Part shown: one piece after another, positions 1 through 29,779 of the stretch | Position numbering within the stretch: position 1 is the first letter of the stretch | Layout: every line of letters begins with the position of its first letter | From: a virus | Reading direction: 5' to 3' (one strand) | UHGV virus genome: UHGV-1366609 | Length of the DNA stretch: 29,779 nucleotides | The notes under the pieces: generated by a model | Told to the model about the DNA's origin: nothing | The model's database searches: none | The model's input: the letters and a program-made list of their open reading frames with translations, nothing else | Translations under genes and position numbers: made by a program

Positions 1-1510
1 AACCGGAACCCACTGGCGCCCAATTCTGAATAATCATTGTTGTGTTGTTATGCGCCCTGACGTTCATGCTGGCATTCGTACCATCTGCCCCGCGACACCC
101 CATCGCCATCAGGCAGGCATAAGGAAATGCCGTGTGGAAATTGTAACCACCTGACGATCCTGGCGGGGTACTGGTGACACCCCACATAAAAATCAGATTA
201 ATAAACGCCCCGGATGTTGCCTGCACAGGAAACTTACACATTCCCGATCCAGACAGATGCGCGGTAAAAGCGGCGGCGGGTAATACCTGTCCTGGCATGA
301 CACCAACATCTTTTGTTGCAGCATCTCCCAGCGTCAGATGCCTGAGAACGGATGCCACATCCCCTTTACTTAGCAATTCACGCGCAAATCCTGTCAAAGC
401 GCTCATGCCAACCGTATTTTTCCCGGTAAACCACGGAAACATGTCCTTTTTCGTGACAAGATCGGCAAGCGCAGTTAACAGGGGGTTCGCCAGCTGTCTT
501 TTATTGGCGTTCTCGTTAACCTGCTTAACCGCTGCGGGCGTTGCGGCCAGTTTTTCGGAATCGCTGTCCGTTGCACTGCTTAACTGTACAAAACCCTTTT
601 CGCTGGTTGATGCATCAGGATGATTTCTGGATTGCTCATGCTTTTTTAGCGCATCGCTGGCCGCCTGGTCATTCAGCGTGCCTTTCGGGCGTAAATCTGT
701 GATATTGCCAGCGGCATCAATACTGGCGAGTGCAAAGACATAATGCTGCACTCCGCCCAGCACATAATCGGCAAGATCTGCCGCAACGGTAATGTTGCTC
801 TGTACTGCCCATTCACTCGTTAAGGTCCCTGTCCAGCAGACATCAAGCCAGACCTTTGTTGGCCTGGCGGATGCGGTGATGTTCAGGTCTGCGGGCAGCT
901 CAGCACGCAACCCGGCAACGTATCCCGCCCCCTTTGTGACAAAAAACTGATTGCCGGACTTTGCGACCAGGTAACCCGAATCAAAAAATGCCGCTGCGCC
1001 ATACAGATCGATATTTTCGCGGCGCTGGCGCTCATCCATTGCCGCCAGGCGGGCAGTAAAATCAATCTGCCATGTCTCTGCCGGGGTGGTAATTTCTGTT
1101 GCTTCCCTGGCTCCGCTGTATTCCATCAGCATGGAACGAACCAGCACGTTTCCCTGCTGGCCGTTCGTATTTTTGATTTTGCGCTGGGTCGGGGCGTGAA
1201 TAATCATCGCCAGTGTACCGGTGGCTTTATTTGCCAGTCCGATCCAGTTGAAATCATAATCGCCCACATCCGCACCCAGAGTGACGGAATAAACGACAGA
1301 ATTTTCATTCACAACGCCGGTTTTACTTACCGGCAGGCGATCAACAATTTTATCCGCTGTGGGTATTGTCTCGGTATTATCAATCGGCTTATCAGTATCC
1401 AGCCCCGGAATATAAGCGAAAATAAATTCATCCAGCGTGACGGGCTGATTATCAATTGCCTGCCGGGCTTTCCATTCTGAAAATACTTTTGTAATAACGG
1501 CCTGTGACAT
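1..1510 (-). CDS. Tail fibre protein, N-terminal about 503 aa (partial; ORF runs off the left edge of the window)
   Basis: Hand translation of the minus strand from ATG at 1510..1508 gives MSQAVITKVFSEWKARQAIDNQPVTLDEFIFAYIPGLDTDKPIDN... with no stop before position 1. Contains HEQSRNHPDASTSEKGFVQLSSATDSDSEKLAATPAAVK and DMFPWFTGKNTVGMSALTGFAREL, which closely resemble conserved blocks of P2 gpH as I recall them. Not in the supplied ORF track because it lacks an in-window stop. Confidence 0.8.
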   Translation of the reverse strand, partial: MSQAVITKVFSEWKARQAIDNQPVTLDEFIFAYIPGLDTDKPIDNTETIPTADKIVDRLPVSKTGVVNENSVVYSVTLGADVGDYDFNWIGLANKATGTLAMIIHAPTQRKIKNTNGQQGNVLVRSMLMEYSGAREATEITTPAETWQIDFTARLAAMDERQRRENIDLYGAAAFFDSGYLVAKSGNQFFVTKGAGYVAGLRAELPADLNITASARPTKVWLDVCWTGTLTSEWAVQSNITVAADLADYVLGGVQHYVFALASIDAAGNITDLRPKGTLNDQAASDALKKHEQSRNHPDASTSEKGFVQLSSATDSDSEKLAATPAAVKQVNENANKRQLANPLLTALADLVTKKDMFPWFTGKNTVGMSALTGFARELLSKGDVASVLRHLTLGDAATKDVGVMPGQVLPAAAFTAHLSGSGMCKFPVQATSGAFINLIFMWGVTSTPPGSSGGYNFHTAFPYACLMAMGCRGADGTNASMNVRAHNNTTMIIQNWAPVGSG

Positions 1511-1521
1511 AGGTCTTTCCT

Positions 1522-2121
1522 CTACTTCAAACTTGCGCTATATGTTGCTTCTGACTGGTTATTCACATCACCCAGGGTGGCGGGCCAGCAAATATATTCC
1601 CCCTGATACCAGCCAATATTGATATTCAGTGGCACGGCATTGATTACCTCAAAGCGGTAACGTCGGCAGGTGCGCCCGTATTTACGAATAATTTCCAGCA
1701 GGAGATCACTGTTGCTTGCTATCTGGCGATCTGTCACGCGAACGACAATTACGTCCCAGTCAAGCCCATCCTGCCGCTCCAGTAATTCAACGTAACCAAT
1801 CCCCAGCCGCTCAAAAATGGCGACAAATCCCGCCACTTCTCCGGCCTGCTGAGCATTAATAAATGCGTAGTTCACCCGTTTACGGAAAATGTCGATTGGC
1901 TCACCCTTAAACCGGGTAATATCACGTTCCCAGGCAATCAGATTTAACAACGGCTCGGGGCAGACCAGCGGGTCAAACTGTTTTAACGGCCAGGTGATCC
2001 ACCCGTACACCTGCGACCAGAATTTTACGCAGGCACGCAGCAGCCTGGCAGGGTCGCCTTTATTCATCCACGACGGTAATTTAAGATCGGCAAGCGACTT
2101 CAAAAACTCAGTCATTCTCAA
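1522..2121 (-). CDS. Baseplate wedge protein, P2 gpI-like (tail protein I family)
   Basis: 199 aa ORF immediately upstream of the fibre gene and downstream of the J-like gene; size and position match P2 gpI. Start may be the Met at residue 3. Confidence 0.5.
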   Translation of the reverse strand: MRMTEFLKSLADLKLPSWMNKGDPARLLRACVKFWSQVYGWITWPLKQFDPLVCPEPLLNLIAWERDITRFKGEPIDIFRKRVNYAFINAQQAGEVAGFVAIFERLGIGYVELLERQDGLDWDVIVVRVTDRQIASNSDLLLEIIRKYGRTCRRYRFEVINAVPLNINIGWYQGEYICWPATLGDVNNQSEATYSASLK

Positions 2122-3292
2122 TCTCCACCGTTAACCCTGACAGGCGCGGGACCGACAGTTCGCTGACGATATCCGTCAGCGAAAAATGCAGGGAATCGAC
2201 AACCGGAAAAGTCTTGTGGATCTCGCGGCCCAGATTCGAAAAGGAATAGCGCGAATAGGGTTGCGTCTTTTTTACGTCGTAATTGGCGTTCTCGCGAAAT
2301 GCGCAACGAATCAGGTCGGTAATACCGGTTTTTAACCTGCTCAGATCTTCCGCTTCCATGTTTTCCACGCTTTTGACGTAGACCGTCACCGCCAGGGTGT
2401 GGCTGGTTTCTGGCATGGCATAACACTGCAGATCGTCACCGTGTCCGTGGTGGCCCTGGGTATTCACATAATCGTTAACCGCATCAATAAAGGGTTGCGA
2501 TGCTTCGCCGGTATCCAGTAACAGGTAAGCATTTGCCGTACCCGGCCCTCGTGGGGCATCGTGCAAAAAGTAAATGCGATCAACGCTCAGCCCCAGAACG
2601 CTGGCAATCATGCTCCGGTAGATAGCGTCAGAGTGGTAATTCCCCACCAGATTAAACTGGTTGCGGGTGCGGTCGCGTAGCTCGTCGTCGCTTTCTTCAT
2701 TCGCCCCCGGCGTAATCAGCCATTCGTCCTCATTAACCACGCTGGCGATCCCGGCCACTTCAACGGGTAAGATCCGGTAATAGCCCGGCGCAAGGTTGTA
2801 GCCGCTGCCGGTGCCAGTCGCTGTAACGGGAACAAGGCCACTTTCAACCCCGGCAGGCAGTGTCACGTCTTCATTCACGGCCAGTACATAAACCACGCCG
2901 TTAATGCGCTCCGTTTGCACCAGTGTTCCGGCAGGCACAACGACCGCATCCGCCGCATTCAGCTTATAGAACCGAAGCACGCCATCGGCAGCACTGGCCG
3001 CTTTAGGCACGATATGAACTGCCCAGGCCAACAGGCGCAACATGGGACCGGTGGCCGTCGCAACAAACATGTTGCGCAGAACCACATCGATCAGCGCCGC
3101 ACGCAGCCATAACACCGGCGTGGTGACAATCTTCGAAATCAGCCGCCAGAAAGGTGACATCCTCGACGTGTTTGTGACAAATCCTTCCGCCTGCACGGTG
3201 GCTTTAAATGCCGCCGTAATCTCGGCCTCTGTCGCGGGCATCCCGCTGTCATTCAGTACCTTTTCAAAATCAACGTCGGGTTTCTCAGTCAT
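2108..3292 (-). CDS. Baseplate J-like protein (gp6/gp47/P2 gpJ family)
   Basis: About 395 aa. Start chosen at ATG 3292..3290 (MTEKPDV...), which has AGAGG 7 nt upstream and overlaps the upstream stop as ATGACTGA. Position between the W-like gene and the I-like gene. Confidence 0.5.
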   Translation of the reverse strand: MTEKPDVDFEKVLNDSGMPATEAEITAAFKATVQAEGFVTNTSRMSPFWRLISKIVTTPVLWLRAALIDVVLRNMFVATATGPMLRLLAWAVHIVPKAASAADGVLRFYKLNAADAVVVPAGTLVQTERINGVVYVLAVNEDVTLPAGVESGLVPVTATGTGSGYNLAPGYYRILPVEVAGIASVVNEDEWLITPGANEESDDELRDRTRNQFNLVGNYHSDAIYRSMIASVLGLSVDRIYFLHDAPRGPGTANAYLLLDTGEASQPFIDAVNDYVNTQGHHGHGDDLQCYAMPETSHTLAVTVYVKSVENMEAEDLSRLKTGITDLIRCAFRENANYDVKKTQPYSRYSFSNLGREIHKTFPVVDSLHFSLTDIVSELSVPRLSGLTVEIEND

Positions 3293-3620
3293 AGTTAACC
3301 TCTGTACCGACAGGGCCGAAATCGTAGGTTTCCGCCGTGACATACAACCGCGAAAGGGTTTCTTCGGTGATCACTATGGTTCCTGGGACCAGACGTTCGT
3401 CGCTTTCCACCAATAAGGACAGTTGCGTCAGCACGTCACCGCGCATTGTCGGGCTGCGTTCACCGATCAGGCGGGTGGTGATACCGCTTTCCAGAATGCT
3501 GTGAATAATGTCCTGGGTGATGCTGTCGCGGTTATCGCAACGGCGCGGCTCGTTGCCGCTGTCCAGCGTGAAATCACCGTCAGTGATCAAAAGGTCGATG
3601 TATAACGGTTCGGTACTCAT
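3285..3620 (-). CDS. Small baseplate/tail protein, possibly gpW/gp25-like
   Basis: 111 aa; its ATG overlaps the tape-measure stop (ATGA at 3617..3620). Segment ITQDIIHSILESGITTRLIGER loosely resembles the gp25/gpW core IxQSIxxILxTxxGxR. Confidence 0.35.
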   Translation of the reverse strand: MSTEPLYIDLLITDGDFTLDSGNEPRRCDNRDSITQDIIHSILESGITTRLIGERSPTMRGDVLTQLSLLVESDERLVPGTIVITEETLSRLYVTAETYDFGPVGTEVNYD

Positions 3621-5731
3621 CCTGCGTTAAGCTCCTGCCATTCAGCCAACTGGGCCGGGGTGATTCCATTGGGGGCGTTGATGTAGGTATCGCCCCACGA
3701 TTTACGGTTATCAACGGCGGTTTTGCTGTCGGTTTTAACCTGACTCATCAGGCCGCCGCGTGGGATGTCTGCATTAATTCGGTTCCCCGTCAGCACTGAC
3801 GGGCTGTTCAGCTTCGACGAACCTGCAGCACTGTCAGGAATGACCGCGTTTGCCGGAACGGCAGCCGCTGCCGGTGGCGAAACGGTTTTCAGGTCGATGT
3901 TGACGCCGGGGATCTTGTTTAGCTTCTCCACAATCCAGTTATAGGTAGACGCAAAGGTATTTTTGAGGACGTCAAAAAGTTTGCTGAATACCCCGCCGAT
4001 GGTTTGTGCGAACCCTTCAAAGGTGGCAAGCGGGGAAAGACCGGCAAAGAAATCAACCACCACGGCCCAGCCGTCAGTGATGGACTGCCAGACCTGCGCA
4101 AACACCTGGCCCACCTGTTCAGCGACCGACATCACCCAGGCAAAAGCCGACGTATCCATGATTGCTGTCGCAAGTTCTTCCCAGTGGGTGATGACGTACC
4201 AGACCCCCACGGCCAGAAGCGCCAGCCCGGCAATGATCAGGGTGATCGGACTCATCAGGAGTTGCATTGCCGCCCCGGCAAACATGGTCGCCGCACCGTA
4301 AACCCGCATGGCAATGGCCCCGGCCTTTAACGCGATATTCCATGCAGCAAGCGCGATGCGGCAGACGCCCGTCCACAGCGCCAGTAATTTTGACTGGATC
4401 CACAATGCAGCCAGACCGATGCGCGTCGTCAGCAGGGACGGACGCAACAGGTTGAGCGTCCATAACAGTAGTTTCCATGCGCCGCCCAGTACCTTAGCGA
4501 TTGCAGCCAGCCCCGTCATGGTGAAGCCAAAGACCCCCATCACGATATTGACCGCCGCCCCGGCCAGCCCGAATGACAACACGCCCAGGGTGATGTACCC
4601 CAGCCAGCGGGCAATATTCGGGAACATATCCAGCCAGCGGGCAAATTTTGTCCCCACGTCGGCAATACGGTTCATCAGCGGTGACAGGATAGGGATCAGC
4701 GTGTTACCAATCGCCGCGCGAATGGCAAAGAATGTCGCTTTGATACGTTCCCACGGCTCGGCCATTCGTTCGGCCATTTCCTGGGCGCGTTTCATCCCGT
4801 CATTTCGGCCCAGTTCGGTGATGCTGCGGTTTAATTTATCCTGCTGACCGTACAGCTTTTTGATAACGTCAGCACCACCACCGAACGCGGCGTCCAGCGC
4901 CTGTTGTGCCTTGACGTTTCCTTCAATGCTCTGCCCGTATTTGCTCTGAAGTTTTTGCAGAATGTCACCCATCGGCAGCATTTTTCCGGTGGCATCGACA
5001 AAGCTCATACCCAGCTTTTCAGCGGCAGCCGGGGCGCTGCGTAAAAACTGCTCGTAGATCCCGCTGGCCTCAGTACCCAGCGTGCGCGAAAGCGTACCCA
5101 GGACGGCGAACTGTTCATCCAGGCTGACGCCAAAGTCAGCACCGGCGCTTTTCGTCCCCTCGATAAGCTCCTGCATGGTCTGCATTTTCACGCCGAAGTT
5201 TTGCACCATGTACGCCGTTTTCCCTGCCAGCTCTTCGGCAAAACGTACATGGCCCAGACTGGACAACTCCGCGTTGAAGCGTGACGCCATCGCGCCGATG
5301 TATTCGCCTGCCTCTTCGCCGCTGGCCTTGACGCCTGCGGCCAGGGTATTGGCCGCGATGGTGACGCGGGGCAGGTCCATATCGGACAGGCCCGCCATTG
5401 CGCCTTTCATCGCATAGCTTGACCGGACCACATCAACGGCCCCTTTGCCGTAGCGCATACTGAATCGCATGGCTTCACCGGACAGACGCTTCAGCGCATC
5501 CTCTGCCACGCCTTTGGAACCCACTTCTGCGAGTGCGGCGTTCATCTCATACGCCGGACCCACCACGCCCGCGATGGACTGCGCCACGCCCCAGACAGCC
5601 GCCGCACCGATCCCAATTTTTGTAAAAGACGCCTGCGATTTTTCGGCAAAGCCGGACAGCGAAGACTGGGCCGTCTTTAATGGCCGCGTCAGCTTATCGA
5701 TCAGGCTCAGGGTAAAATCCAGGTGACTCAT
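3617..5731 (-). CDS. Tail tape measure protein
   Basis: 704 aa, Ala/Gly-rich with helical N-terminal half and a block of hydrophobic segments (residues about 380-520). Lies directly downstream of the frameshifted chaperone gene. Confidence 0.85.
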   Translation of the reverse strand: MSHLDFTLSLIDKLTRPLKTAQSSLSGFAEKSQASFTKIGIGAAAVWGVAQSIAGVVGPAYEMNAALAEVGSKGVAEDALKRLSGEAMRFSMRYGKGAVDVVRSSYAMKGAMAGLSDMDLPRVTIAANTLAAGVKASGEEAGEYIGAMASRFNAELSSLGHVRFAEELAGKTAYMVQNFGVKMQTMQELIEGTKSAGADFGVSLDEQFAVLGTLSRTLGTEASGIYEQFLRSAPAAAEKLGMSFVDATGKMLPMGDILQKLQSKYGQSIEGNVKAQQALDAAFGGGADVIKKLYGQQDKLNRSITELGRNDGMKRAQEMAERMAEPWERIKATFFAIRAAIGNTLIPILSPLMNRIADVGTKFARWLDMFPNIARWLGYITLGVLSFGLAGAAVNIVMGVFGFTMTGLAAIAKVLGGAWKLLLWTLNLLRPSLLTTRIGLAALWIQSKLLALWTGVCRIALAAWNIALKAGAIAMRVYGAATMFAGAAMQLLMSPITLIIAGLALLAVGVWYVITHWEELATAIMDTSAFAWVMSVAEQVGQVFAQVWQSITDGWAVVVDFFAGLSPLATFEGFAQTIGGVFSKLFDVLKNTFASTYNWIVEKLNKIPGVNIDLKTVSPPAAAAVPANAVIPDSAAGSSKLNSPSVLTGNRINADIPRGGLMSQVKTDSKTAVDNRKSWGDTYINAPNGITPAQLAEWQELNAG

Positions 5732-5732
5732 A

Positions 5733-6190
5733 TCAGTTTCCGTTAAATGCGATTGCTATCCCTTCCGCCGTCTTACTGGCGCGGGTCTGGGCGAAATATT
5801 CATCCAGCCACAGGGCGCGGGCGATGCTTTCTTCGTCGTCGTCTTCGTGCGGGAGGTAATAGCGGCGCAGGGCAAGGTATTGCTCAAGCGCATTCTTGCG
5901 AATGGCCGCCACCCGCGCCGTCAGTTTTTTACTTCGATCTCAAGTTTGGGGGAGTAAATCTCGTTCACCTTCTCGACGATCTGCATTTCGCAACCCGGAT
6001 AATCTTCCATCAGCTTGTTGAGCGACTCTTTACACTCGGCATCAACAATGCGGCCCAGATACGTCACCATAGGGGCAACCTTATTGGTCATGGTCATTTC
6101 GTTAAGCAGGTTGTTGAACGCGGTTTTATTCGGCTCAAAGCTCAGATTTACGCCCGCCACGGTCATGGCGATTTTTTTCGGTTTACTCAT
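5733..6190 (-). CDS. Tail assembly chaperone, -1 frameshifted fusion (GT/E+E'-like) product
   Basis: Hand translation of the -1 frame from the slip site gives a 61-codon stop-free extension LTARVAAIRKNALEQYLALRRYYLPHEDDDEESIARALWLDEYFAQTRASKTAEGIAIAFNGN, ending TGA at 5735..5733, one nucleotide before the tape-measure ATG (5731..5729). Confidence 0.65.
5921..6190 (-). CDS. Tail assembly chaperone, short (G/E-like) product
   Basis: 89 aa ORF ending ...SPKLEIEVKN; its last codons form the slippery heptamer A AAA AAC directly before the stop. Confidence 0.7.
   Translation of the reverse strand: MSKPKKIAMTVAGVNLSFEPNKTAFNNLLNEMTMTNKVAPMVTYLGRIVDAECKESLNKLMEDYPGCEMQIVEKVNEIYSPKLEIEVKN
5924..5930 (-). 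other. Programmed -1 ribosomal frameshift slippery heptamer A AAA AAC
   Basis: Minus-strand sequence gtA AAA AAC TGA at the end of the chaperone ORF; canonical X XXY YYZ heptamer in the zero frame. Confidence 0.65.
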
Positions 6191-6483
6191 TGTGCTAATT
6201 CCTTACGTTGTCGAATGTTGCCCACCAGGGCGTTATGTCGGGCGGCGCAGTCGGTATACATCTGCCGGTAGGCTGTCAGCGCCGCGTCAAAGTCATTTCC
6301 GGTCGGTCCGGCCAGACGTGGCAGCGTGACCGGGCAAAGTGTCAGCTGGTTTTCCTGATAATTCTCGTTCGGCTTGATCTGCACTTTCGTTGAACAACCG
6401 GACGTAATCATCAGAAGCGCAAAGGTTGCTAAAAACCGGCTTAATGATTTCTGTGCGGATTTCCCGTTCCGTGTGTCTTTCAT
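6187..6483 (-). CDS. Outer-membrane spanin (Rz1/LysC-like lipoprotein), overlapped arrangement
   Basis: 98 aa. Basic N-region, hydrophobic stretch FLATFALLMITSG then Cys (lipobox-like). Mature part is short, Pro-rich with extra Cys. Starts inside the i-spanin gene in another frame and extends past its stop. Confidence 0.6.
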   Translation of the reverse strand: MKDTRNGKSAQKSLSRFLATFALLMITSGCSTKVQIKPNENYQENQLTLCPVTLPRLAGPTGNDFDAALTAYRQMYTDCAARHNALVGNIRQRKELAQ

Positions 6484-6676
6484 TGGCTTTTAGCCCCGCA
6501 AGTTTTGCTTCCAGCGCTTCGCCAGACTTTTGCGTTACTTCAACGACAATCTGGCGCGTTTGTTCTGCCGCTTCACTGGCAGCGAGTTTCAGCTTTGCGT
6601 CGTGCCAGTCATGCGCCTGCCAGCCCGCTGACATTGCAGCGGCCAGAATCAGCAAAAGACCCAGCAGATTGCGCAT
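6293..6676 (-). CDS. Inner-membrane spanin (Rz/LysB-like)
   Basis: 127 aa. N-terminal transmembrane segment LLGLLLILAAAMSAGW followed by a charged, Ala/Glu/Lys-rich helical region. Confidence 0.6.
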   Translation of the reverse strand: MRNLLGLLLILAAAMSAGWQAHDWHDAKLKLAASEAAEQTRQIVVEVTQKSGEALEAKLAGLKANERHTEREIRTEIIKPVFSNLCASDDYVRLFNESADQAERELSGKPADTLPGHAATSGRTDRK

Positions 6677-7014
6677 CAGCGAACCCCGTTATGCTCAAGA
6701 CTGAAATGGTTGCCGTCCGGCTTACTGAAACGGCCACCCCACGATCCGCCGATAGATTCCCAGTATTCGCCCAGGGGGCGATATGCGGCGCTGTCGGTCT
6801 GGTATTCGCCGTTAATAAACAGGTTAAAATCCACCGCAAGGCGCTGGGTATGCAGGCTGTTAGTAATGCCGCTCCCTTTTTTTGCGTTAAGCGCGGCCTG
6901 TTCCGGCGTGCGGTACGCTTCGCCAAACGTCAGGCGATAGCCTTTTTCCTGGGCAAAATGAATCAGGCTGGCGATCATCACCGTAAAAAGTTGCTGTTTT
7001 TCACTCAGTTTCAT
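6676..7014 (-). CDS. Endolysin, zinc metallopeptidase of the M15/LAS type
   Basis: 112 aa. SLHTQRLAVDF (His...Asp) and C-terminal GNHFSLEH (His) match the H-x6-D ... H zinc-ligand pattern of small M15 endolysins. Flanked by holin and spanins. Confidence 0.65.
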   Translation of the reverse strand: MKLSEKQQLFTVMIASLIHFAQEKGYRLTFGEAYRTPEQAALNAKKGSGITNSLHTQRLAVDFNLFINGEYQTDSAAYRPLGEYWESIGGSWGGRFSKPDGNHFSLEHNGVR

Positions 7015-7312
7015 TGCGCTTGCTCCCCCATCGCTTGATATACATGTCCAGGCAGCGCTTTAGCCCCGCCTCAATAAACGCACTTCCCAGAATGCCCAGG
7101 GCGCAGGCCAGCCCAATGACGACCAGTTCCGGCATATCGGGGAATTTCAGCAGCGGGATTGCGGCCAGCGGTGCGACCGCAGATCCCAGAATCATCCGCC
7201 CGACCAGCAGACGGGTTGTGATTCGCTCATTGCTGACCATCAGTTGCCCCAGGCCAATCACGGCCCCGATAAGCAACAGCTTTTCAAGCAGTGACGTTTC
7301 TCCGTTCATCAT
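7001..7312 (-). CDS. Putative holin
   Basis: 103 aa with three hydrophobic segments and a charged C-terminal tail KRCLDMYIKRWGSKRNETE. Sits immediately upstream of the endolysin and overlaps it. Confidence 0.5.
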   Translation of the reverse strand: MMNGETSLLEKLLLIGAVIGLGQLMVSNERITTRLLVGRMILGSAVAPLAAIPLLKFPDMPELVVIGLACALGILGSAFIEAGLKRCLDMYIKRWGSKRNETE

Positions 7313-7316
7313 CGTG

Positions 7317-7772
7317 TCAGCCTTTCAAATCGCGAGTGTCGCGGGCTGACAGGTACGGCACGCCGTCAATCGCGACAAAGTCCGGGCTTGTCACCATGAA
7401 TTTAATTTTCTTCGTGGTTTTGCTGGCCTCGTTGGGGTTGATGTTGACGATGTCGGACAGCGTCGGAACGCAGCCAAACACCTCGATTTTTTCTTCGTCG
7501 TCCCCCGCATTGGCGTAGAACAAAAAGTCCTTTGCCGGAATGGCCCGCCAGGAACCTGCGGCGCGGGCCACGGCGGTAAACTTTTTAAAGTTCTGGGAAT
7601 CGACTTCGACTTCCACATCCGCCGAAACTGACCCTTTCGTGTGGCCGTTTGGGATGCCACGCGACTGCGCAACCGCGCTGTTATCCGTGATGGTGACGGT
7701 GGCGTTTTCGACGTGAATCATGATGGCGTCGTAGTTCACATCGAACGATCCGCCGCTGATACGTTCAGTCAT
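7317..7772 (-). CDS. Putative tail tube protein
   Basis: 151 aa ORF directly downstream of the sheath-sized gene and upstream of the chaperone/tape-measure block. No resemblance to P2 FII noticed. Confidence 0.5.
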   Translation of the reverse strand: MTERISGGSFDVNYDAIMIHVENATVTITDNSAVAQSRGIPNGHTKGSVSADVEVEVDSQNFKKFTAVARAAGSWRAIPAKDFLFYANAGDDEEKIEVFGCVPTLSDIVNINPNEASKTTKKIKFMVTSPDFVAIDGVPYLSARDTRDLKG

Positions 7773-7775
7773 TGA

Positions 7776-8918
7776 TTAGCTCTCCAGTGAGGTGTCCAGT
7801 TCGATGCTGACGCTGATTTCTTTCGCGCTCTCATACGGTCGAACCACAAGGTAAATCTGTACCGCTTCGCTACTGGTCCAGGTGATGGTGATGTCACCGT
7901 CTTTTGGCGGCTTCACTTCGCCCGGAAATTCGACGCCATTGATCTGGGTTGAAATCGCCATTTCACGCAGCGGCTTGCCGAAATAGGTTTCATGCGCGGC
8001 GATACTGCCCGGTGTGCTGTTCAGTGAACGATCGGCAATTTTTGGGATTGCACGCAGACGGACGCGGCGGGAGGCTTTATCAACCACGCGCACGTTTTCA
8101 ATCACCTGATAATCACCGCCTTCAACGTCCAGGGTGCGACCGTCGGCCCAGTAGATGCCGTCATAATCGTGATACCACATCGGCACGCTGTAGCGGTTCG
8201 CCTGCAAAGACTGCAGCACGGCCAGATCAATTTCGGCTCCCGTCCCGTCAACCGGCAGGCCGTCGCGTCCCAGCGCGGTGACTGCGCCGGTTGCAACGCG
8301 GGCGGGGCTGTCTGCCACCGTCACCGAACGGTTACACAAGCGACCGACCAGGACGCCGGGTTCATTGCCCCACAGACGCGGGACCAGTTGCACCCCAGGC
8401 GATGCAATACCGTCCTGGAGTGTTGCCAGGCGCGTCACATAGTCGCTCCACGCTTCGTCCTTTTCCGGCCCGCCCACAGCAAGGGCAAACCAGATAAAAC
8501 GCCCAAAACTGGCCTGTAAGGTGACGCGCATTTCCGTTGCCCGGTTAATGGTGGCCGCGTCGGCGGTATCAAATGCCAGGACAACCCCTTCGACGGATGC
8601 CACGCTCTGGGCCTGTTTGACCGCGTTCATCCAGTCCTCGTCTGGTTTGTAGCCCTCGGCTCCCTTGTCTGGCTCTGCCAGCACATGCACGTAAGCAAAC
8701 CAGTTCTGACCCGCGTTATTGGCCGCTGCGGCCACCATATTTTTTAACGGGCTGTCTTTGTCGCCCAGGGCTTTATCCAGATCGCTGCCGGTATTCAGCG
8801 ACTGGGTTTTCCCGATGTTAGTGTCGCCGTAACCCACAAAGAGGATGACGCGCTCGACGTCGTTCGTTGTGCCGTTGAAGCGGTTTTTCTGACTGACGTT
8901 GACATTCGTCCAGGTCAT
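7776..8918 (-). CDS. Putative contractile tail sheath protein
   Basis: 380 aa ORF in sheath-then-tube order, following the S-like completion gene. Sequence does not resemble P2 FI as I recall it, so the assignment rests on size and position. Confidence 0.5.
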   Translation of the reverse strand: MTWTNVNVSQKNRFNGTTNDVERVILFVGYGDTNIGKTQSLNTGSDLDKALGDKDSPLKNMVAAAANNAGQNWFAYVHVLAEPDKGAEGYKPDEDWMNAVKQAQSVASVEGVVLAFDTADAATINRATEMRVTLQASFGRFIWFALAVGGPEKDEAWSDYVTRLATLQDGIASPGVQLVPRLWGNEPGVLVGRLCNRSVTVADSPARVATGAVTALGRDGLPVDGTGAEIDLAVLQSLQANRYSVPMWYHDYDGIYWADGRTLDVEGGDYQVIENVRVVDKASRRVRLRAIPKIADRSLNSTPGSIAAHETYFGKPLREMAISTQINGVEFPGEVKPPKDGDITITWTSSEAVQIYLVVRPYESAKEISVSIELDTSLES

Positions 8919-8920
8919 TT

Positions 8921-9616
8921 TTACCCCCTGATTTGCTGCGCGTTGACGTCCCAGCCGAAGCCGATTGCCTGCATTTGCCGCGCAATAATTTGGTTAAATT
9001 CCTCGTTGCTCACCCCCAGAAAAACGCGCCCAGGAATATCAATGGTCCATGTGCGTTTTGAGGGTGTGCCTTTCAGTTTTCGAATCAGTAATCCCGCCTG
9101 GGCCATGCTCATGGTTTCCATGATTTGCCTGCTGGACGGTTTAACCCAGCGCTTGCCCTTGCGGGTTTTGTAGCCCAGCGCCCGCAGGCGCTTGGCCTGT
9201 CTCGGTAGCGCGGGCTTGTCAGCCTGCGGCTTGCGCGGGGCGTTACTGGCTTTCATCTGGATCCGTGCGCCATCCTGCTGGACCGCACCGACCAGACCCG
9301 CCGCAATGGGCTTCGTCCCGTTCCGGTAGTTCCCGCCCTTGAGGTAAATTCTTACCCCCTGAATCTCCGGCATTTCACGCACGGCCAGTAGCTTGGGCAG
9401 CCCTTTTAACATCTTCCCTTTGCCACGCTTGCGCGGCTCCCACGGCGTACCGTCCGGGGCCGCCTGCTGGCGCTGGTGACGTTTTGCCGCTGTGACAATG
9501 CCCAGCTTTGCAATACGCCATAAAAGGCGCTGGCGCTTGCGCGGGGGAAGGTCAGCTTTTGCCAGCGTTTCCCGCATCTGCTTTAGCTGTTGCTGGTTCA
9601 GTTCCCCACGGATCAC
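8921..9616 (-). CDS. Virion morphogenesis / tail completion protein (P2 gpS / Mu G-like)
   Basis: 231 aa, very basic. Block QQAAPDGTPWEPRKRGKGKML resembles the PDGxxWxP signature I associate with the gpS family. Confidence 0.55.
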   Translation of the reverse strand: MIRGELNQQQLKQMRETLAKADLPPRKRQRLLWRIAKLGIVTAAKRHQRQQAAPDGTPWEPRKRGKGKMLKGLPKLLAVREMPEIQGVRIYLKGGNYRNGTKPIAAGLVGAVQQDGARIQMKASNAPRKPQADKPALPRQAKRLRALGYKTRKGKRWVKPSSRQIMETMSMAQAGLLIRKLKGTPSKRTWTIDIPGRVFLGVSNEEFNQIIARQMQAIGFGWDVNAQQIRG

Positions 9617-10089
9617 GACGCGTCACCACGCTGGACAATAAATTCCAGTTGCGACGCCTCCCAGATTTCGGGGTTTACGATGTCCCATTTCTTACCTTTG
9701 AAGGGGATCGGCCCTTTTTCCACTTCACGCAGGACCAGCGGATCAACCAGCGGGACAACCACATCCAGAATGCATGACCCTTCGTCGTCGAACTCCGGGT
9801 CCACGGTGGGATCGGCTAACTTCAGCTCGTCGCGCAGCTCGTTGGCGAACTCATCCACCCAGGCCAGCACCAGGGCATAAATCAGCCCCGGCGAATATTT
9901 GCGGTAGGGGAAGTCATCCCACGACAAACGGGCGGTATAAGTCAGCACCCCGATCCGGCGCTGGTTGTTTCCCATCGCTTTGGCGCTGCGTACCAGCTCG
10001 CAATCCTCCATTGAACTGGAAAACATCTGCATGGCATCAGGCGGCAGGTTTGCCGTAATAAACGCCGTCAGGCTTTCAAGCTGGCTCAT
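9613..10089 (-). CDS. Head-tail joining / tail completion protein (R-position), function uncertain
   Basis: 158 aa acidic ORF, ATGA-coupled between the L-like and S-like genes. No specific motif recognised. Confidence 0.35.
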   Translation of the reverse strand: MSQLESLTAFITANLPPDAMQMFSSSMEDCELVRSAKAMGNNQRRIGVLTYTARLSWDDFPYRKYSPGLIYALVLAWVDEFANELRDELKLADPTVDPEFDDEGSCILDVVVPLVDPLVLREVEKGPIPFKGKKWDIVNPEIWEASQLEFIVQRGDAS

Positions 10090-10559
10090 ATCAGATGCAC
10101 CCCCACGCGTGGTTGTCGCAGCATGTTTCGCATCACGTTGGCCGCCTCGGCCAGCAGGCTGGCGCGGGTGTCCTGGCTTTCCTGCCCCGGATGCGATTCA
10201 CGTCGCCCGATGGTGGCAAACTCCCCCAGCAAATCGGCCTTTGCGCGGGCGTAGACCGCTTTTTTGTACTGGGCTGTTAACTGGGTTTCATCGCCCATCT
10301 TTGCACCCGGTACATCTGCGGCCCGCTCGCAGGCTTTCGCGTTCCAGTACGTCACCACGTCGGCCAGCGCGTCGTTTACCTCCGCAATAGCGGCCAGCAG
10401 GGCCACGCCCGCGGTTTCTGGCGGCAGATCAGCGGGCAACGTGCGCACCTTCTGAAACTCGGCCAGATCGAGATCGGGCCAGAATGTCACGCCGTTGGTG
10501 ATCGCTGTTGGCGTCACCGTCACCGGCTTACCGCTGATACTGAAACTTGGGCCACTCAT
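10086..10559 (-). CDS. L: Head completion/stabilisation protein (P2 gpL-like)
   Basis: Start placed at ATG 10559..10557 (MSGPSFSISGK...) with GAGGTG 7 nt upstream; the longer track ORF would run through the intergenic palindrome. Position directly after the M gene; contains QYKKAVYARAKADLLGEF. Confidence 0.55.
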   Translation of the reverse strand: MSGPSFSISGKPVTVTPTAITNGVTFWPDLDLAEFQKVRTLPADLPPETAGVALLAAIAEVNDALADVVTYWNAKACERAADVPGAKMGDETQLTAQYKKAVYARAKADLLGEFATIGRRESHPGQESQDTRASLLAEAANVMRNMLRQPRVGVHLI

Positions 10560-10610
10560 TGACACACCTCGGTTTTGCAATAGAAACGGGCTAACGGGTT
10601 CCACGGCCAA

Positions 10611-10624
10611 CAACCATATGGTTG
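10611..10624. promoter_or_regulatory. Perfect 14-bp palindrome CAACCATATGGTTG in the M-L intergenic gap
   Basis: Read directly; identical to its reverse complement. Followed by a small GC hairpin TCCCG-GCTTG-CGGGA at 10643..10657. Confidence 0.4.
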
Positions 10625-10661
10625 ATGCCTCCCCCGCGCCCGTCCCGGCTTGCGGGAGTCG

Positions 10662-11366
10662 TTAAAGCTGGGTCAGGCCGTTAATCCGGGCGCGGATTTT
10701 TTCGCGCATGGTCTTAACTCCGACGCTTTTGTTGTACGCCGCCGCCTGGGCCAGAAGGGCGTCGGCCTGTTCCAGCGTATTCACATCATCCACGGCAGTG
10801 GCACGCGGCTGCCCCTTCTCGTCGCGCAGCAGATAAAGACCGGCGAACTTGAACCACTTCGCGTTAATGTCTTCGTGCAAACGCCACTTTTCGCGGATGT
10901 TTTCAAACGTGCGGCTGAAATAGGGTTCGATGCTGTGACCGGCTTCCGCCTGCATGATCGCCCACTCCAGCACCGTGTCGGCCACAAAGGCGGGCAGGTT
11001 GCTTTTGAAGTTCTCCGGCGTGGCCTGGCTCTCACTGATAGCCACGTCTGCCCAGTCCAGCGCCTTGCCCATTTCCCCCGTATCGAACAACCAGATCACG
11101 CAGTAAACCAGGGCCGGATTGGCAAAGCGGGCATCACCGGCGAGGTATGCTTCAACGGTCGGCATCCAGCGCGGCAGAAGAACATCGCGCTTCAGTTCGA
11201 TGCGGTCTTCCGTGCGCTGTACGCTGCGAAGCATTGCGACATCTTTTTCCAGTTCCAGCTTTTGCAGGTGGAAGCTGACCGGCGACGCGGTCAGGGCTTC
11301 GCGGTTATCCAGCGCCTTTGCGGCTTTCACGCGTGCTCGGTGTCGTTGACACAGGGTCATAGCCAT
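10662..11366 (-). CDS. M: Terminase small (endonuclease) subunit, P2 gpM-like
   Basis: 234 aa, directly downstream of the major capsid gene in the O-N-M-L order. Confidence 0.7.
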   Translation of the reverse strand: MAMTLCQRHRARVKAAKALDNREALTASPVSFHLQKLELEKDVAMLRSVQRTEDRIELKRDVLLPRWMPTVEAYLAGDARFANPALVYCVIWLFDTGEMGKALDWADVAISESQATPENFKSNLPAFVADTVLEWAIMQAEAGHSIEPYFSRTFENIREKWRLHEDINAKWFKFAGLYLLRDEKGQPRATAVDDVNTLEQADALLAQAAAYNKSVGVKTMREKIRARINGLTQL

Positions 11367-11368
11367 TT

Positions 11369-12400
11369 TTACGCGCCTCCCTCCGGTGCTACCGGATCGG
11401 CTGCAAGGGTGATCTTGTCGAACGCTGCATACAGCTCGTCATGCTCGACGGCGTAACCTTCCATGCGCAGATAGTTGTTTTCAAACTGCTTGCGGTCGTC
11501 GCTCCAGTCGGCTTTACGCTTACGGGTTCCCGACTGCGTATAAATATGCAGGTTGCTCAGGGTGGTAATGATGAGGCGACCTTCTGGCATAAATGGCGGG
11601 GTGTACACCTGCTTGCCAGCAATCTGACGGTTCATCAGCTGCGCCGCGACTTTTTCAGTTGGACGGTCAACCATATTCATCATGGTTGTGGCGTCCATCC
11701 CAATCAGGTCACCGGAAATCAGAACGCAGAGGTTCGGGTCATTGCGGTAATGCTCCAGAATGCAGGTATGCAGCAGGTCAGTGACTGCCGCATCCAGCGA
11801 CACATAATCTGCGCCTGCACCGCCCAGCGTGACCTTATCGGTGATGATTTGGCCTGGCGTACGCGTTTTGACGATCTGGTGCCAGCCGATGTTAACGTCT
11901 TCGCCATTTGGGTTGTTTTCCGGGTCGGTAGTCTCGGCAACACTCACGCCGTTAAACGCCACGCGCAGCATATCCAGCGCAAATTGCTCATTGCTGAATG
12001 CCTGAATCAGCTGGAAGAATTCATCTTCACTGCCGGAGTTTGCCCAGTTGGTCAGCGTGTCATAGTCCAGGAAGGAACCGGAATCCGTTTCCGCGAGAGC
12101 GTAAGTATTACCGCTGACGCCCAGGGAACGGGAAAAACGGCCGCCTTTCTTACGCCCGGTATAAATACCCGGCTTGCCGGTACTGATAACCTGGCCGGTG
12201 GTCTGCTGGACATCTTTCACATTCACCAGGCGCAGGAATTCGGAAGACTCCAGCAGCGCCTGACGCAGCAAGGTTTCTTTCGGTGGCGTGATAGCAAACA
12301 TCTTTGAGGTGTCGCGCACGCCATAAGATTTAGCCAGGGCTGCGGTAAAACTTTGCAGCATTCCCTCGGCGCGGGCTGATAGTTGTTGCGTATGATGCAT
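11369..12400 (-). CDS. N: Major capsid protein, P2 gpN-like
   Basis: 343 aa. C-terminal region GGAGADYVSLDAAVTDLL...LITTLSNLHIY...RMEGYAVEHDEL parallels the P2 gpN C-terminus as I recall it. Confidence 0.8.
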   Translation of the reverse strand: MHHTQQLSARAEGMLQSFTAALAKSYGVRDTSKMFAITPPKETLLRQALLESSEFLRLVNVKDVQQTTGQVISTGKPGIYTGRKKGGRFSRSLGVSGNTYALAETDSGSFLDYDTLTNWANSGSEDEFFQLIQAFSNEQFALDMLRVAFNGVSVAETTDPENNPNGEDVNIGWHQIVKTRTPGQIITDKVTLGGAGADYVSLDAAVTDLLHTCILEHYRNDPNLCVLISGDLIGMDATTMMNMVDRPTEKVAAQLMNRQIAGKQVYTPPFMPEGRLIITTLSNLHIYTQSGTRKRKADWSDDRKQFENNYLRMEGYAVEHDELYAAFDKITLAADPVAPEGGA

Positions 12401-12423
12401 TTTATTTTCCTTAAAACAGGCGC

Positions 12424-13485
12424 TTAAACTAATTCACGCGGTTTTTTGTCGCCCGCTGGCGCATTACCAGGACGACGCGTTCCGTTACTTTCCATCGCTG
12501 ACAACTTGGTCATGACGGTGGTCAGTTGTTCGGACAGGTCGTTCAGCGGGTTACCGGCCTGACGCCCTGCGGAAAGCTCACGGCGGCGGCTGCGGGTACG
12601 CTGACGACGTGCCGGGGCTGCGCTGAATTTTTTCATCGCTTTTGCCAGGTTGGCTTTGGCGACGCTGAATTCTTCCGCTTTGACTTCGTCTTCCGGGTTC
12701 TCTGCAACTTCCTCCGCCAGATCTGCCACTTCGGCGGCAGCGTCTGCGATTTCGTCAGCAATGACGGCCACTTCGTCGGCGGCCTGTTCCGGCGTATCAA
12801 CTTTTTCAGCGTCACCCGCTGCGGCGTCTTTACCGCTTTTAACTAAATCCAGTAATTGCTGGATGAGGGCTTTTAACTCTTCCATTTTTTCTCCGTCGCC
12901 CTCGGTGGGCTTATCAGTGTTTGGCTCTGGCGTTGGCGTAAAATCTTTACTGGCCGAAAATAAACGCGACCAGAAAGAATCTTTTTTATCCGGTTTACTT
13001 GTCTGTAATTTTCCCAAGCTGAATGTTTCCAGACTCCCGCGCTCGGCGTCCTTTTCTTCACCGGCTAAAACGAATTTAAGTTTTTCCGTTCCCAGACTTG
13101 CCGGAATATCAGTCACGGCCAGCCCGAAAAGATATTCACGACCGCTTCCTGCAAAATCAGTGACAAACTCGGCTGACGTAAATAACTTTTGCCCCATACG
13201 GTTGGCATCAATTAAAAATTGATTCGGGATTAACTGGGCATATAACTTCGTGACGTCACCTTCCGTTTCCACTTTCAGCGCGTCCACTTCACCCAGGTTG
13301 CAGGTAAATTCACGCTCGCCGATATCGTATTGCGGGTGGTGCGGCCAAATCATGGCGGTGTAGGTTTTGCGGGAGTAGGTTTCTGCCGCATCAATCAACC
13401 ATTGCGGTTCAATGGTGCGACCGTCCACAGCCTGTCCAGATGTGGCAATACATAGCCAATCCGTGCGGTAATGAGATTGCGGCAT
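12424..13485 (-). CDS. O: Capsid scaffolding protein, P2 gpO-like
   Basis: 353 aa. N-terminal blocks AVDGRTIEPQWLIDAAETY and YLFGLAVTDIPASLGTEKLKF match P2 gpO motifs as recalled; acidic coiled-coil-like C-terminal half. Confidence 0.8.
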   Translation of the reverse strand: MPQSHYRTDWLCIATSGQAVDGRTIEPQWLIDAAETYSRKTYTAMIWPHHPQYDIGEREFTCNLGEVDALKVETEGDVTKLYAQLIPNQFLIDANRMGQKLFTSAEFVTDFAGSGREYLFGLAVTDIPASLGTEKLKFVLAGEEKDAERGSLETFSLGKLQTSKPDKKDSFWSRLFSASKDFTPTPEPNTDKPTEGDGEKMEELKALIQQLLDLVKSGKDAAAGDAEKVDTPEQAADEVAVIADEIADAAAEVADLAEEVAENPEDEVKAEEFSVAKANLAKAMKKFSAAPARRQRTRSRRRELSAGRQAGNPLNDLSEQLTTVMTKLSAMESNGTRRPGNAPAGDKKPRELV

Positions 13486-13662
13486 AACTGACCTTTAATA
13501 ATGAATTTAAATAACAATGATTCGTTCGTGGTGGTCAGTATTGCGAATTGGTTAAAACAGCGCGACCGCTTTATTTCTTATGCATTCGGTTATAAAGAGA
13601 TAGCCACTTTTTACCGATATTTAATTATCAATTCTGCAAAATAATCCCGCCATAATAGCCGC
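13486..13662. promoter_or_regulatory. Divergent late promoter region between scaffold (O) and terminase (P) genes
   Basis: 177-bp AT-rich gap between back-to-back gene starts, the position of the divergent late promoters in P2. No TGT-N12-ACA element found by eye. Confidence 0.5.
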
Positions 13663-15474
13663 ATGGCTAAATATTCCGATGAATTAAAAGAAGCGGCCCG
13701 CACGCTTTATATAAAAAGCTGGTCGCCGAAAGATATTGCGCAGGAACTGAATATTCCACCGCGTACAATTTACCACTGGGCTGACGTCGGGAAGTGGGCA
13801 TCACTGCTGCCTGTCGAATCGGTGGAAAATGTCATCGCCCGCCGTATCGACCAGCTCACCCGCCGCGAGAAAAAAACATCGCTGGAACTGGAGGAACTGC
13901 GCGATCTGATTGCTCACCATGTGAAACTCATGGCGCAGCGCAACAAGCACGCCGAAAAGCTGGCAGAAATTCAGGCCCAGAAAGCGGCTTATGATGGTGA
14001 AGGGTACTGCCTCAGCAGCGCAGGCGGGGAACCAGGGGAAAGAAAGCGCCGGTATAAGAAAAACGACGTTTCCGGTATTACAGCGGAAATGCTCGACACC
14101 TGGGCGCGGGAACATCTCTTCGAGTACCAGTTGCACTGTCGCGAACATAAAGGCGAAGACTGGCGCTTCATTCTGAAAAGCCGACAGGTCGGCATGACCT
14201 ATTATTTCGCCTGGGAGGCATTCGAAGATGCTGTCATTACCGGCGATAACCAGGTCTTTTTCTCTGCAAGCCGCTCCCAGTCTGAAATCTTCCGTGAATA
14301 CATCGTCCAGATCGCCCAGAACCATTTCGACGTGACGCTGACGGGTAAAAATATCCGCCTCAGCAACGGCGCAATACTGCGCTTTTTGTCCACGAACGCC
14401 AGCACCGCGCAGGGCTTTAACGGCCACCTGTATGGCGATGAGGTTTTCTGGATCCCGAAATTCACGCGCCTGCACGAAGTTGCCAGCGCAATGGCAACGC
14501 ATAACAAATACCGAACGACCTACTTTTCGACGCCCAGCGCGAAAACGCACCAGGCTTACCCGGTATGGACTGGCGAAGCCTGGCGCGGGGACGACCCGAA
14601 ACGCAAAGGTGTGAAGTTCCCGAACGACAGCGAAATGCGCCAGGGTATTCTTTGCCCGGACCAGATCTGGCGCTACATCATCACGATGGAAGACGCTATC
14701 GAAGGTGGCCTCGGTGCGCTTGTCGATATTGAACGGCTGCGCAACAAATACAGCCCGACCGCGTTCGCCATGCTCTACATGTGCCAGTTTGTTGACAGTA
14801 AGGACGCGGTGTTCAAGTTCTCCGCGCTTGTCGGCTGCGAAGTGGACCGGGCCACATGGGGCGACTTTGATCTGACCGCTGCGCGGCCCTTCGGCAATCG
14901 CGAAGTATGGGCAGGCTTTGACCCGTCACGATCCGGCGACAACTCCACCTTTGTTTTAATCGCGCCCCCCATAGAGGACGGCGAGCGCTTCCGCGTGCTG
15001 GCCGTCTGGCAATGGCAGGGCTTTAACTTCAGTTGGCAGGCCGACCAGATAAAGCAACTTATGCGCCGCTTTAACATCACTTACATCGGGATCGATACAA
15101 CCGGCATTGGTAAGGGCGTTTATGACCTGGTCAGCAAGTTTGCACCGCGCGAAGCCACACCCATTCTTTACAGCGTCGAAAGCAAAAACCGTCTGGTAAT
15201 GAAGATGATCGACGTTGTCGAGCGTAAACGCATCGAATGGGCAAAAGATGCCGTAGACGAAACGAACAAAGAGCGCGTCGAAATTCCGGCCAGCTTTATG
15301 GCTATCCGGCGCACGACAACCAACAGCGGCAACGCGCTGACGTTTGTTGCCGAACGTTCAGACGCGACCGGCCATGCAGATGTTTTCTTCGCTATCTCGC
15401 ACGCCGTAATTAACGAACCTATCGATCACGAATATGACCGCCCATCGGGCTGGTACTTTGGGAAAGCAGCATGA
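13663..15474 (+). CDS. P: Terminase large (ATPase) subunit, P2 gpP-like
   Basis: 603 aa, divergent from O as in P2; stop overlaps the portal start (ATGA). Confidence 0.85.
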   Translation: MAKYSDELKEAARTLYIKSWSPKDIAQELNIPPRTIYHWADVGKWASLLPVESVENVIARRIDQLTRREKKTSLELEELRDLIAHHVKLMAQRNKHAEKLAEIQAQKAAYDGEGYCLSSAGGEPGERKRRYKKNDVSGITAEMLDTWAREHLFEYQLHCREHKGEDWRFILKSRQVGMTYYFAWEAFEDAVITGDNQVFFSASRSQSEIFREYIVQIAQNHFDVTLTGKNIRLSNGAILRFLSTNASTAQGFNGHLYGDEVFWIPKFTRLHEVASAMATHNKYRTTYFSTPSAKTHQAYPVWTGEAWRGDDPKRKGVKFPNDSEMRQGILCPDQIWRYIITMEDAIEGGLGALVDIERLRNKYSPTAFAMLYMCQFVDSKDAVFKFSALVGCEVDRATWGDFDLTAARPFGNREVWAGFDPSRSGDNSTFVLIAPPIEDGERFRVLAVWQWQGFNFSWQADQIKQLMRRFNITYIGIDTTGIGKGVYDLVSKFAPREATPILYSVESKNRLVMKMIDVVERKRIEWAKDAVDETNKERVEIPASFMAIRRTTTNSGNALTFVAERSDATGHADVFFAISHAVINEPIDHEYDRPSGWYFGKAA

Positions 15475-16532
15475 CAAAGAAACAGCGTAATAATAAAAAA
15501 TTCAGGTCCATGACCGGCAGCAAGGTTGAAACCTTCACGCCAGGGCGCGGAAGCGTGATCACATTTGGCGAACCCGAACCCATCCTTACGACCGGCACTG
15601 ATTATCACAATATCTGGTATGACAATGAATATGACCACTGGCGACTCCCGATTGATCGCCTGGCGCTGGCCCAGTTGCCGAACCTTAACGGCCAGCACGG
15701 TGGGGTACTGTATGCGCGGCGCAATATGGTAGCAGGTGGCTACATCGGCGGCGGCCTGACGCCTGATCAGGTCGAACAGGCTGTCTTTGATTACCTGCTG
15801 TTTGGTGACGTTGCTATCCTGAAAATTCGTAACGTATTCGGGGAAGTGATCGACCTGCTGCCGCTGCCGTCACTGTATCTGCGCTGCCGGAAAGACGGCT
15901 CTTTTGCTGTTCTGCAGGAAGGGCCGGCGCTTATCTATGACCCGGAAGACATCGTCTTCTTTAAAATGTACGACCCGCGCCAGCAGGTTTACGGCCTGCC
16001 GGACTATATCGGCGGGATTCATTCGGCCTTACTTAACAGCGAAGCAACCATCTTCCGACGCCGCTATTACAACAACGGGGCGCATATGGGCTTTATCCTC
16101 TATACCAGCGATCCAAACCTCACGCTGGAAATGGAGAACGAGATTAAAGATAAAATTGCTCAGTCAAAAGGCCTGGGCAACTTCCGCAATATGTTTATCA
16201 ACATCCCCAAAGGCGACCCGGACGGGGTCAAAATCTTGCCTGTGGGTGAAGTGAGCGCGAAAGATGAATTCGCCAGCATTAAGGGAATCACCGCGCAGGA
16301 TATTTTTACCGCGCACCGCTTCCCCGCAGGGCTTGCGGGCATCATCCCGACCAACGGCGCGATAATGGGCGACCCTGAAAAGGCCCGCGCGACCTATCGG
16401 AAAGATGAAGTTATCCCGTTGCAGCGCAAACTAATGCAGGGCGTGAACAACGACCCGGAGATCCCGCCGCACCTGCACCTGAAATTTGAGATTGAAACAC
16501 CGGTAAACAGCGCCGAAAAGGGCGAAAAATGA
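15471..16532 (+). CDS. Q: Portal protein, P2 gpQ-like
   Basis: 353 aa, immediately downstream of and coupled to the terminase large subunit; size and position as P2 gpQ. Confidence 0.85.
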   Translation: MTKKQRNNKKFRSMTGSKVETFTPGRGSVITFGEPEPILTTGTDYHNIWYDNEYDHWRLPIDRLALAQLPNLNGQHGGVLYARRNMVAGGYIGGGLTPDQVEQAVFDYLLFGDVAILKIRNVFGEVIDLLPLPSLYLRCRKDGSFAVLQEGPALIYDPEDIVFFKMYDPRQQVYGLPDYIGGIHSALLNSEATIFRRRYYNNGAHMGFILYTSDPNLTLEMENEIKDKIAQSKGLGNFRNMFINIPKGDPDGVKILPVGEVSAKDEFASIKGITAQDIFTAHRFPAGLAGIIPTNGAIMGDPEKARATYRKDEVIPLQRKLMQGVNNDPEIPPHLHLKFEIETPVNSAEKGEK

Positions 16533-16855
16533 ACGAGATTAAGTTAAAATCATCCCTATTGTTAGCAATGGCGTGCGGGATGGTGAACATGCGAGTTTTT
16601 AAAATTAAATGTCCTGAATGCGGCTCACCGGCCATCATTCGCAAATCTGACTGGAAAGACAAAAAACTGGCTGATTTATACTGCGCCTGCACGGAAGTTG
16701 AATGCGGCCACACCTTTGTTTTTAACGCCCAGTTTTCACATACCCTCAGCCCCAGCGGGCTGACCGGCAACAAGCTGGTTAAATTCCTGATTGACCGACT
16801 CAAGCCGGAAGAACGTCAATTCGCGCTGGACCTGCTCAACGGCCAGACGGCATAA
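16529..16855 (+). CDS. ogr: Ogr/Delta-family zinc-finger late transcription activator
   Basis: CPEC-x22-C-x4-C-GHTF matches the P2 Ogr pattern CPLC-x22-C-x4-C-SATF; downstream SPSG echoes Ogr PLPSG. True start may be the internal Met (MRVFKIKCPEC, about 16589). Confidence 0.7.
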   Translation: MNEIKLKSSLLLAMACGMVNMRVFKIKCPECGSPAIIRKSDWKDKKLADLYCACTEVECGHTFVFNAQFSHTLSPSGLTGNKLVKFLIDRLKPEERQFALDLLNGQTA

Positions 16856-16860
16856 ACGAA

Positions 16861-16886
16861 GCCCGCATAAAGCGGGCTTTTTTATT
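16861..16886 (+). terminator. Rho-independent terminator, probably bidirectional, between convergent ogr-like and methyltransferase genes
   Basis: GCCCGC-ATAAA-GCGGGC hairpin followed by TTTTTTATT, 5 nt after the ogr-like stop. Confidence 0.7.
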
Positions 16887-17601
16887 CGACATCACAAAGC
16901 GCGGTCATGATCGCCAGCCGTTCCGCTGGCGGCAAGGCGGCGAACTTATCCCGCCAGCGTGCCGCTTTACGTTTTATCCTGGCCCGGTCGTTGTAGTCCT
17001 TTCCGGCAAAGGTGTGGGAATAGGCTTTCCCTTCCTCGTAATTCATCCAGATTTTTTCCGTTCGCACGCCGCCCCGCGTCATGGCCTGAAACTCTCGCGT
17101 TCGCCAGCCGGTCAGCGTGCTGTCATAAAGCTGCGACGGGTAGCCAGACAAAATGACACTCACATTTTCCGGCAGTGACATCAGGCAACGTAAAAGGCGC
17201 TCATGATCGGCGACGGTGTATTCATGGCGGTAACGGGCGTGACTGGTGCGCGTTTCCGGCATATATGGCGGATCACAATAAATCAGCACCTTACCCAGCT
17301 TTTCAAAAGACGTAACCCCATCCAGCACGCTAGGCCTTTTGAGACTTTCAAGAAAATACACGGCATCACCATGAAAAAAATCAATGCGTGGTGGCTTCAA
17401 TCCCTTAACCTCCCAACGCTGCATTGTTTGCCGACGTGCTGTTTCATCAAGATCCGCACCGTAATTCCGCTTCGCAGGCGGCTTGAAAAACATCACCGCA
17501 CCGCTGCCCAGATGCGTTTCAATGTAGGTATCATGCGGGGGCATTTCAGCAATGATTTTCTGATAGACCCCGCTGGCCGCTTTACTTCCCAGATAACTCA
17601 T
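16882..17601 (-). CDS. N6-adenine DNA methyltransferase (phage-type Dam-like), orphan
   Basis: 239 aa. HLGSGAV (AdoMet-binding, motif I-like) and LIYCDPPY (motif IV DPPY). No adjacent nuclease-like gene. Confidence 0.6.
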   Translation of the reverse strand: MSYLGSKAASGVYQKIIAEMPPHDTYIETHLGSGAVMFFKPPAKRNYGADLDETARRQTMQRWEVKGLKPPRIDFFHGDAVYFLESLKRPSVLDGVTSFEKLGKVLIYCDPPYMPETRTSHARYRHEYTVADHERLLRCLMSLPENVSVILSGYPSQLYDSTLTGWRTREFQAMTRGGVRTEKIWMNYEEGKAYSHTFAGKDYNDRARIKRKAARWRDKFAALPPAERLAIMTALCDVE

Positions 17602-17640
17602 ACTTTCCCGCCCTCAGCTGGCACGGTCATTCCTGACCTG

Positions 17641-17729
17641 CAGCACTGTTAAAAATGACCGTCCTCGATACAAATGGCCAGCACTGTCAAAAGTGATAGT
17701 GTCTGCCGGAATACACTGTCAGAAATAAC
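17641..17729. repeat. Three direct repeats CAGCACTGTyAAAArTGA-like in the A/methyltransferase intergenic region
   Basis: CAGCACTGTTAAAAATGAC at 17641..17659, CAGCACTGTCAAAAGTGAT at 17679..17697, ACACTGTCAGAAATAAC at 17713..17729; copy 1 is flanked by the inverted pair CACGGTCAT (17621..17629) and ATGACCGTC (17655..17663). Confidence 0.5.
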
Positions 17730-17817
17730 AGCACGGTACCCGCGGGCTCTTTGCCGCCCGCACCCGCAGAATCACGCCAGCCGACGCAACCAGTTGCGAC
17801 GGCCAGCGCGATTGCAT

Positions 17818-20427
17818 TCATTCTTTTGGGTGGCGACCTTCCGCACCCGCCAGCATTTTTTGATACTCCCCGACCGGATCAAACCGCAGGCGCGTGGCAT
17901 CTATACCGTGGTTATCCCGCAGACGTTCCCATAATTTATTCATCGTCCGTGACTCGTCGGGTAATTGACGCGTTATTAACTGGCCGTCAGCACTGGCCCG
18001 ATAAACTTTGCCGCCAATCTCCAGACAGCTCCCCATTAACAGCGAAACGGCCTGAATCTCTGAAATCTCAACCGAACACAACACCGCATCAGCCAGCAGA
18101 CTGGCAACCGCAGGGGCAAGCGCTGCCCGTCTGGCTTTTTCTGCCGCTGATCTGGCCTCGGTTTTTTCGACGGCAGAACGCCACGCGACATCTAATTCGC
18201 TTCCTGGCTCATAAGGTGATCCGCTTTTCTGCCTTTTGAATGGTGTTTCACGTAGTCGCCGCATCAATTTGCGCCGCGTCTGCTGGTCCATGTTTTCAAA
18301 ATCGACGATTTCCTCTTCTGATTCTTCTGTCATCCCCTCCACATCAGGCGAAAAATCGGTGATTTTTTCGTCTTCCGTAGAGTTATTGACAGAACTCCAA
18401 GCGTCGCCGGTTGGCGACGGCAAAAGGTCAACCCCCAAACCGGGGCCTTTTTTGGCCCCGGTGGCGGCTTTGGATTTGGCGCGGATTTTCCACTTAACCA
18501 GGCGGGTGCAAATACGGGAGGCATCCCCCAGACGCGGCGACCAGACCCCGAATACCTTTTCGGGGATCTCACAATAAGCATTCATTTCATCAGCAGGCTG
18601 ATAGGCCAGACGAACGACATAGTTTTCACGCGGGATCAAAACACCGCCCTGGCGGATGATGTAGGTAGCAAAGCACCCAACATCGGCAGCAGCGCAAACC
18701 GCATCCATCGCAGGATCCATAAGCAGCGGTGCGCCGCGCTTGAAGGTATTGTCAATTTTCTGGCGGGCCGTGATCTGATTGCTCAGTTTGCGCAGCTCGC
18801 GGTAAACCGATATAGGCGGTTGTCCGATGGGCTGAAACTGGCGGATACGGTGAAGCGATGCCCAAGCCATTGCAAACTTGGCTGTTTCATTCAGGGGCTT
18901 GCCGCTTTCGTCGTCCAGTTCACCGGCCAGCGCGTGGCCGTCGATATTCTTTGAAATGTATTTGGCTATGTATGCCGTTGCTGACCCTTTTCGCGGGTCC
19001 ATTTTTTTTGACTTGAAGCGAGCGCCGGTATTGCGGCCCAGCTCGTCGCGGTCTTCCGCAATGAAGTAAGCGCGAAGGATCGCAACCGTGGCTTTAACTT
19101 GCTCCTTTGGCATAAACAGCAATGCGTGCCAGTGTGGCGTCCCATCGTGATGCGGCTCGGCGACGCGGAAGCCATAAGGGCGCAAATCTTCGCGTTTCAG
19201 TTTGGCGGTTGCCCGGTTCCATACACGGCATAAATAGCGCTGCGCCTGGGCGACGGTGGAATGATTCCATTTGGCGTTATGGTGGCCGGACGCAATATTA
19301 CTGTGATATTTCGACGGGCAAGTAATGGTCAGGAAGATGCCAACATCGCCGCGACTTTGGGCGACAAGTTCAACCCCAGCCATTCGGGCCATAAGCTCAT
19401 GGCGACGAATAGCCGGGTTAGACGTGGATTTATTAATCATTTCCTCGAGCGACGAAACGTTGCCGTCTTCGTCTACCAGTTCATGACTTTTGAAAAAATC
19501 CCGGTTTTTACGGCGCTGTTCCTGCCACTCGATCAGGCTGGAAGCGCTAACGTAGGCGTGCGCTTTTTTATTTACCGCGCCAACAGCACGCAGCTGGTTC
19601 TCGCGCCAGTCACAACGCAGGCGCCAGATTTTGCGCCCCCACCAGTCAGGCGAAGCCATACGCAAAATGGCCGTGCATATGCGCTCGCGTTCCCACGGCG
19701 CATACCATGCAGGCGGCACAATACGAAGCGCCAGCATTTCGCGGCCCAGGTGGCAATAAAGCCAGTCCAGTTCTTCGACGTTCATGTCGGAAACATTCCG
19801 CCCCAGGGCTTCGCATTCCGTCCCAAGCATTTCAGCCATGCGGCTGGCGATCTCATTAGCGGCGCTTAGTGCCTCCCGCTTTGTGAAATCAGCCAGTCGT
19901 TGCCAGCGCCCGAACCAGTACGCGGCCAGTTCGCCGGTGAGATCAGGCGAAACACCTTGCCTTGTGCGCACAACATCAAGACGCAGCAATGATTTTTTCA
20001 CGGTCCCCATAAGAAAATCATTGGTGTGTCTGGCTTCACGGTTGGCCCGTAACCATTCAATTTTTTTGCGCCAGACTTCACGAATGAAGAACGGCTCTGA
20101 TAATAAACGCGCTTCGACACCTTCCGGCGTATTGGCCCAGGCTGCCGCCGTAGCTTTGGCGGCTTCCATTTCCTGCCGGATTATATTTTGATGGGCGGCC
20201 AGTGGCAGGCCGCACGGTTCGTACCTGTCCAGCGCCTGGATAAGCGCGTTACGGTCGCGAACATCGTCGGGGTTGTAACCGGCGCGTTTGAAGATGTGAT
20301 CGATGTGTTTTTTAACGGCAGGATGATGCGCCACCGCCCCGGCAAGCGGGGCGATTTTTTTCGGTTCGTAGGTGTAAAGGCCAACAGCTGGGCGCGGCGC
20401 GTTCCAGGGCCATGCGAAATCAGTCAT
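17818..20427 (-). CDS. A: Rolling-circle replication initiator, P2 gpA-like
   Basis: About 869 aa from ATG 20427..20425 (the track ORF begins at an upstream TTG). HUH motif TPHWHALLF and paired tyrosines YIAKY (Y-x3-Y), as in P2 A. Confidence 0.85.
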   Translation of the reverse strand: MTDFAWPWNAPRPAVGLYTYEPKKIAPLAGAVAHHPAVKKHIDHIFKRAGYNPDDVRDRNALIQALDRYEPCGLPLAAHQNIIRQEMEAAKATAAAWANTPEGVEARLLSEPFFIREVWRKKIEWLRANREARHTNDFLMGTVKKSLLRLDVVRTRQGVSPDLTGELAAYWFGRWQRLADFTKREALSAANEIASRMAEMLGTECEALGRNVSDMNVEELDWLYCHLGREMLALRIVPPAWYAPWERERICTAILRMASPDWWGRKIWRLRCDWRENQLRAVGAVNKKAHAYVSASSLIEWQEQRRKNRDFFKSHELVDEDGNVSSLEEMINKSTSNPAIRRHELMARMAGVELVAQSRGDVGIFLTITCPSKYHSNIASGHHNAKWNHSTVAQAQRYLCRVWNRATAKLKREDLRPYGFRVAEPHHDGTPHWHALLFMPKEQVKATVAILRAYFIAEDRDELGRNTGARFKSKKMDPRKGSATAYIAKYISKNIDGHALAGELDDESGKPLNETAKFAMAWASLHRIRQFQPIGQPPISVYRELRKLSNQITARQKIDNTFKRGAPLLMDPAMDAVCAAADVGCFATYIIRQGGVLIPRENYVVRLAYQPADEMNAYCEIPEKVFGVWSPRLGDASRICTRLVKWKIRAKSKAATGAKKGPGLGVDLLPSPTGDAWSSVNNSTEDEKITDFSPDVEGMTEESEEEIVDFENMDQQTRRKLMRRLRETPFKRQKSGSPYEPGSELDVAWRSAVEKTEARSAAEKARRAALAPAVASLLADAVLCSVEISEIQAVSLLMGSCLEIGGKVYRASADGQLITRQLPDESRTMNKLWERLRDNHGIDATRLRFDPVGEYQKMLAGAEGRHPKE

Positions 20428-20435
20428 GGCGGCCC

Positions 20436-20702
20436 TCAAAACGGCAATTCATCGTCAGTGCAATCTGGATCAATGGCGAGCGTAACCGGGCTACCGCACT
20501 TAAAACTTAGCGCCTCTGAGAAGGTGGAAAAAGCAGCGGTATCGCGAACACAAACGCCGTCATAAAAAGCGTCGAACTCAACCAACCAGATGTCACCCAT
20601 TTGCCAACGGTCATGGATACGCTCAACGACCATCATCGCGGTGACATCTCCGTCCGTAGTGGCCGGATCAAAGCCGATGAATTCCCTTGCGGTCAGGCTC
20701 AT
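20436..20702 (-). CDS. Small highly acidic early protein with SSB-tip-like C-terminus (function unknown)
   Basis: 88 aa, about 17 Asp/Glu versus 5 Arg/Lys; C-terminus ...DPDCTDDELPF confirmed codon by codon. Its stop sits 8 nt before the A start. Confidence 0.5.
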   Translation of the reverse strand: MSLTAREFIGFDPATTDGDVTAMMVVERIHDRWQMGDIWLVEFDAFYDGVCVRDTAAFSTFSEALSFKCGSPVTLAIDPDCTDDELPF

Positions 20703-20926
20703 TTTTTACACTCCACGTTATATTTTTCATGCGTCATCAGTGACCAGACCTTGCCGTCGTTTTTACTCAGCAAGCGCCAGCGCCTACCGATGCGGATCAC
20801 AAGGTAAAAATTGGGTTTGATGCGGGAATAGTTTTTTAGGCCGCGAGAAAAGCGGCGCAGCTCGGCAGCTGCGTGACCGCAGACACCTACCGGCGCAGCG
20901 CATGAGATCTGCAGTTTGCTGACCAT
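20699..20926 (-). CDS. Small basic hypothetical protein
   Basis: 75 aa, Arg/Lys-rich; start overlaps the upstream stop (TGATG). No motif recognised. Confidence 0.4.
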   Translation of the reverse strand: MVSKLQISCAAPVGVCGHAAAELRRFSRGLKNYSRIKPNFYLVIRIGRRWRLLSKNDGKVWSLMTHEKYNVECKK

Positions 20927-21381
20927 CAGAAAGGTACTCCGCCGTCAAAATCACCGACTGGCGACGTCTTGAATGTAAAAGCCGTTCCTGGGCGAAATTT
21001 GCGGGCGTTCTTGAATGATCGAAAAGTGCGCGAGTGCGGGAAGCTATCCCCCGTCATGACATCCATTGCGATTACATCAACCCGAACGGAACCACGCTCC
21101 CGGCGAGTGATAGAGATAACCTTCTCAACTACTGCAAAAACAGAGGTGTCGTGAGGGGCATAAGGTGCGACCGGCGAGACTTGTTGCACTGCCGGACTAT
21201 GTTTCTCAATTAGTGGATCAAGTATCGCGTTAAAGGAAATTAGCAATGTATTAGCCACGTCAGGCCCAGCCAAAACGCCCGCTAACGTCGCATGGGCAAG
21301 CGCAATGGTTTTAGCTTCGTTAAGCGCAGCCAGCACTCCGCGTGTAAATTCGGATTGAGTTGCATCGATACGGGTTGCCAT
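20926..21381 (-). CDS. Hypothetical early protein ending in an SSB-tip-like tail
   Basis: 151 aa; C-terminus ...SPVGDFDGGVPF confirmed from the nucleotides. Coupled to the Dam stop upstream and the 75-aa start downstream. Confidence 0.5.
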   Translation of the reverse strand: MATRIDATQSEFTRGVLAALNEAKTIALAHATLAGVLAGPDVANTLLISFNAILDPLIEKHSPAVQQVSPVAPYAPHDTSVFAVVEKVISITRRERGSVRVDVIAMDVMTGDSFPHSRTFRSFKNARKFRPGTAFTFKTSPVGDFDGGVPF

Positions 21382-22346
21382 TAAAAAGCCTCCACGCCAT
21401 TGGCCGCAGCCGATGCCAGCATTTCGTTGTAGGTCGCGTCCCCCATTACCGGGCCGCAGTCAGGACAACAGCCACCACCGGCACGACCGCAGCCGCTGCA
21501 CACTTTGAGGACGCCGATCACCTCTTTGGCCTTTTCGCGGTTTTTAGTGCTGGCGCTTACCGAACGCTGGACGGCAATTTCCTGGAAGCGGAAGTCTTTG
21601 TAGATCTCGCGAGTCAGCGGGGTGTCGCTGTTAGAAATCACGACAGACGCGCCAGTCTCTCGGTTTGCTTTCAGAAGGGCGGCAACAAGCTGGCGGTGTT
21701 GCTTCTTACCAAATGGGCCAGTGTGGTACTGGGTAAAATTGGCGGTGTCACTTGCAGGCAGGTACGGCGGATCACAGTAAATAACGCTATCAGGGAAAAG
21801 AGGGGCGTTGATGGCGTCTACGAAGTCACTACAAAGAAATAAAGTGCAGGTATCGCGGGCCTTTTCAGAGAACAAGCGGATCTCCACTTCTGGCAAATAC
21901 TGCGTTTCTTTATCCTTCCCCTTTCCGTAAGGGGTGTTGTACTCACCTTTCAGGTTGTAGCGCACAACACCGTTGTAGCCGTGGCGGTTCAGGTACAAAA
22001 AGAACGCGGCGCGGGCGACACTAGTAAAATGGTGGCGCAGGCGGCGACCTTTCGGATGATTGAACATGTCGCGAAGTTTTGCGTAATTTGCGCTGGTATT
22101 GCGGTTCTTAAACAAGTCGCGAGACAGGCTTATCAGTTCGTCAGGGGTGCTTCTGGCAACACGATAAAGGTTAATCAAATCGGGGTTTATATCGCTCAGA
22201 ATGTAGCGACGATAATCTGTATTCAGGAAGACGGAAGCGCCCCCCACAAACGGCTCAACCAGGCATTCACCTTTCGGCAGAATCGGCAGTAATTCAGGCA
22301 TAACGCGGCCTTTACCACCGGGCCATTTAACGAGAGATCGAATCAT
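21381..22346 (-). CDS. dam: Dam-family DNA adenine methyltransferase (likely GATC-specific) with C-terminal Cys-rich extension
   Basis: N-terminus VKWPGGK...LPKGECLVEPFVGGASVFLNTDYRRYILSDINPDLINLY is near-collinear with E. coli Dam as I recall it; motif IV VIYCDPPY. Extra C-terminal CSGCGRAGGGCCPDCG. Confidence 0.85.
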   Translation of the reverse strand: MIRSLVKWPGGKGRVMPELLPILPKGECLVEPFVGGASVFLNTDYRRYILSDINPDLINLYRVARSTPDELISLSRDLFKNRNTSANYAKLRDMFNHPKGRRLRHHFTSVARAAFFLYLNRHGYNGVVRYNLKGEYNTPYGKGKDKETQYLPEVEIRLFSEKARDTCTLFLCSDFVDAINAPLFPDSVIYCDPPYLPASDTANFTQYHTGPFGKKQHRQLVAALLKANRETGASVVISNSDTPLTREIYKDFRFQEIAVQRSVSASTKNREKAKEVIGVLKVCSGCGRAGGGCCPDCGPVMGDATYNEMLASAAANGVEAF

Positions 22347-22416
22347 TTTTACTTTCTCCAGGGTGCAAGAAGCCCGACGCGTTAGCGCCTGTTTCTTTTT
22401 TGTGGGTAGTTAGTTG

Positions 22417-22812
22417 TTAATTGACTGCGTTATCTGGCGCGGGTGGTTTGTCGCGTATCGCCTGAATTTCGGCGCGTGGTGCGGCGTAGTCCTCAAATTC
22501 CCACGGCATTGATGCTGCAAATTCGGAAAGGCGCTTAATGCCCATCAAAAGGCACGTTTGTTCCTTTTCGGTTAGATTTTCGTAAGTGCAACCCAACTGT
22601 TTGGCGGTCAGCTTCGGCATTCCGGCTATGTATCTGGACGCATCGTTTGCCAGGATGAAAATCACCTTTTTGCAGGCATCATCCAGGCGGTTAAAACGAG
22701 TTGCAGTATCGTTCACGCGTGAGGCGTTCAAACTGGCTTGCAGCCGCGCCCGTTGCTCTAAGAACTGGCGGCGGCCTGGCTGTTGTCCTGTTTTATCCAT
22801 CAACATAACCAC
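22417..22812 (-). CDS. Hypothetical early protein (position of P2 B / orf80-83 block)
   Basis: 131 aa ORF in the early leftward operon; no motif recognised. Confidence 0.4.
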   Translation of the reverse strand: MVMLMDKTGQQPGRRQFLEQRARLQASLNASRVNDTATRFNRLDDACKKVIFILANDASRYIAGMPKLTAKQLGCTYENLTEKEQTCLLMGIKRLSEFAASMPWEFEDYAAPRAEIQAIRDKPPAPDNAVN

Positions 22813-22822
22813 CTCGCCCGAG

Positions 22823-23065
22823 CTACGCGAAGATGCCCATTAAGCGGGAAAACCAGCGGCGCTTGTTACGCGGGCGTGACATAAACGGTAAACGGCAGTT
22901 TTTAACAAATTGAACATCTGCCGCTTTAGGCTGGAAGAAACGCCCGTCCGGGGTTTCAATCCAGCCGCGTTGATGCTGACGGTGGGTGATCTGCTGGCCG
23001 TGGGTGAGCAGGCTGGCGAGTGATGGGCATTGTGATAAATCCATAATAAGCCTCGCTACTATCAA
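22823..23065 (-). CDS. Hypothetical small early protein
   Basis: 80 aa ORF, ATGA-coupled to the upstream Cox-position gene. Confidence 0.35.
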   Translation of the reverse strand: MIVARLIMDLSQCPSLASLLTHGQQITHRQHQRGWIETPDGRFFQPKAADVQFVKNCRLPFMSRPRNKRRWFSRLMGIFA

Positions 23066-23529
23066 GCTGTACGTGAAACAGAAAGAGGATTGTGTTGGGT
23101 GCGCTTATGCGTCTGGTGATTGTTACCAGTTACGCGGCGATATGTTTTCTTGTCGCGCATCAGACGATCGATGTAGTGCTTTTCTTCTGGGGTAATAAGT
23201 GCGCGGCAGTGTGCTACGGCGGCCCAGTATTCTTGCAGCATGATGAAACGCTTAGGACGTTTTGAACCCGGCATCCCTTCGCGGTGGACTGGTACTTGAG
23301 CACGATCCATCAGGTTGCGAACTGACTTAAGGGTCCGGCCTGTCAGGTAGGCAAATTCAACAGGTGTAACGAAAATCTGCTTTTGCAGTTCTTCGGTGTT
23401 CATATCGCGAATAGCGTTAGCTTGCGAATCAGTCATTTTGCAGATGCGTGCTATACGGGCGTTATCTAACGGGAACTGGCGAAAATGTGGAGATCCCGCC
23501 GTTAAATTAATTTCTCGATTTTGTGTCAT
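23062..23529 (-). CDS. Early regulatory protein in the Cox/Apl position, putative DNA-binding
   Basis: First gene of the leftward early operon, divergent from the C repressor. Segment FVTPVEFAYLTGRTLKSVRNLMDRAQVPV looks like an excisionase/Cox-type helix-turn-helix; at 155 aa it is longer than P2 Cox, so the start or identity is uncertain. Confidence 0.4.
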   Translation of the reverse strand: MTQNREINLTAGSPHFRQFPLDNARIARICKMTDSQANAIRDMNTEELQKQIFVTPVEFAYLTGRTLKSVRNLMDRAQVPVHREGMPGSKRPKRFIMLQEYWAAVAHCRALITPEEKHYIDRLMRDKKTYRRVTGNNHQTHKRTQHNPLSVSRTA

Positions 23530-23547
23530 TTGCTAGACTCCATAGAT

Positions 23548-23586
23548 TGAGGCTAATTGAGGCTTGTTAAGTACTAATTAGCCTCG
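23548..23586. promoter_or_regulatory. Candidate immunity operator: 10-mer GAGGCTAATT in direct and inverted copies between C and the Cox-position gene
   Basis: GAGGCTAATT at 23549..23558, GAGGCT again at 23559..23564, inverted copy AATTAGCCTC at 23576..23585; CTAATT recurs at 23628..23633. Confidence 0.5.
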
Positions 23587-23652
23587 TGGGGCACATCGGG
23601 CAAATGTTGTCTATGTGCTAATTTCTGGTGATTGTGATGAGATCTTATCATT

Positions 23653-23952
23653 ATGTCAATGACGCAAGGCGAAAAACTAGCTCTTATTCGCGACTCTGAA
23701 CGCTTAACTAAAAGGCAAATGTCTGATTTAACAGGTTTAAATTATTCAAGTTATGGCGGTTATGAGCGAGATAAAACAAAAATGACACTTGAAGCAGCTG
23801 TATGTGTTTTCGGACACCCTCGTTTTCATAAGTATCAAGACTGGTTTATGTATGACCGTACGGACGAAAGCCGGGGGCAAATAGCACCGGCTCTCGCGCA
23901 CAATGGGCCATACAAAATGCAGTCAGACCCCTCAGAGAAACAGACTGGTTAA
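23653..23952 (+). CDS. C: Immunity repressor, P2 C-like
   Basis: 99 aa. MSMTQGEKLALIRDSERLTKRQMSDLTG and the C-terminal GQIAPALAH closely parallel P2 C as I recall it, including identical length. Confidence 0.85.
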   Translation: MSMTQGEKLALIRDSERLTKRQMSDLTGLNYSSYGGYERDKTKMTLEAAVCVFGHPRFHKYQDWFMYDRTDESRGQIAPALAHNGPYKMQSDPSEKQTG

Positions 23953-24021
23953 CATTATATAAACATTACATTTTCACTATTTGTTACCAGGATAGTGATC
24001 TGACTGTTGGAGGGTTTTCTT

Positions 24022-25032
24022 ATGTCCGTTAAGAAACTCGAAGATGGTCGCTATGAAGTGGATGTCAGGCCGCGCGGGCGCGACGGAAAGCGCATACGGC
24101 GGAAGTTTGAGAGAAAGGCGGATGCACACGCATTTGAGCGCAGCATCATCGCTAAGTATCAGAACCATGATTTTTTAAATAGACCGGCCGATAAGCGGAA
24201 ACTAAGCGAATTTATTGCTTTATGGTGGCAGTTAATCGGACGGAATAAGAGCTACGCAAACCGCAGGCTTAGTGCAGTTAACTGCATTTGCCAGGATATG
24301 GGGGATCCCATGATTTACCAGATTGATGCGCGATGTCTTATTGATTACCGGGCATATAGGCTGGAGCAAGGGATCAAGGCTTCAACGATAAATCATGACC
24401 TGTTTGCACTTAGTGGTGTGTTTAAAGCTATGGCCGAAATTGATGAGTTTCACGGTGAAAACCCAGTAACAGCAATTTCAGCGCTGAAAGAGCCAAAAAC
24501 GGAAATGTCGTATTTCACTGAGTCGGAAGTAAACCGGCTGTTATCCCTGTGCTCAGGTGATTACTACCGCATCGCCGTTCTGCTGCTTGCTACTGGTGCT
24601 CGATGGGGGGAAGCCTACCAGCTTAAAGCGGAAAACATTGTCGGTAACAGGGTGATGTTTACAATCACTAAAAACGGAGATCGGCGGGTGGTCCCCATAT
24701 CTGACGACATTGCAAAGATAGTGAAACATCAGGAATCGGGAAGGCTGTTCCGCGTGAGCTATAAAACCTTCCGTCTACGCATGAAAGAAGCAAAGCCCAA
24801 TCTTCCAGATGGGCAAGCCGCGCACGCGCTACGTCATACGTTCGCCACGCACTTCATGATTAAGGGCGGAAATATTATCGCGTTACAACGAATTCTTGGT
24901 CATTCCGATATATCTCAGACGATGACCTATGCTCACTTCGCACCGGACTATTTACTGGATGCGGTGAGTTATAATCCCCTTAGTGGAATGTCCACATTGT
25001 GTCCACACTCTGGAGGCAATGCGGGGGTTTAG
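24022..25032 (+). CDS. int: Tyrosine integrase, P2 Int-like
   Basis: Start at ATG 24022 (MSVKKLEDGRYEVDVRP...) with GGAGGG 7 nt upstream. LATGARWGEA, HALRHTFATHF and LGHSDISQTMTYAHF carry the R...HxxR...Y catalytic pattern and are near-collinear with P2 Int. Confidence 0.9.
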   Translation: MSVKKLEDGRYEVDVRPRGRDGKRIRRKFERKADAHAFERSIIAKYQNHDFLNRPADKRKLSEFIALWWQLIGRNKSYANRRLSAVNCICQDMGDPMIYQIDARCLIDYRAYRLEQGIKASTINHDLFALSGVFKAMAEIDEFHGENPVTAISALKEPKTEMSYFTESEVNRLLSLCSGDYYRIAVLLLATGARWGEAYQLKAENIVGNRVMFTITKNGDRRVVPISDDIAKIVKHQESGRLFRVSYKTFRLRMKEAKPNLPDGQAAHALRHTFATHFMIKGGNIIALQRILGHSDISQTMTYAHFAPDYLLDAVSYNPLSGMSTLCPHSGGNAGV

Positions 25033-25158
25033 AGGGTTAGTTAAGTCTGTTATATACTGAATCAGCGCAGTGCGTTACGGCGCTGCGCTATTTGAAAACC
25101 TCCCAGCAAGGGGAAGGTCAAGTGTTTAAATTGCTGATTGAAAGGGATTTTTAAAATC

Positions 25159-25199
25159 AGCGTCCACATAGCGTCCACACTTCGATAAAAGTGTCCACA
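25159..25199. repeat. Three direct GTCCACA repeats (reverse complement TGTGGAC), candidate integrase arm-type sites of attP
   Basis: AGCGTCCACA at 25159..25168 and 25170..25179 (11-bp period), GTGTCCACA at 25191..25199; the reverse complements read TGTGGACG, TGTGGACG and TGTGGACA. Confidence 0.5.
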
Positions 25200-25212
25200 A
25201 TACAAAGACAAA

Positions 25213-25238
25213 GCCTCGCCACCCGCGGGGCTTTTTTT
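25213..25238 (+). terminator. GC-rich hairpin followed by T7 run (terminator-like; possibly part of the att region)
   Basis: GCCTCGCCACCCGCGGGGC followed by TTTTTTT; the stem is imperfect. Confidence 0.4.
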
Positions 25239-25310
25239 CTTTTACTGAATGCTAGTAATCGTTAGACTTCATGTGACAAAAAATAACCTTTCGACAAGGA
25301 GTGTTTTTAA

Positions 25311-25820
25311 ATGGCAATGACAAAATGTAAAGAGTGCAAAAAAGAGGTATCAGCAAAGGCTAAGACTTGCCCTCATTGTGGAGTAAAGGATCCTGGCTTT
25401 AGCGCCAAAGATGCAATGGGTGGTTTTGTTTTTCTGTTAATCCTTGGGGCAATTGGGTACTGGTATTTCAGTGGTGATGAAGAGGCAACGGCCAAAGATG
25501 AGCCAAAAGTTAAGGTGTGTGCTAAGAATGATGGGCAGTGTATTTTTGAAGCCCATTTAGTTGATGCTTTGGTAGCCTGTAAAAGCCCGATTGAGAAAAC
25601 TTCAAAGTATGATTTCGAATGGACCAATGGTGCATTTGAAAATATCTTTAGTCGGTACATCAACAAACCGGAACAGAACCAGATTGTTTATGTGGGCGAT
25701 AAGCTGAAATTTACGAATGGGTTTAACGCCAAAGTGAACATGACGTATTCATGCACCCTTGACACAAAAACAAACAAAATGATCGATTATGAAGTGACTA
25801 AAGGGCGCTTGCCCGATTGA
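25311..25820 (+). CDS. AT-rich cargo (moron) gene: zinc-ribbon, single transmembrane helix, Cys-containing C-terminal domain; function unknown
   Basis: 169 aa. CKEC-x10-CPHC ribbon, hydrophobic GGFVFLLILGAIGYWYF, then about 115 aa with four Cys. Own AAGGAG 9 nt upstream of the ATG; composition visibly AT-richer than neighbouring phage genes. Confidence 0.6.
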   Translation: MAMTKCKECKKEVSAKAKTCPHCGVKDPGFSAKDAMGGFVFLLILGAIGYWYFSGDEEATAKDEPKVKVCAKNDGQCIFEAHLVDALVACKSPIEKTSKYDFEWTNGAFENIFSRYINKPEQNQIVYVGDKLKFTNGFNAKVNMTYSCTLDTKTNKMIDYEVTKGRLPD

Positions 25821-26013
25821 TCCTTCCTCGCATTATTTTGCAAAAACTATAGCTGCATCATTTCTCCCCAAAGCCTTGCCGCGCAAGGCTTCACGCATTT
25901 TTCAACGAAACTTTCCAGCCTACCGCCGACCACATTTGATCGTGACGGAATCTAAAACGATCCTTTTAAAAACATCATGTTATCCAGTCGGTTAGCGACT
26001 GGCGGCGCGGTGA

Positions 26014-26125
26014 CTTTTGCAAAGTGCTGCAAATCTTTGCGCAGCGTGCAAACGCCCGCAGGATGCAAAAGCCCAGCAGCGGCGCAGGCTGGCGGGGGGC
26101 TTTGCACAAAATTTCTTTTGCAAAA
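26014..26125. repeat. Array of TGCAAA half-sites including two palindromes TTTTGCAAA(G/A) about 100 bp apart, in a 510-bp non-coding gap
   Basis: CTTTTGCAAAG at 26014..26024 and CTTTTGCAAAA at 26115..26125, plus TGCAAA at about 26028, 26048, 26064 and TTTGCACAAAA at 26101. Confidence 0.4.
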
Positions 26126-26329
26126 TTTTTATGATCCAAACTGCGCAGGCGGGTGCGGTGTAGCGCCGTTTCCGTCCTGGATCCGCTTCCGTCTGCCTGC
26201 TGTCGCTTGCGCTGTGGGTCGCTGTTGAACGAACGAAAGAAAGGCCGCACGGTGGCGACCTTTAATGTTTGCGCCTGCTGTGGCGCGTTCTGTGGTGTCT
26301 GGTGAGGTGTGCGGTTATACCGCTTTTTG

Positions 26330-28054
26330 TCAGGCTATCAGGGGACCGTATTTGCTTTTTAATGTGCCGGTTTTAGTGGCCGTTGCGGTGAACTGTGCAG
26401 CCTGCCCGCTGGCCCCTGTATTGGGGTGAGTATGTGACGCGGCAGTCTCTGCCAGCTCCCTCACCACGTCCAGGGTGTCGGTGAGTAGTGTCAGGACGTT
26501 AATCTCTTCGCTTCCCAGTTTTACCACCGGGGCAATCAGTTGTTGCGCCTGGGCCACACTTCGGCGGATGCCGCTGATTTTTTCAGTCAGTGCGCCGCTG
26601 ACGTTTGACGTAACATTCCCTTTCACGTCGTCTGTAACATCGCCCGCGACGTCCCGTTTTACGTTCCGGCCAACACTGACGGAATTGTCCTTGCTGCAGG
26701 TTACTGTCAGGTTGCCGGATGTGCCGATACTGTAATCACCCTCGCTGATATGGACCACCGCCCCGGCCAGAAGTGTGGCCGTGCCAAGCACGGTTGTTTT
26801 ATCCGTTGCCTGGACCGTAGTTTCACGGACAACCACTTTGCGGATCTCTTCGTCGGTGGTGACTTCGCGCATCATGGAGTTTTCGCGGATTGTCTGGTCC
26901 GTCTGGCGTTCCCAGTCTCCGGCAACCGTCACGCGCTGCGATACACCATCGCGCTGTTGCTGCAACTGCTCGCCGGGTTTAACCGCTGGCAGGTTATGAC
27001 CCTCCGCCATAATCTGGCGCACAAAGGGCTTATCCTGCCGCCCCTCAGTGAACCCAATTTCAACCAGCGTGCCAGGGGGCGGAAACTGGAACATTCCCGA
27101 CTCGCTGCCCGCCATTGGCACAGGTAGCGGAACGGCAGAATAAACCGGCGTATTTGCGGCTGGCTTGCCGTCTTCGTCAAGCAGCTGGAGATCCACGGCG
27201 TAGCGCGGGCGGAATGGATCGGCAATATCCCCCCCGGAAACATCCTCGCTTGGTGCTTCCACCCTGGCGAACTTTGGAAGATGCAGGCCGCTTGCCAGCT
27301 CCGGGAATGCGTTTTCAATCTGCCGCTGAATTGGTGATTTTTGCAATGGCTGGCCGTTGGCTTTGTTGCGGGGCTGCCATGTGATTGCCATGTCGTCGTT
27401 ATTTAGCCGAACCTGGTTCAGCCGCTGGCCGTTCACTTCCGCACCCGGTCGCAGGCTCTGAATCATTGGCACAACCATTGAATTTCCGCCTGCCGATTCC
27501 TGGCTAAATTCATGCGGGATCTCCACTGGTTTACCCGCAAAAAGACTGTGCTCCGCAGCGCCGACGAAGACATCCCCGTCCGGCAGCTGATACCAAAGAT
27601 AATCCGTCACTGAAAATGCACGGCCCAGACTGGCAAGAAGCTGATAGCCCGTGCCGCTGTGCGTAAAGTGGGGGATTGGTTTATCTGCATAAGCAGCGCC
27701 GACCGGCGTTGTGACGGTAAGCCCGCTTTGCTCACTTATCCAGTCAGTAATCTGGCGCAGCGTTGGATGCTGGAAAGAACACGGCCACAATTTGTCAAAG
27801 ATGCCAACCAGCTCACGCACGAATAATCGGCATGTTCCATTATCAGCAGGCTGTGACCGTTCAACGTACCCGGTAAACCAGCGCAGGACCAGACCATCAT
27901 AGCCAACATCGATCCGCACCATCTTGCCGGTGTAATCTGTCTCTGTCCCTGCCGTAATAAACCCCCGACCGCACGCGTTCAGCTCCAGCACGATATTGCA
28001 GTCAATCAGATGGACCGGATCAGAGGAAAGGTACAGGCGTTTAATTGGTTTCAT
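26330..28054 (-). CDS. Baseplate central hub/spike protein (gpV/gp5-like OB-fold and His-rich apex fused to a long N-terminal domain)
   Basis: 574 aa. MFQFPPPGTLVEIGFTEGRQDKPFV resembles the gpV/gp5 OB-fold core; C-terminal ASHTHPNTGASG resembles the HxH spike-apex motif of P2 gpV. The first about 330 aa are hub-sized. Confidence 0.55.
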   Translation of the reverse strand: MKPIKRLYLSSDPVHLIDCNIVLELNACGRGFITAGTETDYTGKMVRIDVGYDGLVLRWFTGYVERSQPADNGTCRLFVRELVGIFDKLWPCSFQHPTLRQITDWISEQSGLTVTTPVGAAYADKPIPHFTHSGTGYQLLASLGRAFSVTDYLWYQLPDGDVFVGAAEHSLFAGKPVEIPHEFSQESAGGNSMVVPMIQSLRPGAEVNGQRLNQVRLNNDDMAITWQPRNKANGQPLQKSPIQRQIENAFPELASGLHLPKFARVEAPSEDVSGGDIADPFRPRYAVDLQLLDEDGKPAANTPVYSAVPLPVPMAGSESGMFQFPPPGTLVEIGFTEGRQDKPFVRQIMAEGHNLPAVKPGEQLQQQRDGVSQRVTVAGDWERQTDQTIRENSMMREVTTDEEIRKVVVRETTVQATDKTTVLGTATLLAGAVVHISEGDYSIGTSGNLTVTCSKDNSVSVGRNVKRDVAGDVTDDVKGNVTSNVSGALTEKISGIRRSVAQAQQLIAPVVKLGSEEINVLTLLTDTLDVVRELAETAASHTHPNTGASGQAAQFTATATKTGTLKSKYGPLIA

Positions 28055-28061
28055 CGTTTAA

Positions 28062-28604
28062 TTACCCCAGCGCATCGTTGACCGGCTTTAAGACCTTTTC
28101 TTCAAACCAGCTCATTTTGTCGGCTGGCTCATCAGCACCGGCAGCCGGACCCGCGCCCTTTACCCCTGTTTGCTTGGTGCTGGCCGTCGCGTTGCCTTTT
28201 CGGGCCTGTCGTTTTTCCGGGACGCTGCCTTTTTCACGCAGGGTGAAACTTACCTGCCAGGCAAGGCGATCCTCCTGCGGTACGGCATCAATCTGACCGG
28301 TAAACGTGGCTTCACGAAGGTTGATAGCCGTCGCCGTCGCATTGGCTACGCGGTACTTTTTCAGTGCGCCGCTGGCTTCGGTCGCGGATGCCAGCTGGAA
28401 AAGCCGCTGTAAGACGGCTTCGTCGTCGAATGTCACCAGACCCGACACGCGCAGCTCTTTGGCCTTGATACCCTGTTCAGCATTGGCCGTGCTCGATGTC
28501 TGGCCCGACTGGTCTTTCTCCTGAAACTGCATGGAAGGTGAAACCAGCATGTTCTGCATGGCGATCCCTTCACCATCAAGCGCGAGTAGTGCGGTCTGGC
28601 TCAT
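28062..28604 (-). CDS. Hypothetical tail-module protein (start uncertain)
   Basis: 180 aa ORF between the hub/spike and the 247-aa ORF, overlapping the latter by 29 nt; no motif recognised. Confidence 0.4.
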   Translation of the reverse strand: MSQTALLALDGEGIAMQNMLVSPSMQFQEKDQSGQTSSTANAEQGIKAKELRVSGLVTFDDEAVLQRLFQLASATEASGALKKYRVANATATAINLREATFTGQIDAVPQEDRLAWQVSFTLREKGSVPEKRQARKGNATASTKQTGVKGAGPAAGADEPADKMSWFEEKVLKPVNDALG

Positions 28605-29319
28605 GTAGCATCTTCCCTAAGTCAGATAACGAATCCCCGATAAACATCATCGCGGCGGTATGCACTGCCGTTGTTTGCGGGATGCCTTTCAGTAATTCAG
28701 CGGCGGCAACGGCATAATTCCCGCTGTAGCTGAATGAAAAAATATTCGCGCTGGCGGCTTTCAGTTCATCCAGTCCCTGGCTGAGTGAGGCCAGCAAACC
28801 GGCCCGCTCCTGAATAAATCCCGTCACCTGGTTTTTTAGATCTGTTGTGGTGGTACTGACTGCGGCGGCCAGCTGCGCGGCGGCAACACGCTGGGCATTC
28901 AGCGCCAGCCGGTTGGTTGAGACTGATAACGGCGTACTGGCTGGCAATACATCGGCTTTAACCGGCAACTGCATTTTTACCGTGCTGAGTTCTGCGGCGG
29001 CTGCGGCCATACGGCTTACCTGCGTAAATACCGGGGCCGGAAATACGGTGGACAGTTTATTCAGTCCCTGCATAAAAGCGTCGTGGGTATTTTCCGCCAC
29101 CATCATGACGATGACATCACCGCTACCGCTACCGCCACCGGATAACAGCTTTTTAGCAAGGTATCCCAGCGCATTGGCCGGACTGAGATAACCGCCTGAA
29201 TCGGTGTTCTGTCCCAGACCGTAAACCCAGGGATGCGCCGGAATAACTGAGCAGGATAAAGCCGACATATCATCGGCAATTTTAATAACTGAATTACGCC
29301 ACATTGTTAAAACCTTCAA
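28576..29319 (-). CDS. Hypothetical Ala-rich protein downstream of the tail fibre assembly gene (structural or cargo, unresolved)
   Basis: 247 aa with Gly-Ser linker SGGGSGSGD and an Ala-rich helical region; overlaps the Tfa stop, so the true start is probably internal. Confidence 0.4.
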   Translation of the reverse strand: MKVLTMWRNSVIKIADDMSALSCSVIPAHPWVYGLGQNTDSGGYLSPANALGYLAKKLLSGGGSGSGDVIVMMVAENTHDAFMQGLNKLSTVFPAPVFTQVSRMAAAAAELSTVKMQLPVKADVLPASTPLSVSTNRLALNAQRVAAAQLAAAVSTTTTDLKNQVTGFIQERAGLLASLSQGLDELKAASANIFSFSYSGNYAVAAAELLKGIPQTTAVHTAAMMFIGDSLSDLGKMLHEPDRTTRA

Positions 29320-29737
29320 ATTCCGGCCAGTTGTCTGGTATATCCTGCGGATCTAAAGCGCTAAGCTCATCAAGGTAATCCAGGGCTTTGCCATACAGTT
29401 CTTTTTCGTCGTCAGTAAGACGACCCAGCACTGCTTTACCCGGCCACTGCCTGTCATTGATAAATGTATTAATTTCGTCCAGACGGCGACTTTTCTCATA
29501 TTTAGCCTGGGTAATCAGTTGTTCGCGCGTTAATGGCGGAATATCAATCCAGCATGGTGCGCCTTTTTTATCTGTACCAAGCAGCTTTCCATATGGAGGC
29601 GGCTGAATAAAAGTCAGATAAGTATTCAAATCTACATCCACGCCGGATTTCGGCCAGGTTCCGGCAGCATCAAAATCAGCTTTACTGGAATATGGATAAA
29701 AAATATTTCCGGAAAAACGATATTTATCACTCATCAT
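29294..29737 (-). CDS. Tail fibre assembly protein (P2 gpG / lambda Tfa-like)
   Basis: Start at ATG 29737 (MMSDKYRFSGNIFYP...), preceded by TGAGGTG. C-terminus ...ALDPQDIPDNWPEFEGF matches the conserved P..WPE ending of Tfa proteins as recalled. Confidence 0.6.
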   Translation of the reverse strand: MMSDKYRFSGNIFYPYSSKADFDAAGTWPKSGVDVDLNTYLTFIQPPPYGKLLGTDKKGAPCWIDIPPLTREQLITQAKYEKSRRLDEINTFINDRQWPGKAVLGRLTDDEKELYGKALDYLDELSALDPQDIPDNWPEFEGFNNVA

Positions 29738-29779
29738 CACCTCAGTAACCAATTGCAAACCAGATGCAGTCTTCCCAGC

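Follow-up and report, generated by a model that had tools for sequence, protein, structure and literature searches.

The window analysed here, the whole stretch of 29,779 nucleotides of viral DNA, carries its integrase gene in the interior and phage tail genes at both edges, which raises the question of whether it represents one complete phage genome opened at an unusual point or a piece of two related prophages lying in tandem. The layout described in the original prediction agrees with ours. The integrase at 24022..25032 (plus strand) contains the Pfam families Int_N and Phage_integrase, the attP-like repeats beside it form a cluster of GTCCACA motifs at 24990..25199, all in the same orientation, the hub/spike gene, two ORFs and the Tfa gene are found to its right at the predicted places, and the left edge interrupts a minus-strand tail-fibre gene whose start is at 1510. 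Based on the evidence discussed below, we consider, with a probability of about 0.93, that the window is one complete temperate HP1/P2-type phage genome whose circular assembly was opened arbitrarily within the tail-fibre gene. With that opening point, it is ordinary for the integrase to lie inside and for tail genes to lie at both edges.

The parent scaffold and its ends

The window is identical to scaffold_467 of ENA ERZ28578491 (a metagenome; 29,834 bp) minus the final 55 nt, and scaffold positions 1..15731 and 14022..29779 match the window without any difference. Inspection of the parent record beyond position 29779, which the original prediction had proposed as a check, revealed only these 55 nt, an exact copy of window 1..55, and the gene tables of the scaffold list no host DNA. 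The end of the contig therefore repeats its start exactly, which is the direct-terminal-repeat signature of a complete circular viral assembly. No terminal repeat of at least 8 nt is found within the window itself because the repeat had been trimmed and is present in the parent scaffold only. The 55-nt sequence is confined to the scaffold ends, each essential module occurs in one copy, and no internal repeats of at least 25 nt pointing to duplicated modules were found in the whole window. A search of IMG/VR viral contigs for the exact attP pattern gave no match and thereby no independent circular record.

The terminal repeat could in principle also come from a collapsed tandem array, and the alternative offered with the original prediction was that of two related prophages in tandem, in which case the window would start in the fibre gene of the first copy, cross the attP-like junction between the two and end among the tail genes of the second. 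P2-type phages are established to form tandem double lysogens, and an array would also hold a P-core-P' junction and can collapse to a cycle in a de Bruijn graph. However, the parent record has exactly the length of one unit and the 55-nt repeat and is devoid of host DNA, host junctions and duplicated or diverged modules, and an assembly of such an array would usually break at 25096..25122, where host sequence branches off at the att core, and not in the fibre gene. In addition, the window ends fit to the base against an independent prophage of Citrobacter braakii (see below), a coincidence if the window had been cut from a longer array. We therefore consider the tandem arrangement highly improbable.

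On the reading as a single circular genome, the metagenome assembly closed as a cycle and was then written out in linear form, starting at an arbitrary position within fibre codon 504, such that positions 29779 and 1 are neighbours in the real molecule. A C/T variant bubble at 29779 may have determined where the circle was opened. Virions of P2/HP1-type phages contain linear DNA with cohesive ends, so that the cycle must derive from replicative, excised or cos-annealed molecules. The record depicts the unintegrated form of the phage, in which attP connects int with the end of the tail operon, and the integrase and attP look internal because it is this form that is shown. The reads may stem from circular molecules, from a replicative concatemer or from virion DNA joined at cos.

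The tail fibre across the join

The features that flank the join of the window ends are as follows:

1..1510, minus strand: tail-fibre gene, codons 1-503 and the first base of codon 504; ATG at 1510, runs off the left edge
29742..29779, minus strand: remainder of the tail-fibre gene, from the second base of codon 504 through the stop, continuing from window position 1 across the join (CWEDCIWFAIGY, then the stop codon)
29294..29737, minus strand: Tfa, tail-fibre assembly protein (HP1 orf32/P2 G analogue); Caudo_TAP, 2.7e-20; phrog_188

The fibre is the analogue of HP1 orf31 and P2 H and was called as a cut-off product of 503 aa on the source scaffold. Upon joining 29779 to 1, the frame runs to a TGA at 29744..29742 and yields a product of 515 aa. 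The position of this stop was given correctly in the original prediction, but the ATG of the Tfa gene (29737) lies 4 nt beyond it and not 5. The wrap-around frame had been offered there as weak evidence on account of a second frame ending nearby; this frame is indeed present, with a stop at 29739..29737, but among the frames near the join the fibre frame alone is open upstream and matches homologues. The fibre homologues sharing its length or end comprise nine proteins of 515 aa and one 159-aa fragment with the same C-terminus. Three of these (P0001, P0002 and P0003; 98%, 79% and 66% identical, respectively), all of 515 aa, could be aligned without gaps through the join, and the six other 515-aa members of the cluster differ from the rebuilt fibre by substitutions only, position for position. 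The Pfam families Phage_tail_fib, Phage_fiber_2 and Gp53-like_C were detected on P0001, the protein 98% identical to the rebuilt fibre. An exact look-up of the rebuilt 515-aa fibre in the protein collection did not find it, as expected for a gene that the linear scaffold divides between its two ends.

The join was assessed at the protein level and by look-ups in metagenome and NCBI contigs; DNA searches with 1.6 kb around the join, covering 5,426 complete E. coli genomes as well as 50,697 phage records, matched the flanks only, with nothing spanning. At the DNA level, an independent genome for comparison is a prophage of C. braakii (L002, on JBSDSP010000002.1), which is 96.6% identical to the window along 15.4 kb that reach from the capsid gene to a non-coding stretch past the baseplate gene, and has the same fibre/Tfa cassette, with Tfa likewise directly after the fibre, and the same join. 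The match is a single HSP of 15,358 columns that proceeds from window position 11513 down through 1 and 29779 to 25935, and the L002 positions 11510, 11511 and 11512 pair with window positions 1, 29779 and 29778, with no base lost or added.

The possibility that the join is an assembly artefact, in which a linear or chimeric contig with a 55-nt chance or repeat overlap brings together a fibre fragment and a Tfa gene from different phages, gains something from two observations, viz., that, compared with the related Salmonella phage SI7, the fibre C-terminus and Tfa are an exchanged cassette, and that the base adjoining the join is unique among homologues (position 29779 gives Cys at codon 504, where all ten homologues have Tyr). 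The latter base could be a variant or an end-of-contig error. In contrast, the C. braakii prophage has the same cassette and the same join at 96.6% identity, the cassette also recurs in the nine 515-aa homologues, which come from separate assemblies (seven of the nine fall in a 90% cluster), and the 55 nt occur at the ends only, without any internal repeat, and an artefact is hence scarcely credible. The support for the circular join is indirect, coming from the k-mer overlap of the assembler and from independent genomes, and these observations argue for the circularly permuted, complete genome of about 29.8 kb proposed in the original prediction, based on the 55-nt terminal repeat, the gapless 515-aa fibres and the collinear C. 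braakii prophage.

Gene order, relatives and the candidate cos region

The remaining features of the genome are:

1522..13485, minus strand: late operons, each gene present once; collinear with SI7 and HP1
13663..15474, plus strand: large terminase; Terminase_6N/6C/5
15471..16532, plus strand: portal; Phage_portal
16529..16855, plus strand: Ogr/Delta late activator; Ogr_Delta, phrog_603
17818..20427, minus strand: replication initiator of P2 gpA/HP1 rep type, 869 aa; Phage_GPA, 2.7e-107
23653..23952, plus strand: C-type repressor (HTH), transcribed towards int; weak HTH_19 and HTH_3 matches
24022..25032, plus strand: tyrosine integrase; Int_N and Phage_integrase
24990..25199, plus strand: attP, with P arm, core and P' arm together
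25311..25820, plus strand: cargo ORF of 169 aa, N-terminal zinc ribbon; weak Zn-ribbon matches, phrog_13160
25935..26329, no strand: conserved non-coding stretch with terminator and candidate cos
26240..26263, minus strand: late-operon terminator, within the preceding stretch
26330..28054, minus strand: baseplate protein of 574 aa at the HP1 orf35 position; phrog_2258, 1e-276
28062..28604, minus strand: HP1_ORF34 baseplate-complex protein; PF25759, 4.8e-53
28576..29304, minus strand: ORF of 242 aa at the HP1 orf33 position; scaffold gene call, phrog_1677, synteny with HP1 and SI7

The late operons encode the scaffold GPO, a P2-family capsid, the small terminase, a head-tail adaptor, gpR, gpS, sheath, tube, chaperones, tape measure, DUF2590, baseplate J and I, holin, M15 endolysin and spanin. 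The 574-aa baseplate protein, which corresponds to the predicted hub/spike, has no Pfam match and shows weak matches to the baseplate-hub phrogs 196 and 430.

The module order is identical to that of the Haemophilus phage HP1 (Hpunavirus; NC_001697). Both genomes run from int, repressor, early genes, rep, methylase, and portal and terminase on one strand, through scaffold, capsid, small terminase, adaptors, sheath, tube, lysis genes, tape measure and baseplate, to the fibre orf31, Tfa orf32, orf33, orf34, orf35, cos, attP and int. The portal and terminase genes are divergent from those of scaffold and capsid as in HP1, the position of cos in the window being an inferred one, and the Pfam families HP1_Orf24 and HP1_ORF34 are present. 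HP1 infects another host, lacks a cargo gene between its cos and attP, and shows no DNA similarity to the window that could be detected. With the Escherichia phage P2 (Peduovirus), the window shares the P2-family capsid, GPO scaffold, gpL/R/S, gpA replication, the Ogr/Delta late activator and the C-int operon, and DNA identity of about 80% over 266 nt covering the 3' end of C and the 5' end of int (23875..24140). P2, however, has its cos beside the portal gene, and its map places the tail genes FI, FII, E, T, U and D, together with ogr, between G and attP, an order that differs from the window. Thus, the predicted succession of fibre, Tfa, two ORFs, hub/spike, attP, int and C is present, but it is of HP1 type and not of P2 type.

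The closest named relatives are the Salmonella phages SI7, SW3 and SW5 (Irrigatiovirus SI7, Peduoviridae; NC_049460, MK972714 and MK972713, respectively), which have the same gene order genome-wide, about the same size (30.0 kb) and 93-95% DNA identity in structural, lysis and replication genes. Their records are likewise arbitrarily opened circles, with ends that fall in the window interior at the portal gene, the baseplate gene and the cos region. Several early genes differ, and so does the int/attP/cargo module: between 23029 and 25878, only 23875..24141 matches. This segment (repressor 3' end and int start) also shares about 80% identity with the region of C and int in P2-type phages, and SI7 has a regulator gene in the same place adjoining int as the C-type repressor of the window. 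Nor does the cassette of fibre C-terminus and Tfa (29305..29779 plus 1..500) match SI7 at the DNA level, the fibre of the window being of 515 aa versus 648 aa.

In BLASTN HSPs against SW5/SI7, about 23.3 kb of the 29.8 kb (~78%) are identical. The ICTV genus criterion is a nucleotide similarity of at least 70% over the genome to the type species, and the species line lies at 95% or more. At ~78%, the window lies above the genus threshold for Irrigatiovirus and below the species threshold for Irrigatiovirus SI7, with the int/attP, fibre-tip/Tfa and some early modules replaced. The phage is therefore an HP1-type member of the Peduoviridae that belongs to the genus Irrigatiovirus or next to it. 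Its host is probably Citrobacter; the integrase is 99% identical in Citrobacter youngae, and the int/attP/cargo stretch has no match in complete E. coli genomes, which indicates that the host is not a typical E. coli. No literature naming Irrigatiovirus was found on this phage group.

The non-coding stretch at 25935..26329 is conserved in prophages, in SI7 and partly in the Yersinia phage YenM_324, and the HP1 cos lies at the same map position. It contains the heptamer GGTGTAG at 26157..26163; the SW5 record ends in this region, and SI7 and SW3, otherwise identical, are without exactly these 7 nt. Given the synteny, the record ends and the 7-nt gap of these phages, the virion ends are likely at a cos near 26157..26163. 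The sequence itself would differ from the cos sites of P2 and HP1, as the window has no match to the 19-nt cos of P2 with up to 3 mismatches allowed, the P2 cos junction, when aligned locally with the window, scored no better than noise, and the HP1 end sequences are unrelated to the candidate.

The attachment site and the copA promoter

The attP is uninterrupted and intact in the window, and no tRNA genes that could serve as att sites were found there. The P arm has GTCCACA at 24990 and 25001, inside the 3' end of int, the core is a 27-bp sequence at 25096..25122 (AAACCTCCCAGCAAGGGGAAGGTCAAG) and the P' arm has GTCCACA at 25162, 25173 and 25193. The motif occurs seven times in the window, five of them at 24990..25199 in one orientation, as compared to an average of 2.9 copies in shuffled windows (none of 100 shuffles reached seven). 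In lysogens, homology to the window switches inside 25096..25122, the cargo-side junctions matching from 25096 rightwards and the int-side junctions as far as 25122/25125. Two lysogens with an identical 169-aa ORF (L003 and L004) have host copA on its left, and in six with an identical int (L011-L016), int is followed on the right by glsA or hemin-ABC genes of the host. The relatives thus have hybrid attL and attR junctions with host DNA, whereas the window has attP and no such junction. The core is also found 3' of related int genes in several genera. The 169-aa ORF occupies a variable slot between cos and attP. The C. braakii prophage, which differs in its P' arm and attachment site, has an AbiH gene in this slot, and in its integrated state this gene stands at the tail-gene end and is followed by host genes (peptidase U32 and others). 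Int would recombine the 27-bp core with an identical sequence in the host copA promoter, which would place int at one prophage end and the cargo and baseplate genes at the other.

These lysogens also bear on whether the circle might be a stably kept episome (a phage-plasmid) and not the transient form of an integrating phage, as the assembly of a closed circle without host junctions in the sample and a small ParE-like ORF could suggest. However, int and attP are intact, and several isolate genomes carry the identical int and cargo genes integrated at the copA promoter. The Pfam calls include no genes for partition or plasmid replication, and the phage replicates by the gpA rolling-circle mode of P2/HP1. 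A permanent episome is, in our assessment, very doubtful indeed, and the transient circular form of a temperate phage is preferred.

The att core coincides with the 27-bp CueR operator of the copA promoter and runs from its -35 box over the 19-bp spacer, which contains the CCTTCC/GGAAGG dyad, to the first base of the -10 box. The attP of the free phage therefore carries a near-perfect predicted CueR-binding site, and each lysogen would have a second one beside int. CueR is a copper sensor that bends and unwinds its operator DNA. It is conceivable, though we consider it unlikely, that CueR takes part in or modulates integration and excision, or that the extra operator alters copper homeostasis. 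A literature search for copA with prophage attB, judged on its top match alone, returned an irrelevant paper ('copA' within 'copackaged').

The window should be handled as a complete circular temperate phage genome of about 29.8 kb, which is mainly a matter of bookkeeping. Neither a tandem lysogen nor an unusual arrangement of prophages should be read into it, and the annotation of the fibre gene should cross the origin and give 515 aa. It adds a species-level relative of SI7 with another integration module and another host-range cassette, and these module swaps are the usual mosaic exchange in the phage group. Those working on P2/HP1-type phages and on copper regulation may find modest use in the likely 7-nt cos, which the SI7 RefSeq record lacks, and in the integration into the CueR operator of copA. 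If true, either of the roles considered for CueR would tie lysogeny to copper stress.

Gene content and the parent scaffold

An ORF listing combined with family searches reveals a complete P2/HP1-type phage gene set in the window, with one copy of each gene and no duplicated modules. The original prediction, in which the integrase gene is internal, tail genes lie at both edges and the fibre gene is cut at the left edge, describes this content accurately.

Features of the window (coordinates, strand, description)
start 1510, leaves the window at its left edge, minus: tail-fibre gene
within 13485 down to 1522, minus: late genes (GPO scaffold, P2-family capsid, small terminase, head-tail adaptor, gpR, gpS)
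within 13485 down to 1522, minus: late genes, continued (sheath (DUF2586), tube (HP1_Orf24), holin, M15 endolysin, spanin)
within 13485 down to 1522, minus: late genes, continued (tail chaperones, tape measure, DUF2590, baseplate J and I)
13663..15474, plus: large terminase
15471..16532, plus: portal
16529..16855, plus: Ogr/Delta
23529 down to 16882, minus: early genes, including the gpA-type replication protein
17818..20427, minus: gpA-type replication protein
23653..23952, plus: C-type repressor
24022..25032, plus: tyrosine integrase (int)
25311..25820, plus: 169-aa ORF with an N-terminal zinc ribbon, right of int
between the 169-aa ORF and the 574-aa baseplate gene: non-coding stretch of 395 nt
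26330..28054, minus: 574-aa baseplate protein
28062..28604, minus: HP1_ORF34
28576..29304, minus: 242-aa ORF
29294..29737, minus: Tfa

Exact matches of three window proteins to sequence records led to the parent record, ENA ERZ28578491 COST17-1_SAMEA4545320_METAG-scaffold_467, of 29,834 bp. Over scaffold positions 1..15731 and 14022..29779 it agrees with the window at every base, and its remaining 55 nt, past 29779, are an exact copy of window 1..55; the window is thus the scaffold minus its terminal repeat. An exact repeat of this length would be expected of a de Bruijn assembler run at k = 55 on a closed cycle, and the source of that cycle may have been excised circles, DNA in replication or virion DNA annealed at cos. 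Inspection of the parent record past both ends, suggested in the original prediction, answers the question of topology, as only the 55-nt repeat is found there and no host sequence flanks the phage. The alternative of tandem prophages in a host chromosome is very improbable, since the window would have to be exactly one unit, to the base, by chance, the parent record is without host DNA and duplicated modules are absent.

Continuity across the window ends

When the window ends are joined (29779 to 1), the minus-strand frame running from 1510 to 1 and from 29779 onward is open for 515 codons and stops at a TGA at 29744..29742. The predicted wrap-around stop is therefore correct, though it lies 4 nt, rather than 5 nt, from the first Tfa ATG. 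A protein collection search with the rebuilt fibre finds full-length homologues of 515 aa, one from Citrobacter braakii with 98% identity and others with 79% and 66%, all of which align through the join without gaps; six further members of the 98% cluster, also of 515 aa, match it residue by residue with substitutions as the sole differences. The source of the 98% fibre, a C. braakii prophage (L002, on JBSDSP010000002.1), gives a single 15,358-column HSP against the circularised window (96.6% identity), extending from window 11513 down to 1, over the join to 29779 and on to 25935. Its positions 11510, 11511 and 11512 are aligned to window 1, 29779 and 29778, respectively, so that no base has been lost or added at the join. 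A chimeric join, contradicted by this independent prophage and by the fibre homologues, is even less probable than tandem prophages.

Codon 504 of the fibre spans the join and reads TGC (Cys), its T complementing window base 1 and its GC complementing 29779 and 29778. All ten homologues (10/10) have Tyr at this position, which needs a T at plus-strand 29779, so the last base of the window is the odd one. A C/T polymorphism at 29779 may have produced an assembly-graph bubble, with the contig beginning at the next node, which would account for the opening point; a variant base just before the terminal k-mer is what would be expected if the sample holds such a polymorphism. Alternatively, the base is possibly an end-of-contig error. 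In either case the Cys/Tyr oddity leaves the topology unaffected. The parent record, the rebuilt 515-aa fibre and the collinearity with the C. braakii prophage together support the predicted circularly permuted complete genome, and the internal int with tail genes at the edges is the ordinary outcome of a circular or concatemeric genome written from an arbitrary start.

Gene order in relatives and a likely cos site

The Salmonella phages SI7, SW3 and SW5 (Irrigatiovirus) are collinear with the whole window; they match 84% of its first 25 kb at ~93.5% identity, and ~78% of window bases are identical overall. SI7 has the order fibre, Tfa, two ORFs, baseplate protein, small ORFs, int and regulator, which is the wrap-around order of the window. 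The three phages are one 30,037-bp sequence opened at three places, viz., inside the portal gene in the SI7 RefSeq record (NC_049460), which also retains a 127-nt terminal assembly overlap (1..127 and 30038..30164), inside the baseplate gene in SW3, and in the non-coding stretch in SW5, the first two openings splitting the respective genes. Arbitrary opening is thus usual in this group.

The order of HP1, whose ends were determined experimentally, is as in the window and ends with orf31 (fibre), orf32 (Tfa), orf33, orf34, orf35, cosR/cosL, attP and int. In P2, unlike this HP1-type order, cos lies beside the portal gene. P2 also has more tail genes and ogr between G and attP. The predicted wrap-around gene sequence holds, but as an HP1-type arrangement and not strictly a P2-type one.

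The likely cos site, at 26143..26177 with 7 nt at 26157..26163, falls within the conserved non-coding stretch that separates the baseplate and cargo genes. It is placed there because the HP1 cos has the same map position, conservation of the block ~26070..26180 reaches as far as Yersinia phage YenM_324, one end of the linear SW5 record is at window 26155/26156, and the SI7 and SW3 records, otherwise 100% identical, are without exactly GGTGTAG (26157..26163; gap at about 20480 in SI7 and about 223 in SW3). GGTGTAG is present in the window, three prophages and YenM_324. Between cos and attP is a variable cargo slot (window 25200..25935; 15347..16600 in the C. braakii prophage), where the GC content falls to ~0.43; it holds the 169-aa ORF in the window, an AbiH abortive-infection gene in the C. 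braakii prophage and two small ORFs in SI7.

Two modules of the window are replaced with respect to SI7: the fibre tip and Tfa cassette (29305..29779 plus 1..500), and the immunity/int/attP/cargo module (23029..25878), of which 23875..24141 alone has a match, at 81%. For many fibres from Salmonella and Citrobacter, similarity to the window fibre is confined to the N-terminal 66-72%, at 85-95% identity. The window break falls in the middle of this host-range cassette, comprising the fibre C-terminal Gp53-like domain and Tfa. The window int has a counterpart with 99% identity in Citrobacter youngae CCUG 30791, but none in 5,426 complete E. coli genomes. With its closest fibre in C. braakii (98%) and its closest int in C. 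youngae (99%), the phage probably has a Citrobacter host.

The attachment site and the copA promoter

Two assemblies with an identical 169-aa protein (L003, L004) carry the gene of an 834-aa P-type ATPase (copA) directly to its left, and six with an identical integrase (L011-L016) have host genes directly on the right of int: glsA, ybaT and cueR in L011, and hemin-uptake genes followed by cueR in L012-L016. Lysogens thus have int and the baseplate/cargo genes at opposite ends, each adjoining host DNA, as the original prediction expected of a simple prophage. Homology to the window runs from 25096 rightward in the copA-side group and ends at 25122/25125 in the int-side group, and the att core common to both is AAACCTCCCAGCAAGGGGAAGGTCAAG.

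Copies of the att core
window 25096..25122
L003 9786..9812
L011 2407..2433 and 11075..11101

L011 holds both junctions on a single contig, around a decayed ~8.7 kb element between copA and glsA (2400..11100) in which only Ogr, gpU, resolvase, Fil and int are left; with both core copies still flanking it, the element is what is left of a now grounded phage with this type of integrase. At position 25102 the phage and the int side have C and the copA side has T, and strand exchange therefore occurs right of 25102. The heptamer GTCCACA occurs seven times in the window, a total reached in 0/100 shuffles, and five of the seven, all oriented alike, lie on either side of the core (P arm, two; P' arm, three). 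The window thus holds an unrecombined attP. With int and attP intact and its relatives integrated, a stable episome is as improbable as a chimeric join.

The reverse complement of the host core copy, CTTGACCTTCCCCTTGCTGGAAGGTTT, holds 26 of the 27 bp of the CueR-binding fragment of the E. coli copA promoter, TTGACCTTCCCCTTGCTGGAAGGTTTA (PMC9004249), and the phage copy differs from that fragment at one additional position, 25102. By sequence, the att core is thus the CueR operator of the copA promoter together with its -35 region, and the target of this integrase clade is therefore the -35/operator/spacer of PcopA. Related int genes of Rouxiella, Yersinia, Rahnella and Citrobacter amalonaticus (75-77% identity; ~90% for the partial C. 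amalonaticus copy) have this core just downstream as well. On integration PcopA is rebuilt, the host-type base being on the copA side, and a second copy of the operator is left next to int. The phage is new at species level, within a known genus and with a known architecture, and the CueR-operator attachment site is the sole lead that might merit more work.

Follow-up and report, generated by a model that had tools for sequence, protein, structure and literature searches.

Lysis genes that lie inside a tail operon may be a recent acquisition of a single phage or a regular feature of its lineage. This question is raised by positions 6187-7312 of the viral genome UHGV-1366609, the whole sequence of which (29,779 nucleotides) is the window analyzed here. 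A sequence-only reading of this DNA had described the region as a complete lysis cassette carried inside an unusual, mosaic tail module. The results presented below indicate that it is, very probably, the only lysis cassette of a phage of the HP1 type, and that it occupies a slot between the tail tube and tail assembly chaperone genes which is conserved in this lineage.

The window represents a complete, circularly permuted genome (approx. 30 kb), the ends of which close as a circle. The phage is an HP1-type temperate myovirus (Peduoviridae, Irrigatiovirus) placed near Salmonella phage SI7. Its nucleotide identity to the Salmonella phages SI7, SW3 and SW5 of the same genus amounts to 93-97% (97.3% over the 6.1 kb of positions 3600-9700, 93% across the greater part of the genome). 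The HP1-type late order is recognizable in the DUF2586 sheath gene, the Phage_HP1_Orf24 tube gene, the placement of the lysis genes, a head module of P2 type (phrog_73, 70, 74, 68 and the large terminase) and a gene for an Ogr/Delta-type late activator (PF04606 Ogr_Delta, positions 16529-16855). The unassigned early and accessory ORFs yielded nothing relevant in PADLOC or Pfam, and a literature search on phages SI7, SW3 and SW5 retrieved only unrelated papers.

The cassette spans exactly 6187-7312, with every gene on the minus strand, and it is located between the tube and chaperone genes precisely where it had been placed (Table 1). Pfam and PHROG family assignments support the identities originally proposed for the four ORFs (holin, M15 endolysin and an i-spanin/o-spanin pair) and rule out the possibility that these are structural tail proteins. 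No NCBIfam model matched the holin, endolysin, i-spanin, tube or sheath; the o-spanin alone gave a match, to P2_Rz1, and this was below the threshold.

Table 1. Predicted features of the lysis cassette and of the adjacent tail genes, with the matches on which the assignments are based.
Feature	Coordinates	Strand	Evidence
Tail sheath, HP1 orf23 type (DUF2586)	7776..8918	-	PF10758, E 2.4e-132; phrog_907 tail sheath, E 5e-161
Tail tube, HP1 orf24 type	7317..7772	-	PF10772 Phage_HP1_Orf24, E 2.6e-51; phrog_1182
Class I holin, 103 aa, P2 gpY homologue	7001..7312	-	PF04550, 74.5 bits (cut-off 25); phrog_175 holin, E 2.6e-34
Soluble M15 zinc peptidase endolysin, 112 aa	6676..7014	-	PF13539 Peptidase_M15_4, 40.1 bits (cut-off 25); endolysin PHROGs 1768, 465, 2649
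i-spanin, 127 aa	6293..6676	-	phrog_1152 Rz-like spanin, E 1.2e-36
o-spanin, 98 aa, predicted outer-membrane lipoprotein	6187..6483	-	phrog_2425, E 1.9e-29; phrog_456 Rz-like spanin, E 5e-5
Tail assembly chaperone, 89 aa	5921..6190	-	PF10963 Phage_TAC_10, E 7.9e-30
Candidate -1 frameshift heptamer A AAA AAC	5924..5930	-	read from sequence
DUF6890 ORF, -1 frame of the chaperone	5733..5912	-	PF21830, E 2.6e-22; phrog_7050
Tail tape measure protein	3617..5731	-	PF10145; phrog_28, E 7e-86

It had also been suggested that stop and start codons overlap at all of the junctions. This holds true within the cassette and at its border with the chaperone gene, whereas the tube and holin genes are separated by a gap (the holin start is located 4 nt past the tube stop codon). 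The holin and endolysin genes overlap by 14 nt, the endolysin stop and the i-spanin start share 1 nt within the sequence TGATG, and the o-spanin stop and the chaperone start share the 4 nt ATGA. The o-spanin gene starts (position 6483) 193 nt into the i-spanin gene (start at 6676), in the +1 frame, and it ends (6187) 106 nt beyond the i-spanin stop (6293).

The relatives of the holin (38% identical to P2 Y, E 1e-17) are found in P2-type peduoviruses. A simple Kyte-Doolittle hydropathy scan revealed three hydrophobic segments in this protein (residues approx. 8-28, 35-57 and 62-84), and its C-terminus is charged (KRCLDMYIKRWGSKRNETE).

The same scan detected no hydrophobic segment in the endolysin, which suggests that it has neither a SAR nor a signal sequence. 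The protein carries the pattern expected of M15 peptidases, in which the zinc ligands form the motif H-x6-D ... H and a catalytic Asp precedes the last His by three residues; the residues concerned (H55, D62, D100 and H103) are invariant across four orthologues. A phmmer search of the PDB sequences gave no meaningful match, and a profile built from the four orthologous sequences was needed to reach the Ply500 and T5 endolysins. This profile matched the Ply500 L-Ala-D-Glu peptidase (2VO9) with an E value of 0.002, and SLH55..D62 and D100..H103 were aligned to SNH..D and D..H of the latter, the motifs with its zinc ligands. The AlphaFold model generated from the single sequence was of only moderate confidence (pLDDT 68). 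When it was submitted to Foldseek, the top match was the T5 L-Ala-D-Glu peptidase (2MXZ), a weak one (E 0.036), followed by ChiX, VanY and LdcB, none of them at E<=0.001. The 112-aa peptidase is probably an L-alanyl-D-glutamate endopeptidase.

The i-spanin, with a single hydrophobic segment (residues 1-21 in the hydropathy scan), is composed of an N-terminal membrane anchor and a helical periplasmic domain, and hhalign aligned it over its full length, as a distant match, with P2 LysB (E 1.4e-4, probability approx. 50%). A PROSITE-style pattern identified a lipobox (TFALLMITSGC, LLMITSG/C30) in the o-spanin, with Ser as the +2 residue after Cys30. The cysteines C30, C50 and C79 of this protein are invariant in the corresponding ORFs of phages ESSI2_ev129 (ev129), vB_YenM_324 (Yen324) and HP1, as well as in P2 LysC. 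The hhalign comparison with LysC was as distant as that of the partner protein with LysB (E 1.6e-4, probability approx. 50%), and the score obtained with the LysC family models PF23793 and NF038368 (P2_Rz1) was 16 bits against a cut-off of 27. Since the o-spanin falls below these cut-offs and the similarity is only distant, the predicted pair is filed as an overlapped two-component spanin and not as a member of the LysC family. This overlapped architecture has been described previously, and o-spanins commonly escape annotation (PMC10612066, PMC6139136).

PHROG scans of the other ORFs of at least 90 aa, together with the inspection of small ORFs in the gaps, revealed no second, canonical lysis cassette elsewhere in the genome. 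The cassette is probably transcribed within a long late morphogenetic operon, as judged from the overlapping junctions, the gap of 4 nt and the absence of promoter- or terminator-like sites on its coding strand. The scans of positions 3000-13700 detected zero promoter-like sites on the minus strand and only two terminator-like sites on this strand, both of them outside the cassette. Half-sites of the P2 Ogr type (TGT-N12-ACA) occurred at chance frequency (7 observed versus 5.5 expected), with none in the 13486-13662 intergenic region. The half-site at 7442-7459, within the tube gene, was considered as a lysis promoter and rejected because of this chance frequency.

By homology, the P2 Y-like, three-segment holin would build up in the inner membrane, trigger and form large holes, through which the soluble M15 zinc peptidase, devoid of an export signal, could escape and cut the stem peptides of peptidoglycan, most likely at L-Ala-D-Glu. 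The complex of the i-spanin (anchored in the inner membrane) and the o-spanin (an outer-membrane lipoprotein) would then remove the outer membrane. We infer the lysis activity, the size of the holin holes, the bond specificity of the peptidase and the lipoylation of the o-spanin from the protein sequences.

The products of the genes flanking the cassette resemble those of HP1 and related phages. The sheath is 53% identical to HP1 orf23, the tube 51-53% identical to its counterparts in HP1, K139, phi3, phiO18P and ev129, the chaperone 37-55% identical to those of HP1, K139, phiO18P and ev129, and the tape measure protein 30% identical to HP1 orf27. As had been noted previously, the sheath and tube are unlike P2 FI/FII (no BLASTP match at E<=1). 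In the chaperone gene, which immediately precedes the tape measure gene, a slippery heptamer is combined with an open -1 extension: A AAA AAC (5930-5924) is located just before the chaperone stop, and from 5939 to 5733 the -1 frame remains open (DUF6890 ORF). The heptamer is found before the chaperone stop in about six or seven relatives (SI7, HP1, K139, ev129, phiO18P and Yen324), in which the -1 frame also stays open into the DUF6890 ORF, and in the record of Pseudoalteromonas phage ACA1 the equivalent of this ORF is annotated as a programmed frameshift product. It is probable that the DUF6890 ORF encodes a frameshift extension of the chaperone, analogous to P2 E+E'.

The synteny comparison with HP1, which the sequence-only reading had itself proposed, revealed that the arrangement is typical of the lineage and not a peculiarity of this phage. 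The order sheath, tube, lysis genes, chaperone and tape measure occurs in phages of Haemophilus (HP1), Vibrio (K139), Pseudomonas (phi3), Aeromonas (phiO18P), Escherichia (ev129) and Yersinia (Yen324), as well as in SI7. It is not universal, as Pseudoalteromonas phage ACA1 has no cassette in the slot. In phages SI7 (RefSeq NC_049460), SW3 (MK972713) and SW5 (MK972714) the gene order is identical to that of the window, with a holin, an endolysin and an Rz-like spanin between a "tail protein" (the tube) and a putative chaperone. What sets the window apart from these phages is the fibre tip and assembly gene, together with the integrase region and some of the early region. HP1 shows the corresponding series orf23 (sheath), orf24 (tube), hol, lys, orf25, orf26 (chaperone) and orf27 (tape measure), a sheath and tube 52-53% identical to those of the window and the A AAA AAC site, and its orf25 is likewise followed by an overlapped lipoprotein ORF. 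The HP1 lytic cassette (hol, lys and orf25) is reported to have been described by Esposito et al. in 1996. Its lysis genes were tested functionally in 2020, and hol and lys were stated to be flanked by the tail tube gene ORF24 on one side and by ORF25 on the other (PMC7312051). The placement of the predicted lysis genes between the tube and chaperone genes is thus the conserved, already known order of the HP1 branch.

The content of the slot is far more variable. HP1 encodes a pinholin and a signal-arrest-release muramidase (PMC7312051), in contrast to the three-segment P2 Y-like holin and soluble M15 peptidase of the window, and no BLASTP similarity was detectable between the holins, endolysins and spanins of the two phages. 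In a BLASTP comparison with HP1-type phages and P2, the lysis proteins matched only those of ev129 and Yen324, plus P2 Y in the case of the holin, whereas the flanking sheath, tube and chaperone retain 37-61% identity across the HP1-type phages compared. Yen324 and the Escherichia/Cronobacter ESSI-2 group, which represent different genera (sheath approx. 61% identical), possess a cassette of the same four genes at the same site (endolysin 78-81%, holin 44%, i-spanin 42-47% and o-spanin 45-60% identical); the genes of Yen324 are annotated as holin, metallopeptidase, I-spanin and O-spanin. The slots of K139, phi3 and phiO18P also contain a gene for a DksA-like zinc finger protein, and that of phiO18P an N6-methyltransferase gene.

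With P2 the window shares an overlapped, +1-frame i-/o-spanin pair (lysB/lysC), the Cys pattern and weak profile matches. The M15 peptidase gave no BLASTP match to the P2 endolysin K, its relatives being encoded by 48-kb Vibrio phages and by Pseudomonas 119X-like, Aeromonas and Microcystis phages, and no LysA homologue was found in the window. The position given for the P2 lysis genes in the sequence-only reading proved to be accurate: in the order L-X-Y-K-lysA-lysB-lysC-R-S the cassette lies between X (after L) and R/S.

A rival view is that a P2-type lysis block was recently inserted into a foreign tail module of this phage, creating an unusual arrangement. In its favour, the holin is related to P2 Y and the spanins are distantly similar to LysB and LysC, the sheath and tube do not match P2 FI/FII, and the lysis proteins are far less conserved across the HP1-type phages than the flanking tail genes. 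However, lysis genes occupy this slot in HP1, K139, phi3, phiO18P, ev129 and Yen324, which span seven genera and sheath identities as low as 42%; the position is therefore much older than this phage. Only a replacement of content within the slot is supported, and we regard a recent insertion as very improbable. Judged by these comparisons, the mosaicism is that of the content of the slot and not of its existence: the slot is old and common to at least seven genera, and its contents have been exchanged.

It is still less probable, to the point of being barely credible, that the M15 peptidase acts, instead of as the endolysin, as a tail lysin of the virion in cell-wall penetration at infection. 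Domains of the M15 type and related peptidase domains are present in certain tail-associated lysins, and such a role would account for the location of the gene inside a block of tail genes. However, the protein is a free-standing 112-aa catalytic domain, its gene overlaps the holin gene and has a stop codon that overlaps the i-spanin start, and its PHROG matches are endolysin families. Moreover, its relatives in unrelated phages carry endolysin annotations and lie outside tail modules, and no other muralytic gene that could act as the endolysin was found in the genome.

The contrast between the lysis proteins of HP1 and those of the window raises a broader idea, namely that the tube-chaperone junction is a long-lived exchange slot in which whole lysis strategies are swapped in situ, and that the ATGA link between the o-spanin and chaperone genes might couple the dosage of the lysis genes to the assembly of tails. 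We consider this rather doubtful; the evidence reaches as far as variation of content, and not to a dedicated recombination mechanism or functional coupling.

Beyond correct annotation the importance of the locus is slight, as the HP1-type order is textbook knowledge and is annotated in near-identical deposited phages. The overlapped o-spanin is nevertheless still missed or truncated by gene callers in SI7, ev129, Yen324 and HP1: it is unannotated in the SI7 RefSeq record, and in Yen324 and the ESSI-2 group the annotated o-spanins begin downstream of the signal peptide. The probable frameshift product of the chaperone gene is likewise entered, as in the SI7 record, as a separate hypothetical protein. 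The locus illustrates neatly how a genomic slot can be conserved while the predicted lysis genes within it appear to have been exchanged between phage lineages.

The four lysis genes that the sequence-only reading had placed at 6187-7312 lie at exactly these coordinates, and the Pfam and PHROG family assignments agree with the identities it proposed (holin, M15 endolysin, i-spanin and o-spanin). The same assignments rule out the possibility that these ORFs encode structural tail proteins. As read from the sequence, the overlap of stop and start codons, claimed for all of the genes, holds within the cassette and into the chaperone gene (14 nt for holin/endolysin, 1 nt, TGATG, for endolysin/i-spanin, and ATGA for o-spanin/chaperone), but the tube and holin genes are separated by a 4-nt gap. 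The o-spanin gene, in the +1 frame relative to the i-spanin gene, starts 193 nt inside the latter and extends 106 nt past its stop, an arrangement known as 'overlapped', with P2 lysB/lysC as the type example (PMC6139136).

Genes of the tail region containing the lysis cassette (every gene of the region is on the minus strand)
Gene	Coordinates	Family assignment
Sheath	8918-7776	DUF2586, E 2.4e-132; phrog_907
Tube	7772-7317	Phage_HP1_Orf24, E 2.6e-51
Holin	7312-7001	PF04550, 74.5 bits (cut-off 25); phrog_175, E 2.6e-34
Endolysin	7014-6676	Peptidase_M15_4, 40.1 bits (cut-off 25); endolysin PHROGs
i-spanin	6676-6293	phrog_1152 Rz-like spanin, E 1.2e-36
o-spanin	6483-6187	phrog_2425, E 1.9e-29; phrog_456 Rz-like spanin, E 5e-5
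Tail assembly chaperone	6190-5921	Phage_TAC_10, E 7.9e-30
DUF6890 ORF	5912-5733	PF21830, E 2.6e-22
Tape measure	5731-3617	PF10145; phrog_28

Salmonella phages SI7, SW3 and SW5 (genus Irrigatiovirus of the Peduoviridae) share 97.3% identity with segment 3600-9700, and the whole window is a circular permutation of SI7, with 93-94% identity across most of its length. The tail fibre ORF (1-1510) is interrupted at position 1, resumes at 29779 and stops at 29742; the rejoined ORF has 515 aa, and the RBS and start of the fibre assembly gene directly follow its stop. As the ends thus join cleanly into a circle, the sequence represents a complete genome in circularly permuted form, opened within the fibre gene. 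When every other ORF of at least 90 aa was scanned against PHROGs, and the small ORFs in unassigned gaps were inspected, this complete genome yielded no additional lysis cassette.

Matches to SI7 were absent or poor at 1-500, 29304-29779, 20418-21378 and 24141-25878. These segments comprise the tip of the fibre and its assembly gene, some of the early region, and the 3' part of the integrase gene plus a low-GC (42-48%) stretch; PADLOC detected no defence match. The early-region segment contains a 151-aa ORF (20926-21381) without a family, and the low-GC stretch holds a zinc-ribbon ORF (25311-25820). This 30-kb genome carries two DNA methyltransferase genes (phrog_56; 16882-17601 and 21381-22346), while SI7 is annotated with three, and ORF 22417-22812 matches phrog_7428.

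The holin, 38% identical to P2 gpY, contains three hydrophobic segments and ends in a basic C-terminus. The endolysin contains no hydrophobic segment, and is therefore predicted to lack a SAR or signal sequence. Its motifs H55-x6-D62 and D100-x2-H103 are invariant among orthologues and align with their counterparts in the Ply500 L-alanyl-D-glutamate peptidase of a Listeria phage (2VO9, E 0.002), the next match being the T5 endolysin (2MXZ, E 0.066). A fold search with a mediocre single-sequence structure model (pLDDT 68) placed the T5 endolysin, ChiX, VanY and LdcB near the top, none of them significant. Within the phage collection, relatives of the holin are P2-type peduoviruses of Escherichia, Yersinia, Salmonella, Klebsiella and Burkholderia; those of the endolysin are mostly unrelated ~48-kb Vibrio phages, together with Pseudomonas 119X-like, Aeromonas and Microcystis phages.

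The combination of a three-segment holin and an endolysin that lacks a signal sequence is consistent with the canonical large-hole pathway: the holin would accumulate, trigger and free the cytoplasmic M15 peptidase, and disruption of the outer membrane by the spanin complex would follow. In contrast, hol and lys of HP1 were found by experiment to encode a pinholin and a SAR endolysin (PMC7312051).

The i-spanin has a single N-terminal hydrophobic anchor. At the N-terminus of the o-spanin, a basic n-region and a short hydrophobic core precede the lipobox ITSG|C30, and the +2 residue is Ser; the o-spanin residues C30, C50 and C79 are invariant in the ORFs of ev129 (Escherichia), Yen324 (Yersinia) and HP1 (Haemophilus) and in P2 LysC. 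Profiles of the two spanins matched P2 LysC and LysB over their full length but weakly (E ~1.5e-4, probability ~50%), and the o-spanin fell below the cut-off of the curated LysC models (16 bits vs 27); it was therefore classified as an overlapped two-component spanin and not a member of the LysC family.

The SI7 RefSeq annotation omits the o-spanin, whose equivalent lies at about 6220-6515 of SI7, and in ev129 (6919-7218) and Yen324 (6878-7219) its start is annotated too far downstream, past the signal peptide. The HP1 counterpart, a lipoprotein ORF at 8710-8976 with a textbook lipobox (MLLAC) and three Cys positions in common with P2 LysC, is unannotated in U24159; the 2020 study of HP1 lysis found no spanin-like features in ORF25 (PMC7312051).

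No promoter- or terminator-like site was found on the coding strand in the cassette, which, together with its tight packing among tail genes, suggests that it is most likely co-transcribed with the late morphogenetic genes. The genome encodes a late activator of the Ogr/Delta type at 16529-16855. A perfect TGT-N12-ACA, shaped like the activator site of P2 Ogr, is present at 7442-7459, inside the tube gene and ~130 nt before the holin gene begins; as the motif occurs in the window at chance frequency (7 observed vs 5.5 expected) and the head-gene intergenic region contains none, it was not counted as a promoter.

In the chaperone gene, the last codons are formed by A AAA AAC (5924-5930, minus strand), a canonical slippery heptamer for -1 frameshifting, and from 5939 the -1 frame continues without a stop into the DUF6890 ORF (to 5733), which SI7 lists as a separate hypothetical protein. 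The heptamer also precedes the chaperone stop in SI7, HP1, K139, ESSI2_ev129, phiO18P and vB_YenM_324. Its conservation and the open frame point to a predicted G/GT-type chaperone-DUF6890 frameshift product.

The position of the P2 lysis genes (gene order L, X, Y, K, lysA, lysB, lysC, R, S), which the sequence-only reading correctly placed between L and R/S, contrasts with the tube-chaperone placement found here, and BLASTP of the sheath and tube gave no match to P2 FI/FII, as that reading had also claimed. Its view of the tail module as mosaic is not borne out, since the order sheath, tube, lysis genes, chaperone, tape measure recurs in six relatives: Haemophilus HP1 (orf23, orf24, hol, lys, orf25, orf26, orf27), Vibrio K139, Escherichia ESSI2_ev129, Pseudomonas phi3, Aeromonas phiO18P and Yersinia vB_YenM_324 (annotated explicitly with holin, metallopeptidase, I-spanin and O-spanin). 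In HP1, hol and lys were described between the tail tube gene ORF24 and ORF25 (PMC7312051). The phages with this order represent seven genera, with sheath identity to the window as low as 42%. Pseudoalteromonas ACA phages have been reported as exceptions (PMC10612066); the ACA1 record has only one hypothetical gene in this interval. The lack of similarity to FI/FII reflects an HP1-type tail module and not a recent mosaic event, and the placement of the cassette is not unusual.

Among the sampled relatives, sheath, tube and chaperone show 37-61% identity throughout, whereas matches to the lysis proteins are confined to the ESSI-2/Yen324 group, plus P2 Y for the holin. Within the tube-chaperone slot, a DksA/TraR-like zinc-finger gene precedes the holin gene in K139 (6083-6292), phi3 (6069-6278) and phiO18P (6079-6288), and phiO18P has an N6-methyltransferase gene between holin and lysin (6651-7727); the window and HP1 have neither. 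These comparisons indicate that the position of the slot is conserved while its content has been exchanged. The arrangement itself is already known, and near-identical genomes already carry its annotation: SI7 RefSeq lists a holin, an endolysin and an Rz-like spanin between the tube and a putative chaperone.

Follow-up and report, generated by a model that had tools for sequence, protein, structure and literature searches.

A compact Dam-like methyltransferase gene after replication gene A in a P2-like phage genome

Why should a phage that already has a Dam homologue carry a second, different adenine-methyltransferase homologue beside its replication gene? Orphan methyltransferases are a main route by which phages get around restriction–modification, and they complicate both the prediction of host range in phage therapy and the interpretation of methylomes. 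The question is raised here by the window, by which we mean the whole stretch of 29,779 nucleotides that was analysed, and in it by an open reading frame of 239 aa, which we call MT2. The original prediction, made from the sequence alone, took this frame for an orphan methyltransferase in a cargo position, one of two such enzymes forming a special anti-restriction or epigenetic set.

The locus and its two methyltransferases

The window, which came from a scaffold of 29,834 bp, is a P2-like phage genome, circularly permuted and nearly whole. Over positions 16400–18000, where the comparison was made, it is about 95% identical to the Salmonella phages SI7, SW3 and SW5 (Peduoviridae, Irrigatiovirus). 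The plus strand carries the gene for the terminase large subunit (13663–15474), portal gene Q (15471–16532; PF04860) and an Ogr/Delta zinc-finger gene (16529–16855; PF04606, 2.6e-17) that overlaps the portal stop codon. MT2 begins with ATG and runs towards them on the minus strand (16882..17601). Directly upstream, on MT2's own strand and 216 bp away, lies replication gene A (873 aa, 17818..20439; PF05840, 2.7e-107), and beyond A the Dam homologue (321 aa, 21381..22346, minus strand; PF02086, 3.5e-58). The frame with its HLGSGAV and LIYCDPPY motifs can be read directly from the sequence, as predicted; its place downstream of A, convergent with Q and the ogr-like gene, agrees with the gene coordinates and the Pfam matches. 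In P2-like phages of Enterobacterales, MT2 most likely closes the early (replication) gene block, at its distal end.

The ogr-like gene and MT2 (16529–16881) are 26 bp apart, and this spacing is occupied by an intrinsic terminator found in a terminator scan (16858–16880, plus strand). Its G+C-rich stem has 9 bp, six of them G-C pairs, with a T-run on the plus strand. The hairpin lies 1 nt past the MT2 stop codon and its minus-strand T-run is poor. Since the ogr-like gene overlaps the portal stop and the spacing beyond it is so short, there is no space beside Q for a P2-style cos. The P2 19-nt cohesive end is absent from the window at up to three mismatches, and the 404-bp P2 cos junction gave no blastn match in the window or in 85 related loci (L001–L085). 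A cos candidate just 5′ of the MT2 ATG, with a 13/19 resemblance, is not kept in close relatives and was dropped. There is no sigma-70 consensus site in 16400–18100 and no TGT-N12-ACA late-promoter dyad in the gap between A and MT2. Elsewhere in the genome, directly 3′ of the integrase gene, a 169-aa frame with an N-terminal zinc-ribbon motif (25311–25820, plus strand) matches Pfam families below threshold only and PADLOC models not at all; it may belong to cargo at the attachment-site end.

Is the first methyltransferase a conventional Dam? Its PF02086 match spans 252 of the 253 profile positions, it aligns with residues 5–269 of E. coli Dam at 6.3e-68, and it keeps the GATC-reading loop. With MT2 it shares 27% identity over 70 residues around DPPY and no more, which bears out the view of MT2 as a second and different adenine-methyltransferase homologue. 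The C-terminal 40 or so residues of the window Dam extend past the Dam core, outside the alignment to E. coli Dam, and include the stretch CSGCGRAGGGCCPDCG, which is rich in Cys and resembles a small zinc ribbon. Between Dam and A (20436–21381, minus strand) are three small frames of 151, 75 and 88 aa, the 75-aa one with a ParE-like Pfam match in the source record. The counterpart in SI7 (locus L001, 4386–5309) is instead a 308-aa methyltransferase, annotated as a cytosine enzyme, that overlaps the start of A; this differing content makes the early region a second variable spot.

MT2 itself is no chance reading frame, as its homologues, its intact copies and the selection acting on it demonstrate. 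Homologues at E ≤ 1e-3 number 2622; most come from Enterobacterales and bear the source name ‘DNA adenine methylase’. A search of a library clustered at 50% identity matched 6254 clusters at E ≤ 1e-3, of which 516 reach E ≤ 1e-30, and many of the matching clusters are 220–260 aa long and aligned end to end. Among the 83 copies from related loci, 82 are intact (226–248 aa), and the median dN/dS against the window copy is 0.15. Because orthologues are already annotated as DNA methyltransferases, the basic call on MT2 is not new. As a kind of phage gene it is ordinary. What is new and unusual is its minimal build without a recognition domain but with a basic helical tail, its exceptionally tight conservation across different backbones, and the conserved palindromic DNA element linked to it upstream.

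Architecture of MT2

What sort of methyltransferase is it? A profile search had been proposed as the check, and it returned Dam-class models only (Pfam, NCBIfam). The PF02086 score of 27.1 bits exceeds the gathering cut-off of 22, with the match confined to aa 103–154, that is, profile positions 175–230. PHROGs assigns MT2 to phrog_56, ‘DNA methyltransferase’ (2.4e-36). The best PADLOC match is the ‘Type II methyltransferase’ model (2.4e-25), with a weak one to PD-Lambda-5_B (1.3e-4).

We aligned 59 diverse members of the family, 36–68% identical to the window protein. Residues G5, H23, G32, D110, P112, Y159, E182, G200 and R206 are invariant; K7, Y26, E28, P111, Y113 and others are nearly so, and Y26, E28, Y108, P111 and Y113 are each at least 90% conserved. 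Motif I, the AdoMet-binding loop HLGSGAV (aa 30–36; 17494..17514, minus strand), aligns with ‘EPFVGAGSVF’ of Dam. The catalytic motif IV, LIYCDPPY (aa 106–113; 17263..17286, minus strand), aligns with the DPPY motif of Dam and DpnM, and an acidic residue occupies the motif II position. The C-terminal block, ‘G.D.R.R.RIKRK..RW...LP..ER.AIL’, is conserved as well.

The AlphaFold model, built from the 59-member alignment (pLDDT 93.5, pTM 0.89), has a complete seven-stranded class-I Rossmann methyltransferase fold followed by helices at 203–221 and 225–238. The closest structures are those of the Dam family, and Foldseek concurs; no close full-length match was found in the PDB or in the BFVD viral set (BFVD TM ≤ 0.55). 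About 153 residues superpose on Dam. Outside them lies the basic two-helix extension (aa 203–238, ‘RIKRKxxRW...LPxxER’; 16888..16995, minus strand), delimited by the model helices and by conservation. It has no counterpart in Dam; it keeps the RIKRK block and the invariant R206, and the invariant G200 stands just before it. The extension may bind DNA.

Where, then, is the domain with which Dam reads its target? The family profile aligns with Dam in two collinear blocks, 12–72 with Dam 17–76 and 77–142 with Dam 161–234, so that some 84 residues of Dam, the recognition domain, have no counterpart in MT2. Its place is taken in the model by a loop (about 15 residues, aa 89–104) that joins beta3/helix to beta4. 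The motif order X-I-II-III, then IV-VIII, is kept, and the inserted target-recognition domain is absent. Fold, profile blocks and tail together lead us to describe MT2 as a catalytic core derived from Dam, stripped of the recognition domain and extended by a basic helical tail.

Our preferred reading, to which we give a probability of about 0.6, is that MT2 is an active orphan DNA N6-adenine methyltransferase with a non-GATC target in phage DNA, adding to the anti-restriction effect of Dam. An AdoMet-dependent enzyme of the Dam/DpnM (D12, alpha-class) lineage would have shed the target-recognition insert and acquired a short helical tail of basic character. Made, presumably, during lytic growth, it would modify replicating phage DNA at a non-GATC motif, and its methylation would give protection from restriction on top of that from the GATC-specific Dam and, in some relatives, a C5 methyltransferase.

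Might a protein without a recognition domain be catalytically dead, or depend on a partner, for example as a heteromer that borrows the recognition domain of the co-resident Dam? A Dam homologue does accompany MT2 in 75 of 80 related loci. However, the catalytic and cofactor motifs are all kept under purifying selection, no Dam was detected within the examined flank in the other five loci, and there is no sign of an interaction with Dam. We regard a dead or dependent MT2 as highly improbable.

Nor need DPPY mean DNA, for the motif belongs to a wider amino-methyltransferase superfamily whose substrates include guanine-N2 or adenine-N6 of rRNA or tRNA and glutamine of proteins. Such a substrate for MT2 is very improbable. 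The N-terminal ‘GxK...YxEPFxGxG’ and the DPPY(L/M)P..T blocks find their specific counterparts in Dam and DpnM, no models other than those of the Dam class were returned, and the gene is set in a phage replication module. In other lineages, moreover, the compact domain is joined to DNA-modifying enzymes: C5 cytosine DNA methyltransferase domains and, once, a DpdA domain, of 7-deazaguanine DNA modification (examples among the family representatives are P0212, P0182 and P0268). These fusions support DNA as the substrate of MT2 and DNA modification as its theme.

A fixed module with an element of its own

How is MT2 placed in other phages? The 80 viral contigs of the related-locus set carry MT2 homologues 65–98% identical to that of the window. 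All 80 have the same order: Dam, when present, then A, with MT2 on A's strand, and the portal and terminase genes convergent. MT2 is the best conserved of the genes compared, with a median identity to the window protein of 71%, against 57% for Dam, 36% for terminase, 35% for A, 33% for the portal and 28% for the capsid protein. It is therefore common to very different P2-like backbones, and such conservation over cores about 35% identical indicates either recent horizontal spread or strong selection. Three named genera share the position after A, represented by SI7, SEN4/5 and Klebsiella 3LV2017; the orthologues there include SI7 gp37, SEN5_45 and 3LV2017 gp11. Yet at the level of the family MT2 is accessory: full-length copies occur in 21 of 383 phage records with a gpA homologue, and MT2 is found in 8 of 5426 complete E. 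coli genomes.

The interval between gpA and gpQ has been described (PMC9122126) as a hotspot for accessory and defence genes in P2-like phages, and to that extent the cargo position first proposed for MT2 stands. Interchangeable MT2 is not: it is fixed directly after A in 80 of 80 loci, and it is in the stretch from MT2 to Q that the cargo varies. The stop codons of MT2 and of the portal gene are 353–5046 bp apart (median 1304). In 28 of 79 loci this distance is just 353–384 bp, with no cargo. Elsewhere in L006–L085 up to about 5 kb intervenes, with Doc/Phd-like and HicB-like toxin–antitoxin pairs and recurrent small frames of no assigned function. MT2 is thus better described as a conserved fixture at the A-proximal edge of the hotspot, a fixed and horizontally shared module, than as swappable cargo. 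The idea of two methyltransferases as a special set fared similarly. Two different enzymes are indeed present, but the pair is usual in the group, and SI7 and SEN5 have three annotated methyltransferases each, the third in SI7 being the cytosine enzyme.

Could MT2 be the surviving modification half of a former restriction–modification or defence cassette, or the partner of the cargo downstream? The hotspot location, the PADLOC matches and the 1–5 kb of cargo directly after MT2 in many loci are what such an origin might leave. That cargo, however, is heterogeneous, no recurrent nuclease occurs among its frames in the related loci, and MT2 is kept, oriented with A, whether cargo is there or not. 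In the window, none of the proteins scanned with Pfam and PADLOC matched a nuclease model, and no restriction partner appears among MT2 and its scanned neighbours, which upholds the predicted orphan status. We consider a defence remnant very improbable; an anti-restriction or epigenetic role for the orphan would be plausible.

What of the DNA between A and MT2? Alignments reveal a conserved non-coding element of about 80 bp upstream of MT2 (17622..17701, minus strand). In the window it reads, on the minus strand, palindrome U1 (17701–17682), a CTGGCCAT-N2-4-ATCGAG linker, palindrome U2 (17663–17644), CTGCAG and palindrome U3 (17640–17622). The palindromes, two or three per copy, are imperfect, of 8-4-8 form, with the consensus CACnGTCA-N4-TGACnGTG, and the boxes that join them, TGGCCAT..ATCGAG and CTGCAG, are invariant. 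Many columns are 94–100% invariant, and the element is better conserved than the MT2 coding sequence. It ends 11–46 nt 5′ of the MT2 ATG in 84 of 86 copies, the remaining two being degenerate; no further copy occurs elsewhere in those loci.

A scan of viral contigs with the element returned at least 119 stretches, from which 117 new loci were analysed. MT2 starts within 110 nt downstream of the element in 92 of these. About 17 have the element in a second setting, directly 3′ of the tail-fibre assembly gene. Here all three palindromes are present, with a strong terminator behind them, at the point where the convergent tail-tube and tape-measure operon meets this one. Several contigs, and SEN4/SEN5, possess both copies, and Enterobacter phage phiT5282H has the second-setting copy with no full-length MT2. 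The two positions correspond to the two classical P2 variable regions. A pattern scan of genome contigs hit mostly unrelated taxa, as expected by chance for a short gapped pattern in a very large collection; a few of the Enterobacterales matches looked genuine. Other copies of the element lie in L094 (4700–4845), L206 (2501–2636) and L205 (741–893). In L094 the tail-fibre assembly gene also gives, within its 3′ end, a partial Rfam match to IS009 (4550–4658; 48 bits, E 4e-10, where the gathering score is 117), more likely shared coding sequence than an RNA gene.

Its presence in both settings makes the element a cis-signal of the phage group, placed at the ends of two operons. Does it act as RNA or as DNA? 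Under a two-hairpin model, paired cells make up 82%, barely more than the 79% of shuffled sequences, the RNAalifold consensus structure is essentially nil (−0.8 kcal/mol), and G.U-type and A.C-type mismatches are equally frequent. We therefore prefer imperfect DNA palindromes to RNA hairpins. No Rfam family matched the element, the Trp-leader matches covering the terminator only. It contains no sigma-70 or P2 late-promoter consensus, and hand-fitted −35/−10 boxes were poor. On the most economical reading, the palindromes would be operators for a conserved dimeric DNA-binding factor. That this factor might be MT2 itself, binding its own upstream element, is weakened by phiT5282H, where the element occurs without MT2.

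The rest of the gap (window 17602–17817) was compared with L006/L014 (6592–7015) and L001 (1362–1757). Directly after the A stop stands a G+C-rich hairpin, GCGGGC-GGCAAAGA-GCCCGC (17742..17761, minus strand), invariant in six close relatives. In SI7-type loci the hairpin and a TTTTT run form a terminator, followed by a 67-aa hypothetical frame (SI7 gp36). Relative to that arrangement the window has lost about 180 bp between A and MT2, and with it the T-run and the 67-aa frame. A 44-aa frame called in the source contig (17687–17821), overlapping the A stop, is probably no gene, since the region is kept as a hairpin and the ATG is not conserved in L018.

A control region so private and so well conserved would suit a tightly regulated enzyme. 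Might MT2, then, be regulatory or epigenetic, placing marks on the DNA of phage or host that set the timing of packaging, replication, gene switching and the like, or that reprogramme the lysogen? It adjoins the replication gene and is near the packaging genes, the phage already has Dam for GATC, and in some phages a second operon, too, ends with this element. On the other hand, no methylation-sensitive site or target motif was identified, one phage has the element but no MT2, and an enzyme present in full length in so few of the gpA-bearing records cannot be essential for P2-type development. We hold a regulatory role to be unlikely.

A bolder and still rather unlikely reading takes the architecture at face value. 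MT2 would be a very widespread minimal adenine methyltransferase whose helical hairpin binds DNA, with sequence specificity very short or almost absent, and which travels with the three-palindrome element. The module would then move between unrelated P2-like backbones bringing its own conserved control region, and the element's copy behind the tail-fibre assembly gene would be a mark of the second P2 hotspot. If this is true, MT2 would be an anti-restriction enzyme of 27 kDa and broad spectrum, on a par with Hia5 or M.EcoGII as a candidate tool, and P2-like phages would have in the element a new signal for cis-regulation or recombination.

The compact build without a recognition domain is common, as the 516 clusters attest, and literature searches found no characterised member. 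The target motif would tell whether broad anti-restriction is among the functions of P2-like phages of Salmonella, Klebsiella, Citrobacter and Enterobacter, and would sharpen an annotation that is currently just ‘DNA adenine methylase’. Should MT2 prove ordinary and motif-specific, the finding would be routine.

Comparison with known enzymes and loci

How does MT2, on our preferred reading an orphan DNA adenine methyltransferase, compare with enzymes already described? With Dam, DpnM and T4 Dam (PF02086, D12, alpha-class) it has in common DPPY and the AdoMet-binding glycine loop. It lacks the GATC-reading domain (Dam about 77–160) and adds the basic two-helix C-terminal extension. The ‘LNRxGYNGLxRYN’ region, the recognition hairpin that contacts GATC, is present in the window Dam and absent from MT2. 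Scores against narrower models agree: MT2 reaches 35.8 bits against the Dam subfamily TIGR00571, below the cut-off of 114.85, and 16.1 against the equivalog PRK10904, where the cut-off is 441.

The small phage Dam enzymes of the T1/HP1 type (PF05869) are reported to be GATC-specific although they have no conventional recognition domain, so relaxed specificity of MT2 is not to be inferred from architecture alone. MT2 has no PF05869 match; its affinity is to the D12 class.

The locus, too, has a known counterpart. In P2 the interval between A and Q holds tin and old, as the original prediction correctly stated (P2 gene order; PMC9122126). Both serve exclusion of other phages, and their transcription runs towards A from a promoter near cos. 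MT2 occupies the same interval but is co-oriented with A, fixed in position and kept across divergent backbones. It differs from the defence cargo of the hotspot in matching no PADLOC defence model beyond those for methyltransferases.

M.EcoGII is a non-specific orphan adenine methyltransferase from a prophage (PMC5778455, PMC7544214). Both it and MT2 are orphan adenine methyltransferases, but M.EcoGII is beta-class, with another motif order and lineage, and the comparison implies no homology; it is a possible functional analogue if the specificity of MT2 is relaxed.

The enzymes Hia5, Hin1523 and Nme1821 of Mu-like prophages are likewise phage-borne orphans. They are non-specific, methylating almost any adenine, and serve as broad anti-restriction enzymes; DpnM and Dam are their closest structures, and their recognition region is aberrant (PMC3299994). 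They are about 281 aa long, with DPPY at 191–194; some 90 divergent residues separate motif III from motif IV, and their genes lie in the mom position with a com-like gene (PMC3299994). Compared by this published description, MT2 is like them in its Dam/DpnM-like core with FxGxG and DPPY, and unlike them in its 239 aa, its DPPY at 110–113, its place after A in P2-like phages and its having essentially none of the 90-residue region. Judged by that description, Hia5, Hin1523 and Nme1821 would be the closest precedent for MT2.

Follow-up and report, generated by a model that had tools for sequence, protein, structure and literature searches.

The gap between replication gene A and a methyltransferase gene in an Irrigatiovirus (P2-like) genome carries a palindromic element of about 80 bp. 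Comparison with related genomes shows this to be an intergenic repeat, dispersed over several sites and particular to one subgroup of P2-like phages, where it is placed at junctions between cistrons or modules; the comparison excludes cos, an origin or a site tied to the methyltransferase alone. As an overall explanation we propose, tentatively and at a little under even likelihood, a dispersed palindromic element of this sublineage that would act through the junction mechanism described below. The window is the whole stretch of viral DNA analysed, 29,779 nucleotides, and all positions are counted along it.

A palindromic element between gene A and the methyltransferase gene

The first-pass annotation had reported three iteron-like repeats in the gap, and three related 18-mers are indeed present: CAGCACTGTTAAAAATGA at 17641-17658, CAGCACTGTCAAAAGTGA at 17679-17696 (89% identical) and ATACACTGTCAGAAATAA at 17711-17728 (67%). 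Their measured spacing is 38 and 32 bp, close to the 38 and about 33 bp given before. The inverted pair said to flank the first copy also exists, with arms of 9 nt rather than 8. With up to three mismatches allowed, the degenerate 18-mer has three matches in the window, two in the gap and one inside the tape-measure gene at 3826, where dinucleotide shuffles predict 0.06; none of 100 shuffles reached three. The features of the region are as follows, in the order in which the minus strand reads them.

17818..20439, minus strand: replication gene A, which encodes the rolling-circle nickase and precedes the gap; Phage_GPA E=2.7e-107
17602-17817: intergenic gap of 216 bp, from the gene A stop to the methyltransferase start
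17770..17813, minus strand: imperfect hairpin with 21-nt arms, 81% complementary, directly 3' of the gene A stop codon
17742..17761, minus strand: GC-rich hairpin GCGGGC-GGCAAAGA-GCCCGC, 3' of gene A
17735..17740: GGTACC, a single copy in the 29.8-kb window
17713..17734, minus strand: extra distal unit U1, GTGCTGTTA-TTTC-TGACAGTGT, overlapping repeat copy 3
17704..17712, minus strand: block ATTCCGGCA, which precedes unit A in most instances of the 82-instance consensus
17634..17713, minus strand: element core (unit A, linker, unit B, CTGCAG); nhmmer profile match E=1.6e-21
17679..17702, minus strand: unit A, ACACTATCA-CTTT-TGACAGTGCTG; its right arm is repeat copy 2
17664..17682, minus strand: linker GCTGGCCAT-ttgt-ATCGAG, containing the only TGGCCA of the window
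17638..17663, minus strand: unit B, GACGGTCA-TTTT-TAACAGTG, then CTGCAG; its right arm is repeat copy 1
17652..17662, minus strand: left arm of unit B, ACGGTCATTTT, also the 5' arm of the long stem, a stem present in the MFE fold
17623..17633, minus strand: 3' arm of the long stem, GGAATGACCGT, from the inverted pair; ends 8 nt before the ribosome-binding GAGG
17623-17631 and 17654-17662: inverted pair, ACGGTCATT pairing with AATGACCGT, flanking repeat copy 1
17599..17615, minus strand: purine-rich ribosome-binding region and start codon, GAGGGCGGGAAAGT-ATG, the 13-mer earlier likened to a cos site
16882..17601, minus strand: methyltransferase gene (239 aa, divergent Dam/D12-type), downstream of the element

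Aligned with its relatives, the element resolves into imperfect palindromes of the form GCACnGTCA-N4-TGACnGTGC, each usually followed by a 6-bp palindrome. Two to four such units, together with an invariant linker GGCCAT-n0-4-ATCGAG, make up one element, which as a whole has inverted outer arms. The profile was built from 59 distinct relatives, and the window core aligns with 81 other instances with the units gap-free. In the resulting alignment of 82, the GGCC and AT.GA of the linker are invariant throughout (82/82), the spacing between units varies from 0 to 4 bp, and paralogous copies agree fully or almost fully at about 35 positions. The right arms of the units are far better conserved than the left, and judged by this alignment the supposed iterons are the better-conserved right arms of palindromic units. 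The possibility that either strand hides a small ORF (MTVLD... or MAST... peptides) was rejected, as lengths, frames and start codons are not conserved.

The surroundings are also distinctive. Five 6-bp palindromes crowd positions 17615-17745, including the only GGTACC and the only TGGCCA of the window, in contrast to the genome as a whole, where 6-bp palindromes occur at half the expected frequency. U1 is missing from SW5 and SI7, with a 66-aa ORF in its place. The GC-rich hairpin at 17742..17761 is followed by TTTTT in SW5, making it terminator-like, whereas the version in the window has no T-run. The methyltransferase is recognised by PHROG 56 (E=2.4e-36) and by Pfam D12 (27 bits), and scores under the cut-off of TIGR00571; homology with Orf97 of phage 186 was ruled out, since Orf97 is an unrelated protein.

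The first-pass annotation had counted non-conservation in relatives among the grounds for refuting its reading. In all 80 viral loci fetched from IMG/VR the arrangement is kept upstream of the methyltransferase homologue, with the core present once and immediately upstream, and in most of these loci gene A is only about 35% identical to that of the window. This comparison supports reading both the repeats and the inverted pair as conserved cis-elements, not as noise.

Distribution among phages and prophages

Carriers of the element comprise Irrigatiovirus, Senquatrovirus SEN4/5, Novemvirus, Klebsiella phages of the 3LV2017 type and related prophages of Enterobacterales. A genome holds it at up to three intergenic junctions, which follow gene A, the endolysin gene and the tail-fibre genes. 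SEN5 has three copies on one strand: one follows the endolysin gene (7529-7591), one follows the tail-fibre assembly gene (15006-15080) and one precedes the methyltransferase (31255-31329). In SEN5 there are copies 8-24 kb away from gene A, and E. coli TOK-001 has the same three sites. Further contexts are the interval between I and H and that between tfaG and the sheath gene, and in a few bacterial genomes a copy lies beside the 3' end of an integrase gene. The ECONIH5 prophage carries the post-endolysin copy and no such methyltransferase gene. An array of about 12 similar hairpin units in L125 was excluded because it belongs to a different element with an integrase and AlpA.

The placement of the copies is regular. 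In the clearest cases they are within 0-25 nt of the upstream stop codon, and in most contexts they lie 13-45 nt ahead of the downstream start. The post-tail-fibre copy has only a terminator downstream. Their orientation follows the gene A strand, which is also that of the flanking genes, in all contexts except for two copies beside inverted tail-fibre DNA (in L233, and a divergent copy in L212). Among 5426 E. coli genomes, 35 have the element, at no more than four places per genome, with 48 places on chromosomes and 2 on plasmids; every context examined is a P2-like prophage. P2 itself has no copy, nor have 186-type phages. Being absent from P2 and present in only 35 of the 5426 genomes, the element is dispensable for P2-like biology in general.

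Such a distribution could also be that of a selfish or relict miniature palindromic element (MITE/REP-like), functionless for the phage and settled at permissive intergenic sites, its link with hotspots being a by-product. The inverted outer arms, a tandem duplication of the core in L083 and the occurrence where morons are tolerated would all suit this account, as would the dispensability just described, with absence from P2 and most E. coli prophages. However, copies at the same position are orthologous across genera, the element hardly occurs outside prophages or DNA linked to an integrase, and neither target-site duplications nor a cognate transposase were seen. The near-invariance of about 35 positions between paralogues moreover argues for purifying selection, and we consider a selfish origin improbable.

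The element is not a replication origin

The reading of the repeats as replication iterons was ruled out. As with plasmid and phage iterons, several direct copies of a 17-19-bp motif lie in non-coding DNA beside a replication gene. Unlike iterons, the motif is one arm of a palindrome and its spacing is irregular, with right-arm starts 32, 38 and 22 bp apart and no regular phasing; copies also occur far from gene A, and a homologue of the P2 nick site, GGAGTYCTGTCAATAAC, lies inside gene A at about 18385-18425. The sole likeness between the units and this gpA nick region is a CTGTCAA 7-mer on the opposite strand, and a connection between the two was rejected.

A subtler role in replication was considered, in which the hairpins, each followed by CTG on the presumed displaced strand, would be single-stranded signals for priming or primosome assembly during rolling-circle replication. 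CTG is the recognition triplet of DnaG, and the complementary-strand origin of G4 consists of hairpins beside CTG. Every right arm of the element ends in GTGCTG, the copies lie on the gene A sense strand apart from the two beside inverted tail-fibre DNA, and P2-like phages replicate by the rolling-circle mode with the ori homologue inside gene A. The equal numbers of G-T and A-C mismatches in the units (see below) also fit DNA hairpins better than RNA hairpins. Yet P2 and 186-type phages replicate in the same mode without the element, the P2 lagging strand is made through gpB, DnaB and DnaG (P2 record annotation) with no need of special sites, and the hairpins are weak as DNA. We consider a priming role very unlikely.

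The cohesive end probably lies elsewhere

A packaging function had been suggested for the gap on the grounds of a G-rich 13-mer, GAGGGCGGGAAAG. The 13-mer is present, at 17603-17615 on the minus strand, and runs into the methyltransferase ATG at 17601-17599. The proposal would make it the cohesive end and assign terminase binding to the repeats as cosB-like sites. The gap resembles the cos regions of P2, 186 and P4 in that it lies between gene A and the portal gene and pairs an inverted repeat with a purine/G-rich block whose strand matches that of P2; three repeats with a G-rich block also look superficially like lambda cosB plus cosN.

The likeness fails on closer comparison. Aligned with the P2/186 cohesive end, the 13-mer region agrees at 13 of 19 positions, a chance-level match that about 12 further sites in the window equal; alignment with the junctions of P2 and 186 also gave similarity no better than chance. 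The 13-mer coincides in part with the ribosome-binding site and start codon, a region of which relatives keep only the purine-rich character. In the Irrigatiovirus-like relatives L009, L020 and L023 the site reads AAGGGGAAAAATG, CAGGAGATTTACATG and GAGGACAGAAAAACATG, despite terminases that are 90-93% identical. A genuine GGCGAGGCGGGGG cos is found about 150 bp downstream of the methyltransferase in some 20 relatives that share the upstream element, and the element recurs at two or three other sites of the same genome.

The 19-nt cohesive end of the P2 family, GGCG(A/T)GGCGGGGAAAGCA(C/T), has no match with three or fewer mismatches in the window, so that direct matching leaves the cos of this genome unlocated, a point in favour of the packaging proposal. 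As an empirical marker we used clusters of TGCA(A/T)(A/T), which flank cos on the gene A side and locate the termini of P2 and SEN5: the densest cluster adjoins cos on its left in both phages, at 33401-33550 in P2 and at 33351-33540 in SEN5. The corresponding cluster of the window falls at 25971-26160, beside a G6 run, and the gap holds only two such sites. By this marker cos is probably at about 26.0-26.16 kb in the window, which puts the likely cos of Irrigatiovirus roughly 8.4 kb from the gap. Overall, a packaging site in the gap is extremely unlikely. The records of SI7, SW5 and SW3 begin at different, apparently arbitrary points.

Promoters and operators

The first-pass annotation had alternatively proposed regulator-binding sites for a methyltransferase promoter. 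Of this proposal the conserved cis-element stands, and the regulator sites are conjectural: no sigma-70-like promoter was found, copies of the element lie at other junctions, and one prophage has the element but not the methyltransferase. These last two observations rule out a methyltransferase-specific operator. A scan of 16400-18100 for sigma-70 promoters returned no promoter-like site, and the TTGACA-like hexamers of the right arms have no -10 partner at a spacing of 16-18 bp. By eye, neither sigma-54, sigma-32 and sigma-E promoters nor the motifs of IHF, Fis, CRP, FNR, matS, ops, C-box and Pho-box fit the invariant positions. The annotated activator sites of P2, where late promoters depend on Ogr, are unlike the units, and no conserved TGT-N12-ACA was seen. 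The element profile likewise had no match in the O-P intergenic region of the window.

A LexA-controlled promoter deserved separate attention, as the record of 186 annotates one, p95 (p95-tum), at the syntenic place directly after gene A. U1 would then be a LexA box repressing the methyltransferase promoter. It has the only CTGT-N8-ACAG core of the window (17716-17731) and is its best LexA-like 20-mer, at 11.3 bits. This marginal score is nevertheless below the weakest of 18 E. coli boxes (12.5-26.7 bits). The perfect core is found only in the window and in L023, other units having CCG or TAG for CAG, and SW5 and SI7 have no U1 at all. Unlike p95, the site has neither an acceptable -10 hexamer nor a tum homologue. 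We judge SOS control of the methyltransferase highly improbable.

Folding of the element

The repeats and the inverted pair are probably within the 5' leader of the methyltransferase gene, which probably has a structured leader. The long stem has 12 pairs and is 94.8% paired in 21 diverse methyltransferase-proximal copies, with one covarying pair (CG 11, GC 5) and 22 G-U cells. It belongs to no known RNA family: across the whole window Rfam gave no match at gathering thresholds, with only noise at E>=2 in the gap.

Other results count against stem-loops. RNAalifold found no consensus structure in the 82 instances, the local hairpins of the units are 77% paired compared with 75.5% in column shuffles, and the sense-RNA folding energy of the window copy is ordinary (z = -0.85). 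Mismatches in the unit hairpins comprise 161 G-T and 183 A-C; the two being equally common, the unit hairpins have no strand bias. An alternative pairing, of the right arm of A with the left of B and the left of A with the right of B, performed no better than shuffles and had no covariation.

Several of these observations would fit an array of operators in duplex DNA, in which each dyad unit of about 22 bp binds a dimer of a phage- or host-encoded protein, the linker binds a second factor, and the whole regulates or insulates the downstream gene. The units are dyad-symmetric with a non-conserved 'n' in each half, the spacing between them varies by 0-4 bp, and their arms change jointly slightly more often than in shuffles (66 compared with 47±6 cells), in addition to the missing strand bias, the missing RNA consensus fold and the ordinary folding energy. 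No candidate protein came to light, however, and the element is conserved across phages with differing regulators. The post-tail-fibre copy, which precedes only a terminator, would have nothing to regulate, and an array would explain neither why the strand orientation is constant nor why the long stem is rich in G-U pairs. The much better conservation of right arms over left also speaks against it. Overall we judge an operator array to be unlikely, though less so than the readings weighed above.

The element at the borders of unrelated cassettes

Where the element lies, unrelated upstream cassettes meet the conserved backbone at its 5' edge. Homology between the window and SW5 ends inside unit A, where SW5 has the 66-aa ORF. 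In prophages otherwise 93-99% identical, three non-homologous endolysins (M15 peptidase, lysozyme and TIGR02594) have been swapped, and in all of them homology resumes at TCAnTTTTAACnGTGCTGGCC. Within unit A, the breakpoint with SW5 and those of the endolysin swaps all map to the loop or the right arm. Reverse-strand morons lie immediately upstream of the post-tail-fibre copy.

A repeat at the borders of variable genes, with the junctions at the repeat itself, recalls the PeSLs (promoter-early stem-loops) of T4-like phages, conserved intergenic repeats at variable-gene borders that serve as exchange points for unrelated sequences (PMC2839356, PMC4122927). The swapped endolysins and the 66-aa ORF of SW5 have their breakpoints at the element in the same manner, and recombination there is inferred. 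PeSLs differ in being cassettes of a terminator and an early promoter with many copies per genome, whereas the element has 1-3 copies and no promoter or T-tract terminator was found in it.

In structure the element resembles the REP/BIME sequences (bacterial interspersed mosaic elements) of enterobacterial chromosomes. It shares with them imperfect palindromic units (about 20-40 bp, in alternating orientation), conserved linkers and a location in extragenic, presumably transcribed DNA, after stops and between cistrons. The consensus of the 82 instances has the palindromic units, with 77% arm pairing, and the conserved linker. On the other hand, REP/BIMEs are host-chromosomal and number hundreds of copies, while the element occupies at most four places in an E. 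coli genome and is all but restricted to a sub-lineage of P2-like prophages; its sequence is unrelated, its orientation is near-constant and it has no linked RAYT-type transposase.

The stoperators of mycobacteriophage L5 and the start-associated sequences (SAS/ESAS) of cluster K mycobacteriophages are motifs of 13-17 bp in tens of copies, and the stoperators bind the immunity repressor. Like the element, they are dispersed in small intergenic gaps in fixed orientation near starts. They bear no sequence relation to it, and the element is longer and composite.

Discussion

The explanation we favour is that of a junction element. The element would be co-transcribed with its neighbours, its arms forming stem-loops that separate the upstream from the downstream cistron. 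At the gap, a stem of 9-12 bp would stop 8 nt short of the ribosome-binding site of the methyltransferase, where it could set mRNA stability or translation. The element may in addition serve as a patch of homology for the exchange of accessory cassettes, because the same ~80 bp is common to several junctions and many phages. That it works in this way, as a REP/BIME- or PeSL-like junction element, is suggested by these structural and positional parallels and is possible rather than probable. No promoter or terminator was detected inside it, unlike in PeSLs, and this counts against the mechanism. Two further points weigh against the exchange patch: identity between copies in the same genome is only about 70%, a poor substrate for RecA-type recombination, and the coincidence of breakpoints may follow simply from a conserved element standing among non-conserved neighbours.

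A more specific form of exchange can be imagined, in which the element is the cis site of a dedicated system for swapping cassettes at P2-like hotspots, folded and hairpin-directed in the manner of integron attC sites or HUH-nuclease substrates. It could be processed by an enzyme of the phage, such as the HUH nickase gpA, or by one of the host. Such a site would explain how unrelated genes come to be joined at the same nucleotide in different phages; argued by analogy, it is a long shot.

Rousset 2022, the 2026 NAR hotspot paper, the iLund4u preprint and the P2V survey contain no account of the element. For annotation, the gap should not be labelled cos or ori. The element is restricted to one lineage, and its function is deduced from comparative sequence alone.

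Anti-phage and counter-defence genes have a major reservoir in P2-like prophages, which concentrate them in a few hotspots: between A and Q, between G and FI, and near int. A 2026 survey describes the mechanism that exchanges genes at these sites as unknown: it reports hardly any transposable elements, and homologous recombination would depend on flanking homology (PMC13586616). The element sits at hotspot and lysis-cassette junctions with breakpoints coinciding, and in one sub-lineage it is thereby a testable candidate for a boundary or exchange sequence.

Genomic setting

The window is the circularly permuted genome of a P2-like Irrigatiovirus phage. In a 25-kb query taken from it (window 1-25000), 84% aligns to the Salmonella phages SI7, SW5 and SW3 at ~93% identity.

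Features around the gap between gene A and the methyltransferase gene
12424-13485, minus strand, scaffold gene O
13663-15474, plus strand, large terminase gene P
15471-16532, plus strand, portal gene Q
16529-16855, plus strand, Ogr/Delta zinc-finger gene (108 aa, domain residues 27-73)
16858-16880, bidirectional terminator
16882-17601, minus strand, divergent Dam/D12-type methyltransferase gene (239 aa)
17602-17817, the 216-bp gap
17818-20439, minus strand, replication gene A

Whereas ogr is placed after gene D in P2, the Ogr/Delta gene here overlaps the portal (Q) stop codon and appears to be co-transcribed with P and Q; the SI7 annotation carries a shorter version of it (91 aa). The methyltransferase was assigned from PHROG 56 (E=2.4e-36), together with weak Dam matches in Pfam, TIGR and PDB. 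A full-length Dam is also encoded by the phage (21381-22346).

A conserved palindromic element

Three related 18-mers, described as iteron-like in the first-pass annotation, are present in the gap (17641-58, 17679-96 and 17711-28) and exceed chance, the degenerate motif having 3 matches in the window against 0.06 expected. The accompanying inverted pair is also real (17623-31 and 17654-62), with arms of 9 nt rather than the 8 reported. We aligned the 130 bp upstream of the methyltransferase from 71 distinct sequences, in which the repeats are kept, and 82 distinct instances from several genomic contexts. Both alignments contain a single common element, whose consensus on the methyltransferase-sense strand (minus in the window) is nATTCCGnCAnnCACnGTCAnTTnTGACAGTGCTGGCCAT(n0-4)CATCGAGnACCGTCATTTTTAACnGTGCTGCAG. 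It comprises two imperfect palindromic units, A and B (GCACnGTCA-N4-TGACnGTGC), each often followed by a 6-bp palindrome, and an invariant linker between them, in which GGCC and AT.GA are identical in 82/82 instances. In the window the element occupies 17634-17713 (nhmmer E=1.6e-21). Read on the plus strand, the supposed iterons correspond to right arms: those of units B and A and of an additional, distal unit, U1. In the inverted pair, the left arm of unit B pairs with one more copy of a right arm.

Across the window, 6-bp palindromes are half as frequent as base composition predicts (241 observed, 471 expected), which suggests restriction avoidance. Yet 17615-17745 alone holds five, among them the sole GGTACC and the sole TGGCCA of the window; most of the five arise where a right and a left arm meet.

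At one relative locus (L083, 3812-3968) the methyltransferase is preceded by a tandem duplication of the core, in which 76 bp separate the two GGCCAT..ATCGAG linkers. The tape-measure gene of the window partly matches the 3' half of the element (3819-3869, minus strand; nhmmer E=2e-4), with CAGCACTGTCAGGAATGA at 3826-3843; this match is also present in SI7 and is probably a coding-sequence coincidence (GTG CTG codons). The contig IMGVR_UViG_3300014839_000004 (L125, ~4860-5300) carries ~12 CATCGCCnTTTCTGGCGATG-like hairpin units next to genes for an integrase and an AlpA-like HTH protein, many of the units followed by a 6-bp palindrome (CTGCAG, CGATCG, GATATC, TGGCCA, GGATCC); the repeats of this array are organised in a related way, but it is a distinct mobile element.

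Probable replication origin and predicted cohesive ends

The iteron reading is ruled out by the irregular spacing of the repeats, by their identity as arms of palindromic units, by the location of the element many kilobases from gene A in relatives, and by a homologue of the P2 nick site, GGAGTYCTGTCAATAAC, with its preceding inverted repeat, inside gene A (~18385-18425, minus strand). There GTCGCCAACCGGCGAC, the inverted repeat, is followed by GCTTGGAGTTCTGTCAATAAC (P2 counterpart GCGCCTCGGAGTCCTGTCAATAAC); 18385-18425 is the probable rolling-circle origin.

A packaging role had been proposed from a G-rich 13-mer, GAGGGCGGGAAAG (17603-15, minus strand), directly 5' of the methyltransferase ATG. 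Five independent arguments speak against the gap as cos, which we retain only as a lesser alternative. The alignment of the 13-mer region to the P2/186 cohesive end agrees at 13/19 positions, equalled at about a dozen other places in the window, and no match with ≤3 mismatches occurs anywhere in the window. The 13-mer overlaps the ribosome-binding region and start codon, and relatives keep only its purine-rich character; three Irrigatiovirus-like contigs with 90-93% identical terminases (L009, L020, L023) have a different sequence at this position. In 80 viral contigs the A-to-Q interval holds a methyltransferase homologue (65-98% identical), and in ~20 of these a bona fide GGCGAGGCGGGGG cos is found ~150 bp downstream of the methyltransferase, with the upstream repeats conserved there too.

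Fifth, in P2 (33401-33550) and SEN5, a Senquatrovirus phage (33351-33540), the densest genome-wide TGCA(A/T)(A/T) cluster lies immediately left of the annotated termini. Because this criterion pinpoints the cos flank in both phages, the likely cos region is predicted at the densest cluster of the window (25971-26160; 8 motifs in 150 bp against a mean of ~0.4), which has the integrase side on one hand and the last tail gene on the other. The cluster adjoins GGCTGGCGGGGGGCTTTGCAC, with a G6 run at 26094-26099, and the orthologous SI7 region behaves in the same way. The SW5 record starts at the equivalent of window 26156.

Distribution of the element

Only 35/5426 complete E. coli genomes contain the element, at ≤4 places per genome, and all contexts examined are P2-like prophages; this rarity and these contexts rule out a host repeat. 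Species-representative genomes of Citrobacter, Klebsiella, Kluyvera, Kosakonia, Enterobacter, Raoultella, Yokenella, Trabulsiella, Phytobacter, Pseudocitrobacter, Erwinia and Izhakiella also carry it, and the P2 genome has no copy. Rfam gave no match, and no prior description was found in the literature searched, which included Rousset 2022, a 2026 NAR hotspot paper, the iLund4u preprint and the P2V survey.

Copies in SEN5, all on one strand
7529-7591, after the endolysin gene
15006-15080, after the tail-fibre assembly gene
31255-31329, before the methyltransferase gene

The prophage of E. coli TOK-001 has the same three positions, and other contigs have copies in the I-H interval, in that separating tfaG from the sheath gene, and beside an integrase 3' end. 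As same-position copies are orthologous across phages, they are old and stable rather than recently mobile; a relict MITE-like element would be a lesser alternative. The E. coli ECONIH5 prophage has the post-endolysin copy and no such methyltransferase, and the element is therefore not a methyltransferase-specific operator. This copy also counts against the earlier idea of regulator sites for the methyltransferase promoter, and no sigma-70 promoter is detectable.

The element follows the gene-A strand in all contexts but two copies beside inverted tail-fibre DNA (L233 and L212). The latter, in the ECONIH5 prophage (~24945, minus strand), is a divergent inverted copy that has tail gene U on one side and a second tail-fibre assembly gene, of opposite orientation, on the other, and suggests an inverted tail-fibre segment. 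In contigs from Kluyvera, a 'Bacillota' MAG and Izhakiella (L218, L227, L231), near-identical copies are separated by ~80-150 bp from a SEN5-type integrase gene, on its 3' side. They are preceded by an AT-rich stretch rich in GTAAC(C) repeats and accompanied by a methyltransferase ribosome-binding remnant, the gene itself being absent; the Bacillota assignment looks like mis-binning.

Junctions at the element

Near-identity between the window and SW5 runs from the methyltransferase as far as the unit A right arm; upstream of it, SW5 carries a 66-aa ORF in place of U1. This ORF (SW5, 4165-4365; also in SI7) lies between gene A and the element, ends in the unit A loop and is matched by nothing in Pfam or PHROG. 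Among TOK-001, ECONIH5, 730V1 and SEN5 the lysis-cassette junction varies: flanks of 93-99% identity enclose non-homologous endolysins (M15 peptidase, lysozyme, TIGR02594), and every pair regains homology at TCAnTTTTAACnGTGCTGGCC, the unit A loop and right arm. At the tail-fibre site, reverse-strand morons immediately precede the element in two contigs (L145, L113). Among the sites occupied by the element, A-to-Q and tail-fibre (G-to-FI) correspond to the two hotspots classically known in P2 (PMC9122126), and the integrase-side site is the third hotspot proposed in the iLund4u preprint (10.1101/2024.10.15.618418).

Possible function

The reading of the gap sequence as one copy of a palindromic junction element, conserved and dispersed in a P2-like sub-lineage, is well supported; it is neither cos nor iterons. 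The main rival for its function is a duplex-DNA operator array for a dimeric protein. Structured RNA is disfavoured by unit hairpins that are 77% paired (75.5% in shuffles), by equal G-T and A-C mismatches (161 and 183) and by ordinary folding z-scores; RNAalifold finds no consensus structure for the element, and long-range alternative pairing shows no covariation. The units bear no resemblance to P2 Ogr sites, and neither strand of the element encodes a conserved peptide.

Some single-strand role is favoured by the near-constant orientation and by placement right after a stop codon in the clearest cases and 13-45 nt before a start codon in most contexts. It is favoured too by a 12-bp stem (window arms 17652-62 and 17623-33), ending 8 nt before the ribosome-binding GAGG and 94.8% paired in 21 diverse methyltransferase-proximal copies, with one compensatory pair (CG 11, GC 5) and 22 G-U cells. 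Single-strand priming signals for rolling-circle replication would be a lesser reading. Another would be an SOS box at U1 (17714-33, CACTGTCAGAAATAACAGCA), the only CTGT-N8-ACAG and best LexA-like 20-mer in the window, at a position matching that of the LexA-controlled p95 promoter in phage 186; however, U1 is not conserved, and its 11.3 bits fall below the 12.5-26.7 of known E. coli SOS boxes.

We tentatively favour a REP/BIME- or PeSL-like role, a possible mechanism read from sequence. The element would be transcribed together with its neighbouring genes, its arms would fold into boundary stem-loops (here a methyltransferase leader hairpin), and the shared sequence may serve as an exchange point for upstream cassettes, as has precedent in PeSL (PMC2839356, PMC4122927). 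Because a 2026 survey of the hotspots does not settle how exchange takes place (PMC13586616), the element, although restricted to one lineage, is a useful, testable lead on gene exchange at hotspots.

Follow-up and report, generated by a model that had tools for sequence, protein, structure and literature searches.

SSB-type C-terminal tips on two small proteins encoded between Dam and gene A in the early operon of a P2-like phage

The phage T7 protein gp2.5 is an OB-type protein with an acidic, Phe-ended tail that binds partner proteins and occupies the binding cleft in competition with DNA. P2-like phages have no polymerase of their own and depend on host Pol III. In E. coli, the C-terminal tip of SSB (MDFDDDIPF) is the binding site for RecO, PriA, PriC, and chi, and at least 17 genome-maintenance proteins use it in common as a docking handle (PMC7145534). 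An earlier note on the virus genome UHGV-1366609 had drawn attention to two small early ORFs, here termed ORF88 and ORF151, with C-termini that resemble this tip. We analyzed the whole stretch of 29,779 nucleotides (the window), in which both genes lie between gene A and a Dam methyltransferase gene:

17818..20427, minus strand: gene A, rolling-circle replication initiator (PF05840, E 2.7e-107)
20436..20702, minus strand: ORF88, predicted stand-alone acidic barrel with SSB-type tip (88 aa, pI 4.05; from ORF translation)
20439..20456, minus strand: ORF88 tip DDELPF, residues 83-88 (from codon translation)
20478..20639, minus strand: predicted small beta-barrel core of ORF88, residues 22-75 (net charge -5)
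20661..20681, minus strand: conserved N-terminal motif FIGFDPA, ORF88 residues 8-14, ahead of the barrel
20699..20926, minus strand: gene for a 75-aa ParE_like (PF24732) / phrog_1525 protein, between ORF151 and ORF88 and overlapping both at start/stop
20926..21381, minus strand: ORF151, predicted helical hairpin, linker, basic barrel, and SSB-type tip (151 aa; from ORF translation)
20929..20952, minus strand: ORF151 tip DFDGGVPF, residues 144-151 (from codon translation)
20968..21144, minus strand: predicted ORF151 barrel, residues 80-138, with the b-b-b-a-b order of ORF88 (AF2 model, hhalign, MAFFT)
21199..21363, minus strand: predicted N-terminal helical hairpin of ORF151, residues 7-61 (AF2 helices 7-38 and 40-61)
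21381..22346, minus strand: Dam (D12-class) methyltransferase, first gene of a putative translationally coupled block
21384..21500, minus strand: C-terminal add-on of Dam, a Cys4 ribbon ending ...NGVEAF
23631..23659, minus strand: promoter-like site TTGACA-17-CACAAT upstream of the early operon with these genes (consensus match only)

Retranslation from the tip codons bears out the C-termini first reported for the two proteins: ORF88 ends ...IDPDCTDDELPF and ORF151 ends ...SPVGDFDGGVPF, the terminal Phe being followed by a stop codon in each case. The penultimate proline, which in SSB is the ssb113 position, is P87 in ORF88 and P150 in ORF151. These are the only ORFs with an acidic ending plus [LV]PF among 400 in the window (stop-to-stop, at least 40 codons, six frames). 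Moreover, a six-frame scan of 20 sequences (19 loci and the window) for [DEGM][DEG][LVI]PF-stop matched family members only. When 25 family protein clusters were drawn from a database of 5.8 billion clusters at 90% identity, 23 were found to have the C-terminus [L/V/A]-P-F behind acidic residues, with terminal Phe likewise in 23, and the tip is kept in all homologues except one sub-clade. The last three columns of a 20-sequence family alignment have entropies of 0.99, 0.29, and 0.29 bits compared to 2.2-3.0 bits in the preceding linker, which varies in both length and sequence. The resemblance to SSB claimed at the outset is also seen in hhalign, which places the family consensus dfdd~lPF (DFDDxLPF) on DFDDDIPF of E. 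coli SSB over the last eight residues and nothing else. Seven to eight of the last 8-9 residues match in several members, and further homologue tips read HDFDDDLPF (locus L013) and DDDLPF. Position -3 is occupied by L, V, or A throughout the family and never by Ile (L in ORF88, V in ORF151), whereas enterobacterial SSB has Ile at this position; the aliphatic class is therefore matched but the identity is not. A reading of the tips as beta-clamp motifs was rejected because they lack the Q and L positions of QLxLF. The tip codons vary synonymously (TTG, CTG, or TTA for Leu, all four Pro codons, and TTT or TTC for Phe) and the DNA context downstream of the tip differs among loci; in ORF151, the tip DNA GGC GGA G also provides a Shine-Dalgarno-like sequence for the next gene. 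Across the sequences compared, the tip is conserved at the peptide level, and the SSB-type tails of ORF88 and ORF151 are not chance.

At the level of sequence profiles, ORF88 and ORF151 are paralogues in a rare, unannotated family that is specific to P2-like phages. They give a co-terminal hhalign match (E 3.3e-5) and align with one another in MAFFT alignments A3 and A4, and intermediate sequences were found. BLASTP gives no alignment between the two proteins, their paralogy being visible at profile level only. Homologues of ORF88 (P0001-P0007) and of ORF151 (P0008-P0016 and P0035) come from P2-like prophages of Enterobacterales, where their genes always lie between Dam and gene A in the early operon. 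The modeled anatomy of the family is an OB-like beta-barrel of about 55 residues, a short variable linker, and the SSB-type tip. Scans of both proteins against Pfam, PHROGs, NCBIfam, and PADLOC gave no match, profile searches against PDB sequences turned up no meaningful match (one to PDI, at E about 1, was noise), and Foldseek against viral structures returned only uncharacterised small phage proteins at E 0.02 or worse. A search for related loci with alignment A1 recovered only one genome locus and three IMG/VR loci; in an exhaustive HMM search, the large repeat proteins P0024, P0026, P0028, and P0030 were set aside as spurious, with many short matching stretches. No tailed family member was found by megablast and tblastn in GenBank phages and E. 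coli genomes, and the early-operon proteins of P2 and 186 contain neither a family member nor such a tail. The literature searched holds no account of the family or of any phage protein, other than an SSB, that bears an SSB-Ct tip, and every carrier of SSB's own tip met in the searches was a canonical SSB. These results from annotation and literature agree with the view that such proteins are undescribed for P2-family early genes, and neither protein matches a characterised family, while the C-terminus is conserved. As a separate observation, the earlier note had overlooked both this paralogy and the basic character of the ORF151 barrel.

Tail-less barrel paralogues are represented by phrog_8110 and by P0032 and P0036. 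The uncharacterised phrog_8110 proteins (57-59 aa) occur in Aeromonas phages and in P2-like phages of Klebsiella and Enterobacter. Like ORF88 and ORF151, they have the homologous barrel core (hhalign A5 versus A4, 96.8%, E 2.5e-10, 54 columns) and a position just upstream of gene A, but they have neither the GFDPA motif at the N-terminus nor the linker and SSB-type tip. P0031 matches phrog_8110 (E 8e-4); ORF88 and ORF151 do not themselves reach the PHROG threshold. The existence of these paralogues shows that the barrel has a function independent of the tip. In addition, the tail-less barrels terminate directly after the last strand, implying that the barrel requires no further C-terminal element. 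These observations bear on whether the likeness to the SSB tip is coincidental, with LPF packing on the barrel or acting as a stability or degradation signal. Such a view could appeal to the shortness of the motif, the missing Ile, relatives that work without a tip, and low AF2 confidence at the tail, where disorder is a prediction only. Nevertheless, we consider coincidence distinctly unlikely given the extent of the match in several members, the variable linker ahead of the tip, and the end of the tail-less barrels right at the last strand. Known bacterial C-terminal degrons (ssrA-like LAA, MuA-like basic) are also unlike these tips.

ORF88 is as strongly acidic as originally described, with 17 Asp/Glu against 5 Arg/Lys, and its barrel has a pI of 4.4. 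The AF2 model orders the barrel as strands 22-35, 38-47, and 50-58, helix 61-66, and strand 72-75, followed by a predicted disordered tail (residues 81-88, pLDDT <50) in which D84, L86, P87, and F88 are invariant across close homologues and the acidic run ahead of LPF is D-D-E. The FIGFDPA segment is also disordered in the model; F8, I9, G10, P13, and A14 are invariant in the close homologues, and distant and fused members retain the motif as w/f-x-G-F-D-P-A. ORF88-type proteins are seen without ORF151, and alone in several phages. ORF88 might chiefly be an acidic DNA mimic that blocks a host DNA-binding enzyme or restriction, its tail being secondary. It shares small size, strong acidity, and early expression with the phage products Ugi, T7 gp5.9, and Ocr, although no sequence or fold relation to these proteins was found. 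Its charge, its ability to stand alone, and a location where cargo of anti-restriction type (Dam, Dcm, PAPS reductase) abounds would suit such a role. Acidity is not conserved, however, the core net charge being -2 to -7 in the close clade and -1 to 0 in remoter stand-alone members (-7 to 0 over the stand-alone clade, against +5 to +7 for barrels of the fused clade), while the tip is conserved. Taken together with the lack of a match to PADLOC or a known mimic family, this makes a DNA mimic unlikely.

The core segment of ORF151 (residues 79-140) contains 12 K/R against 5 D/E and has a pI of 11.55. The tip sits on a tail (residues 141-151) predicted to be disordered in the AF2 model (pLDDT <50), and D144, F145, D146, V149, P150, and F151 are invariant across homologues. 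Its acidic run D-F-D-G-G is weaker than the runs D-F-D-D-G or D-F-D-E-D of homologues (as in the tip MDFDDGVPF), with Gly-Gly in place of the SSB Asp-Asp. The strongly basic barrel suggests that ORF151 is closer to a miniature SSB than to a pure mimic. The original proposal that both proteins are tip mimics thus stands insofar as the tails are real, conserved, and SSB-like, and has to be modified for ORF151. The hairpin module is a separate gene of 64-87 aa in other P2-like phages (L011:3986-4180; P0017, P0019, P0023, P0025, and P0029), and L013 has a split arrangement in which a hairpin gene is followed by a 91-aa gene for barrel and tail. The hairpin is a probable oligomerising element and ORF151 a possible ssDNA-binding adaptor.

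The ORF151 gene directly precedes that of the 75-aa protein, with a 1-nt stop/start overlap, and this protein matches ParE_like (PF24732) at E 2.8e-18. In a Klebsiella phage, a stand-alone hairpin gene abuts the ParE-like gene. ORF151 might then, through its hairpin, be the antitoxin of the ParE-like protein in a toxin-antitoxin module unrelated to SSB. Each gene is found without the other, however: the ParE-like gene without ORF151 or hairpin in SI7 and L002-L004, and hairpin or ORF151 without the ParE-like gene in L009, L013, and L020. The ParE-like gene is a neighbour of ORF88 and ORF151 rather than an obligate partner, and because co-occurrence is not obligate we reject the toxin-antitoxin reading as highly improbable. 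The block is part of a lytic early operon, no antitoxin-type DNA-binding domain was found, PADLOC and NCBIfam gave no match, and the conserved tip would be left unexplained.

The ATG of gene A (MTDFAWPW...) lies 8 nt past the ORF88 stop. Gene overlaps, and a phage 186 note on orf84/A, make translational coupling in the block plausible. A family member is often encoded immediately upstream of gene A, a barrel protein, tailed or tail-less, recurs at this position, and where the fused basic member is present there is also a second barrel protein (6/6 related loci examined). The C-termini of neighbouring Dam proteins are acidic and Phe-terminated as well (EAF, EPF, DFF, EGF, and VIF), which hints that they share a docking site, perhaps one encoded by the phage. 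The tips might accordingly dock on a phage partner, namely initiator A, Dam, or ORF151's own basic barrel (where the acidic tail would sit on a basic DNA-binding cleft), instead of a host protein; the model here is T7 gp2.5, whose tail works with T7's own replisome proteins. The plausible coupling with Dam and A, the recurrence upstream of A, the Dam tails, and the pairing of barrel proteins would all fit. This reading is nonetheless doubtful. The tip matches host SSB specifically (DFDDxLPF), beyond "acidic plus Phe", and ORF88-type proteins exist in phages that have no ORF151. Moreover, other phages place unrelated genes directly upstream of A: PAPS reductase in 186, DUF5405 in P2, and Dcm in SI7-type phages, where Dcm stands in the position of ORF88 and ORF151 is missing. 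A scan of the window ORFs revealed no canonical SSB.

We give about an even chance to ORF88 and ORF151 being miniature SSB-like proteins, equipped with the SSB tip, that engage SSB-interacting proteins of the host. Weighing against this reading are the confinement of SSB similarity to the last eight residues, the constant lack of Ile at position -3, the Gly-Gly in the ORF151 tip, the Shine-Dalgarno-like use of part of the DNA for that tip, the tail-less paralogues, and the shortness of the linker. More broadly, the two proteins probably plug into the host SSB partner network in phage replication. During lytic replication, the tips would dock in the SSB-tip pockets of chi (Pol III), DnaG, PriA, RecQ, ExoI, and others. 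ORF151, with its basic barrel and putative oligomerising hairpin, would serve as a miniature adaptor of SSB type on rolling-circle ssDNA; as in SSB or T7 gp2.5, the acidic tail and DNA would compete for the barrel. The acidic barrel of ORF88 is unlikely to bind DNA, and this protein might use the same tip to compete or to act as a decoy or, alternatively, might tether another partner to host SSB-interacting proteins. A more elaborate version, which we regard as speculative and rather improbable, is that ORF88 is a bipartite mimic of SSB-coated ssDNA, its barrel filling an enzyme's DNA groove and its tip the SSB-Ct pocket, while ORF151 is a minimal ssDNA-binding hub that steers the remaining partners to rolling-circle intermediates. 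ORF88 would then target a single SSB-interacting enzyme of the host, such as ExoI, RecQ, PriA, or RecG. If this version is true, ORF88 would be the first protein from nature to inhibit or hijack the hub of SSB interactions in bacteria.

The C-terminal tip of SSB is also a target for antibacterials. An SSB tip on a barrel of about 55 residues would offer a natural minimal scaffold for studies of tip recognition, and the basic and acidic paralogues would provide a built-in contrast between predicted DNA-binding and non-binding carriers of the same tip. In this family, a virus probably taps or jams the SSB hub, and the proposal gives a testable role to blank genes in the variable Dam-to-A segment of P2-like prophages of Salmonella, Kluyvera, Klebsiella, and E. 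coli.

The closest described systems share features with this family to different degrees. Like SSB (PF00436), the phage proteins are predicted to have an OB-type barrel followed by a disordered segment and an acidic tip with hydrophobic-Pro-Phe-COOH. Searches of Pfam, NCBIfam, and PDB sequences gave no match to the SSB OB domain, similarity being confined to the last eight residues. The phage barrel has about 55 residues compared to about 112 in SSB, and its linker about 5-10 residues compared to 56. Any oligomerisation would proceed via a separate helical hairpin, unlike SSB, and the ORF88 barrel differs from that of SSB in being acidic. T7 gp2.5 has 232 residues and its partners are T7's own polymerase and helicase, unlike the phage mini-barrels, the tip of which copies the host SSB Pro-Phe motif rather than that of gp2.5. 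ORF151, like SSB, combines a basic barrel and an acidic tail.

The window is a P2-like phage genome of about 30 kb, and its closest sequenced relative, Salmonella phage SI7 (Peduoviridae, Irrigatiovirus), is about 95% identical across the shared parts. Two early proteins, ORF88 (88 aa) and ORF151 (151 aa), are encoded in an early operon with the following order.

23659..23631, - strand: promoter-like site at the head of the early operon
Minus strand: Cox-like 155-aa gene, first after the promoter-like site and before Fil
Minus strand: Fil, between the Cox-like gene and the 131-aa gene
Minus strand: 131-aa gene (phrog_7428), between Fil and Dam
21381..22346, - strand: Dam methyltransferase, directly upstream of ORF151
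20926..21381, - strand: ORF151, between Dam and the 75-aa ParE_like gene
20699..20926, - strand: 75-aa ParE_like gene (PF24732, E 2.8e-18; phrog_1525), between ORF151 and ORF88
20436..20702, - strand: ORF88, last gene before gene A
20427 (ATG), - strand: gene A, after ORF88

From Dam through ORF88, every start codon overlaps the stop of the gene before, and 8 nt separate the ORF88 stop from the ATG of A. Where P2 has orf91 and tin, past the 3' end of gene A, the window has a second, shorter D12-class methyltransferase-like ORF (239 aa, 16882..17601, - strand; PF02086, E 4e-6); SI7 also has a 'DNA methylase' at this place.

AlphaFold confidently predicts the centre of ORF88 (residues 21-78, block pLDDT 79-92) as an OB-like barrel built from three strands (22-35, 38-47 and 50-58), a helix (61-66) and a final strand (72-75); the N-terminus and the tail (81-88) on either side are disordered. 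ORF151 is modeled as a helical hairpin (7-61), a disordered linker (65-78), a barrel domain (80-138) with the same strand-strand-strand-helix-strand order, and a disordered tail (141-151). That the two are paralogues, a relationship absent from the earlier note, follows from the co-terminal profile-profile alignment of ORF88 residues 12-88 with ORF151 residues 70-151 (E 3.3e-5), from the independent alignment of the two families by MAFFT, and from intermediate sequences: P0015 and P0016 share the w-x-G-F-D-P-A motif with the ORF88 clade, and P0020 and a 91-aa protein of locus L013 are stand-alone barrels with the ORF151-type DFDD tip. The motif (F-I-G-F-D-P-A at ORF88 residues 8-14; 20661..20681, - strand) is conserved ahead of the barrel as w/f-x-G-F-D-P-A family-wide, persists in distant fused members and is disordered in the AlphaFold model; it may represent a barrel strand that the model lacks, or else a linear motif in addition to the tip. 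The hairpin is separable: other P2-like phages (Klebsiella CP052639; P0017, P0019, P0023, P0025, P0029) encode it as a gene of its own, of 64-87 aa, and in L013 it is followed after 2 nt by the 91-aa gene, which ends HDFDDDLPF and lies immediately upstream of A. Hairpin-fused barrels are basic (net charge +5 to +7; ORF151 core pI 11.55), whereas stand-alone barrels range from -7 to 0 (ORF88 core -5, pI 4.4). The marked acidity that the earlier note ascribed to ORF88 is borne out (17 Asp/Glu against 5 Lys/Arg), and DNA mimicry as the main activity of this protein is a less likely alternative to docking on host partners.

A third, tail-less sub-family, phrog_8110 (57-59 aa), shows homology to the barrel core by hhalign (96.8%, E 2.5e-10), and its members lie directly upstream of gene A at four related loci.

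L020:1796-1966: tail-less barrel paralogue
L021:5219-5389: tail-less barrel paralogue
L011:5391-5561: tail-less barrel paralogue
L002:6406-6582: tail-less barrel paralogue

By tblastn, such barrels also occur in Enterobacter phage phiT5282H and in the 115-kb Aeromonas phages phiA009/phiA019, which are much too large for P2-like phages. An unannotated ORF 3' of Dam in the Klebsiella P2-like element CP052639.1 (L011:5039-5404), followed by the 57-aa barrel gene, contains ...VWLAVDPADESGDCTIVTALVYRI...FTLIDFRAF... and, by eye, looks like a divergent, tail-less family member.

Translation gives the C-termini claimed previously, DDELPF for ORF88 and DFDGGVPF for ORF151. No other ORF in any of the window's six frames ends in acidic residues plus [LV]PF, and a tip regular expression run across 20 sequences (19 loci and the window) matched family members only. 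Word-indexed searches of 5.8 billion 90%-identity clusters, together with exhaustive HMMER scanning of 1.84 billion representatives, recovered a very small family of 25 clusters at 90% identity, 23 of which terminate in [L/V/A]PF after acidic residues; the tip is missing in one sub-clade (P0032/P0036, ending ...QFRHE / ...QIRHE). Four very large proteins (P0024, P0026, P0028, P0030; 1353-4047 aa), each aligning with the family profile over 6-17 short stretches, were taken for repeat or low-complexity artefacts. Entropy over the final three columns of the 20-sequence family alignment is 0.99, 0.29 and 0.29 bits, on a par with the best core columns, and the 8-10 linker columns ahead of them are gapped, at 2.2-3.0 bits. 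Because tip codons vary synonymously among homologues (Leu TTG/CTG/TTA, Pro CCG/CCA/CCT/CCC, Phe TTT/TTC) and the gene that comes next can be A, the ParE-like gene or a further barrel gene, selection acts on the peptide rather than on an overlapping DNA signal, with the caveat that the ORF151 tip codons GGC GGA G also serve as a Shine-Dalgarno-like sequence for the following gene. A coincidental or structural tail is an unlikely alternative; at the sequence level, tip conservation is beyond chance on several independent counts.

All members found, from Salmonella, Kluyvera, E. coli and gut or environmental metagenomes, sit in the Dam-to-A stretch of a P2-like early operon (prophage or phage contig), in these arrangements.

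L005-L007, L016: Dam, barrel with tip, A
L002-L004: Dam, barrel with tip, ParE-like, PAPS reductase, 59-aa tail-less barrel, A
Window, L008, L009, L022, L023: Dam, fused protein, (ParE-like), barrel with tip, A
L020, L021: Dam, fused or tailed protein, 57-aa tail-less barrel, A
L013: Dam, hairpin, barrel with tip, A

A toxin-antitoxin role is disfavored by these arrangements since the ParE-like neighbor is not obligate and each gene is found without the other. The ParE_like gene of the window (20699..20926, - strand), inside a lytic early operon and overlapping both neighbors at start and stop, is retained in SI7 and a Klebsiella phage with no fixed partner gene. No family members were found in 186 or P2, where other genes occupy the equivalent segment (labelled 'not essential' in the 186 record; Orf80-83 are not labelled essential in that of P2), and 50,697 GenBank phage records and, searched as DNA, complete E. 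coli genomes yielded no tailed members.

Binding by SSB-Ct, the C-terminal tip of bacterial SSB, depends on a terminal Phe whose carboxylate is free, on Pro next to it (the ssb113 position), on an aliphatic residue preceding that Pro and on acidic residues further upstream. All four determinants are present in family tips, among them MDFDDGVPF, HDFDDDLPF, YDFDEDLPF, DDFDDGLPF and DDDLPF. When the family profile was compared by hhalign with E. coli SSB, using an SSB sequence of which the tip was confirmed in the literature, only the last eight columns aligned (dfdd~lPF with DFDDDIPF). The nine-residue acidic tip of E. coli SSB, MDFDDDIPF, is enough to bind RecO, PriA, PriC and chi (PMC7145534).

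Two paralogues of opposite charge occur in an early-operon expression context, plausibly coupled to the replication initiator, and their barrels carry a conserved and, as modeled, probably flexible SSB-type tip. Host SSB-interacting proteins would receive these tips in their SSB-Ct pockets, a function to which we give an even chance. ORF151, with its basic barrel, acidic tail and probable oligomerising hairpin, might play the part of a miniature SSB on the strand displaced in rolling-circle intermediates, where it would recruit chi/Pol III, DnaG, PriA or similar host factors. Such recruitment suits a phage without a polymerase of its own and with no canonical SSB in those window ORFs that were scanned; a P2 gpB-type loader is also apparently missing from the phage. 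ORF88 may present the same tip without DNA binding, as a competitor or decoy, an adaptor, or a bipartite mimic of SSB-coated ssDNA against one enzyme. Alternatively, the tips might dock on a phage-encoded partner, as with T7 gp2.5, which is hinted at by the acidic, Phe-terminated tails of the adjacent Dam proteins.

The C-terminal add-on of Dam in the window (21384..21500, - strand) comprises a Cys4 ribbon (CxxC...CxxC), about 20 residues and the end ...NGVEAF; the Dam ends examined in related phages (L001, L009, L011, L012, L017, L018) include ...YGVEPF, ...VAEDFF, ...DGAEGF and ...ADEVIF. Therefore three operon products (Dam, ORF151 and ORF88), consecutive but for the ParE-like gene, end in acidic residues and Phe. 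Matches of Dam residues 267-312 to the C-terminal portions of two 'exonuclease' PHROGs also point to a portable docking module.

None of the curated families, defence/anti-defence models, solved structures or papers searched describes the ORF88/ORF151 proteins, or any phage protein other than an SSB that carries an SSB-Ct tip. The family is nevertheless not categorically new, because its predicted architecture, an OB-type barrel with a flexible acidic Phe-terminated tail, follows known SSB logic. It differs from SSB in its short linker of about 5-10 residues, and from the E. coli tip in the -3 residue before Pro-Phe, which is Leu, Val or Ala in all tipped members and never the Ile of enterobacterial SSB.

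What the first reader, a model, noticed from the sequence alone, without database searches (positions are those of the whole stretch)
21381..22346. Phage-borne Dam orthologue with a C-terminal cysteine-cluster extension
The protein is near-collinear with host Dam through motifs I and IV (KWPGGK, LPKGECLVEPFVGGASVFLNTD, YCDPPY) but carries about 30 extra C-terminal residues containing CSGCGRAGGGCCPDCG. No restriction-enzyme-like partner gene is adjacent. An orphan GATC methylase in the early operon could give self-protection against Dam-sensitive restriction or set phage-specific methylation timing; the Cys cluster could be a zinc knuckle or regulatory module.
Basis: partly seen in the sequence, partly recalled or inferred. 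Interest (0 to 1): 0.5.

Follow-up and report, generated by a model that had tools for sequence, protein, structure and literature searches.

The report
Phage Dam methylase with portable Cys4 tail
This is an ordinary GATC-type DNA methylase gene of a P2-like phage, but its 40-residue cysteine tail is real and conserved, and it is the same small four-cysteine module found in the uncharacterised N-terminal part of the recombination nuclease RecE and in other prophage enzymes.

Summary
ORF 21381..22346 (-) encodes a 321-aa Dam-family (D12) adenine methyltransferase. It is 47% identical to E. coli Dam over residues 3-281 and has a 40-residue C-terminal tail that host Dam lacks. The gene lies in the early operon of a P2-like phage (closest: Salmonella phage SI7), with no nuclease partner nearby.

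The tail is not a frameshift artefact. It is present in SI7 and in about 100 of the 120 closest homologues. Four cysteines are invariant (C283, C286, C294, C297). Across 80 species-representative loci, the tail occurs only on prophage Dams (19 of 62) and never on host Dams (0 of 18).

The new point is that the tail core is a portable module: C-x2-C-G-x2-GGG-x-C-P-D-C-G-x-V-M-G-D-A-T-Y-x-E-M. It also occurs in Rac RecE (Cys517-531, within the N-terminal region whose function is unknown). It is also found in 823-aa DnaQ-like prophage exonucleases, in nuclease-less RecE relatives and in several small prophage proteins. No Pfam model and no solved structure covers it.

My best reading, which is inferred, is a metal-stabilised docking mini-domain rather than a DNA binder, because the module is acidic. 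Many tails, and two neighbouring genes, end in tips that resemble the SSB C-terminus. That resemblance is an untested lead.

The parts
21381..22346 (-). Complete ORF (321 aa plus stop) of the phage Dam-family N6-adenine DNA methyltransferase
21507..22346 (-). Methyltransferase core, residues 1-280. It includes KWPGGK (7-12), the AdoMet motif EPFVGG (31-36), the DNA-contact hairpin LNRHGYNGVVRYN (119-131) and the last beta-strand (272-280).
   Evidence: PF02086 covers residues 8-262. The core aligns to E. coli Dam residues 5-269. The AF2 model has its Foldseek top hit on E. coli Dam, TMt 0.84-0.87.
21762..21773 (-). Catalytic motif IV, D192-P-P-Y195 (codons GAT CCG CCG TAC)
   Evidence: Read directly. 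These residues are invariant in 62 homologues.
21429..21506 (-). Cys4 module, residues 281-306 (KVCSGCGRAGGGCCPDCGPVMGDATY). The invariant cysteines are C283, C286, C294 and C297, in knuckles of the CxxCG / CPxCG type.
   Evidence: Invariant columns. The segment is as conserved as the catalytic motifs: 0.81 against 0.69 for the core as a whole. Synonymous codon variation occurs at the invariant Cys, Gly and Pro positions. The module matches RecE, PHROG exonuclease families and other protein contexts.
21384..21428 (-). Predicted short helix and C-terminal tip, residues 307-321 (NEMLASAAANGVEAF). The segment is variable but usually ends in an acidic residue followed by [A/P/G]F.
   Evidence: AF2 predicts a helix at 303-315. 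Of 120 homologues, 64 end in F and 52 end in [DE][APGVI][FL].
23631..23659 (-). Sigma-70-like promoter (TTGACA-17-CACAAT) at the head of the leftward early operon, facing the C-repressor gene (23653..23952 +)
   Evidence: a consensus match only. The position corresponds to Pe of P2.
20926..21381 (-). Downstream gene o151. Its ATG overlaps the Dam TAA stop (TAATG). It ends in ...GDFDGGVPF, and its C-terminal half is a paralogue of o88.
20436..20702 (-). o88, the small early gene just upstream of gpA. It ends in ...TDDELPF. The family conserves a [DE][DE][DE]LPF tip.
17818..20439 (-). gpA replication initiator (HUH nickase). It marks the end of the early operon and the P2-like context.
   Evidence: PF05840, E 2.7e-107; phrog_91

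Best explanation
Shown:
- The gene encodes an intact Dam-family (D12, alpha-class) DNA adenine methyltransferase.
- It is expressed from the early lytic operon of a P2-like temperate phage and has no cognate nuclease.
- Its last 40 residues are a conserved accessory tail that occurs only on prophage Dams.
- The tail has three parts: a 26-residue four-cysteine mini-domain (C283-x2-C286-G ... C294-P-D-C297-G-x-V-M-G-D-A-T-Y), a short helix, and a variable acidic tip that usually ends in Phe.
- The same mini-domain is embedded in Rac RecE (Cys517/520/528/531, within the N-terminal region of unknown function, upstream of the 564-866 nuclease domain). It is also in DnaQ-like prophage exonucleases, in nuclease-less RecE relatives and at the C-termini of several unrelated small prophage proteins.

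Inferred:
- The core methylates GATC on rapidly replicating phage DNA, for which host Dam is limiting. This would protect the phage against restriction enzymes that cut unmethylated GATC and against MutH.
- The four cysteines hold one metal ion (Zn, or possibly Fe) that folds the mini-domain.
- The mini-domain is a portable protein-protein docking module. It would tether different phage DNA-transaction enzymes to one shared partner, most likely a host protein at replicating or recombining DNA. It is probably not a DNA-binding finger or a regulator specific to Dam.
For: Dam identity.

Early-operon P2-like context without a nuclease.

The tail is real and under protein-level selection:
- SI7 Dam carries it although the middle of the gene has diverged.
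- 102 of 120 homologues have CxxC...CxxC.
- The four Cys plus GGG, P295, D296 and G298 are invariant or nearly so.
- Column conservation is 0.81 for residues 281-306 against 0.69 for the core. This alignment was built from tail-bearing sequences.
- TGT/TGC, GGN, CCN and GAT/GAC alternate freely at the invariant positions.

The tail is phage-specific: 19 of 62 P2-context Dams carry the module and 0 of 18 host-type Dams do.

The module is portable:
- A profile of 36 Dam tails searched against 1.84 billion representatives gave 34 hits, in proteins of 65-991 aa.
- Their other domains are Exonuc_VIII N-terminal, Rv2179c-like 3'-5' exonuclease and PDDEXK.
- PHROG exonuclease families 20376 and 2082 match residues 279-312.
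- The NCBIfam ExoVIII model matches residues 281-311 (E 2.8e-7).
- K-12 RecE reads [30 protein letters not shown], 18 of 32 residues identical.
- The 823-aa exonuclease cluster has 23,183 member sequences.

Docking rather than DNA binding:
- The module core has a mean net charge of -1 and the 41-residue stretch -3, with fewer than two basic residues per core.
- In RecE-type proteins it sits between long low-complexity linkers and is followed by an acidic stretch.
- It is attached to catalytically unrelated domains.

Background from papers: the RecE N-terminal domain is of unknown function, yet full-length RecE improves linear-linear recombination (PMC11611040). Host Dam is limiting for high-copy DNA, and Dam acts as an anti-restriction function (preprint 10.1101/2020.06.22.160242).
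Against: - No experiment or structure shows metal binding, a partner or GATC specificity for this protein.
- Three E. coli Dam DNA-contact positions (positions and roles recalled from memory) differ: L122 to V127, R137 to K142 and Y138 to G143, beside a 3-residue insertion.
- The 7-residue spacer between the knuckles is shorter than in classical zinc ribbons or rubredoxins. No Pfam zinc-finger model reaches threshold.
- The AF2 models of the tail are only moderately confident (pLDDT 62-87 in the full protein, 72 for the tail alone). The tail model has no structural neighbour.
- 28 of 62 prophage Dams do without any tail, including an E. coli prophage whose flanking early-operon DNA (the fil gene, o131 and the first ~185 nt of dam) is 94.5% identical to the window. 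The module is therefore dispensable for basic function.
- In Dam the module follows the last beta-strand directly, with no linker. It could simply stabilise the fold.
Confidence: 0.55

Rival explanations
1. The Cys4 tail is a nucleic-acid-binding zinc knuckle. It would add DNA (or ssDNA or DNA-end) affinity to the enzymes that carry it, for example by raising Dam processivity or directing it to replication intermediates.
For: All large carriers of the module act on DNA: Dam, RecE-type nucleases and DnaQ-type nucleases. Zinc ribbons in primases and topoisomerase I bind DNA (general knowledge). There is weak similarity to the second knuckle of the TFIIB zinc ribbon, CPECGLVVGD (E 0.17, not significant).
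Against: The module is neutral to acidic: mean net charge -1 for the core and -3 with the flank, and -8 in RecE. The conserved residues are Gly, Pro, Asp, Thr, Tyr and Met rather than Lys, Arg or surface aromatic residues. The module is followed by acidic linkers or tips.
Confidence: 0.2
2. The tail is an intramolecular structural or regulatory element with no external partner. It could be a metal or redox-sensitive cap that stabilises, dimerises or switches the methylase. Its presence in other proteins would then reflect reuse of a small stable fold.
For: In Dam the first knuckle starts 3 residues after the last core beta-strand. It has the highest tail confidence in the full-length model (pLDDT 87 for residues 281-290). 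Cys4 sites are classic structural or redox sites (general knowledge).
Against: In RecE-type proteins the module is isolated between long disordered linkers, and in small proteins it is terminal, so it cannot be capping one common fold. Many closely related Dams lack it.
Confidence: 0.15
3. The extension is an annotation or sequence artefact (frameshift, read-through of a lost stop codon) with no function.
For: Some homologues do show decay or fusion at this joint. L039 has a frameshifted gene. Several Dams carry unrelated tails.
Against: The tail keeps the same frame and the same motif in phage SI7 and in about 100 of 120 homologues from many genera, with synonymous variation at invariant residues.
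Confidence: 0.01
4. The methylase is the modification half of a restriction-modification or other defence system carried by the phage.
For: The PADLOC Type II MTase models also match, at E 2e-79. A ParE-like toxin domain ORF lies two genes downstream.
Against: The best PADLOC model is the orphan MTase. No neighbour matches any nuclease or defence model. The neighbours vary among related phages while Dam stays.
Confidence: 0.03

Closest known systems
E. coli Dam (PDB 2g1p, 4rtj) and the Dam family TIGR00571 / Pfam PF02086
   Same: 47% identity over residues 3-281. The motif order is the same: KW.GGK, EPFVG.GS, the NR.GYNG..RYN hairpin and DPPY. The predicted fold superposes with TMt 0.84-0.87.
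   Different: This protein is phage-borne in an early lytic operon. It falls below the host-Dam equivalog cutoff. It has two internal insertions (residues ~100-107 and 144-146). It carries a 40-residue Cys4 tail that is absent from all 18 host-type Dams examined.
Dam of Salmonella phage SI7/SW3/SW5 (Irrigatiovirus, QEI25461.1) and other P2-like prophage Dams annotated 'Dam family site-specific DNA-(adenine-N6)-methyltransferase'
   Same: Same position between the Fil-region genes and gpA. Same tail: VCSGCGRAGGGRCPDCGPVMGNATYNEMLATAAAYGVEPF.
   Different: The middle of the protein (the helical insert, residues ~62-112) is diverged. SI7 has a Dcm methylase where the window has o151, the ParE-like ORF and o88. 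None of these records annotates the tail.
RecE / exonuclease VIII of the Rac prophage (b1350) and RecE-family prophage proteins
   Same: They share the Cys4 module. RecE residues 515-546 match Dam residues 281-312, 18 of 32 identical and ungapped.
   Different: Nothing else is shared. RecE has the Exonuc_VIII N-terminal domain and a PD-(D/E)XK nuclease, and its module is internal between disordered linkers. The window protein is not a RecE family member (29 bits against a cutoff of 1269).
Rubredoxin-type and zinc-ribbon knuckles (CxxCG ... CPxCG)
   Same: Two CxxC knuckles with the typical Gly after the second Cys and Pro after the third. Weak sub-threshold matches to the TFIIB zinc ribbon.
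   Different: Only 7 residues (GRAGGGx) separate the knuckles, against roughly 12-30 in ribbons and rubredoxins (from memory). No family model reaches threshold and there is no structural neighbour.
SSB C-terminal tip (E. coli SSB ...PMDFDDDIPF) and the acidic Phe-terminated tails of T7 gp2.5 and gp4
   Same: Many Dam tails end in ...FDDLEAF, FDGAEGF or EENPIPL. The neighbouring o151 ends in GDFDGGVPF and o88 in TDDELPF. These are acidic runs with a terminal [A/P]F.
   Different: The window's own Dam tip (NGVEAF) is a weak match. No binding has been tested. The resemblance may be convergent or a by-product of gene fusions at this joint.

Membership tests
Dam family (D12-class N6-adenine DNA methyltransferases; PF02086 / TIGR00571) | Profile match above the curated threshold | tested here: met
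   PF02086 scores 197.7 bits against a cutoff of 22. TIGR00571 scores 250.3 bits against a cutoff of 114.85.
Dam family (D12-class N6-adenine DNA methyltransferases; PF02086 / TIGR00571) | Catalytic motif IV (DPPY) and AdoMet-binding motif I (FxGxG), in alpha-class order | tested here: met
   D192-P-P-Y195 and E31-P-F-V-G-G-A-S are present and invariant in 62 homologues.
Dam family (D12-class N6-adenine DNA methyltransferases; PF02086 / TIGR00571) | GATC-contacting residues of E. coli Dam (K9, Y119, N120, L122, R124, P134, R137, Y138). The list is recalled from the EcoDam-DNA structure papers and was not re-read here. | tested here: inconclusive
   K7, Y124, N125, R129 and P139 are conserved. 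L122 is replaced by V127, R137 by K142 and Y138 by G143, next to a 3-residue insertion (alignment).
Dam family (D12-class N6-adenine DNA methyltransferases; PF02086 / TIGR00571) | m6A methylation of GATC | not testable with these tools
   This needs expression in a dam- host with a DpnI/MboI assay or SMRT sequencing.
Housekeeping Dam orthologue (NCBIfam equivalog NF008152) | Score above the equivalog cutoff, and chromosomal dam context | tested here: not met
   266 bits against a cutoff of 441. The gene lies in a P2-like early operon upstream of gpA.
Type II restriction-modification system | An adjacent cognate restriction endonuclease | tested here: not met
   No nuclease or defence model matches o155, Fil, o131, o151, o75 or o88.
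Zinc ribbon / rubredoxin-like Cys4 metal site | Two CxxC knuckles conserved across homologues | tested here: met
   C283/C286 and C294/C297 are invariant in Dam tails and in RecE-type and small-protein copies.
Zinc ribbon / rubredoxin-like Cys4 metal site | Match to a curated zinc-finger family or to a solved fold | tested here: not met
   The best Pfam match is Zn_Ribbon_TF at E 0.007-0.16, below threshold. The PDB profile search gives at best E 0.17. Foldseek finds no hit for the tail model.
Zinc ribbon / rubredoxin-like Cys4 metal site | Stoichiometric metal binding | not testable with these tools
   This needs ICP-MS or a PAR assay on purified protein.
RecE / exodeoxyribonuclease VIII (NF007259, PF06630) | Exonuc_VIII N-terminal domain and PD-(D/E)XK nuclease domain | tested here: not met
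   Only residues 281-311 match, at 29 bits against a cutoff of 1269. There is no PF06630 or PDDEXK hit.
SSB-Ct-like docking tip | An acidic run ending in [I/L/V]-P-F at the extreme C-terminus, and binding to SSB-Ct pockets | tested here: inconclusive
   The window Dam ends in NGVEAF, a weak match. Homologues end in FDDLEAF or EENPIPL. o151 ends in DFDGGVPF and o88 in DDELPF, against DFDDDIPF in SSB. Binding was not tested.

The most novel reading that the evidence does not exclude
The whole tail would be a hub-docking device. The Cys4 mini-domain, together with the acidic Phe-terminated tip, would plug phage early enzymes into a host genome-maintenance hub: the pockets that normally receive the SSB C-terminus (chi/HolC, PriA, RecQ, ExoI and others) or another replisome component. 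Methylation (Dam) and end-processing (RecE, DnaQ-like nucleases) would then be physically coupled to replicating phage DNA, a bacterial-virus counterpart of the DNMT1-PCNA coupling. The same module would explain what the RecE N-terminal region contributes to linear-linear recombination. The SSB-like tips on o151, on o88 and on at least three unrelated early-operon proteins of other P2-like prophages would be further users of the same hub.
Probability: 0.2. Interest if true: 0.75.

Novelty: new variant of a known kind. Interest (0 to 1): 0.55.

Why it matters
Phage orphan Dam methylases are well known, so the enzyme itself adds little. The tail adds something. It defines a small conserved four-cysteine module with no Pfam model, no solved structure and no mention found in the searchable literature. 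Yet it sits in tens of thousands of enterobacterial prophage protein sequences, including RecE, a workhorse of recombineering whose N-terminal region has no assigned function. A module shared by a methylase, two kinds of exonuclease and several small early proteins points to one common partner. Finding that partner would show how temperate phages place their DNA-modifying enzymes on replicating DNA. It could also explain why full-length RecE outperforms the truncated enzyme in direct cloning.

Tried and rejected
- tblastn of the tail against the phage collection found only Dam genes and covered only residues 20-42 of the query. I attribute the loss of the Cys/Gly-rich half to BLAST's low-complexity filter.
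- Pfam scans of 36 tails gave only sub-threshold zinc-ribbon matches.
- A profile search of the PDB found no solved structure containing the module.
- AF2 of the tail alone gave a moderate model (pLDDT 72) with no Foldseek neighbour.
- Literature searches turned up no description of the module. I searched Dam with P2-like, RecE with zinc, RecE with N-terminal, the motif 'CPDCG', and SSB tail mimicry. One of these was spoiled because 'RecE' also matched 'receptor'.
- I considered and rejected a conserved DNA element underlying the tail: codon third positions vary freely.
- I rejected recent DNA transfer between recE and dam: only 18 of 32 residues are identical.
- I rejected GATC avoidance or enrichment in the phage: 124 sites observed against 115-137 expected.
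- I rejected a DnaJ-type CxxCxGxG finger because the register differs by one residue.
- P2 itself was checked for SSB-like tips and has none.
Full report
**1.

The minus-strand ORF 21381..22346 encodes 321 residues.

Pfam PF02086 (D12-class N6-adenine methyltransferase) covers residues 8-262 at E 3.5e-58. phmmer aligns residues 3-281 to residues 5-269 of E. coli Dam (2g1p, E 6e-68), with 47% identity over 264 aligned pairs. An AF2 model (mean pLDDT 79) has E. coli Dam as its best structural match (TMt 0.84-0.87, about 282 aligned columns), followed by DpnM and T4 Dam.

E. coli Dam ends 9 residues after the aligned block and this protein continues for 40. The "about 30 extra residues" is therefore accurate. 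NCBIfam places the protein in the Dam subfamily (TIGR00571, 250 bits against a cutoff of 114.85). It falls below the equivalog cutoff for housekeeping Dam (266 bits against 441). "Dam-family paralogue" is more exact than "orthologue".

**2. Context**

The window is essentially a complete P2-like (Peduoviridae) phage genome. Its closest relatives are Salmonella phages SI7, SW3 and SW5 (93.6% identity over about half of a 9-kb probe).

A sigma-70-like site at 23659..23631 (-) faces the C-repressor gene (23653..23952 +), in the position of Pe in P2. From there the leftward early operon reads:

| Gene | Coordinates (-) | Note |
|---|---|---|
| o155 | 23062..23529 | no family assignment |
| Fil | 22823..23065 | PF10893 |
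| o131 | 22417..22812 | unknown function (phrog_7428) |
| Dam | 21381..22346 | this finding |
| o151 | 20926..21381 | start overlaps the Dam stop (TAATG) |
| ParE-like o75 | 20699..20926 | toxin domain |
| o88 | 20436..20702 | small early gene |
| gpA | 17818..20439 | replication initiator (PF05840) |

No flanking ORF matches a nuclease or defence model in Pfam, PHROGs, NCBIfam or PADLOC. The best PADLOC model for the methylase is "orphan methyltransferase". GATC density in the window is ordinary, 124 sites against 115-137 expected. "Orphan Dam in the early operon" is supported.

**3. The tail is real, conserved and phage-specific**

SI7 Dam (327 aa) ends in VCSGCGRAGGGRCPDCGPVMGNATYNEMLATAAAYGVEPF. 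Megablast nevertheless detects only the first 185 nt of the gene as similar.

Of the 120 best homologues, 102 have CxxC...CxxC in the tail. They come from Citrobacter, Salmonella, Serratia, Pectobacterium, Dickeya, Enterobacter, Klebsiella, Erwinia, Yersinia, Pantoea and other genera.

In a 62-sequence alignment, C283, C286, C294 and C297 are invariant. G290-G292, P295, D296, G298, P299 and G302 are invariant or nearly so.

Residues 281-306 are as conserved as the catalytic motifs: 0.81 majority frequency against 0.69 for the whole core. This alignment was chosen from tail-bearing sequences. At the invariant Cys, Gly, Pro and Asp positions the codons alternate freely (TGT/TGC 6:8 and so on). 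Selection therefore acts on the protein and not on a DNA element.

In 80 species-representative genome loci, 62 Dam homologues lie within 5.5 kb upstream of a gpA homologue. Their tails divide as follows:

| Context | Tail type | Loci |
|---|---|---|
| P2-like (gpA within 5.5 kb) | Cys4 module | 19 |
| P2-like | other Cys-rich tail | 5 |
| P2-like | other tail | 10 |
| P2-like | none or very short | 28 |
| Host-type (no gpA) | none or very short | 18 |

No host-type Dam has a tail. An E. coli prophage whose flanking early-operon DNA (the fil gene, o131 and the first ~185 nt of dam) is 94.5% identical to the window has a tail-less Dam that ends ...EVIGILKVATSTGICE. The module is thus an optional accessory that is repeatedly lost or replaced.

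**4. What the tail is: a module shared with RecE**

This is the main new result. PHROGs already hinted at it. Residues 279-310 match phrog_20376 ("exonuclease", E 1.6e-11) and residues 267-312 match phrog_2082.

A 41-position profile of 36 Dam tails, searched against 1.84 billion representative proteins, returned 34 hits at E ≤ 1e-3. The hits include the following:
- Proteins with the RecE N-terminal domain (PF06630) joined to a DnaQ/Rv2179c-like 3'-5' exonuclease (P0126, 823 aa, a cluster of 23,183 sequences named "exonuclease" or "3'-5' exoribonuclease" in E. coli; also P0127 and P0129).
- Proteins with the same N-terminal domain joined to a PD-(D/E)XK nuclease (P0131; P0142 and P0143 read as the same type by eye but were not scanned).
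- Proteins with the same N-terminal domain and no nuclease at all (P0137, P0139, P0134).
- Unrelated small proteins of 79-190 aa that carry the module at their C-terminus (P0122, P0123, P0125, P0128, P0132, P0140, P0145).

NCBIfam independently matches residues 281-311 to positions 526-556 of the exodeoxyribonuclease VIII model (E 2.8e-7). I then translated recE from E. coli K-12 (b1350). It reads ...[34 protein letters not shown]..., with cysteines at 517, 520, 528 and 531. It is 18/32 identical to the Dam tail without gaps.

A 35-sequence alignment across all contexts is ungapped through the motif [KR]-[VI]-C-x-[GA]-C-G-x-x-G-G-G-x-C-P-D-C-G-[PA]-V-M-G-[DN]-[AS]-T-Y-x-x-M.

[quoted passage not shown] It also notes that full-length RecE improves linear-linear recombination. 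It does not mention zinc or cysteines (PMC11611040). A 2025 survey of lambdoid Rec modules notes DnaQ-like nucleases and nuclease-less "RecE-2" proteins. It remarks that shuffling of partner-interaction domains was beyond its scope (PMC12315714).

No Pfam model covers the module. No PDB chain contains it. My text searches, including one for the motif itself, found no description.

**5. Structure**

The knuckles are of the CxxCG / CPxCG type that is typical of rubredoxins and zinc ribbons. The 7-residue Gly-rich spacer is shorter than in either (the comparison is from memory).

AF2 gives pLDDT of 87, 69, 62 and 72 for successive ten-residue blocks of the tail in the full-length protein. It predicts a helix at 303-315. 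The tail alone folds with mean pLDDT 72, a beta-bridge in the first knuckle and the same helix. Foldseek finds nothing similar to that model. Metal binding is a strong inference from four invariant cysteines, but it is not shown.

**6. How it probably works**

*The methylase (inferred from family membership).* It should deposit m6A at GATC on phage DNA during lytic replication. Five of the eight E. coli Dam DNA-contact residues that I recall are conserved (K7, Y124, N125, R129, P139). Three differ (V127, K142, G143), so the specificity is likely but unproven. Host Dam is limiting for high-copy DNA, and phage Dams act as anti-restriction functions that can also trip retron-Sen2 (preprint 10.1101/2020.06.22.160242).

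*The tail.* I favour a metal-stabilised protein-docking module, for four reasons:
- It is attached to catalytically unrelated domains and to small proteins.
- In RecE-type proteins it is a bead between long low-complexity linkers.
- It is acidic: mean net charge -1 for the core, -3 with the flank and -8 in RecE, with fewer than two basic residues per copy. This argues against direct DNA binding.
- It is confined to enterobacterial prophages of two unrelated phage types (P2-like and lambdoid). A host partner is therefore more economical than a phage partner.

The rivals are a DNA-binding knuckle (0.2), an intramolecular structural or redox cap (0.15), the modification half of a defence system (0.03) and an artefact (0.01). 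The module is dispensable in many relatives, which fits an accessory targeting role but also weakens any claim of necessity.

**7. A lead from the extreme C-terminus**

Of the 120 homologues, 64 end in Phe and 52 end in [DE][APGVI][FL]. Common tips are FDDLEAF, FDGAEGF, CETQEPF and EENPIPL. E. coli SSB ends in PMDFDDDIPF, and its last 9 residues form the SSB-Ct interaction element (PMC7913777 abstract).

In the window, three of the four genes between o131 and gpA end this way: Dam (NGVEAF), o151 (GDFDGGVPF) and o88 (TDDELPF). The fourth, the ParE-like o75, does not. None of the other 33 products I listed ends in Phe.

The o88 family keeps a [DE][DE][DE]LPF tip at 33-78% overall identity. The C-terminal half of o151 is a paralogue of it. 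Three unrelated early-operon proteins in other P2-like prophages end in DGG[LVI]PF. ORFs ending in [AP]F are enriched in the 5 kb upstream of gpA: 21 of 625 against 7 of 800, Fisher p about 0.001. The ORF calls are crude and the loci are not independent, so this figure is descriptive only. P2 itself has no such tips.

The window's own Dam tip is a weak match. Some Dam tails contain an [FW]-x-G-[FV]-D-[PL]-A-x-G stretch that resembles the N-terminus of o88 (FIGFDPATTDG). Fusions at this gene junction may therefore explain part of the pattern. I treat "SSB-Ct-like docking tip" as the most novel reading that is not excluded (probability about 0.2), not as a finding.

**8. Verdict**

The gene is an ordinary member of a known kind: a P2-like prophage orphan Dam, already annotated as such in many records. 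Its tail is a genuine, conserved and apparently undescribed Cys4 module shared with RecE and other prophage enzymes.

- Novelty: new variant of a known kind.
- Interest: 0.55. The enzyme itself rates low. The module rates moderate to high, because it gives a concrete and testable handle on the unexplained RecE N-terminal region and on how phages target DNA-modifying enzymes.

Noticed in passing
window 20926..21381 (-) and 20436..20702 (-): Two early-operon products end in SSB-C-terminus-like tips: o151 in ...GDFDGGVPF and o88 in ...TDDELPF, against ...DFDDDIPF in E. coli SSB. The C-terminal half of o151 is a paralogue of the o88 family (33% identity to the L013/L014 homologues). That family conserves a [DE][DE][DE]LPF tip. 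Neither protein has any Pfam, PHROG or NCBIfam assignment.
   Followed up: partly
L053:1682-2170, L054:7840-8040, L068:4608-5264, L025:7001-7927: Unrelated early-operon proteins of other P2-like prophages also end in ...DFDGGLPF, ...FDDGVPF or ...SDGGIPF. The last of these looks ASCH-like, similar to P2 Orf91. A Serratia Dam with a non-cysteine tail ends in ...AFDDGMPF. The tip looks like a portable C-terminal peptide.
   Followed up: partly
window 20699..20926 (-): A 75-aa ORF with a ParE-like toxin domain (PF24732, E 2.8e-18; phrog_1525) sits in the early operon between o151 and o88. No antitoxin is recognisable. Homologues lie immediately upstream of Dam in several other prophages (L010, L023, L024, L035, L036).
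   Followed up: no
window 16882..17601 (-): A second, short (239 aa) D12-like methyltransferase ORF lies downstream of gpA. Only its residues ~103-195 (the DPPY half) and a short N-terminal stretch match Dam-family models (PF02086 at 27 bits; PADLOC MTase_II PDLC03244, E 2.4e-25). SI7 annotates a 'DNA methylase' in the same place. It could be a compact or degenerate enzyme.
   Followed up: no
L001:4099-5022 (SI7) versus window 20436..21381: The slot between Dam and gpA is variable cargo. SI7 carries a DNA cytosine methyltransferase there. The window carries o151, the ParE-like ORF and o88. E. coli 2011C-4251 has nothing there, and its Dam overlaps gpA.
   Followed up: partly
L002:5295-6185 (E. 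coli 2011C-4251 prophage): A related P2-like prophage, whose DNA is 94.5% identical to the window across the fil gene, o131 and the first ~185 nt of dam, has a 296-aa Dam. It ends in ...EVIGILKVATSTGICE, with the Cys4 module cleanly absent.
   Followed up: yes
L009:7001-8005, L052:7001-7993; proteins P0055, P0059, P0087: Some prophage Dams carry an alternative, longer cysteine-rich tail with about 10 Cys (VCDGCGRYEGGHCAKCCPGIAACEEGWSFDCRGNCDICEPSDNPETW). Others have GIVEGCPAGGCGHC...ERFVDEDAF, or CAGYS...DVLPGYWESEENPIPL after the second knuckle. The 3' end of dam is a hotspot of modular variation.
   Followed up: partly
window 20436..20702 (-), N-terminus; Dam tails of P0085, L019, L020, L041, L066: The motif [FW]-x-G-[FV]-D-[PL]-A-x-G occurs at the N-terminus of o88 (FIGFDPATTDG). 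It also occurs inside or at the end of some Dam tails (MFLGFDPAKGCETQEPF, AVWFGVDLAKGAEVF). This suggests recombination or fusion between the dam 3' end and the next gene. It remains unexplained.
   Followed up: no
window 25311..25820 (+) and 26330..28054 (-): Beyond the integrase gene there is a 169-aa protein with an N-terminal zinc ribbon (CKECKK...CPHCG, sub-threshold Pfam hits). There is also a 574-aa ORF with no match in Pfam or PADLOC. SI7 has a gene of the same size there. It could be moron or defence cargo.
   Followed up: no
L003:7839-8001 (E. coli K-12 Rac prophage): In Rac, recE (which carries the Cys4 module) lies next to racC and then ydaE, which is annotated 'zinc-binding protein'. 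No relation to the module was examined.
   Followed up: no

Follow-up and report, generated by a model that had tools for sequence, protein, structure and literature searches.

A probable HP1-type cos region with lineage-specific repeats in the genome of an Irrigatiovirus-like phage

Background

What is a non-coding stretch crowded with short palindromes doing between the last tail gene of a phage genome and its integrase end? The question is raised by the gap at 25821-26329 of the virus genome UHGV-1366609 (29.8 kb; hereafter the window, i.e., the whole stretch of DNA that was analysed), which a first-pass annotation had described as a protein-binding array that could be a regulatory site, part of the att P-arm or a small RNA locus.

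Results

Genomic context of the gap

The window holds a nearly complete genome, in circular permutation, of an HP1-like, Irrigatiovirus-like member of the Peduoviridae. Genes were assigned by PHROG and Pfam scans of the window (Table 1), which recovered the P2-type packaging proteins gpM (PF05944), gpP (PF03237, PF17289, PF06056) and portal gpQ (phrog_68); the N-terminus of gpP holds a Terminase_5/HTH-like domain, with a weak match to HTH_23. The ogr region is followed by the replication gene A, the C repressor and then int, and the 278-bp stretch after int probably holds attP (a search for the phage's attB gave partial arm-like matches only, and no tRNA or tmRNA was found in the window). The tail operon ends, on the - strand, with the tail-fibre assembly gene and genes for proteins of 247, 180 and 574 aa, the last with its stop at 26330. 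As the cargo gene lies on one side and this operon on the other, the gap sits between convergent genes, at a distance of 0.8-1.1 kb from int.

The closest phages, i.e., the Salmonella phages SI7, SW3 and SW5 (Irrigatiovirus), match the window at ~90% identity in the gap and 94-96% in the 574-aa gene, and similar prophages occur in 19 E. coli genomes; with more distant prophages and the Yersinia phage vB_YenM_324 the common stretch is only a ~110-bp core. In the relatives this core lies 150-250 bp beyond the stop of a 560-580-aa baseplate gene (in the Yersinia phage, beyond one extra gene), and on its other side come variable cargo genes (AbiH, three Hok/Gef genes, PIN-domain proteins and others; 0.5-3 kb) and then the prophage end. 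Prophages with the array were found at five chromosomal sites (yegQ, serS, tRNA-Ile, mntR and ybjL).

The earlier suggestion that the 91- and 83-aa ORFs of the gap are non-coding held up, both strands being equally "similar" to the relatives and the frames being broken by 1-nt and 7-nt indels among relatives that are ~90-96% identical in the gap. Small proteins were rejected as a candidate function for these two ORFs and likewise for the 54-aa gp25 annotated in SI7 (frames not conserved, both strands alike). The gap had also been called GC-rich, which applies to its right two-thirds (57.5% GC) but not to the gap as a whole (53.0% vs 53.7% in the window).

Table 1. Features of the window that bear on the gap, with positions counted from the first letter of the window
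Feature	Position	Strand	Details
Late tail and head genes	1-13485	-	
Small terminase subunit (P2 gpM family)	10662..11366	-	PF05944, phrog_74
Large terminase subunit P (P2 gpP family)	13663..15474	+	PF03237, PF17289, PF06056
Portal Q	15471-16532	+	
Ogr/Delta zinc-finger gene	16529-16855	+	then terminator and convergent methyltransferase gene
int	24007-25032		
169-aa zinc-ribbon cargo gene	25311-25820		510 bp, between attP stretch and gap
Distal repeat site TTTTGCAAAA	25836..25845	.	about -310 from core
Perfect 9-bp hairpin AAGCCTTGC-CGC-GCAAGGCTT	25871..25891	+	inverted repeat, cargo-gene side
Main repeat block	26015..26069	.	TTTTGCAAA 26015, TGCAAA 26028, TTTGCG 26036, TGCAAA 26047, TGCAAA 26064
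Conserved GC-rich spacer CCCAGCAGCGGCGCAGGCTGGCGGGG	26072..26097	.	alignment and IMG/VR set
Proximal repeat sites	26101..26125	.	TTTGCA (26101) about -50, TTTTGCAAAA (26116) about -30 from core
Conserved AT-rich linker TTTTTATGATCCAAAC	26126..26141	.	alignment
Invariant core GCAGGCGGGTGCGGTGTAGCGCC, cosN-like	26145..26167	.	record ends of relatives
Direct repeats CCGTTTCCGTC and CCGCTTCCGTC	26166..26193	.	17 bp apart, tail-gene side of core
Intrinsic terminator of late tail operon	26240..26263	-	9-pair stem then CTTTCGTTCG
574-aa baseplate protein, HP1 orf35 homologue	26330..28054	-	last gene before cos; phrog_2258

Repeats and other conserved elements

Both palindromic elements reported by the first-pass annotation are present, i.e., CTTTTGCAAAG at 26014-26024, whose exactly self-complementary portion is TTTGCAAA (26016-26023), and CTTTTGCAAAA at 26115-26125, within which TTTTGCAAAA forms a perfect 10-bp palindrome. 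The distal copy of TTTTGCAAAA is a third palindrome, absent from that list, and the three occurrences of TTTGCAAA in the window all fall in the gap. The "at least four more" TGCAAA motifs were likewise found, three on the + strand (26028, 26047 and 26064) and one on the - strand (26101), alongside the degenerate half-site TTTGCG, so that three TTTGCAAA palindromes and four half-sites are packed into ~290 bp. Measured against expectation, TGCAAA is not over-represented across the window (37 observed vs 33.9 expected); its clustering, however, lies far beyond chance, 10 of the 37 (both strands) being inside 300 bp against a maximum of 6 in 1000 dinucleotide shuffles of the window (0/1000 reach 10). 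When the gap itself was shuffled 2000 times, 0/2000 shuffles reached 10 TGCAAA or three TTTGCAAA.

In the main block the first four TGCA/TGCG cores are spaced 9-10 bp. The block is the positional counterpart of TGAAAA-N5-TGAAAT-N2-TTTTCA-N4-TTTCAG in relatives with the TGAAA version of the repeats (A-type, as opposed to the TGCAA version or C-type of the window), and also of three phased TGAAA repeats at the left end of HP1. Between it and the proximal sites, the GC-rich spacer includes a second, partial copy of the core's left half (GCGCAGGCTGGCGGGG vs GCGCAGGCGGGTGCGG, a direct repeat), and its GGCGCGG-N-CTGGCGG is conserved in a nine-sequence alignment and in the IMG/VR set. In the linker, GATCCA(A/G)A adjoins the core in every aligned relative and in 120/120 IMG/VR loci, the pattern used for the latter search having included it.

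On the tail-gene side of the core stand two copies of CCG[T/C]TTCCGTC, the counterpart of the CACGGAAA(A/T) repeats that extend to the right end of HP1; in E. coli O22 their place is taken by at least seven TTACG(T/C)-type repeats, and this tail-side motif varies independently of the type of the left-side array. The terminator of the tail operon has an equivalent in HP1, after orf35. Towards the cargo gene, the hairpin has equivalents at the matching alignment columns in relatives; it failed a simple terminator scan because its T-run is weak, and is possibly a terminator or an insulator.

An invariant core at the genome ends of relatives

The first-pass annotation missed the invariant GC-rich core, which is the key to the region. 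This core, GCAGGCGGGTGCGGTGTAGCGCC, occurs once in the window and lies 20 bp beyond the second palindrome, on its right. The genome records of six virion-derived relatives end or are disturbed at 26145-26167. The ESSI-2 record ends with ...GCAGGCGGGTGCGGTGTAG and starts with GCGGGTGCGGTGTAGTGCC..., both termini carrying GCGGGTGCGGTGTAG, a 15-nt direct terminal repeat that is identical to window 26149-26163 and fits filled-in 5' overhangs. The SW5 record ends with ...GCAGGCGGGTGC (...GGGTGC) and begins with GCGGTGTAGCGCC, and the ev015, ev129 and ev239 contigs break off inside the 23-bp core, against Nextera adapter sequence. SI7 and SW3 are without precisely GGTGTAG (26157-26163), a heptamer that is missing in 0/120 IMG/VR relatives (110 exact, nine with 1-2 substitutions, one with a 1-nt insertion) and is kept in 7/7 sequences aligned in prophage context, six of them E. 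coli prophages and the seventh the record of the Yersinia phage 324. The termini differ between relatives: they overlap by 15 nt in ESSI-2 and by 2 nt in SW5, leave gaps of 3-8 nt in ev015/ev129 and show a 7-nt deletion in SI7/SW3. Some of them could be assembly artefacts rather than true ends.

These ends come from the records of relatives and not from virions of the window phage itself; SW5 is ~89% identical to the window in the left part of the gap and 96% in the core and adjacent gene, and ESSI-2 ~63% at the protein level. Physical virion ends of the relatives thus map to the site, and since they map into a core that is unique in the window, we conclude from the sequence comparison that terminase cleavage would fall within 26149-26163 (GCGGGTGCGGTGTAG); the exact nick positions and the polarity of the overhangs we infer. 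More widely, at least 13 HP1-like phage records (tblastn) have an orf35 homologue at a distance of 96-311 bp from one end, among them HP1, HP2, F108, phiO18P, K139, Kappa, VPUSM8, Pmp6, ESSI-2 and ESSI2_ev015/129/239.

The cos of HP1-type phages is located between the last late (orf35-type) gene and attP/int, and not beside the portal (PMC2771037). In HP1 the order is orf32 (tail-fibre assembly), orf33, orf34, orf35, 192 bp, cosR/cosL, attP, int, the record ending 192 bp past orf35 and having cosL annotated at its start, with attP and int next in line. In the window, the tail-fibre assembly gene is succeeded by those for the 247-, 180- and 574-aa proteins, then by ~170 bp of sequence, the core, the array, the cargo and int; identity is 42% (E = 2e-157) between the 574-aa protein and HP1 orf35 and 45% between the 180-aa protein and orf34. 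Gene order and orf35 homology alike place the gap where HP1 has its cos. A P2-type cos was rejected, as Q is directly followed by the ogr-like gene, a terminator and a convergent gene, which leaves no room for it.

Two versions of the repeats

A pattern scan of IMG/VR for the core gave 120 loci with 114 distinct flanks, and in these relatives the motif search found repeats at fixed positions, in either the TGAAA or the TGCAA version. In the nine-sequence alignment the TGAAAA/TTTTCA of distant relatives occupy the columns of TGCAAA/TTTGCA in the window. The C-type sequences (n = 14, window included) carry 6-9 TGCAA and 0 TGAAA, and the ~100 A-type sequences 2-8 TGAAA and 0-1 TGCAA, the three lowest A-type counts being those of sequences with an aberrant left flank. 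Compared by position in 10-bp bins (12 C-type and 98 A-type distinct sequences), both types share sites at -310, -130, -120, -100 and -30; to these the A-type adds a bin at -110, and half of the C-type a site at -50. The distal bin holds a site in 12/12 distinct C-type relatives and TGAAA/TTTCA in 66% of the A-type, and the -30 site occurs in all C-type relatives (100%) and in 97% of the A-type, there in the form CTGAAAAA, HP1 too having a -30-like site at a comparable distance from its end. Within the C-type class the spacers have diverged and the repeat sites have been retained.

The proposal of a protein-binding array is borne out by these fixed positions in 114 distinct relatives, by their being kept amid spacer divergence and by the concerted switch between two versions. 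To judge from the alignments, the repeats are functional sites, i.e., clustered, fixed in position, retained amid diverging spacers and switched in an all-or-none manner. We take the TGAAA version, common to HP1, to be ancestral, the lineage of the window having apparently switched from TGAA/TTCA to the palindromic TGCA; the array would be an ancestral part of this type of cos, because the left end of HP1 has the A-type arrangement. The six or seven best-conserved of the sites that flank cos show this one-base change of the repeat core.

Repeat version and packaging genes

Cos loci were paired with the small-terminase loci of the same IMG/VR contigs. Identity of gpM to that of the window is 77-98% in the eight paired C-type contigs and 66% in EcO22, a C-type prophage, whereas every A-type phage falls at 52-58%. 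Taken alone, such an identity table is confounded by phylogeny, and it is informative only together with the mosaic contig 2619619249_3. This contig has a C-type array and matches the window at 91% identity in P, 87% in Q and 85% in M, but its cos-side genes are no closer than those of A-type phages (574 aa, 56%; 180 aa, 55%; 247 aa, 37%; J, 59%; I, 44%), and its ogr, at 52%, is also as in A-type phages. EcO22, a divergent C-type prophage of E. coli O22, has P at 76%, Q at 75% and M at 66% vs 52-66% in A-types, a 574-aa gene at 66% vs 63-65% and a replication protein A at 39% vs 41-42%. It shows a milder version of the pattern of the mosaic contig. As judged from these identities, the array version follows the terminase/portal/head module and not the adjacent tail genes, the co-segregation being based on one strong mosaic and supported by EcO22 as the one divergent C-type prophage.

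Because both repeat versions are found in E. coli prophages, the partner of the repeats should be phage-encoded, and as the version tracks the head/packaging module, the repeats are most likely terminase recognition sites. The candidate reader would be the small subunit gpM, or alternatively the large subunit gpP, which co-segregates with the array type. Positions that discriminate C-type from A-type occur at similar density across M, P, Q, N and L, and with the signal spread over all head proteins the reader is therefore not assignable to gpM or gpP.

Discussion

Alternative readings of the array

It could be argued that the gap is a cos region whose TGCAAA/TGAAAA repeats are binding sites not of the terminase but of a DNA-bending architectural protein of the host (IHF, Fis or HU-like). 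The lambda cosB requires an IHF site between its R sequences (PMC4669245), and here the first four sites are phased at ~10 bp on one helix face, with A/T-rich flanks. However, the two versions coexist in prophages of one host species, E. coli, a concerted change at all seven sites is not demanded by a host factor, and the version follows the phage packaging module both in the mosaic contig and in EcO22. The IHF consensus, WATCAANNNNTTR, would be matched by neither TGCAAA nor TGAAAA, which counts against IHF. We consider this reading unlikely; a host bending protein is disfavoured as the sole reader, and an accessory role for it is possible. Palindromic sites of 8-10 bp are also typical of dimeric regulators, and the array has a variable cargo slot on one side and the end of the late operon on the other. 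The regulatory site of the first-pass annotation would then be a set of operators through which a phage transcription factor (Ogr, C, Cox or CII-like) governs the cargo gene or read-through of the late operon, its place beside cos being incidental. Yet 25200-26500 holds 0 sigma-70-like promoters vs 1.3 expected, the cargo varies in identity and orientation among relatives with the array constant, and HP1 has the same repeats just inside its physical left end. Moreover, the array version tracks the packaging genes and not Ogr (in the C-type mosaic equal to A-type phages), A (in EcO22 no closer than in A-types), the switch regions or the neighbours, C and Int being uninformative, all of which makes an operator array very improbable.

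We give slightly less credence still to a small RNA or a structured RNA element encoded in the gap. Such an element would suit the length, conservation and non-coding nature of the gap, its position between convergent genes and the hairpins at either end, but there is no Rfam 15 match at the gathering score (whole window) or even at E <= 1 (25700-26450), shuffled sequence folds as stably as 26060-26200 (z = 0.32), there is no promoter-like, i.e., sigma-70-like, site, and conservation is concentrated in the short repeats and in the GC core at the record ends, not in paired stems. Lastly, proximity to int, together with the attP of HP1 starting 250 bp from cos, would be in keeping with arm-type integrase/excisionase binding sites of attP. 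Against this, the array is separated from the att end by a 510-bp cargo gene here and by 0.5 to ~3 kb of cargo genes in the relatives, and it is independent of integrase and integration site: the same array is found at all five sites, integrase identity to the window is no more than 35-50% in the three relatives compared, and the int/attP module of the window differs from that of SI7 with the array ~90% identical. The att P-arm of the first-pass annotation has in our view a negligible chance of being correct.

A probable cos region with putative terminase recognition repeats

The location and synteny are those of the HP1 cos, the physical genome ends of relatives map to the core, and the repeats combine positional conservation with an all-or-none TGAA-to-TGCA switch. 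We thus consider, with a probability of roughly 85%, that the gap 25821-26329 is an HP1-type cos region and that its TGCAAA/TTTGCAAA sites are lineage-specific terminase recognition elements. During packaging, the terminase (small subunit gpM and large subunit gpP) would recognise the gap region on concatemeric DNA and make staggered nicks inside the core, gpP being the nuclease expected to cut, and the cohesive-end sequence would be contained in GCGGGTGCGGTGTAG. The repeats at about -310, -130 to -100, -50 and -30 are predicted to position the terminase, functionally like the lambda cosB, with the second short repeat (two copies) flanking the core on the opposite, tail side. The tail-operon terminator would shield cos from transcription on one side, and the hairpin at 25871-25891 may insulate the cargo side.

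We also postulate, tentatively and at slightly under even odds, that two mutually exclusive packaging specificities exist in a single group of enterobacterial HP1-like phages, each made up of a repeat core (TGAA/TTCA vs TGCA) and a co-inherited terminase. If true, the two would be a naturally occurring case of orthogonal cos/terminase pairing, comparable to lambda vs phage 21; cross-packaging between co-resident prophages would be prevented, and the reader could be the N-terminal HTH of the large subunit instead of the small subunit. To our knowledge, the DNA-recognition elements of P2-type terminases are poorly defined, and the 114 sequences, which fall into two exclusive versions and include one in which the linkage between repeat version and neighbouring genes is broken, amount to a natural experiment on the co-evolution of cos recognition and P2-type terminases. 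The analysis also places cos for the Irrigatiovirus/Seongnamvirus/Quadragintavirus/Tresduoquattuorvirus group, in which a cos feature is annotated in 0/8 phage records inspected and several public records are permuted, adapter-bearing or 7 nt short exactly at cos. The cargo slot (AbiH, Hok/Gef, PIN-domain) is bounded on one side by the conserved cos, and is therefore easy to find in genomes.

Comparison with known cos systems

A cos with flanking terminase repeats is a well-known kind of element and not a new kind of system. In lambda, several short repeated sites for TerS, in mixed orientation, flank the nicking site, and the different cosB R sequences of lambda and phage 21 pair with different TerS recognition helices, giving packaging specificity (PMC4669245). 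The likeness of the window to the lambda-type cos (cosQ-cosN-cosB) is functional only, with no sequence relationship: its small terminase is of the PF05944 gpM type and not of the gpNu1 family, no IHF site was identified in the window, and the repeats span ~310 bp vs ~120 bp in lambda. P2, 186 and P4 share virus family and terminase families with the window phage, and the P2 right end has, as seen in its sequence, a G-rich cohesive-end region with several TGCA(T/A)-containing motifs on one side. The P2 cos, however, adjoins the portal gene Q and has 19-nt GGCGAGGCGGGGAAAGCAC-like ends, whereas the window has ogr and a terminator at that place, and BLAST comparison of the window with the P2 cosR/cosL junction yielded chance matches only.

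Nearer to the window are ESSI-2 and the ESSI2_ev phages (Seongnamvirus, Quadragintavirus and Evevirus), whose flanking architecture and gene order match but whose repeats are A-type (TGAAA) and whose head/packaging module is only 52-62% identical to that of the window; a cos feature is annotated in none of their records (for ESSI2_ev, in the end stretches examined). HP1 has TGAAA repeats where the window has TGCAA, and has no counterpart of the variable cargo slot that in the window is inserted between cos and attP; its ends are not alignable with the core of the window, so that the likeness is one of motif and architecture only. The cohesive end is annotated as 9 nt in the HP1 record, and is reportedly 7 nt, vs up to 15 nt suggested here by ESSI-2. 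In HP1, as in HP2, K139, F108 and phiO18P, the genomic position of cos is nonetheless identical, i.e., past the orf35-type gene and terminator and before attP/int. HP1 and the window further share P2-type terminase genes, a pyrimidine/purine-asymmetric cleavage region and ACGGAAA-type repeats on the tail side, and the HP1 left end carries three phased TGAAA at ~115-150 bp and two more at ~40-55 bp from the end, on the att side and arranged as in the window.

Genome records and repeat variants around the cos core

The public records of SI7 and SW3, two of the closest phages, lack 7 nt (GGTGTAG) within the cos core, a heptamer that is kept in all prophage-derived relatives; the loss probably arose during assembly, at the physical ends of the genomes. 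Nextera adapter sequence (AGATGTGTATAAGAGACAG / CTGTCTCTTATACACATCT) remains at the termini of the public records of the Escherichia phages ESSI2_ev015, ev129 and ev239, and the ev239 record also begins with a chimeric stretch of ~110 nt.

On the tail side of the core a second repeat family was seen, the copy number and sequence of which vary independently of the TGCAA/TGAAA array, i.e., two TTCCGTC repeats in the window versus at least seven of the TTACG(T/C) type in the E. coli O22:H8 prophage at serS. A few IMG/VR loci (L073, L066 and L065) possess the invariant core, but their left flanks differ and are devoid of the standard four-site block; these flanks may represent additional array variants. 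The IMG/VR contig 2619619249_000003 (L094 / L165) is a mosaic phage, its tail module being 37-59% identical to that of the window versus 85-91% for the terminase/portal module. On one side, the breakpoint of the recombination must be close to cos.

Coordinates of features in the window and related sequences
Feature	Sequence	Position
Large terminase N-terminus (first ~62 residues)	window	13663-13850
Ogr/Delta gene and terminator	window	16529-16885
Terminator-like hairpin	window	25210-25234
Cargo slot	window	25311-25820
Cargo slot	L002	3846-4811
Cargo slot	L004 (O22:H8 prophage)	2497-3582
Cargo slot	L009	4478-5596
Cargo slot	L010	3496-5629
Cargo slot	L008 (Combat13F7)	1793-5766
GGTGTAG heptamer	window	26157-26163
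Heptamer absent	L001 (SI7)	~4222
Heptamer absent	L013 (SW3)	~230
Tail-side repeats	L004	~4150-4330
Nextera adapter	L019 (ESSI2_ev record)	1-48
Nextera adapter	L218 (ESSI2_ev record)	1-43
Nextera adapter	L219 (ESSI2_ev record)	last ~50 nt
Nextera adapter	L221 (ESSI2_ev record)	last ~85 nt

Cargo between cos and the att end

Between cos and the att end lies a slot whose cargo varies among the window and its relatives. In the window it encodes a 169-aa zinc-ribbon protein with a hydrophobic stretch that, judging by eye, may span a membrane; the relatives harbor AbiH, three Hok/Gef genes, PIN-domain proteins or other genes of unknown function. The slot resembles a hotspot for accessory or defence genes in HP1-like enterobacterial prophages. 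In E. coli Combat13F7, a remnant of ~10 kb sited between mntR and mntS retains the cargo genes, the cos region, fil, cII, CI, int and a baseplate gene, the latter being the only tail gene left, and head genes are absent. This remnant may have arisen simply by deletion, or it may be an element still packageable by a helper.

In the 278-bp spacer between int and the cargo, a hairpin (AAAGCCTCGCCACCCGCGGGGCTTT) with a T-run behind it resembles a terminator; this hairpin is plausible as the attP core, derived from a host gene or RNA 3' end. The int/attP module of the window is unlike that of SI7.

Large terminase and ogr placement compared with P2

The N-terminus of the large terminase carries a gpP-like Terminase_5 domain that weakly matches a homeodomain-like HTH; DNA might be recognised by this part of the large subunit instead of by the small one. 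Directly after the portal gene comes an Ogr/Delta zinc-finger gene, with a strong terminator behind it. In P2, ogr adjoins attP and cos adjoins Q, whereas in the window the Ogr/Delta gene adjoins the portal gene, i.e., relative to P2 the places of ogr and cos are in effect swapped.

Follow-up and report, generated by a model that had tools for sequence, protein, structure and literature searches.

Organization of the locus

The window, by which we mean the whole stretch of 29,779 nucleotides that was analysed, is the genome, in circularly permuted form, of an HP1-subgroup Peduoviridae phage that is about 95% identical to the Salmonella phages SI7, SW3 and SW5. Three open reading frames lie on its minus strand at 26330-28054 (574 aa), 28062-28604 (180 aa) and 28576-29319 (247 aa when read from a TTG), exactly where a preliminary description of this DNA had placed them, and identity to SI7 over this region is 94.8%. 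They are homologues of HP1 orf35, orf34 and orf33, respectively, and close the late operon. Hundreds of full-length homologues were found for each, and each product gave a strong PHROG match: phrog_2258 ('baseplate protein') over the full length of the 574-aa protein (E 1.1e-276; residues 1-574 against profile positions 1-544 of 544), phrog_1398 for the 180-aa protein (1e-70) and phrog_1677 for the 247-aa protein (4.9e-78), the last of which also holds HP1 orf33 and K139 orf37. Given the numbers of homologues and the strength of these matches, all three are real genes rather than chance reading frames.

Upstream of orf33, on the same strand, lies the gene for Tfa (29294..29758), a gpG-like tail fibre assembly chaperone (Pfam Caudo_TAP, 3e-20). 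The tail fibre gene runs from 1510 to 1 and, with its reading frame unbroken at the window ends, continues to a stop near 29741. The Tfa gene and orf33 overlap by 11 nt, orf33 and orf34 overlap by 29 nt, and a gap of 7 nt separates orf34 from orf35. Since the 11-nt overlap with the Tfa stop is exactly that of the SI7 annotation and homologues are 240-242 aa long, orf33 most likely starts at ATG 29304 (MWRNS...), giving a 242-aa product (28576..29304, minus strand), rather than at TTG 29319. About 70 nt past the stop codon of the 574-aa gene, a terminator-like hairpin with a 9-bp stem and a T-rich tail (26240..26263, minus strand) is the probable end of the late operon; the terminator T39 annotated in K139 occupies the same position.

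The variable regions of this part of the genome are the fibre tip and Tfa, upstream of the three genes, and a slot of low GC content that lies downstream of the spike gene. At the megablast level Tfa is not shared with SI7 or with E. coli prophages, whereas the sequence from 29304 downward is, and Tfa belongs to an exchangeable fibre-tip/chaperone cassette. The slot (25033..25934), bounded by the late-operon end and the integrase, contains a zinc-ribbon ORF of 169 aa on the plus strand (25311-25820) and has a GC content of 0.43-0.46, against 0.52-0.58 for orf33-orf35. It is absent from SI7 and the E. coli prophages, to which positions 25935-29304 are common, and relatives carry AbiH, HicAB or small ORFs at this position. 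The real accessory slot is therefore the one downstream of the 574-aa gene.

Probable hub and spike regions of the 574-aa protein

The 574-aa protein is very probably a fusion of a gpD-like hub (approximately residues 1-235) and a gpV/gp5-type spike. A hub-spike fusion had been proposed in the preliminary description, and the reading is supported for the spike by family-level statistics and for the hub by a gpD profile alignment that scored above controls, as well as by published HHpred work in which the HP1 protein was stated to fuse homologues of gpD and gpV (PMC10612066, Tables S1 and S2). Identity to HP1 orf35 as measured by tblastn is 44% in the N-terminal half and 40% in the C-terminal half, and a protein cluster 98% identical to the 574-aa protein contains 594 member sequences from 400 contigs. 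Searches of the public literature for HP1 orf35 together with baseplate, and for vB_YenM_324, returned nothing.

Three successive regions make up the spike, all on the minus strand. The first is an OB-fold of the gpV/gp5/VgrG type (27005..27292; approximately residues 255-350), which includes GTLVEIGFTEGRQDKPFV at residues 328-345. Pfam Phage_base_V matched the 574-aa protein itself below its gathering score (E 0.012; 16.4 bits against 23.8), and it matched the OB-fold of 39/39 family members, with a best value of 9e-6. Among PDB sequences, a profile of the family matched VgrG chains across the OB-fold and helix (7e-5) and the beta-helix chains of T4 gp5 (2.6e-6 to 1e-5). The latter matches, together with those of Gp5_C and Gp5_trimer_C, fall in the second region, a triple-stranded beta-helix (26555..26857; approximately residues 400-500). 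This helix is of the octapeptide type, and its length differs among relatives in steps of about 8 residues, visible as indels at alignment columns 460-490 and as protein lengths of 574, 566, 558 and 551 residues. The third region (26333..26554) is a C-terminal tip in which an HxH motif (H541 and H543; nucleotides 26426-26434) precedes a final stretch of about 30 aa. The sequence SHTHPNTGASG, which like GTLVEIGFTEGRQDKPFV had been quoted in the preliminary description, occupies residues 540-550. Both histidines are invariant in 39 homologues, as are G328, V331, E332, F335, G338, R339, D341 and P343. At the level of a motif the tip resembles P2 gpV LHTHKHPGDSGG (HTHKHP) and Mu gp45 KHIHRGDSGG; a statistically significant alignment of the tip to that of gpV was not found. 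We infer that the HxH tip is a metal-binding apex. An origin from a type VI secretion (T6SS) VgrG was considered and rejected, as TIGR01646 gave 16.1 bits against a cutoff of 121.8 and the context is a phage late operon rather than a T6SS locus.

The N-terminal domain had been estimated at about 330 aa, and this extent did not hold: the gpD/gp27-like region (27350..28054, minus strand) covers about 235 aa, and in relatives that encode hub and spike separately the boundary lies at residues 227-240, the hub domain being a gene of its own in phi3 and ACA1. Weak sequence signals point to a hub function for residues 1-235. The phrog_196 family ('baseplate hub') matched residues 25-146 at 2e-5, and hhalign against an alignment of 11 gpD sequences placed residues 40-149 on gpD 64-176 with a score of 28.4 (P 0.0047). 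This score lies about 5 standard deviations above those of 30 column-shuffle controls (mean 15.2, sd 2.5, maximum 21.4). The alignment is co-linear over 104 columns, takes in the TL..I..., IPH and S-x-x-x-L-x-x-LG stretches, and beats 30/30 shuffles as well as five unrelated or reversed controls. The signal appeared only with a diverse gpD alignment; gpD relatives from a locus search, at least 98% identical, were useless for building a profile, and no significant hhalign match was obtained between the family profiles and individual P2 gpD, gpV or gpU sequences.

Properties of ORF34 and orf33

The 180-aa protein (28062..28604, minus strand) belongs to the Pfam family HP1_ORF34 (PF25759, 'baseplate complex protein'), which it matched with 179.9 bits (cutoff 27) over residues 7-180, aligned with profile positions 3-176 of 180. 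Its predicted structure comprises a core with the tail-tube fold at residues 1-125, then a linker that is disordered (127-161) and, at 166-179, a conserved C-terminal helix, and the best fold matches of the model were tube-initiator and ripcord proteins. Both the tail-tube fold and the position of the gene beside the hub gene agree with a tube initiator. Pfam Phage_P2_GpU did not match ORF34, hhalign to P2 gpU gave a P of 0.35, and the link from orf34 to gpU is marked '?' in published tables (PMC10612066). We infer that ORF34 is the tube initiator and the functional counterpart of P2 gpU.

The orf33 product is a member of a narrow, lineage-specific, conserved family of low-copy virion proteins. 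Homologues of orf33, gpD and gpV were found in virions of ACA1, where the orf33 homologue, a distant relative, was represented by two mass spectrometry spectra (PMC10612066). Searches of Pfam, NCBIfam and PADLOC with orf33 gave no match, nor did a search of PDB sequences with either the single sequence or a profile of Neff 6. Its predicted model, of moderate confidence (pLDDT 67.6), had no fold match by Foldseek in BFVD, and hhalign against 19 P2 and Mu tail proteins gave a best P of 0.013, which is not significant after 19 tests. Long and fused variants of the family were likewise without Pfam matches; the apparent fusions were explained by read-through of Tfa and by a chimera with the spike that arose through a deletion. 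The most conserved motif, HPW.YG.GQ...SG.YLSP.NA at residues 24-45, lies in a part of the model with low confidence. We place orf33 tentatively, by exclusion, as a hub/wedge-associated, glue-like component of the baseplate, because it is the sole late-operon product without a P2 counterpart and gpX is the sole P2 baseplate protein without a counterpart in the HP1 subgroup. A tblastn match to P2 gpX (E 0.14) fell in an ORF that lies out of frame in the spike gene and was dismissed as chance.

A probable baseplate module and its relation to known phages

The preliminary description had raised the possibility that the 247- and 180-aa ORFs are cargo. In this account they would be morons inserted behind the tail-fibre chaperone gene and no part of the virion, as with Z/fun of P2, where fun(Z) does directly follow gene G. 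That orf33 has no recognisable domain would fit such an origin, and insertions nearby do occur, since ACA1 carries a diversity-generating retroelement (DGR) between its fibre gene and orf33. The comparison of this interval across relatives, which had been suggested as a check, nevertheless revealed no variability. We compared 84 loci with an orf33 homologue, spanning Haemophilus HP1, Vibrio K139, Yersinia, Salmonella and E. coli prophages, and found 83 with orf34 adjacent and 82 with orf35 adjacent, contig ends accounting for the exceptions; every complete locus thus has the genes in the same order, and hub and spike are in a single frame in 82/82. The GC content of the three genes matches that of the late operon, the coding regions of orf33 and orf34 overlap the starts and stops of their neighbours, PADLOC found no matches, and the start codon of orf33 is precisely where the block common to SI7 and the E. 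coli prophages begins. With the tail-tube fold and Pfam baseplate family of ORF34 and the detection of the ACA1 orf33 homologue in virions (PMC10612066), the cargo proposal is refuted on the grounds by which it was to be judged, namely homology to baseplate proteins and invariance of the interval, and we consider it extremely improbable. A second alternative, that the N-terminal 235 aa are an unrelated adaptor domain and the 574-aa protein merely a spike with an N-terminal extension, we regard as improbable. It would account for the failure of Pfam Phage_GPD to match the 574-aa protein or its family members, for a profile search of PDB sequences with this domain that returned no hub proteins and only a spurious beta-propeller repeat match, for a domain about 150 residues shorter than gpD (387 aa), and for the fact that phrog_196 is distinct from the families of P2 gpD (phrog_52) and Mu gp44 (phrog_177). 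It is at odds with the profile-profile alignment to gpD, which exceeded every shuffled, unrelated and reversed control, with the lack of any other hub, spike or tube-initiator candidate in the fully inventoried late operon, and with independent HHpred work that ties the HP1 domain to P2 gpD at an identity of 10-11% (PMC10612066).

As for orf33, the protein might not be a building block of the baseplate at all, acting instead as an assembly factor, as an adaptor for fibre attachment together with the fibre and Tfa, or as a spike-borne protein released at infection. Its gene directly follows that of Tfa, with an overlapping start; its median identity (72%) indicates faster evolution than that of both neighbours (orf34, 86%; hub domain, 84%) and is near that of the baseplate-proximal part of the fibre (71%); low model confidence of the motif at residues 24-45 is expected for a segment that becomes ordered only on a partner; and the support of its homologue by mass spectrometry amounts to two spectra. 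Yet the fibre-tip/Tfa cassette is exchanged while orf33 remains with the backbone, with the recombination boundary at the orf33 ATG, ACA1 keeps orf33 although its receptor-binding protein is a different, DGR-diversified polypeptide, and the homologue was detected in purified virions in which other non-structural proteins were undetected (PMC10612066). We consider a role outside the baseplate rather unlikely. That orf33 is a structurally new, HP1-lineage-specific baseplate component taking the place of gpX is possible but less likely than not, and in a rarer variant of this reading it may be carried on the VgrG-like spike and delivered into the host. If orf33 does replace gpX, then in the minimal baseplates of HP1-type phages hub, wedge and sheath initiator would be joined on a principle other than that of P2 and the R-type pyocins.

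Very probably, then, the interval at the 3' end of the late operon of this HP1-subgroup Peduoviridae phage is its central baseplate module, encoding the hub-spike, the tube initiator and the orf33 virion protein. In the model that we propose, orf33, orf34 and orf35 would be expressed as a translationally coupled end of that operon. The 574-aa protein would presumably form a trimer, in which the gpD/gp27-like N-terminal domains would build the hub ring and the C-terminal halves the membrane-piercing spike, with its OB-fold, triple beta-helix and putative metal-binding HxH tip; this is the VgrG-style architecture, reached here through the fusion of genes that P2 (D and V) and some members of the HP1 subgroup keep apart. 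ORF34 would sit on the hub as tube initiator, leaving its linker and conserved C-terminal helix available for docking onto the wedge, and orf33 would tentatively be the hub/wedge-associated, glue-like component. As the three genes are conserved baseplate genes of the HP1 type and not cargo, the finding is an ordinary one and has largely been described already, with little importance beyond correct annotation. It does fix roles for three genes that are mostly labelled 'hypothetical protein' in public records, and the cargo/defence slot after the hub-spike gene is useful for mining these prophages for defence genes. Some records carry the mislabels 'adenine glycosylase', 'nucleoid DNA-binding protein' or 'head completion protein'.

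The same three genes, in the same order, follow the Tfa gene and close the late operon in HP1 (orf33-orf34-orf35), SI7 (gp22-gp24), K139 (orf37-39) and Yersinia phage vB_YenM_324 (gp33-35), all of which have hub and spike fused, and the order TMP, DUF2590(W), J, I, fibre, Tfa, orf33, orf34, orf35 is common to these phages. Protein identity across the three genes is 91-99% to SI7 and 26-45% to HP1. Nothing of substance sets the present locus apart from the four, although SI7 differs in its fibre tip, Tfa and downstream cargo. P2 provides through gpD and gpV the two functions proposed for the 574-aa protein, and the likeness of the spikes extends to the OB-fold, the beta-helix and the HxH tip motif. 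In P2, however, these are products of two genes in different operons, whereas here they form one polypeptide, and the hub domain is about 235 aa long against 387 aa for P2 gpD, with a sequence identity near the detection limit. The gene for gpD in P2 and that for the 574-aa protein each close the series of late genes ahead of the att/int region. T6SS VgrG shares the domain order of hub, OB-fold and beta-helix, but the hub of the 574-aa protein is much shorter and its tip is of the phage gpV type with HxH. The nearest known proteins to ORF34 are P2 gpU and the tube-initiator and ripcord proteins of contractile tails (pyocin R2 PA0626, Pa193 gp38 and Pam3 gp17); it has no detectable sequence similarity to gpU, has no long ripcord domain, and is without the LysM domain that eCIS initiators carry. 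Finally, the likeness of orf33 to P2 gpX, a LysM 'glue' protein, is one of analogy by exclusion only, as orf33 has 242 aa against 67 aa for gpX, contains no LysM domain and resembles it in neither sequence nor fold.

Three genes conserved after the tail fibre assembly gene

The tail fibre assembly chaperone gene (Tfa, gpG-like; 29758-29294, minus strand) is followed on the same strand by three ORFs, of 247 (29319-28576), 180 (28604-28062) and 574 aa (28054-26330), as the preliminary description had placed them. They correspond to orf33, orf34 and orf35 of Haemophilus phage HP1. The tail fibre gene lies in two pieces (1-1510 and 29741-29779, minus strand): from its start at 1510 it reads past base 1, resumes in frame at 29779 and stops just before the Tfa start. 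Since this frame is continuous across the ends, the window represents a complete genome, circularly permuted and about 29.8 kb long. The minus-strand late operon could be accounted for throughout. The head and packaging genes (scaffold gpO, capsid gpN, small terminase gpM) are followed by the head and tail completion genes gpL, gpR and gpS, the tail shaft genes (sheath, DUF2586; tube, HP1_Orf24), a lysis group (holin, endolysin, spanins), the tail assembly genes (chaperone, tape measure), and then the wedge and fibre genes, comprising DUF2590 (equivalent to gpW), gpJ, gpI, the fibre and Tfa, after which come the three ORFs. None of the genome's other ORFs matched hub, spike, tube-initiator or LysM families.

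From the tape measure gene through to orf35, HP1, Vibrio phage K139, Yersinia phage vB_YenM_324 and Salmonella phage SI7 all share one gene order. We assembled 84 loci, comprising 80 IMG/VR loci carrying the orf33 family, with all neighbours mapped, together with SI7, HP1, YenM_324 and K139. An orf34 homologue adjoins the orf33 homologue in 83 of the 84 and an orf35 homologue in 82, the exceptions being contig ends; orf33 and orf34 overlap at their aligned ends, the median overlap being 23 nt. The three genes have a GC content of 0.52-0.58, like the late operon. The preliminary description had suggested that the two smaller ORFs could be cargo; the description's own test for this, baseplate homology and an interval that does not vary among relatives, goes against cargo, and this reading is wrong.

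Salmonella phages SI7, SW3 and SW5 (Peduoviridae, Irrigatiovirus) match the region at 94.8% identity, and prophages of 19 complete E. coli genomes match it at 96.4%. The block that the window shares with SI7 and these prophages extends from 29304 to 25935, with 94-96% identity across it. Its edge is a sharp mosaic boundary at 29304/29305, exactly at the orf33 ATG; beyond it, the Tfa gene and fibre C-terminus (29305-29779, continuing from window position 1) had no megablast-level match in SI7 or these prophages. The boundary is a host-range cassette swap. Across loci, the stretch separating orf33 from the conserved N-terminus of the fibre, which is occupied by the fibre tip and Tfa, varies from 854 to 2626 nt.

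The real cargo slot lies between a terminator-like hairpin after orf35 (26263-26240, minus strand) and the integrase. GC content falls to 0.43-0.46 in this interval (25033-25934), and neither SI7 nor the E. coli prophages share its sequence. The slot contains a plus-strand 169-aa ORF (25311-25820; phrog_13160) with an N-terminal zinc ribbon, which gave only sub-threshold zinc-ribbon matches in Pfam and no match in PADLOC. Since the same slot holds an AbiH abortive-infection gene in an E. coli O103:H2 prophage, HicAB in Pseudomonas phage phi3 and two small ORFs in SI7, it is the likely site at which this phage group carries morons or defence genes. Elsewhere, the genome encodes a 321-aa Dam-type DNA adenine methyltransferase (21381-22346, minus strand) with a DPPY motif and a Cys-rich C-terminal tail (CSGCGRAGGGCCPDCGP); the equivalent early region of SI7 has two methyltransferase genes.

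The orf34 and orf33 proteins

Pfam places the 180-aa protein in PF25759 (HP1_ORF34, "baseplate complex protein") at 179.9 bits. In its AF2 model residues 1-125 form a confident core (pLDDT above 90); residues 127-161 are a disordered linker, and the C-terminal helix after it bears the invariant W166, F167, E168, V171 and L172. We found no sequence similarity to P2 gpU, the tube initiator, and a gpU link for this family has been flagged as uncertain (PMC10612066). In a recent P2 cryo-EM preprint, six copies of gpU sit on the trimer of the hub gpD and the gpU C-terminal helix touches the wedge. A major tube protein is already present in the phage, and the 180-aa gene adjoins the hub gene; from its fold, position and architecture we assign the protein as the putative tube initiator. 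The homologue in YenM_324 (gp34, locus L003 6698-7243) is recorded as an "adenine glycosylase", and phi3 gp33 (locus L086 3962-4501), placed by position, as a "nucleoid DNA-binding protein"; both names look wrong.

The 247-aa ORF is better started at the ATG at 29304 (242 aa, MWRNS...). From there it has an 11-nt overlap with the end of Tfa, the arrangement annotated in SI7, and homologues are 240-242 aa long. The protein falls in phrog_1677 with HP1 orf33 and K139 orf37, and had no matches in Pfam, NCBIfam or PADLOC. Among 1.84 billion proteins its narrow family has 207 representatives at 50% identity, and a Neff-6 profile matched nothing in PDB sequences or 19 P2 and Mu tail proteins. AF2 gave a model of moderate confidence (pLDDT 67.6), in which a long helical hairpin accompanies an alpha/beta domain. 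The homologue in Pseudoalteromonas phage ACA1 was seen in purified virions by two spectra (PMC10612066), and the YenM_324 record names its homologue a "structural protein". Orf33 is the sole late protein lacking a P2 counterpart, and gpX, the P2 LysM "glue" protein, is the sole P2 baseplate protein lacking one here. By this exclusion, the leading, if tentative, hypothesis is that orf33 might be a glue-like hub/wedge component, its main rival being an assembly factor or fibre-adaptor. The preliminary observation is confirmed, and the finding is ordinary.

The 574-aa hub-spike protein

The OB-fold and His-containing apex motifs noted previously were found at residues 328-345 and 540-550, with key residues invariant in 39 of 39 homologues. 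Pfam Phage_base_V fell below threshold in the 574-aa sequence, yet matched all 39 family members (best 9e-6), and the family profile matched the T4 gp5 beta-helix (2.6e-6) and the VgrG OB-fold and helix (7e-5). Assignment of the C-terminal half as a spike is well supported. In the beta-helix (residues ~400-500; 26555-26857), close relatives of 574, 566, 558 and 551 aa differ by steps of about eight residues, consistent with gain or loss of octapeptide helix turns. A 129-aa out-of-frame ORF within the gene (26929-27318, minus strand), the window's top tblastn match to gpX (25%, 57 aa, E 0.14), was judged a chance match, with the look of an Arg/Ser/Cys/Trp-rich artefact. A database protein, P0394 (323 aa), fuses the N-terminal ~90 residues of an orf33 homologue directly to the OB-fold and spike part of an orf35 homologue; a deletion that took out orf34 and the hub domain in a decaying prophage is the probable origin.

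The hub half appears gpD-like, less certainly than the spike half. Pfam Phage_GPD did not match the protein, the N-terminal profile retrieved nothing relevant from PDB sequences, and hhalign against a single gpD sequence was not significant. When a profile of residues 1-250 (20 sequences) was aligned by hhalign with 11 diverse gpD sequences, the score was 28.4 (P 0.0047) over 104 co-linear columns, residues 40-149 pairing with gpD 64-176; 30 column shuffles gave 15.2 ± 2.5 (maximum 21.4) and five unrelated or reversed controls 13-15.5. Residues 25-146 also matched phrog_196, "baseplate hub" (2e-5). The hub-spike reading is right, though not new for this family, since the gpD-gpV fusion in HP1 is on record (PMC10612066). 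The N-terminal domain had been put at about 330 aa; its boundary lies near residue 235, where phi3 and ACA1 split hub and spike into separate genes. Both halves are contiguous in one frame in 82 of 82 loci. The hub-spike gene of SW5 is recorded as a "head completion protein", which looks wrong, and the phi3 hub-domain gene (L086 4501-5190) carries no annotation.

No statistical alignment of the tip to that of P2 gpV was obtained; H541 and H543 are invariant among the 39 homologues, and their motif resembles HTHKHP of P2 gpV and KHIH of Mu gp45. In architecture the 574-aa protein is like the T6SS VgrG, but it is not a member of the VgrG family, scoring 16 bits where the cutoff is 121.8.
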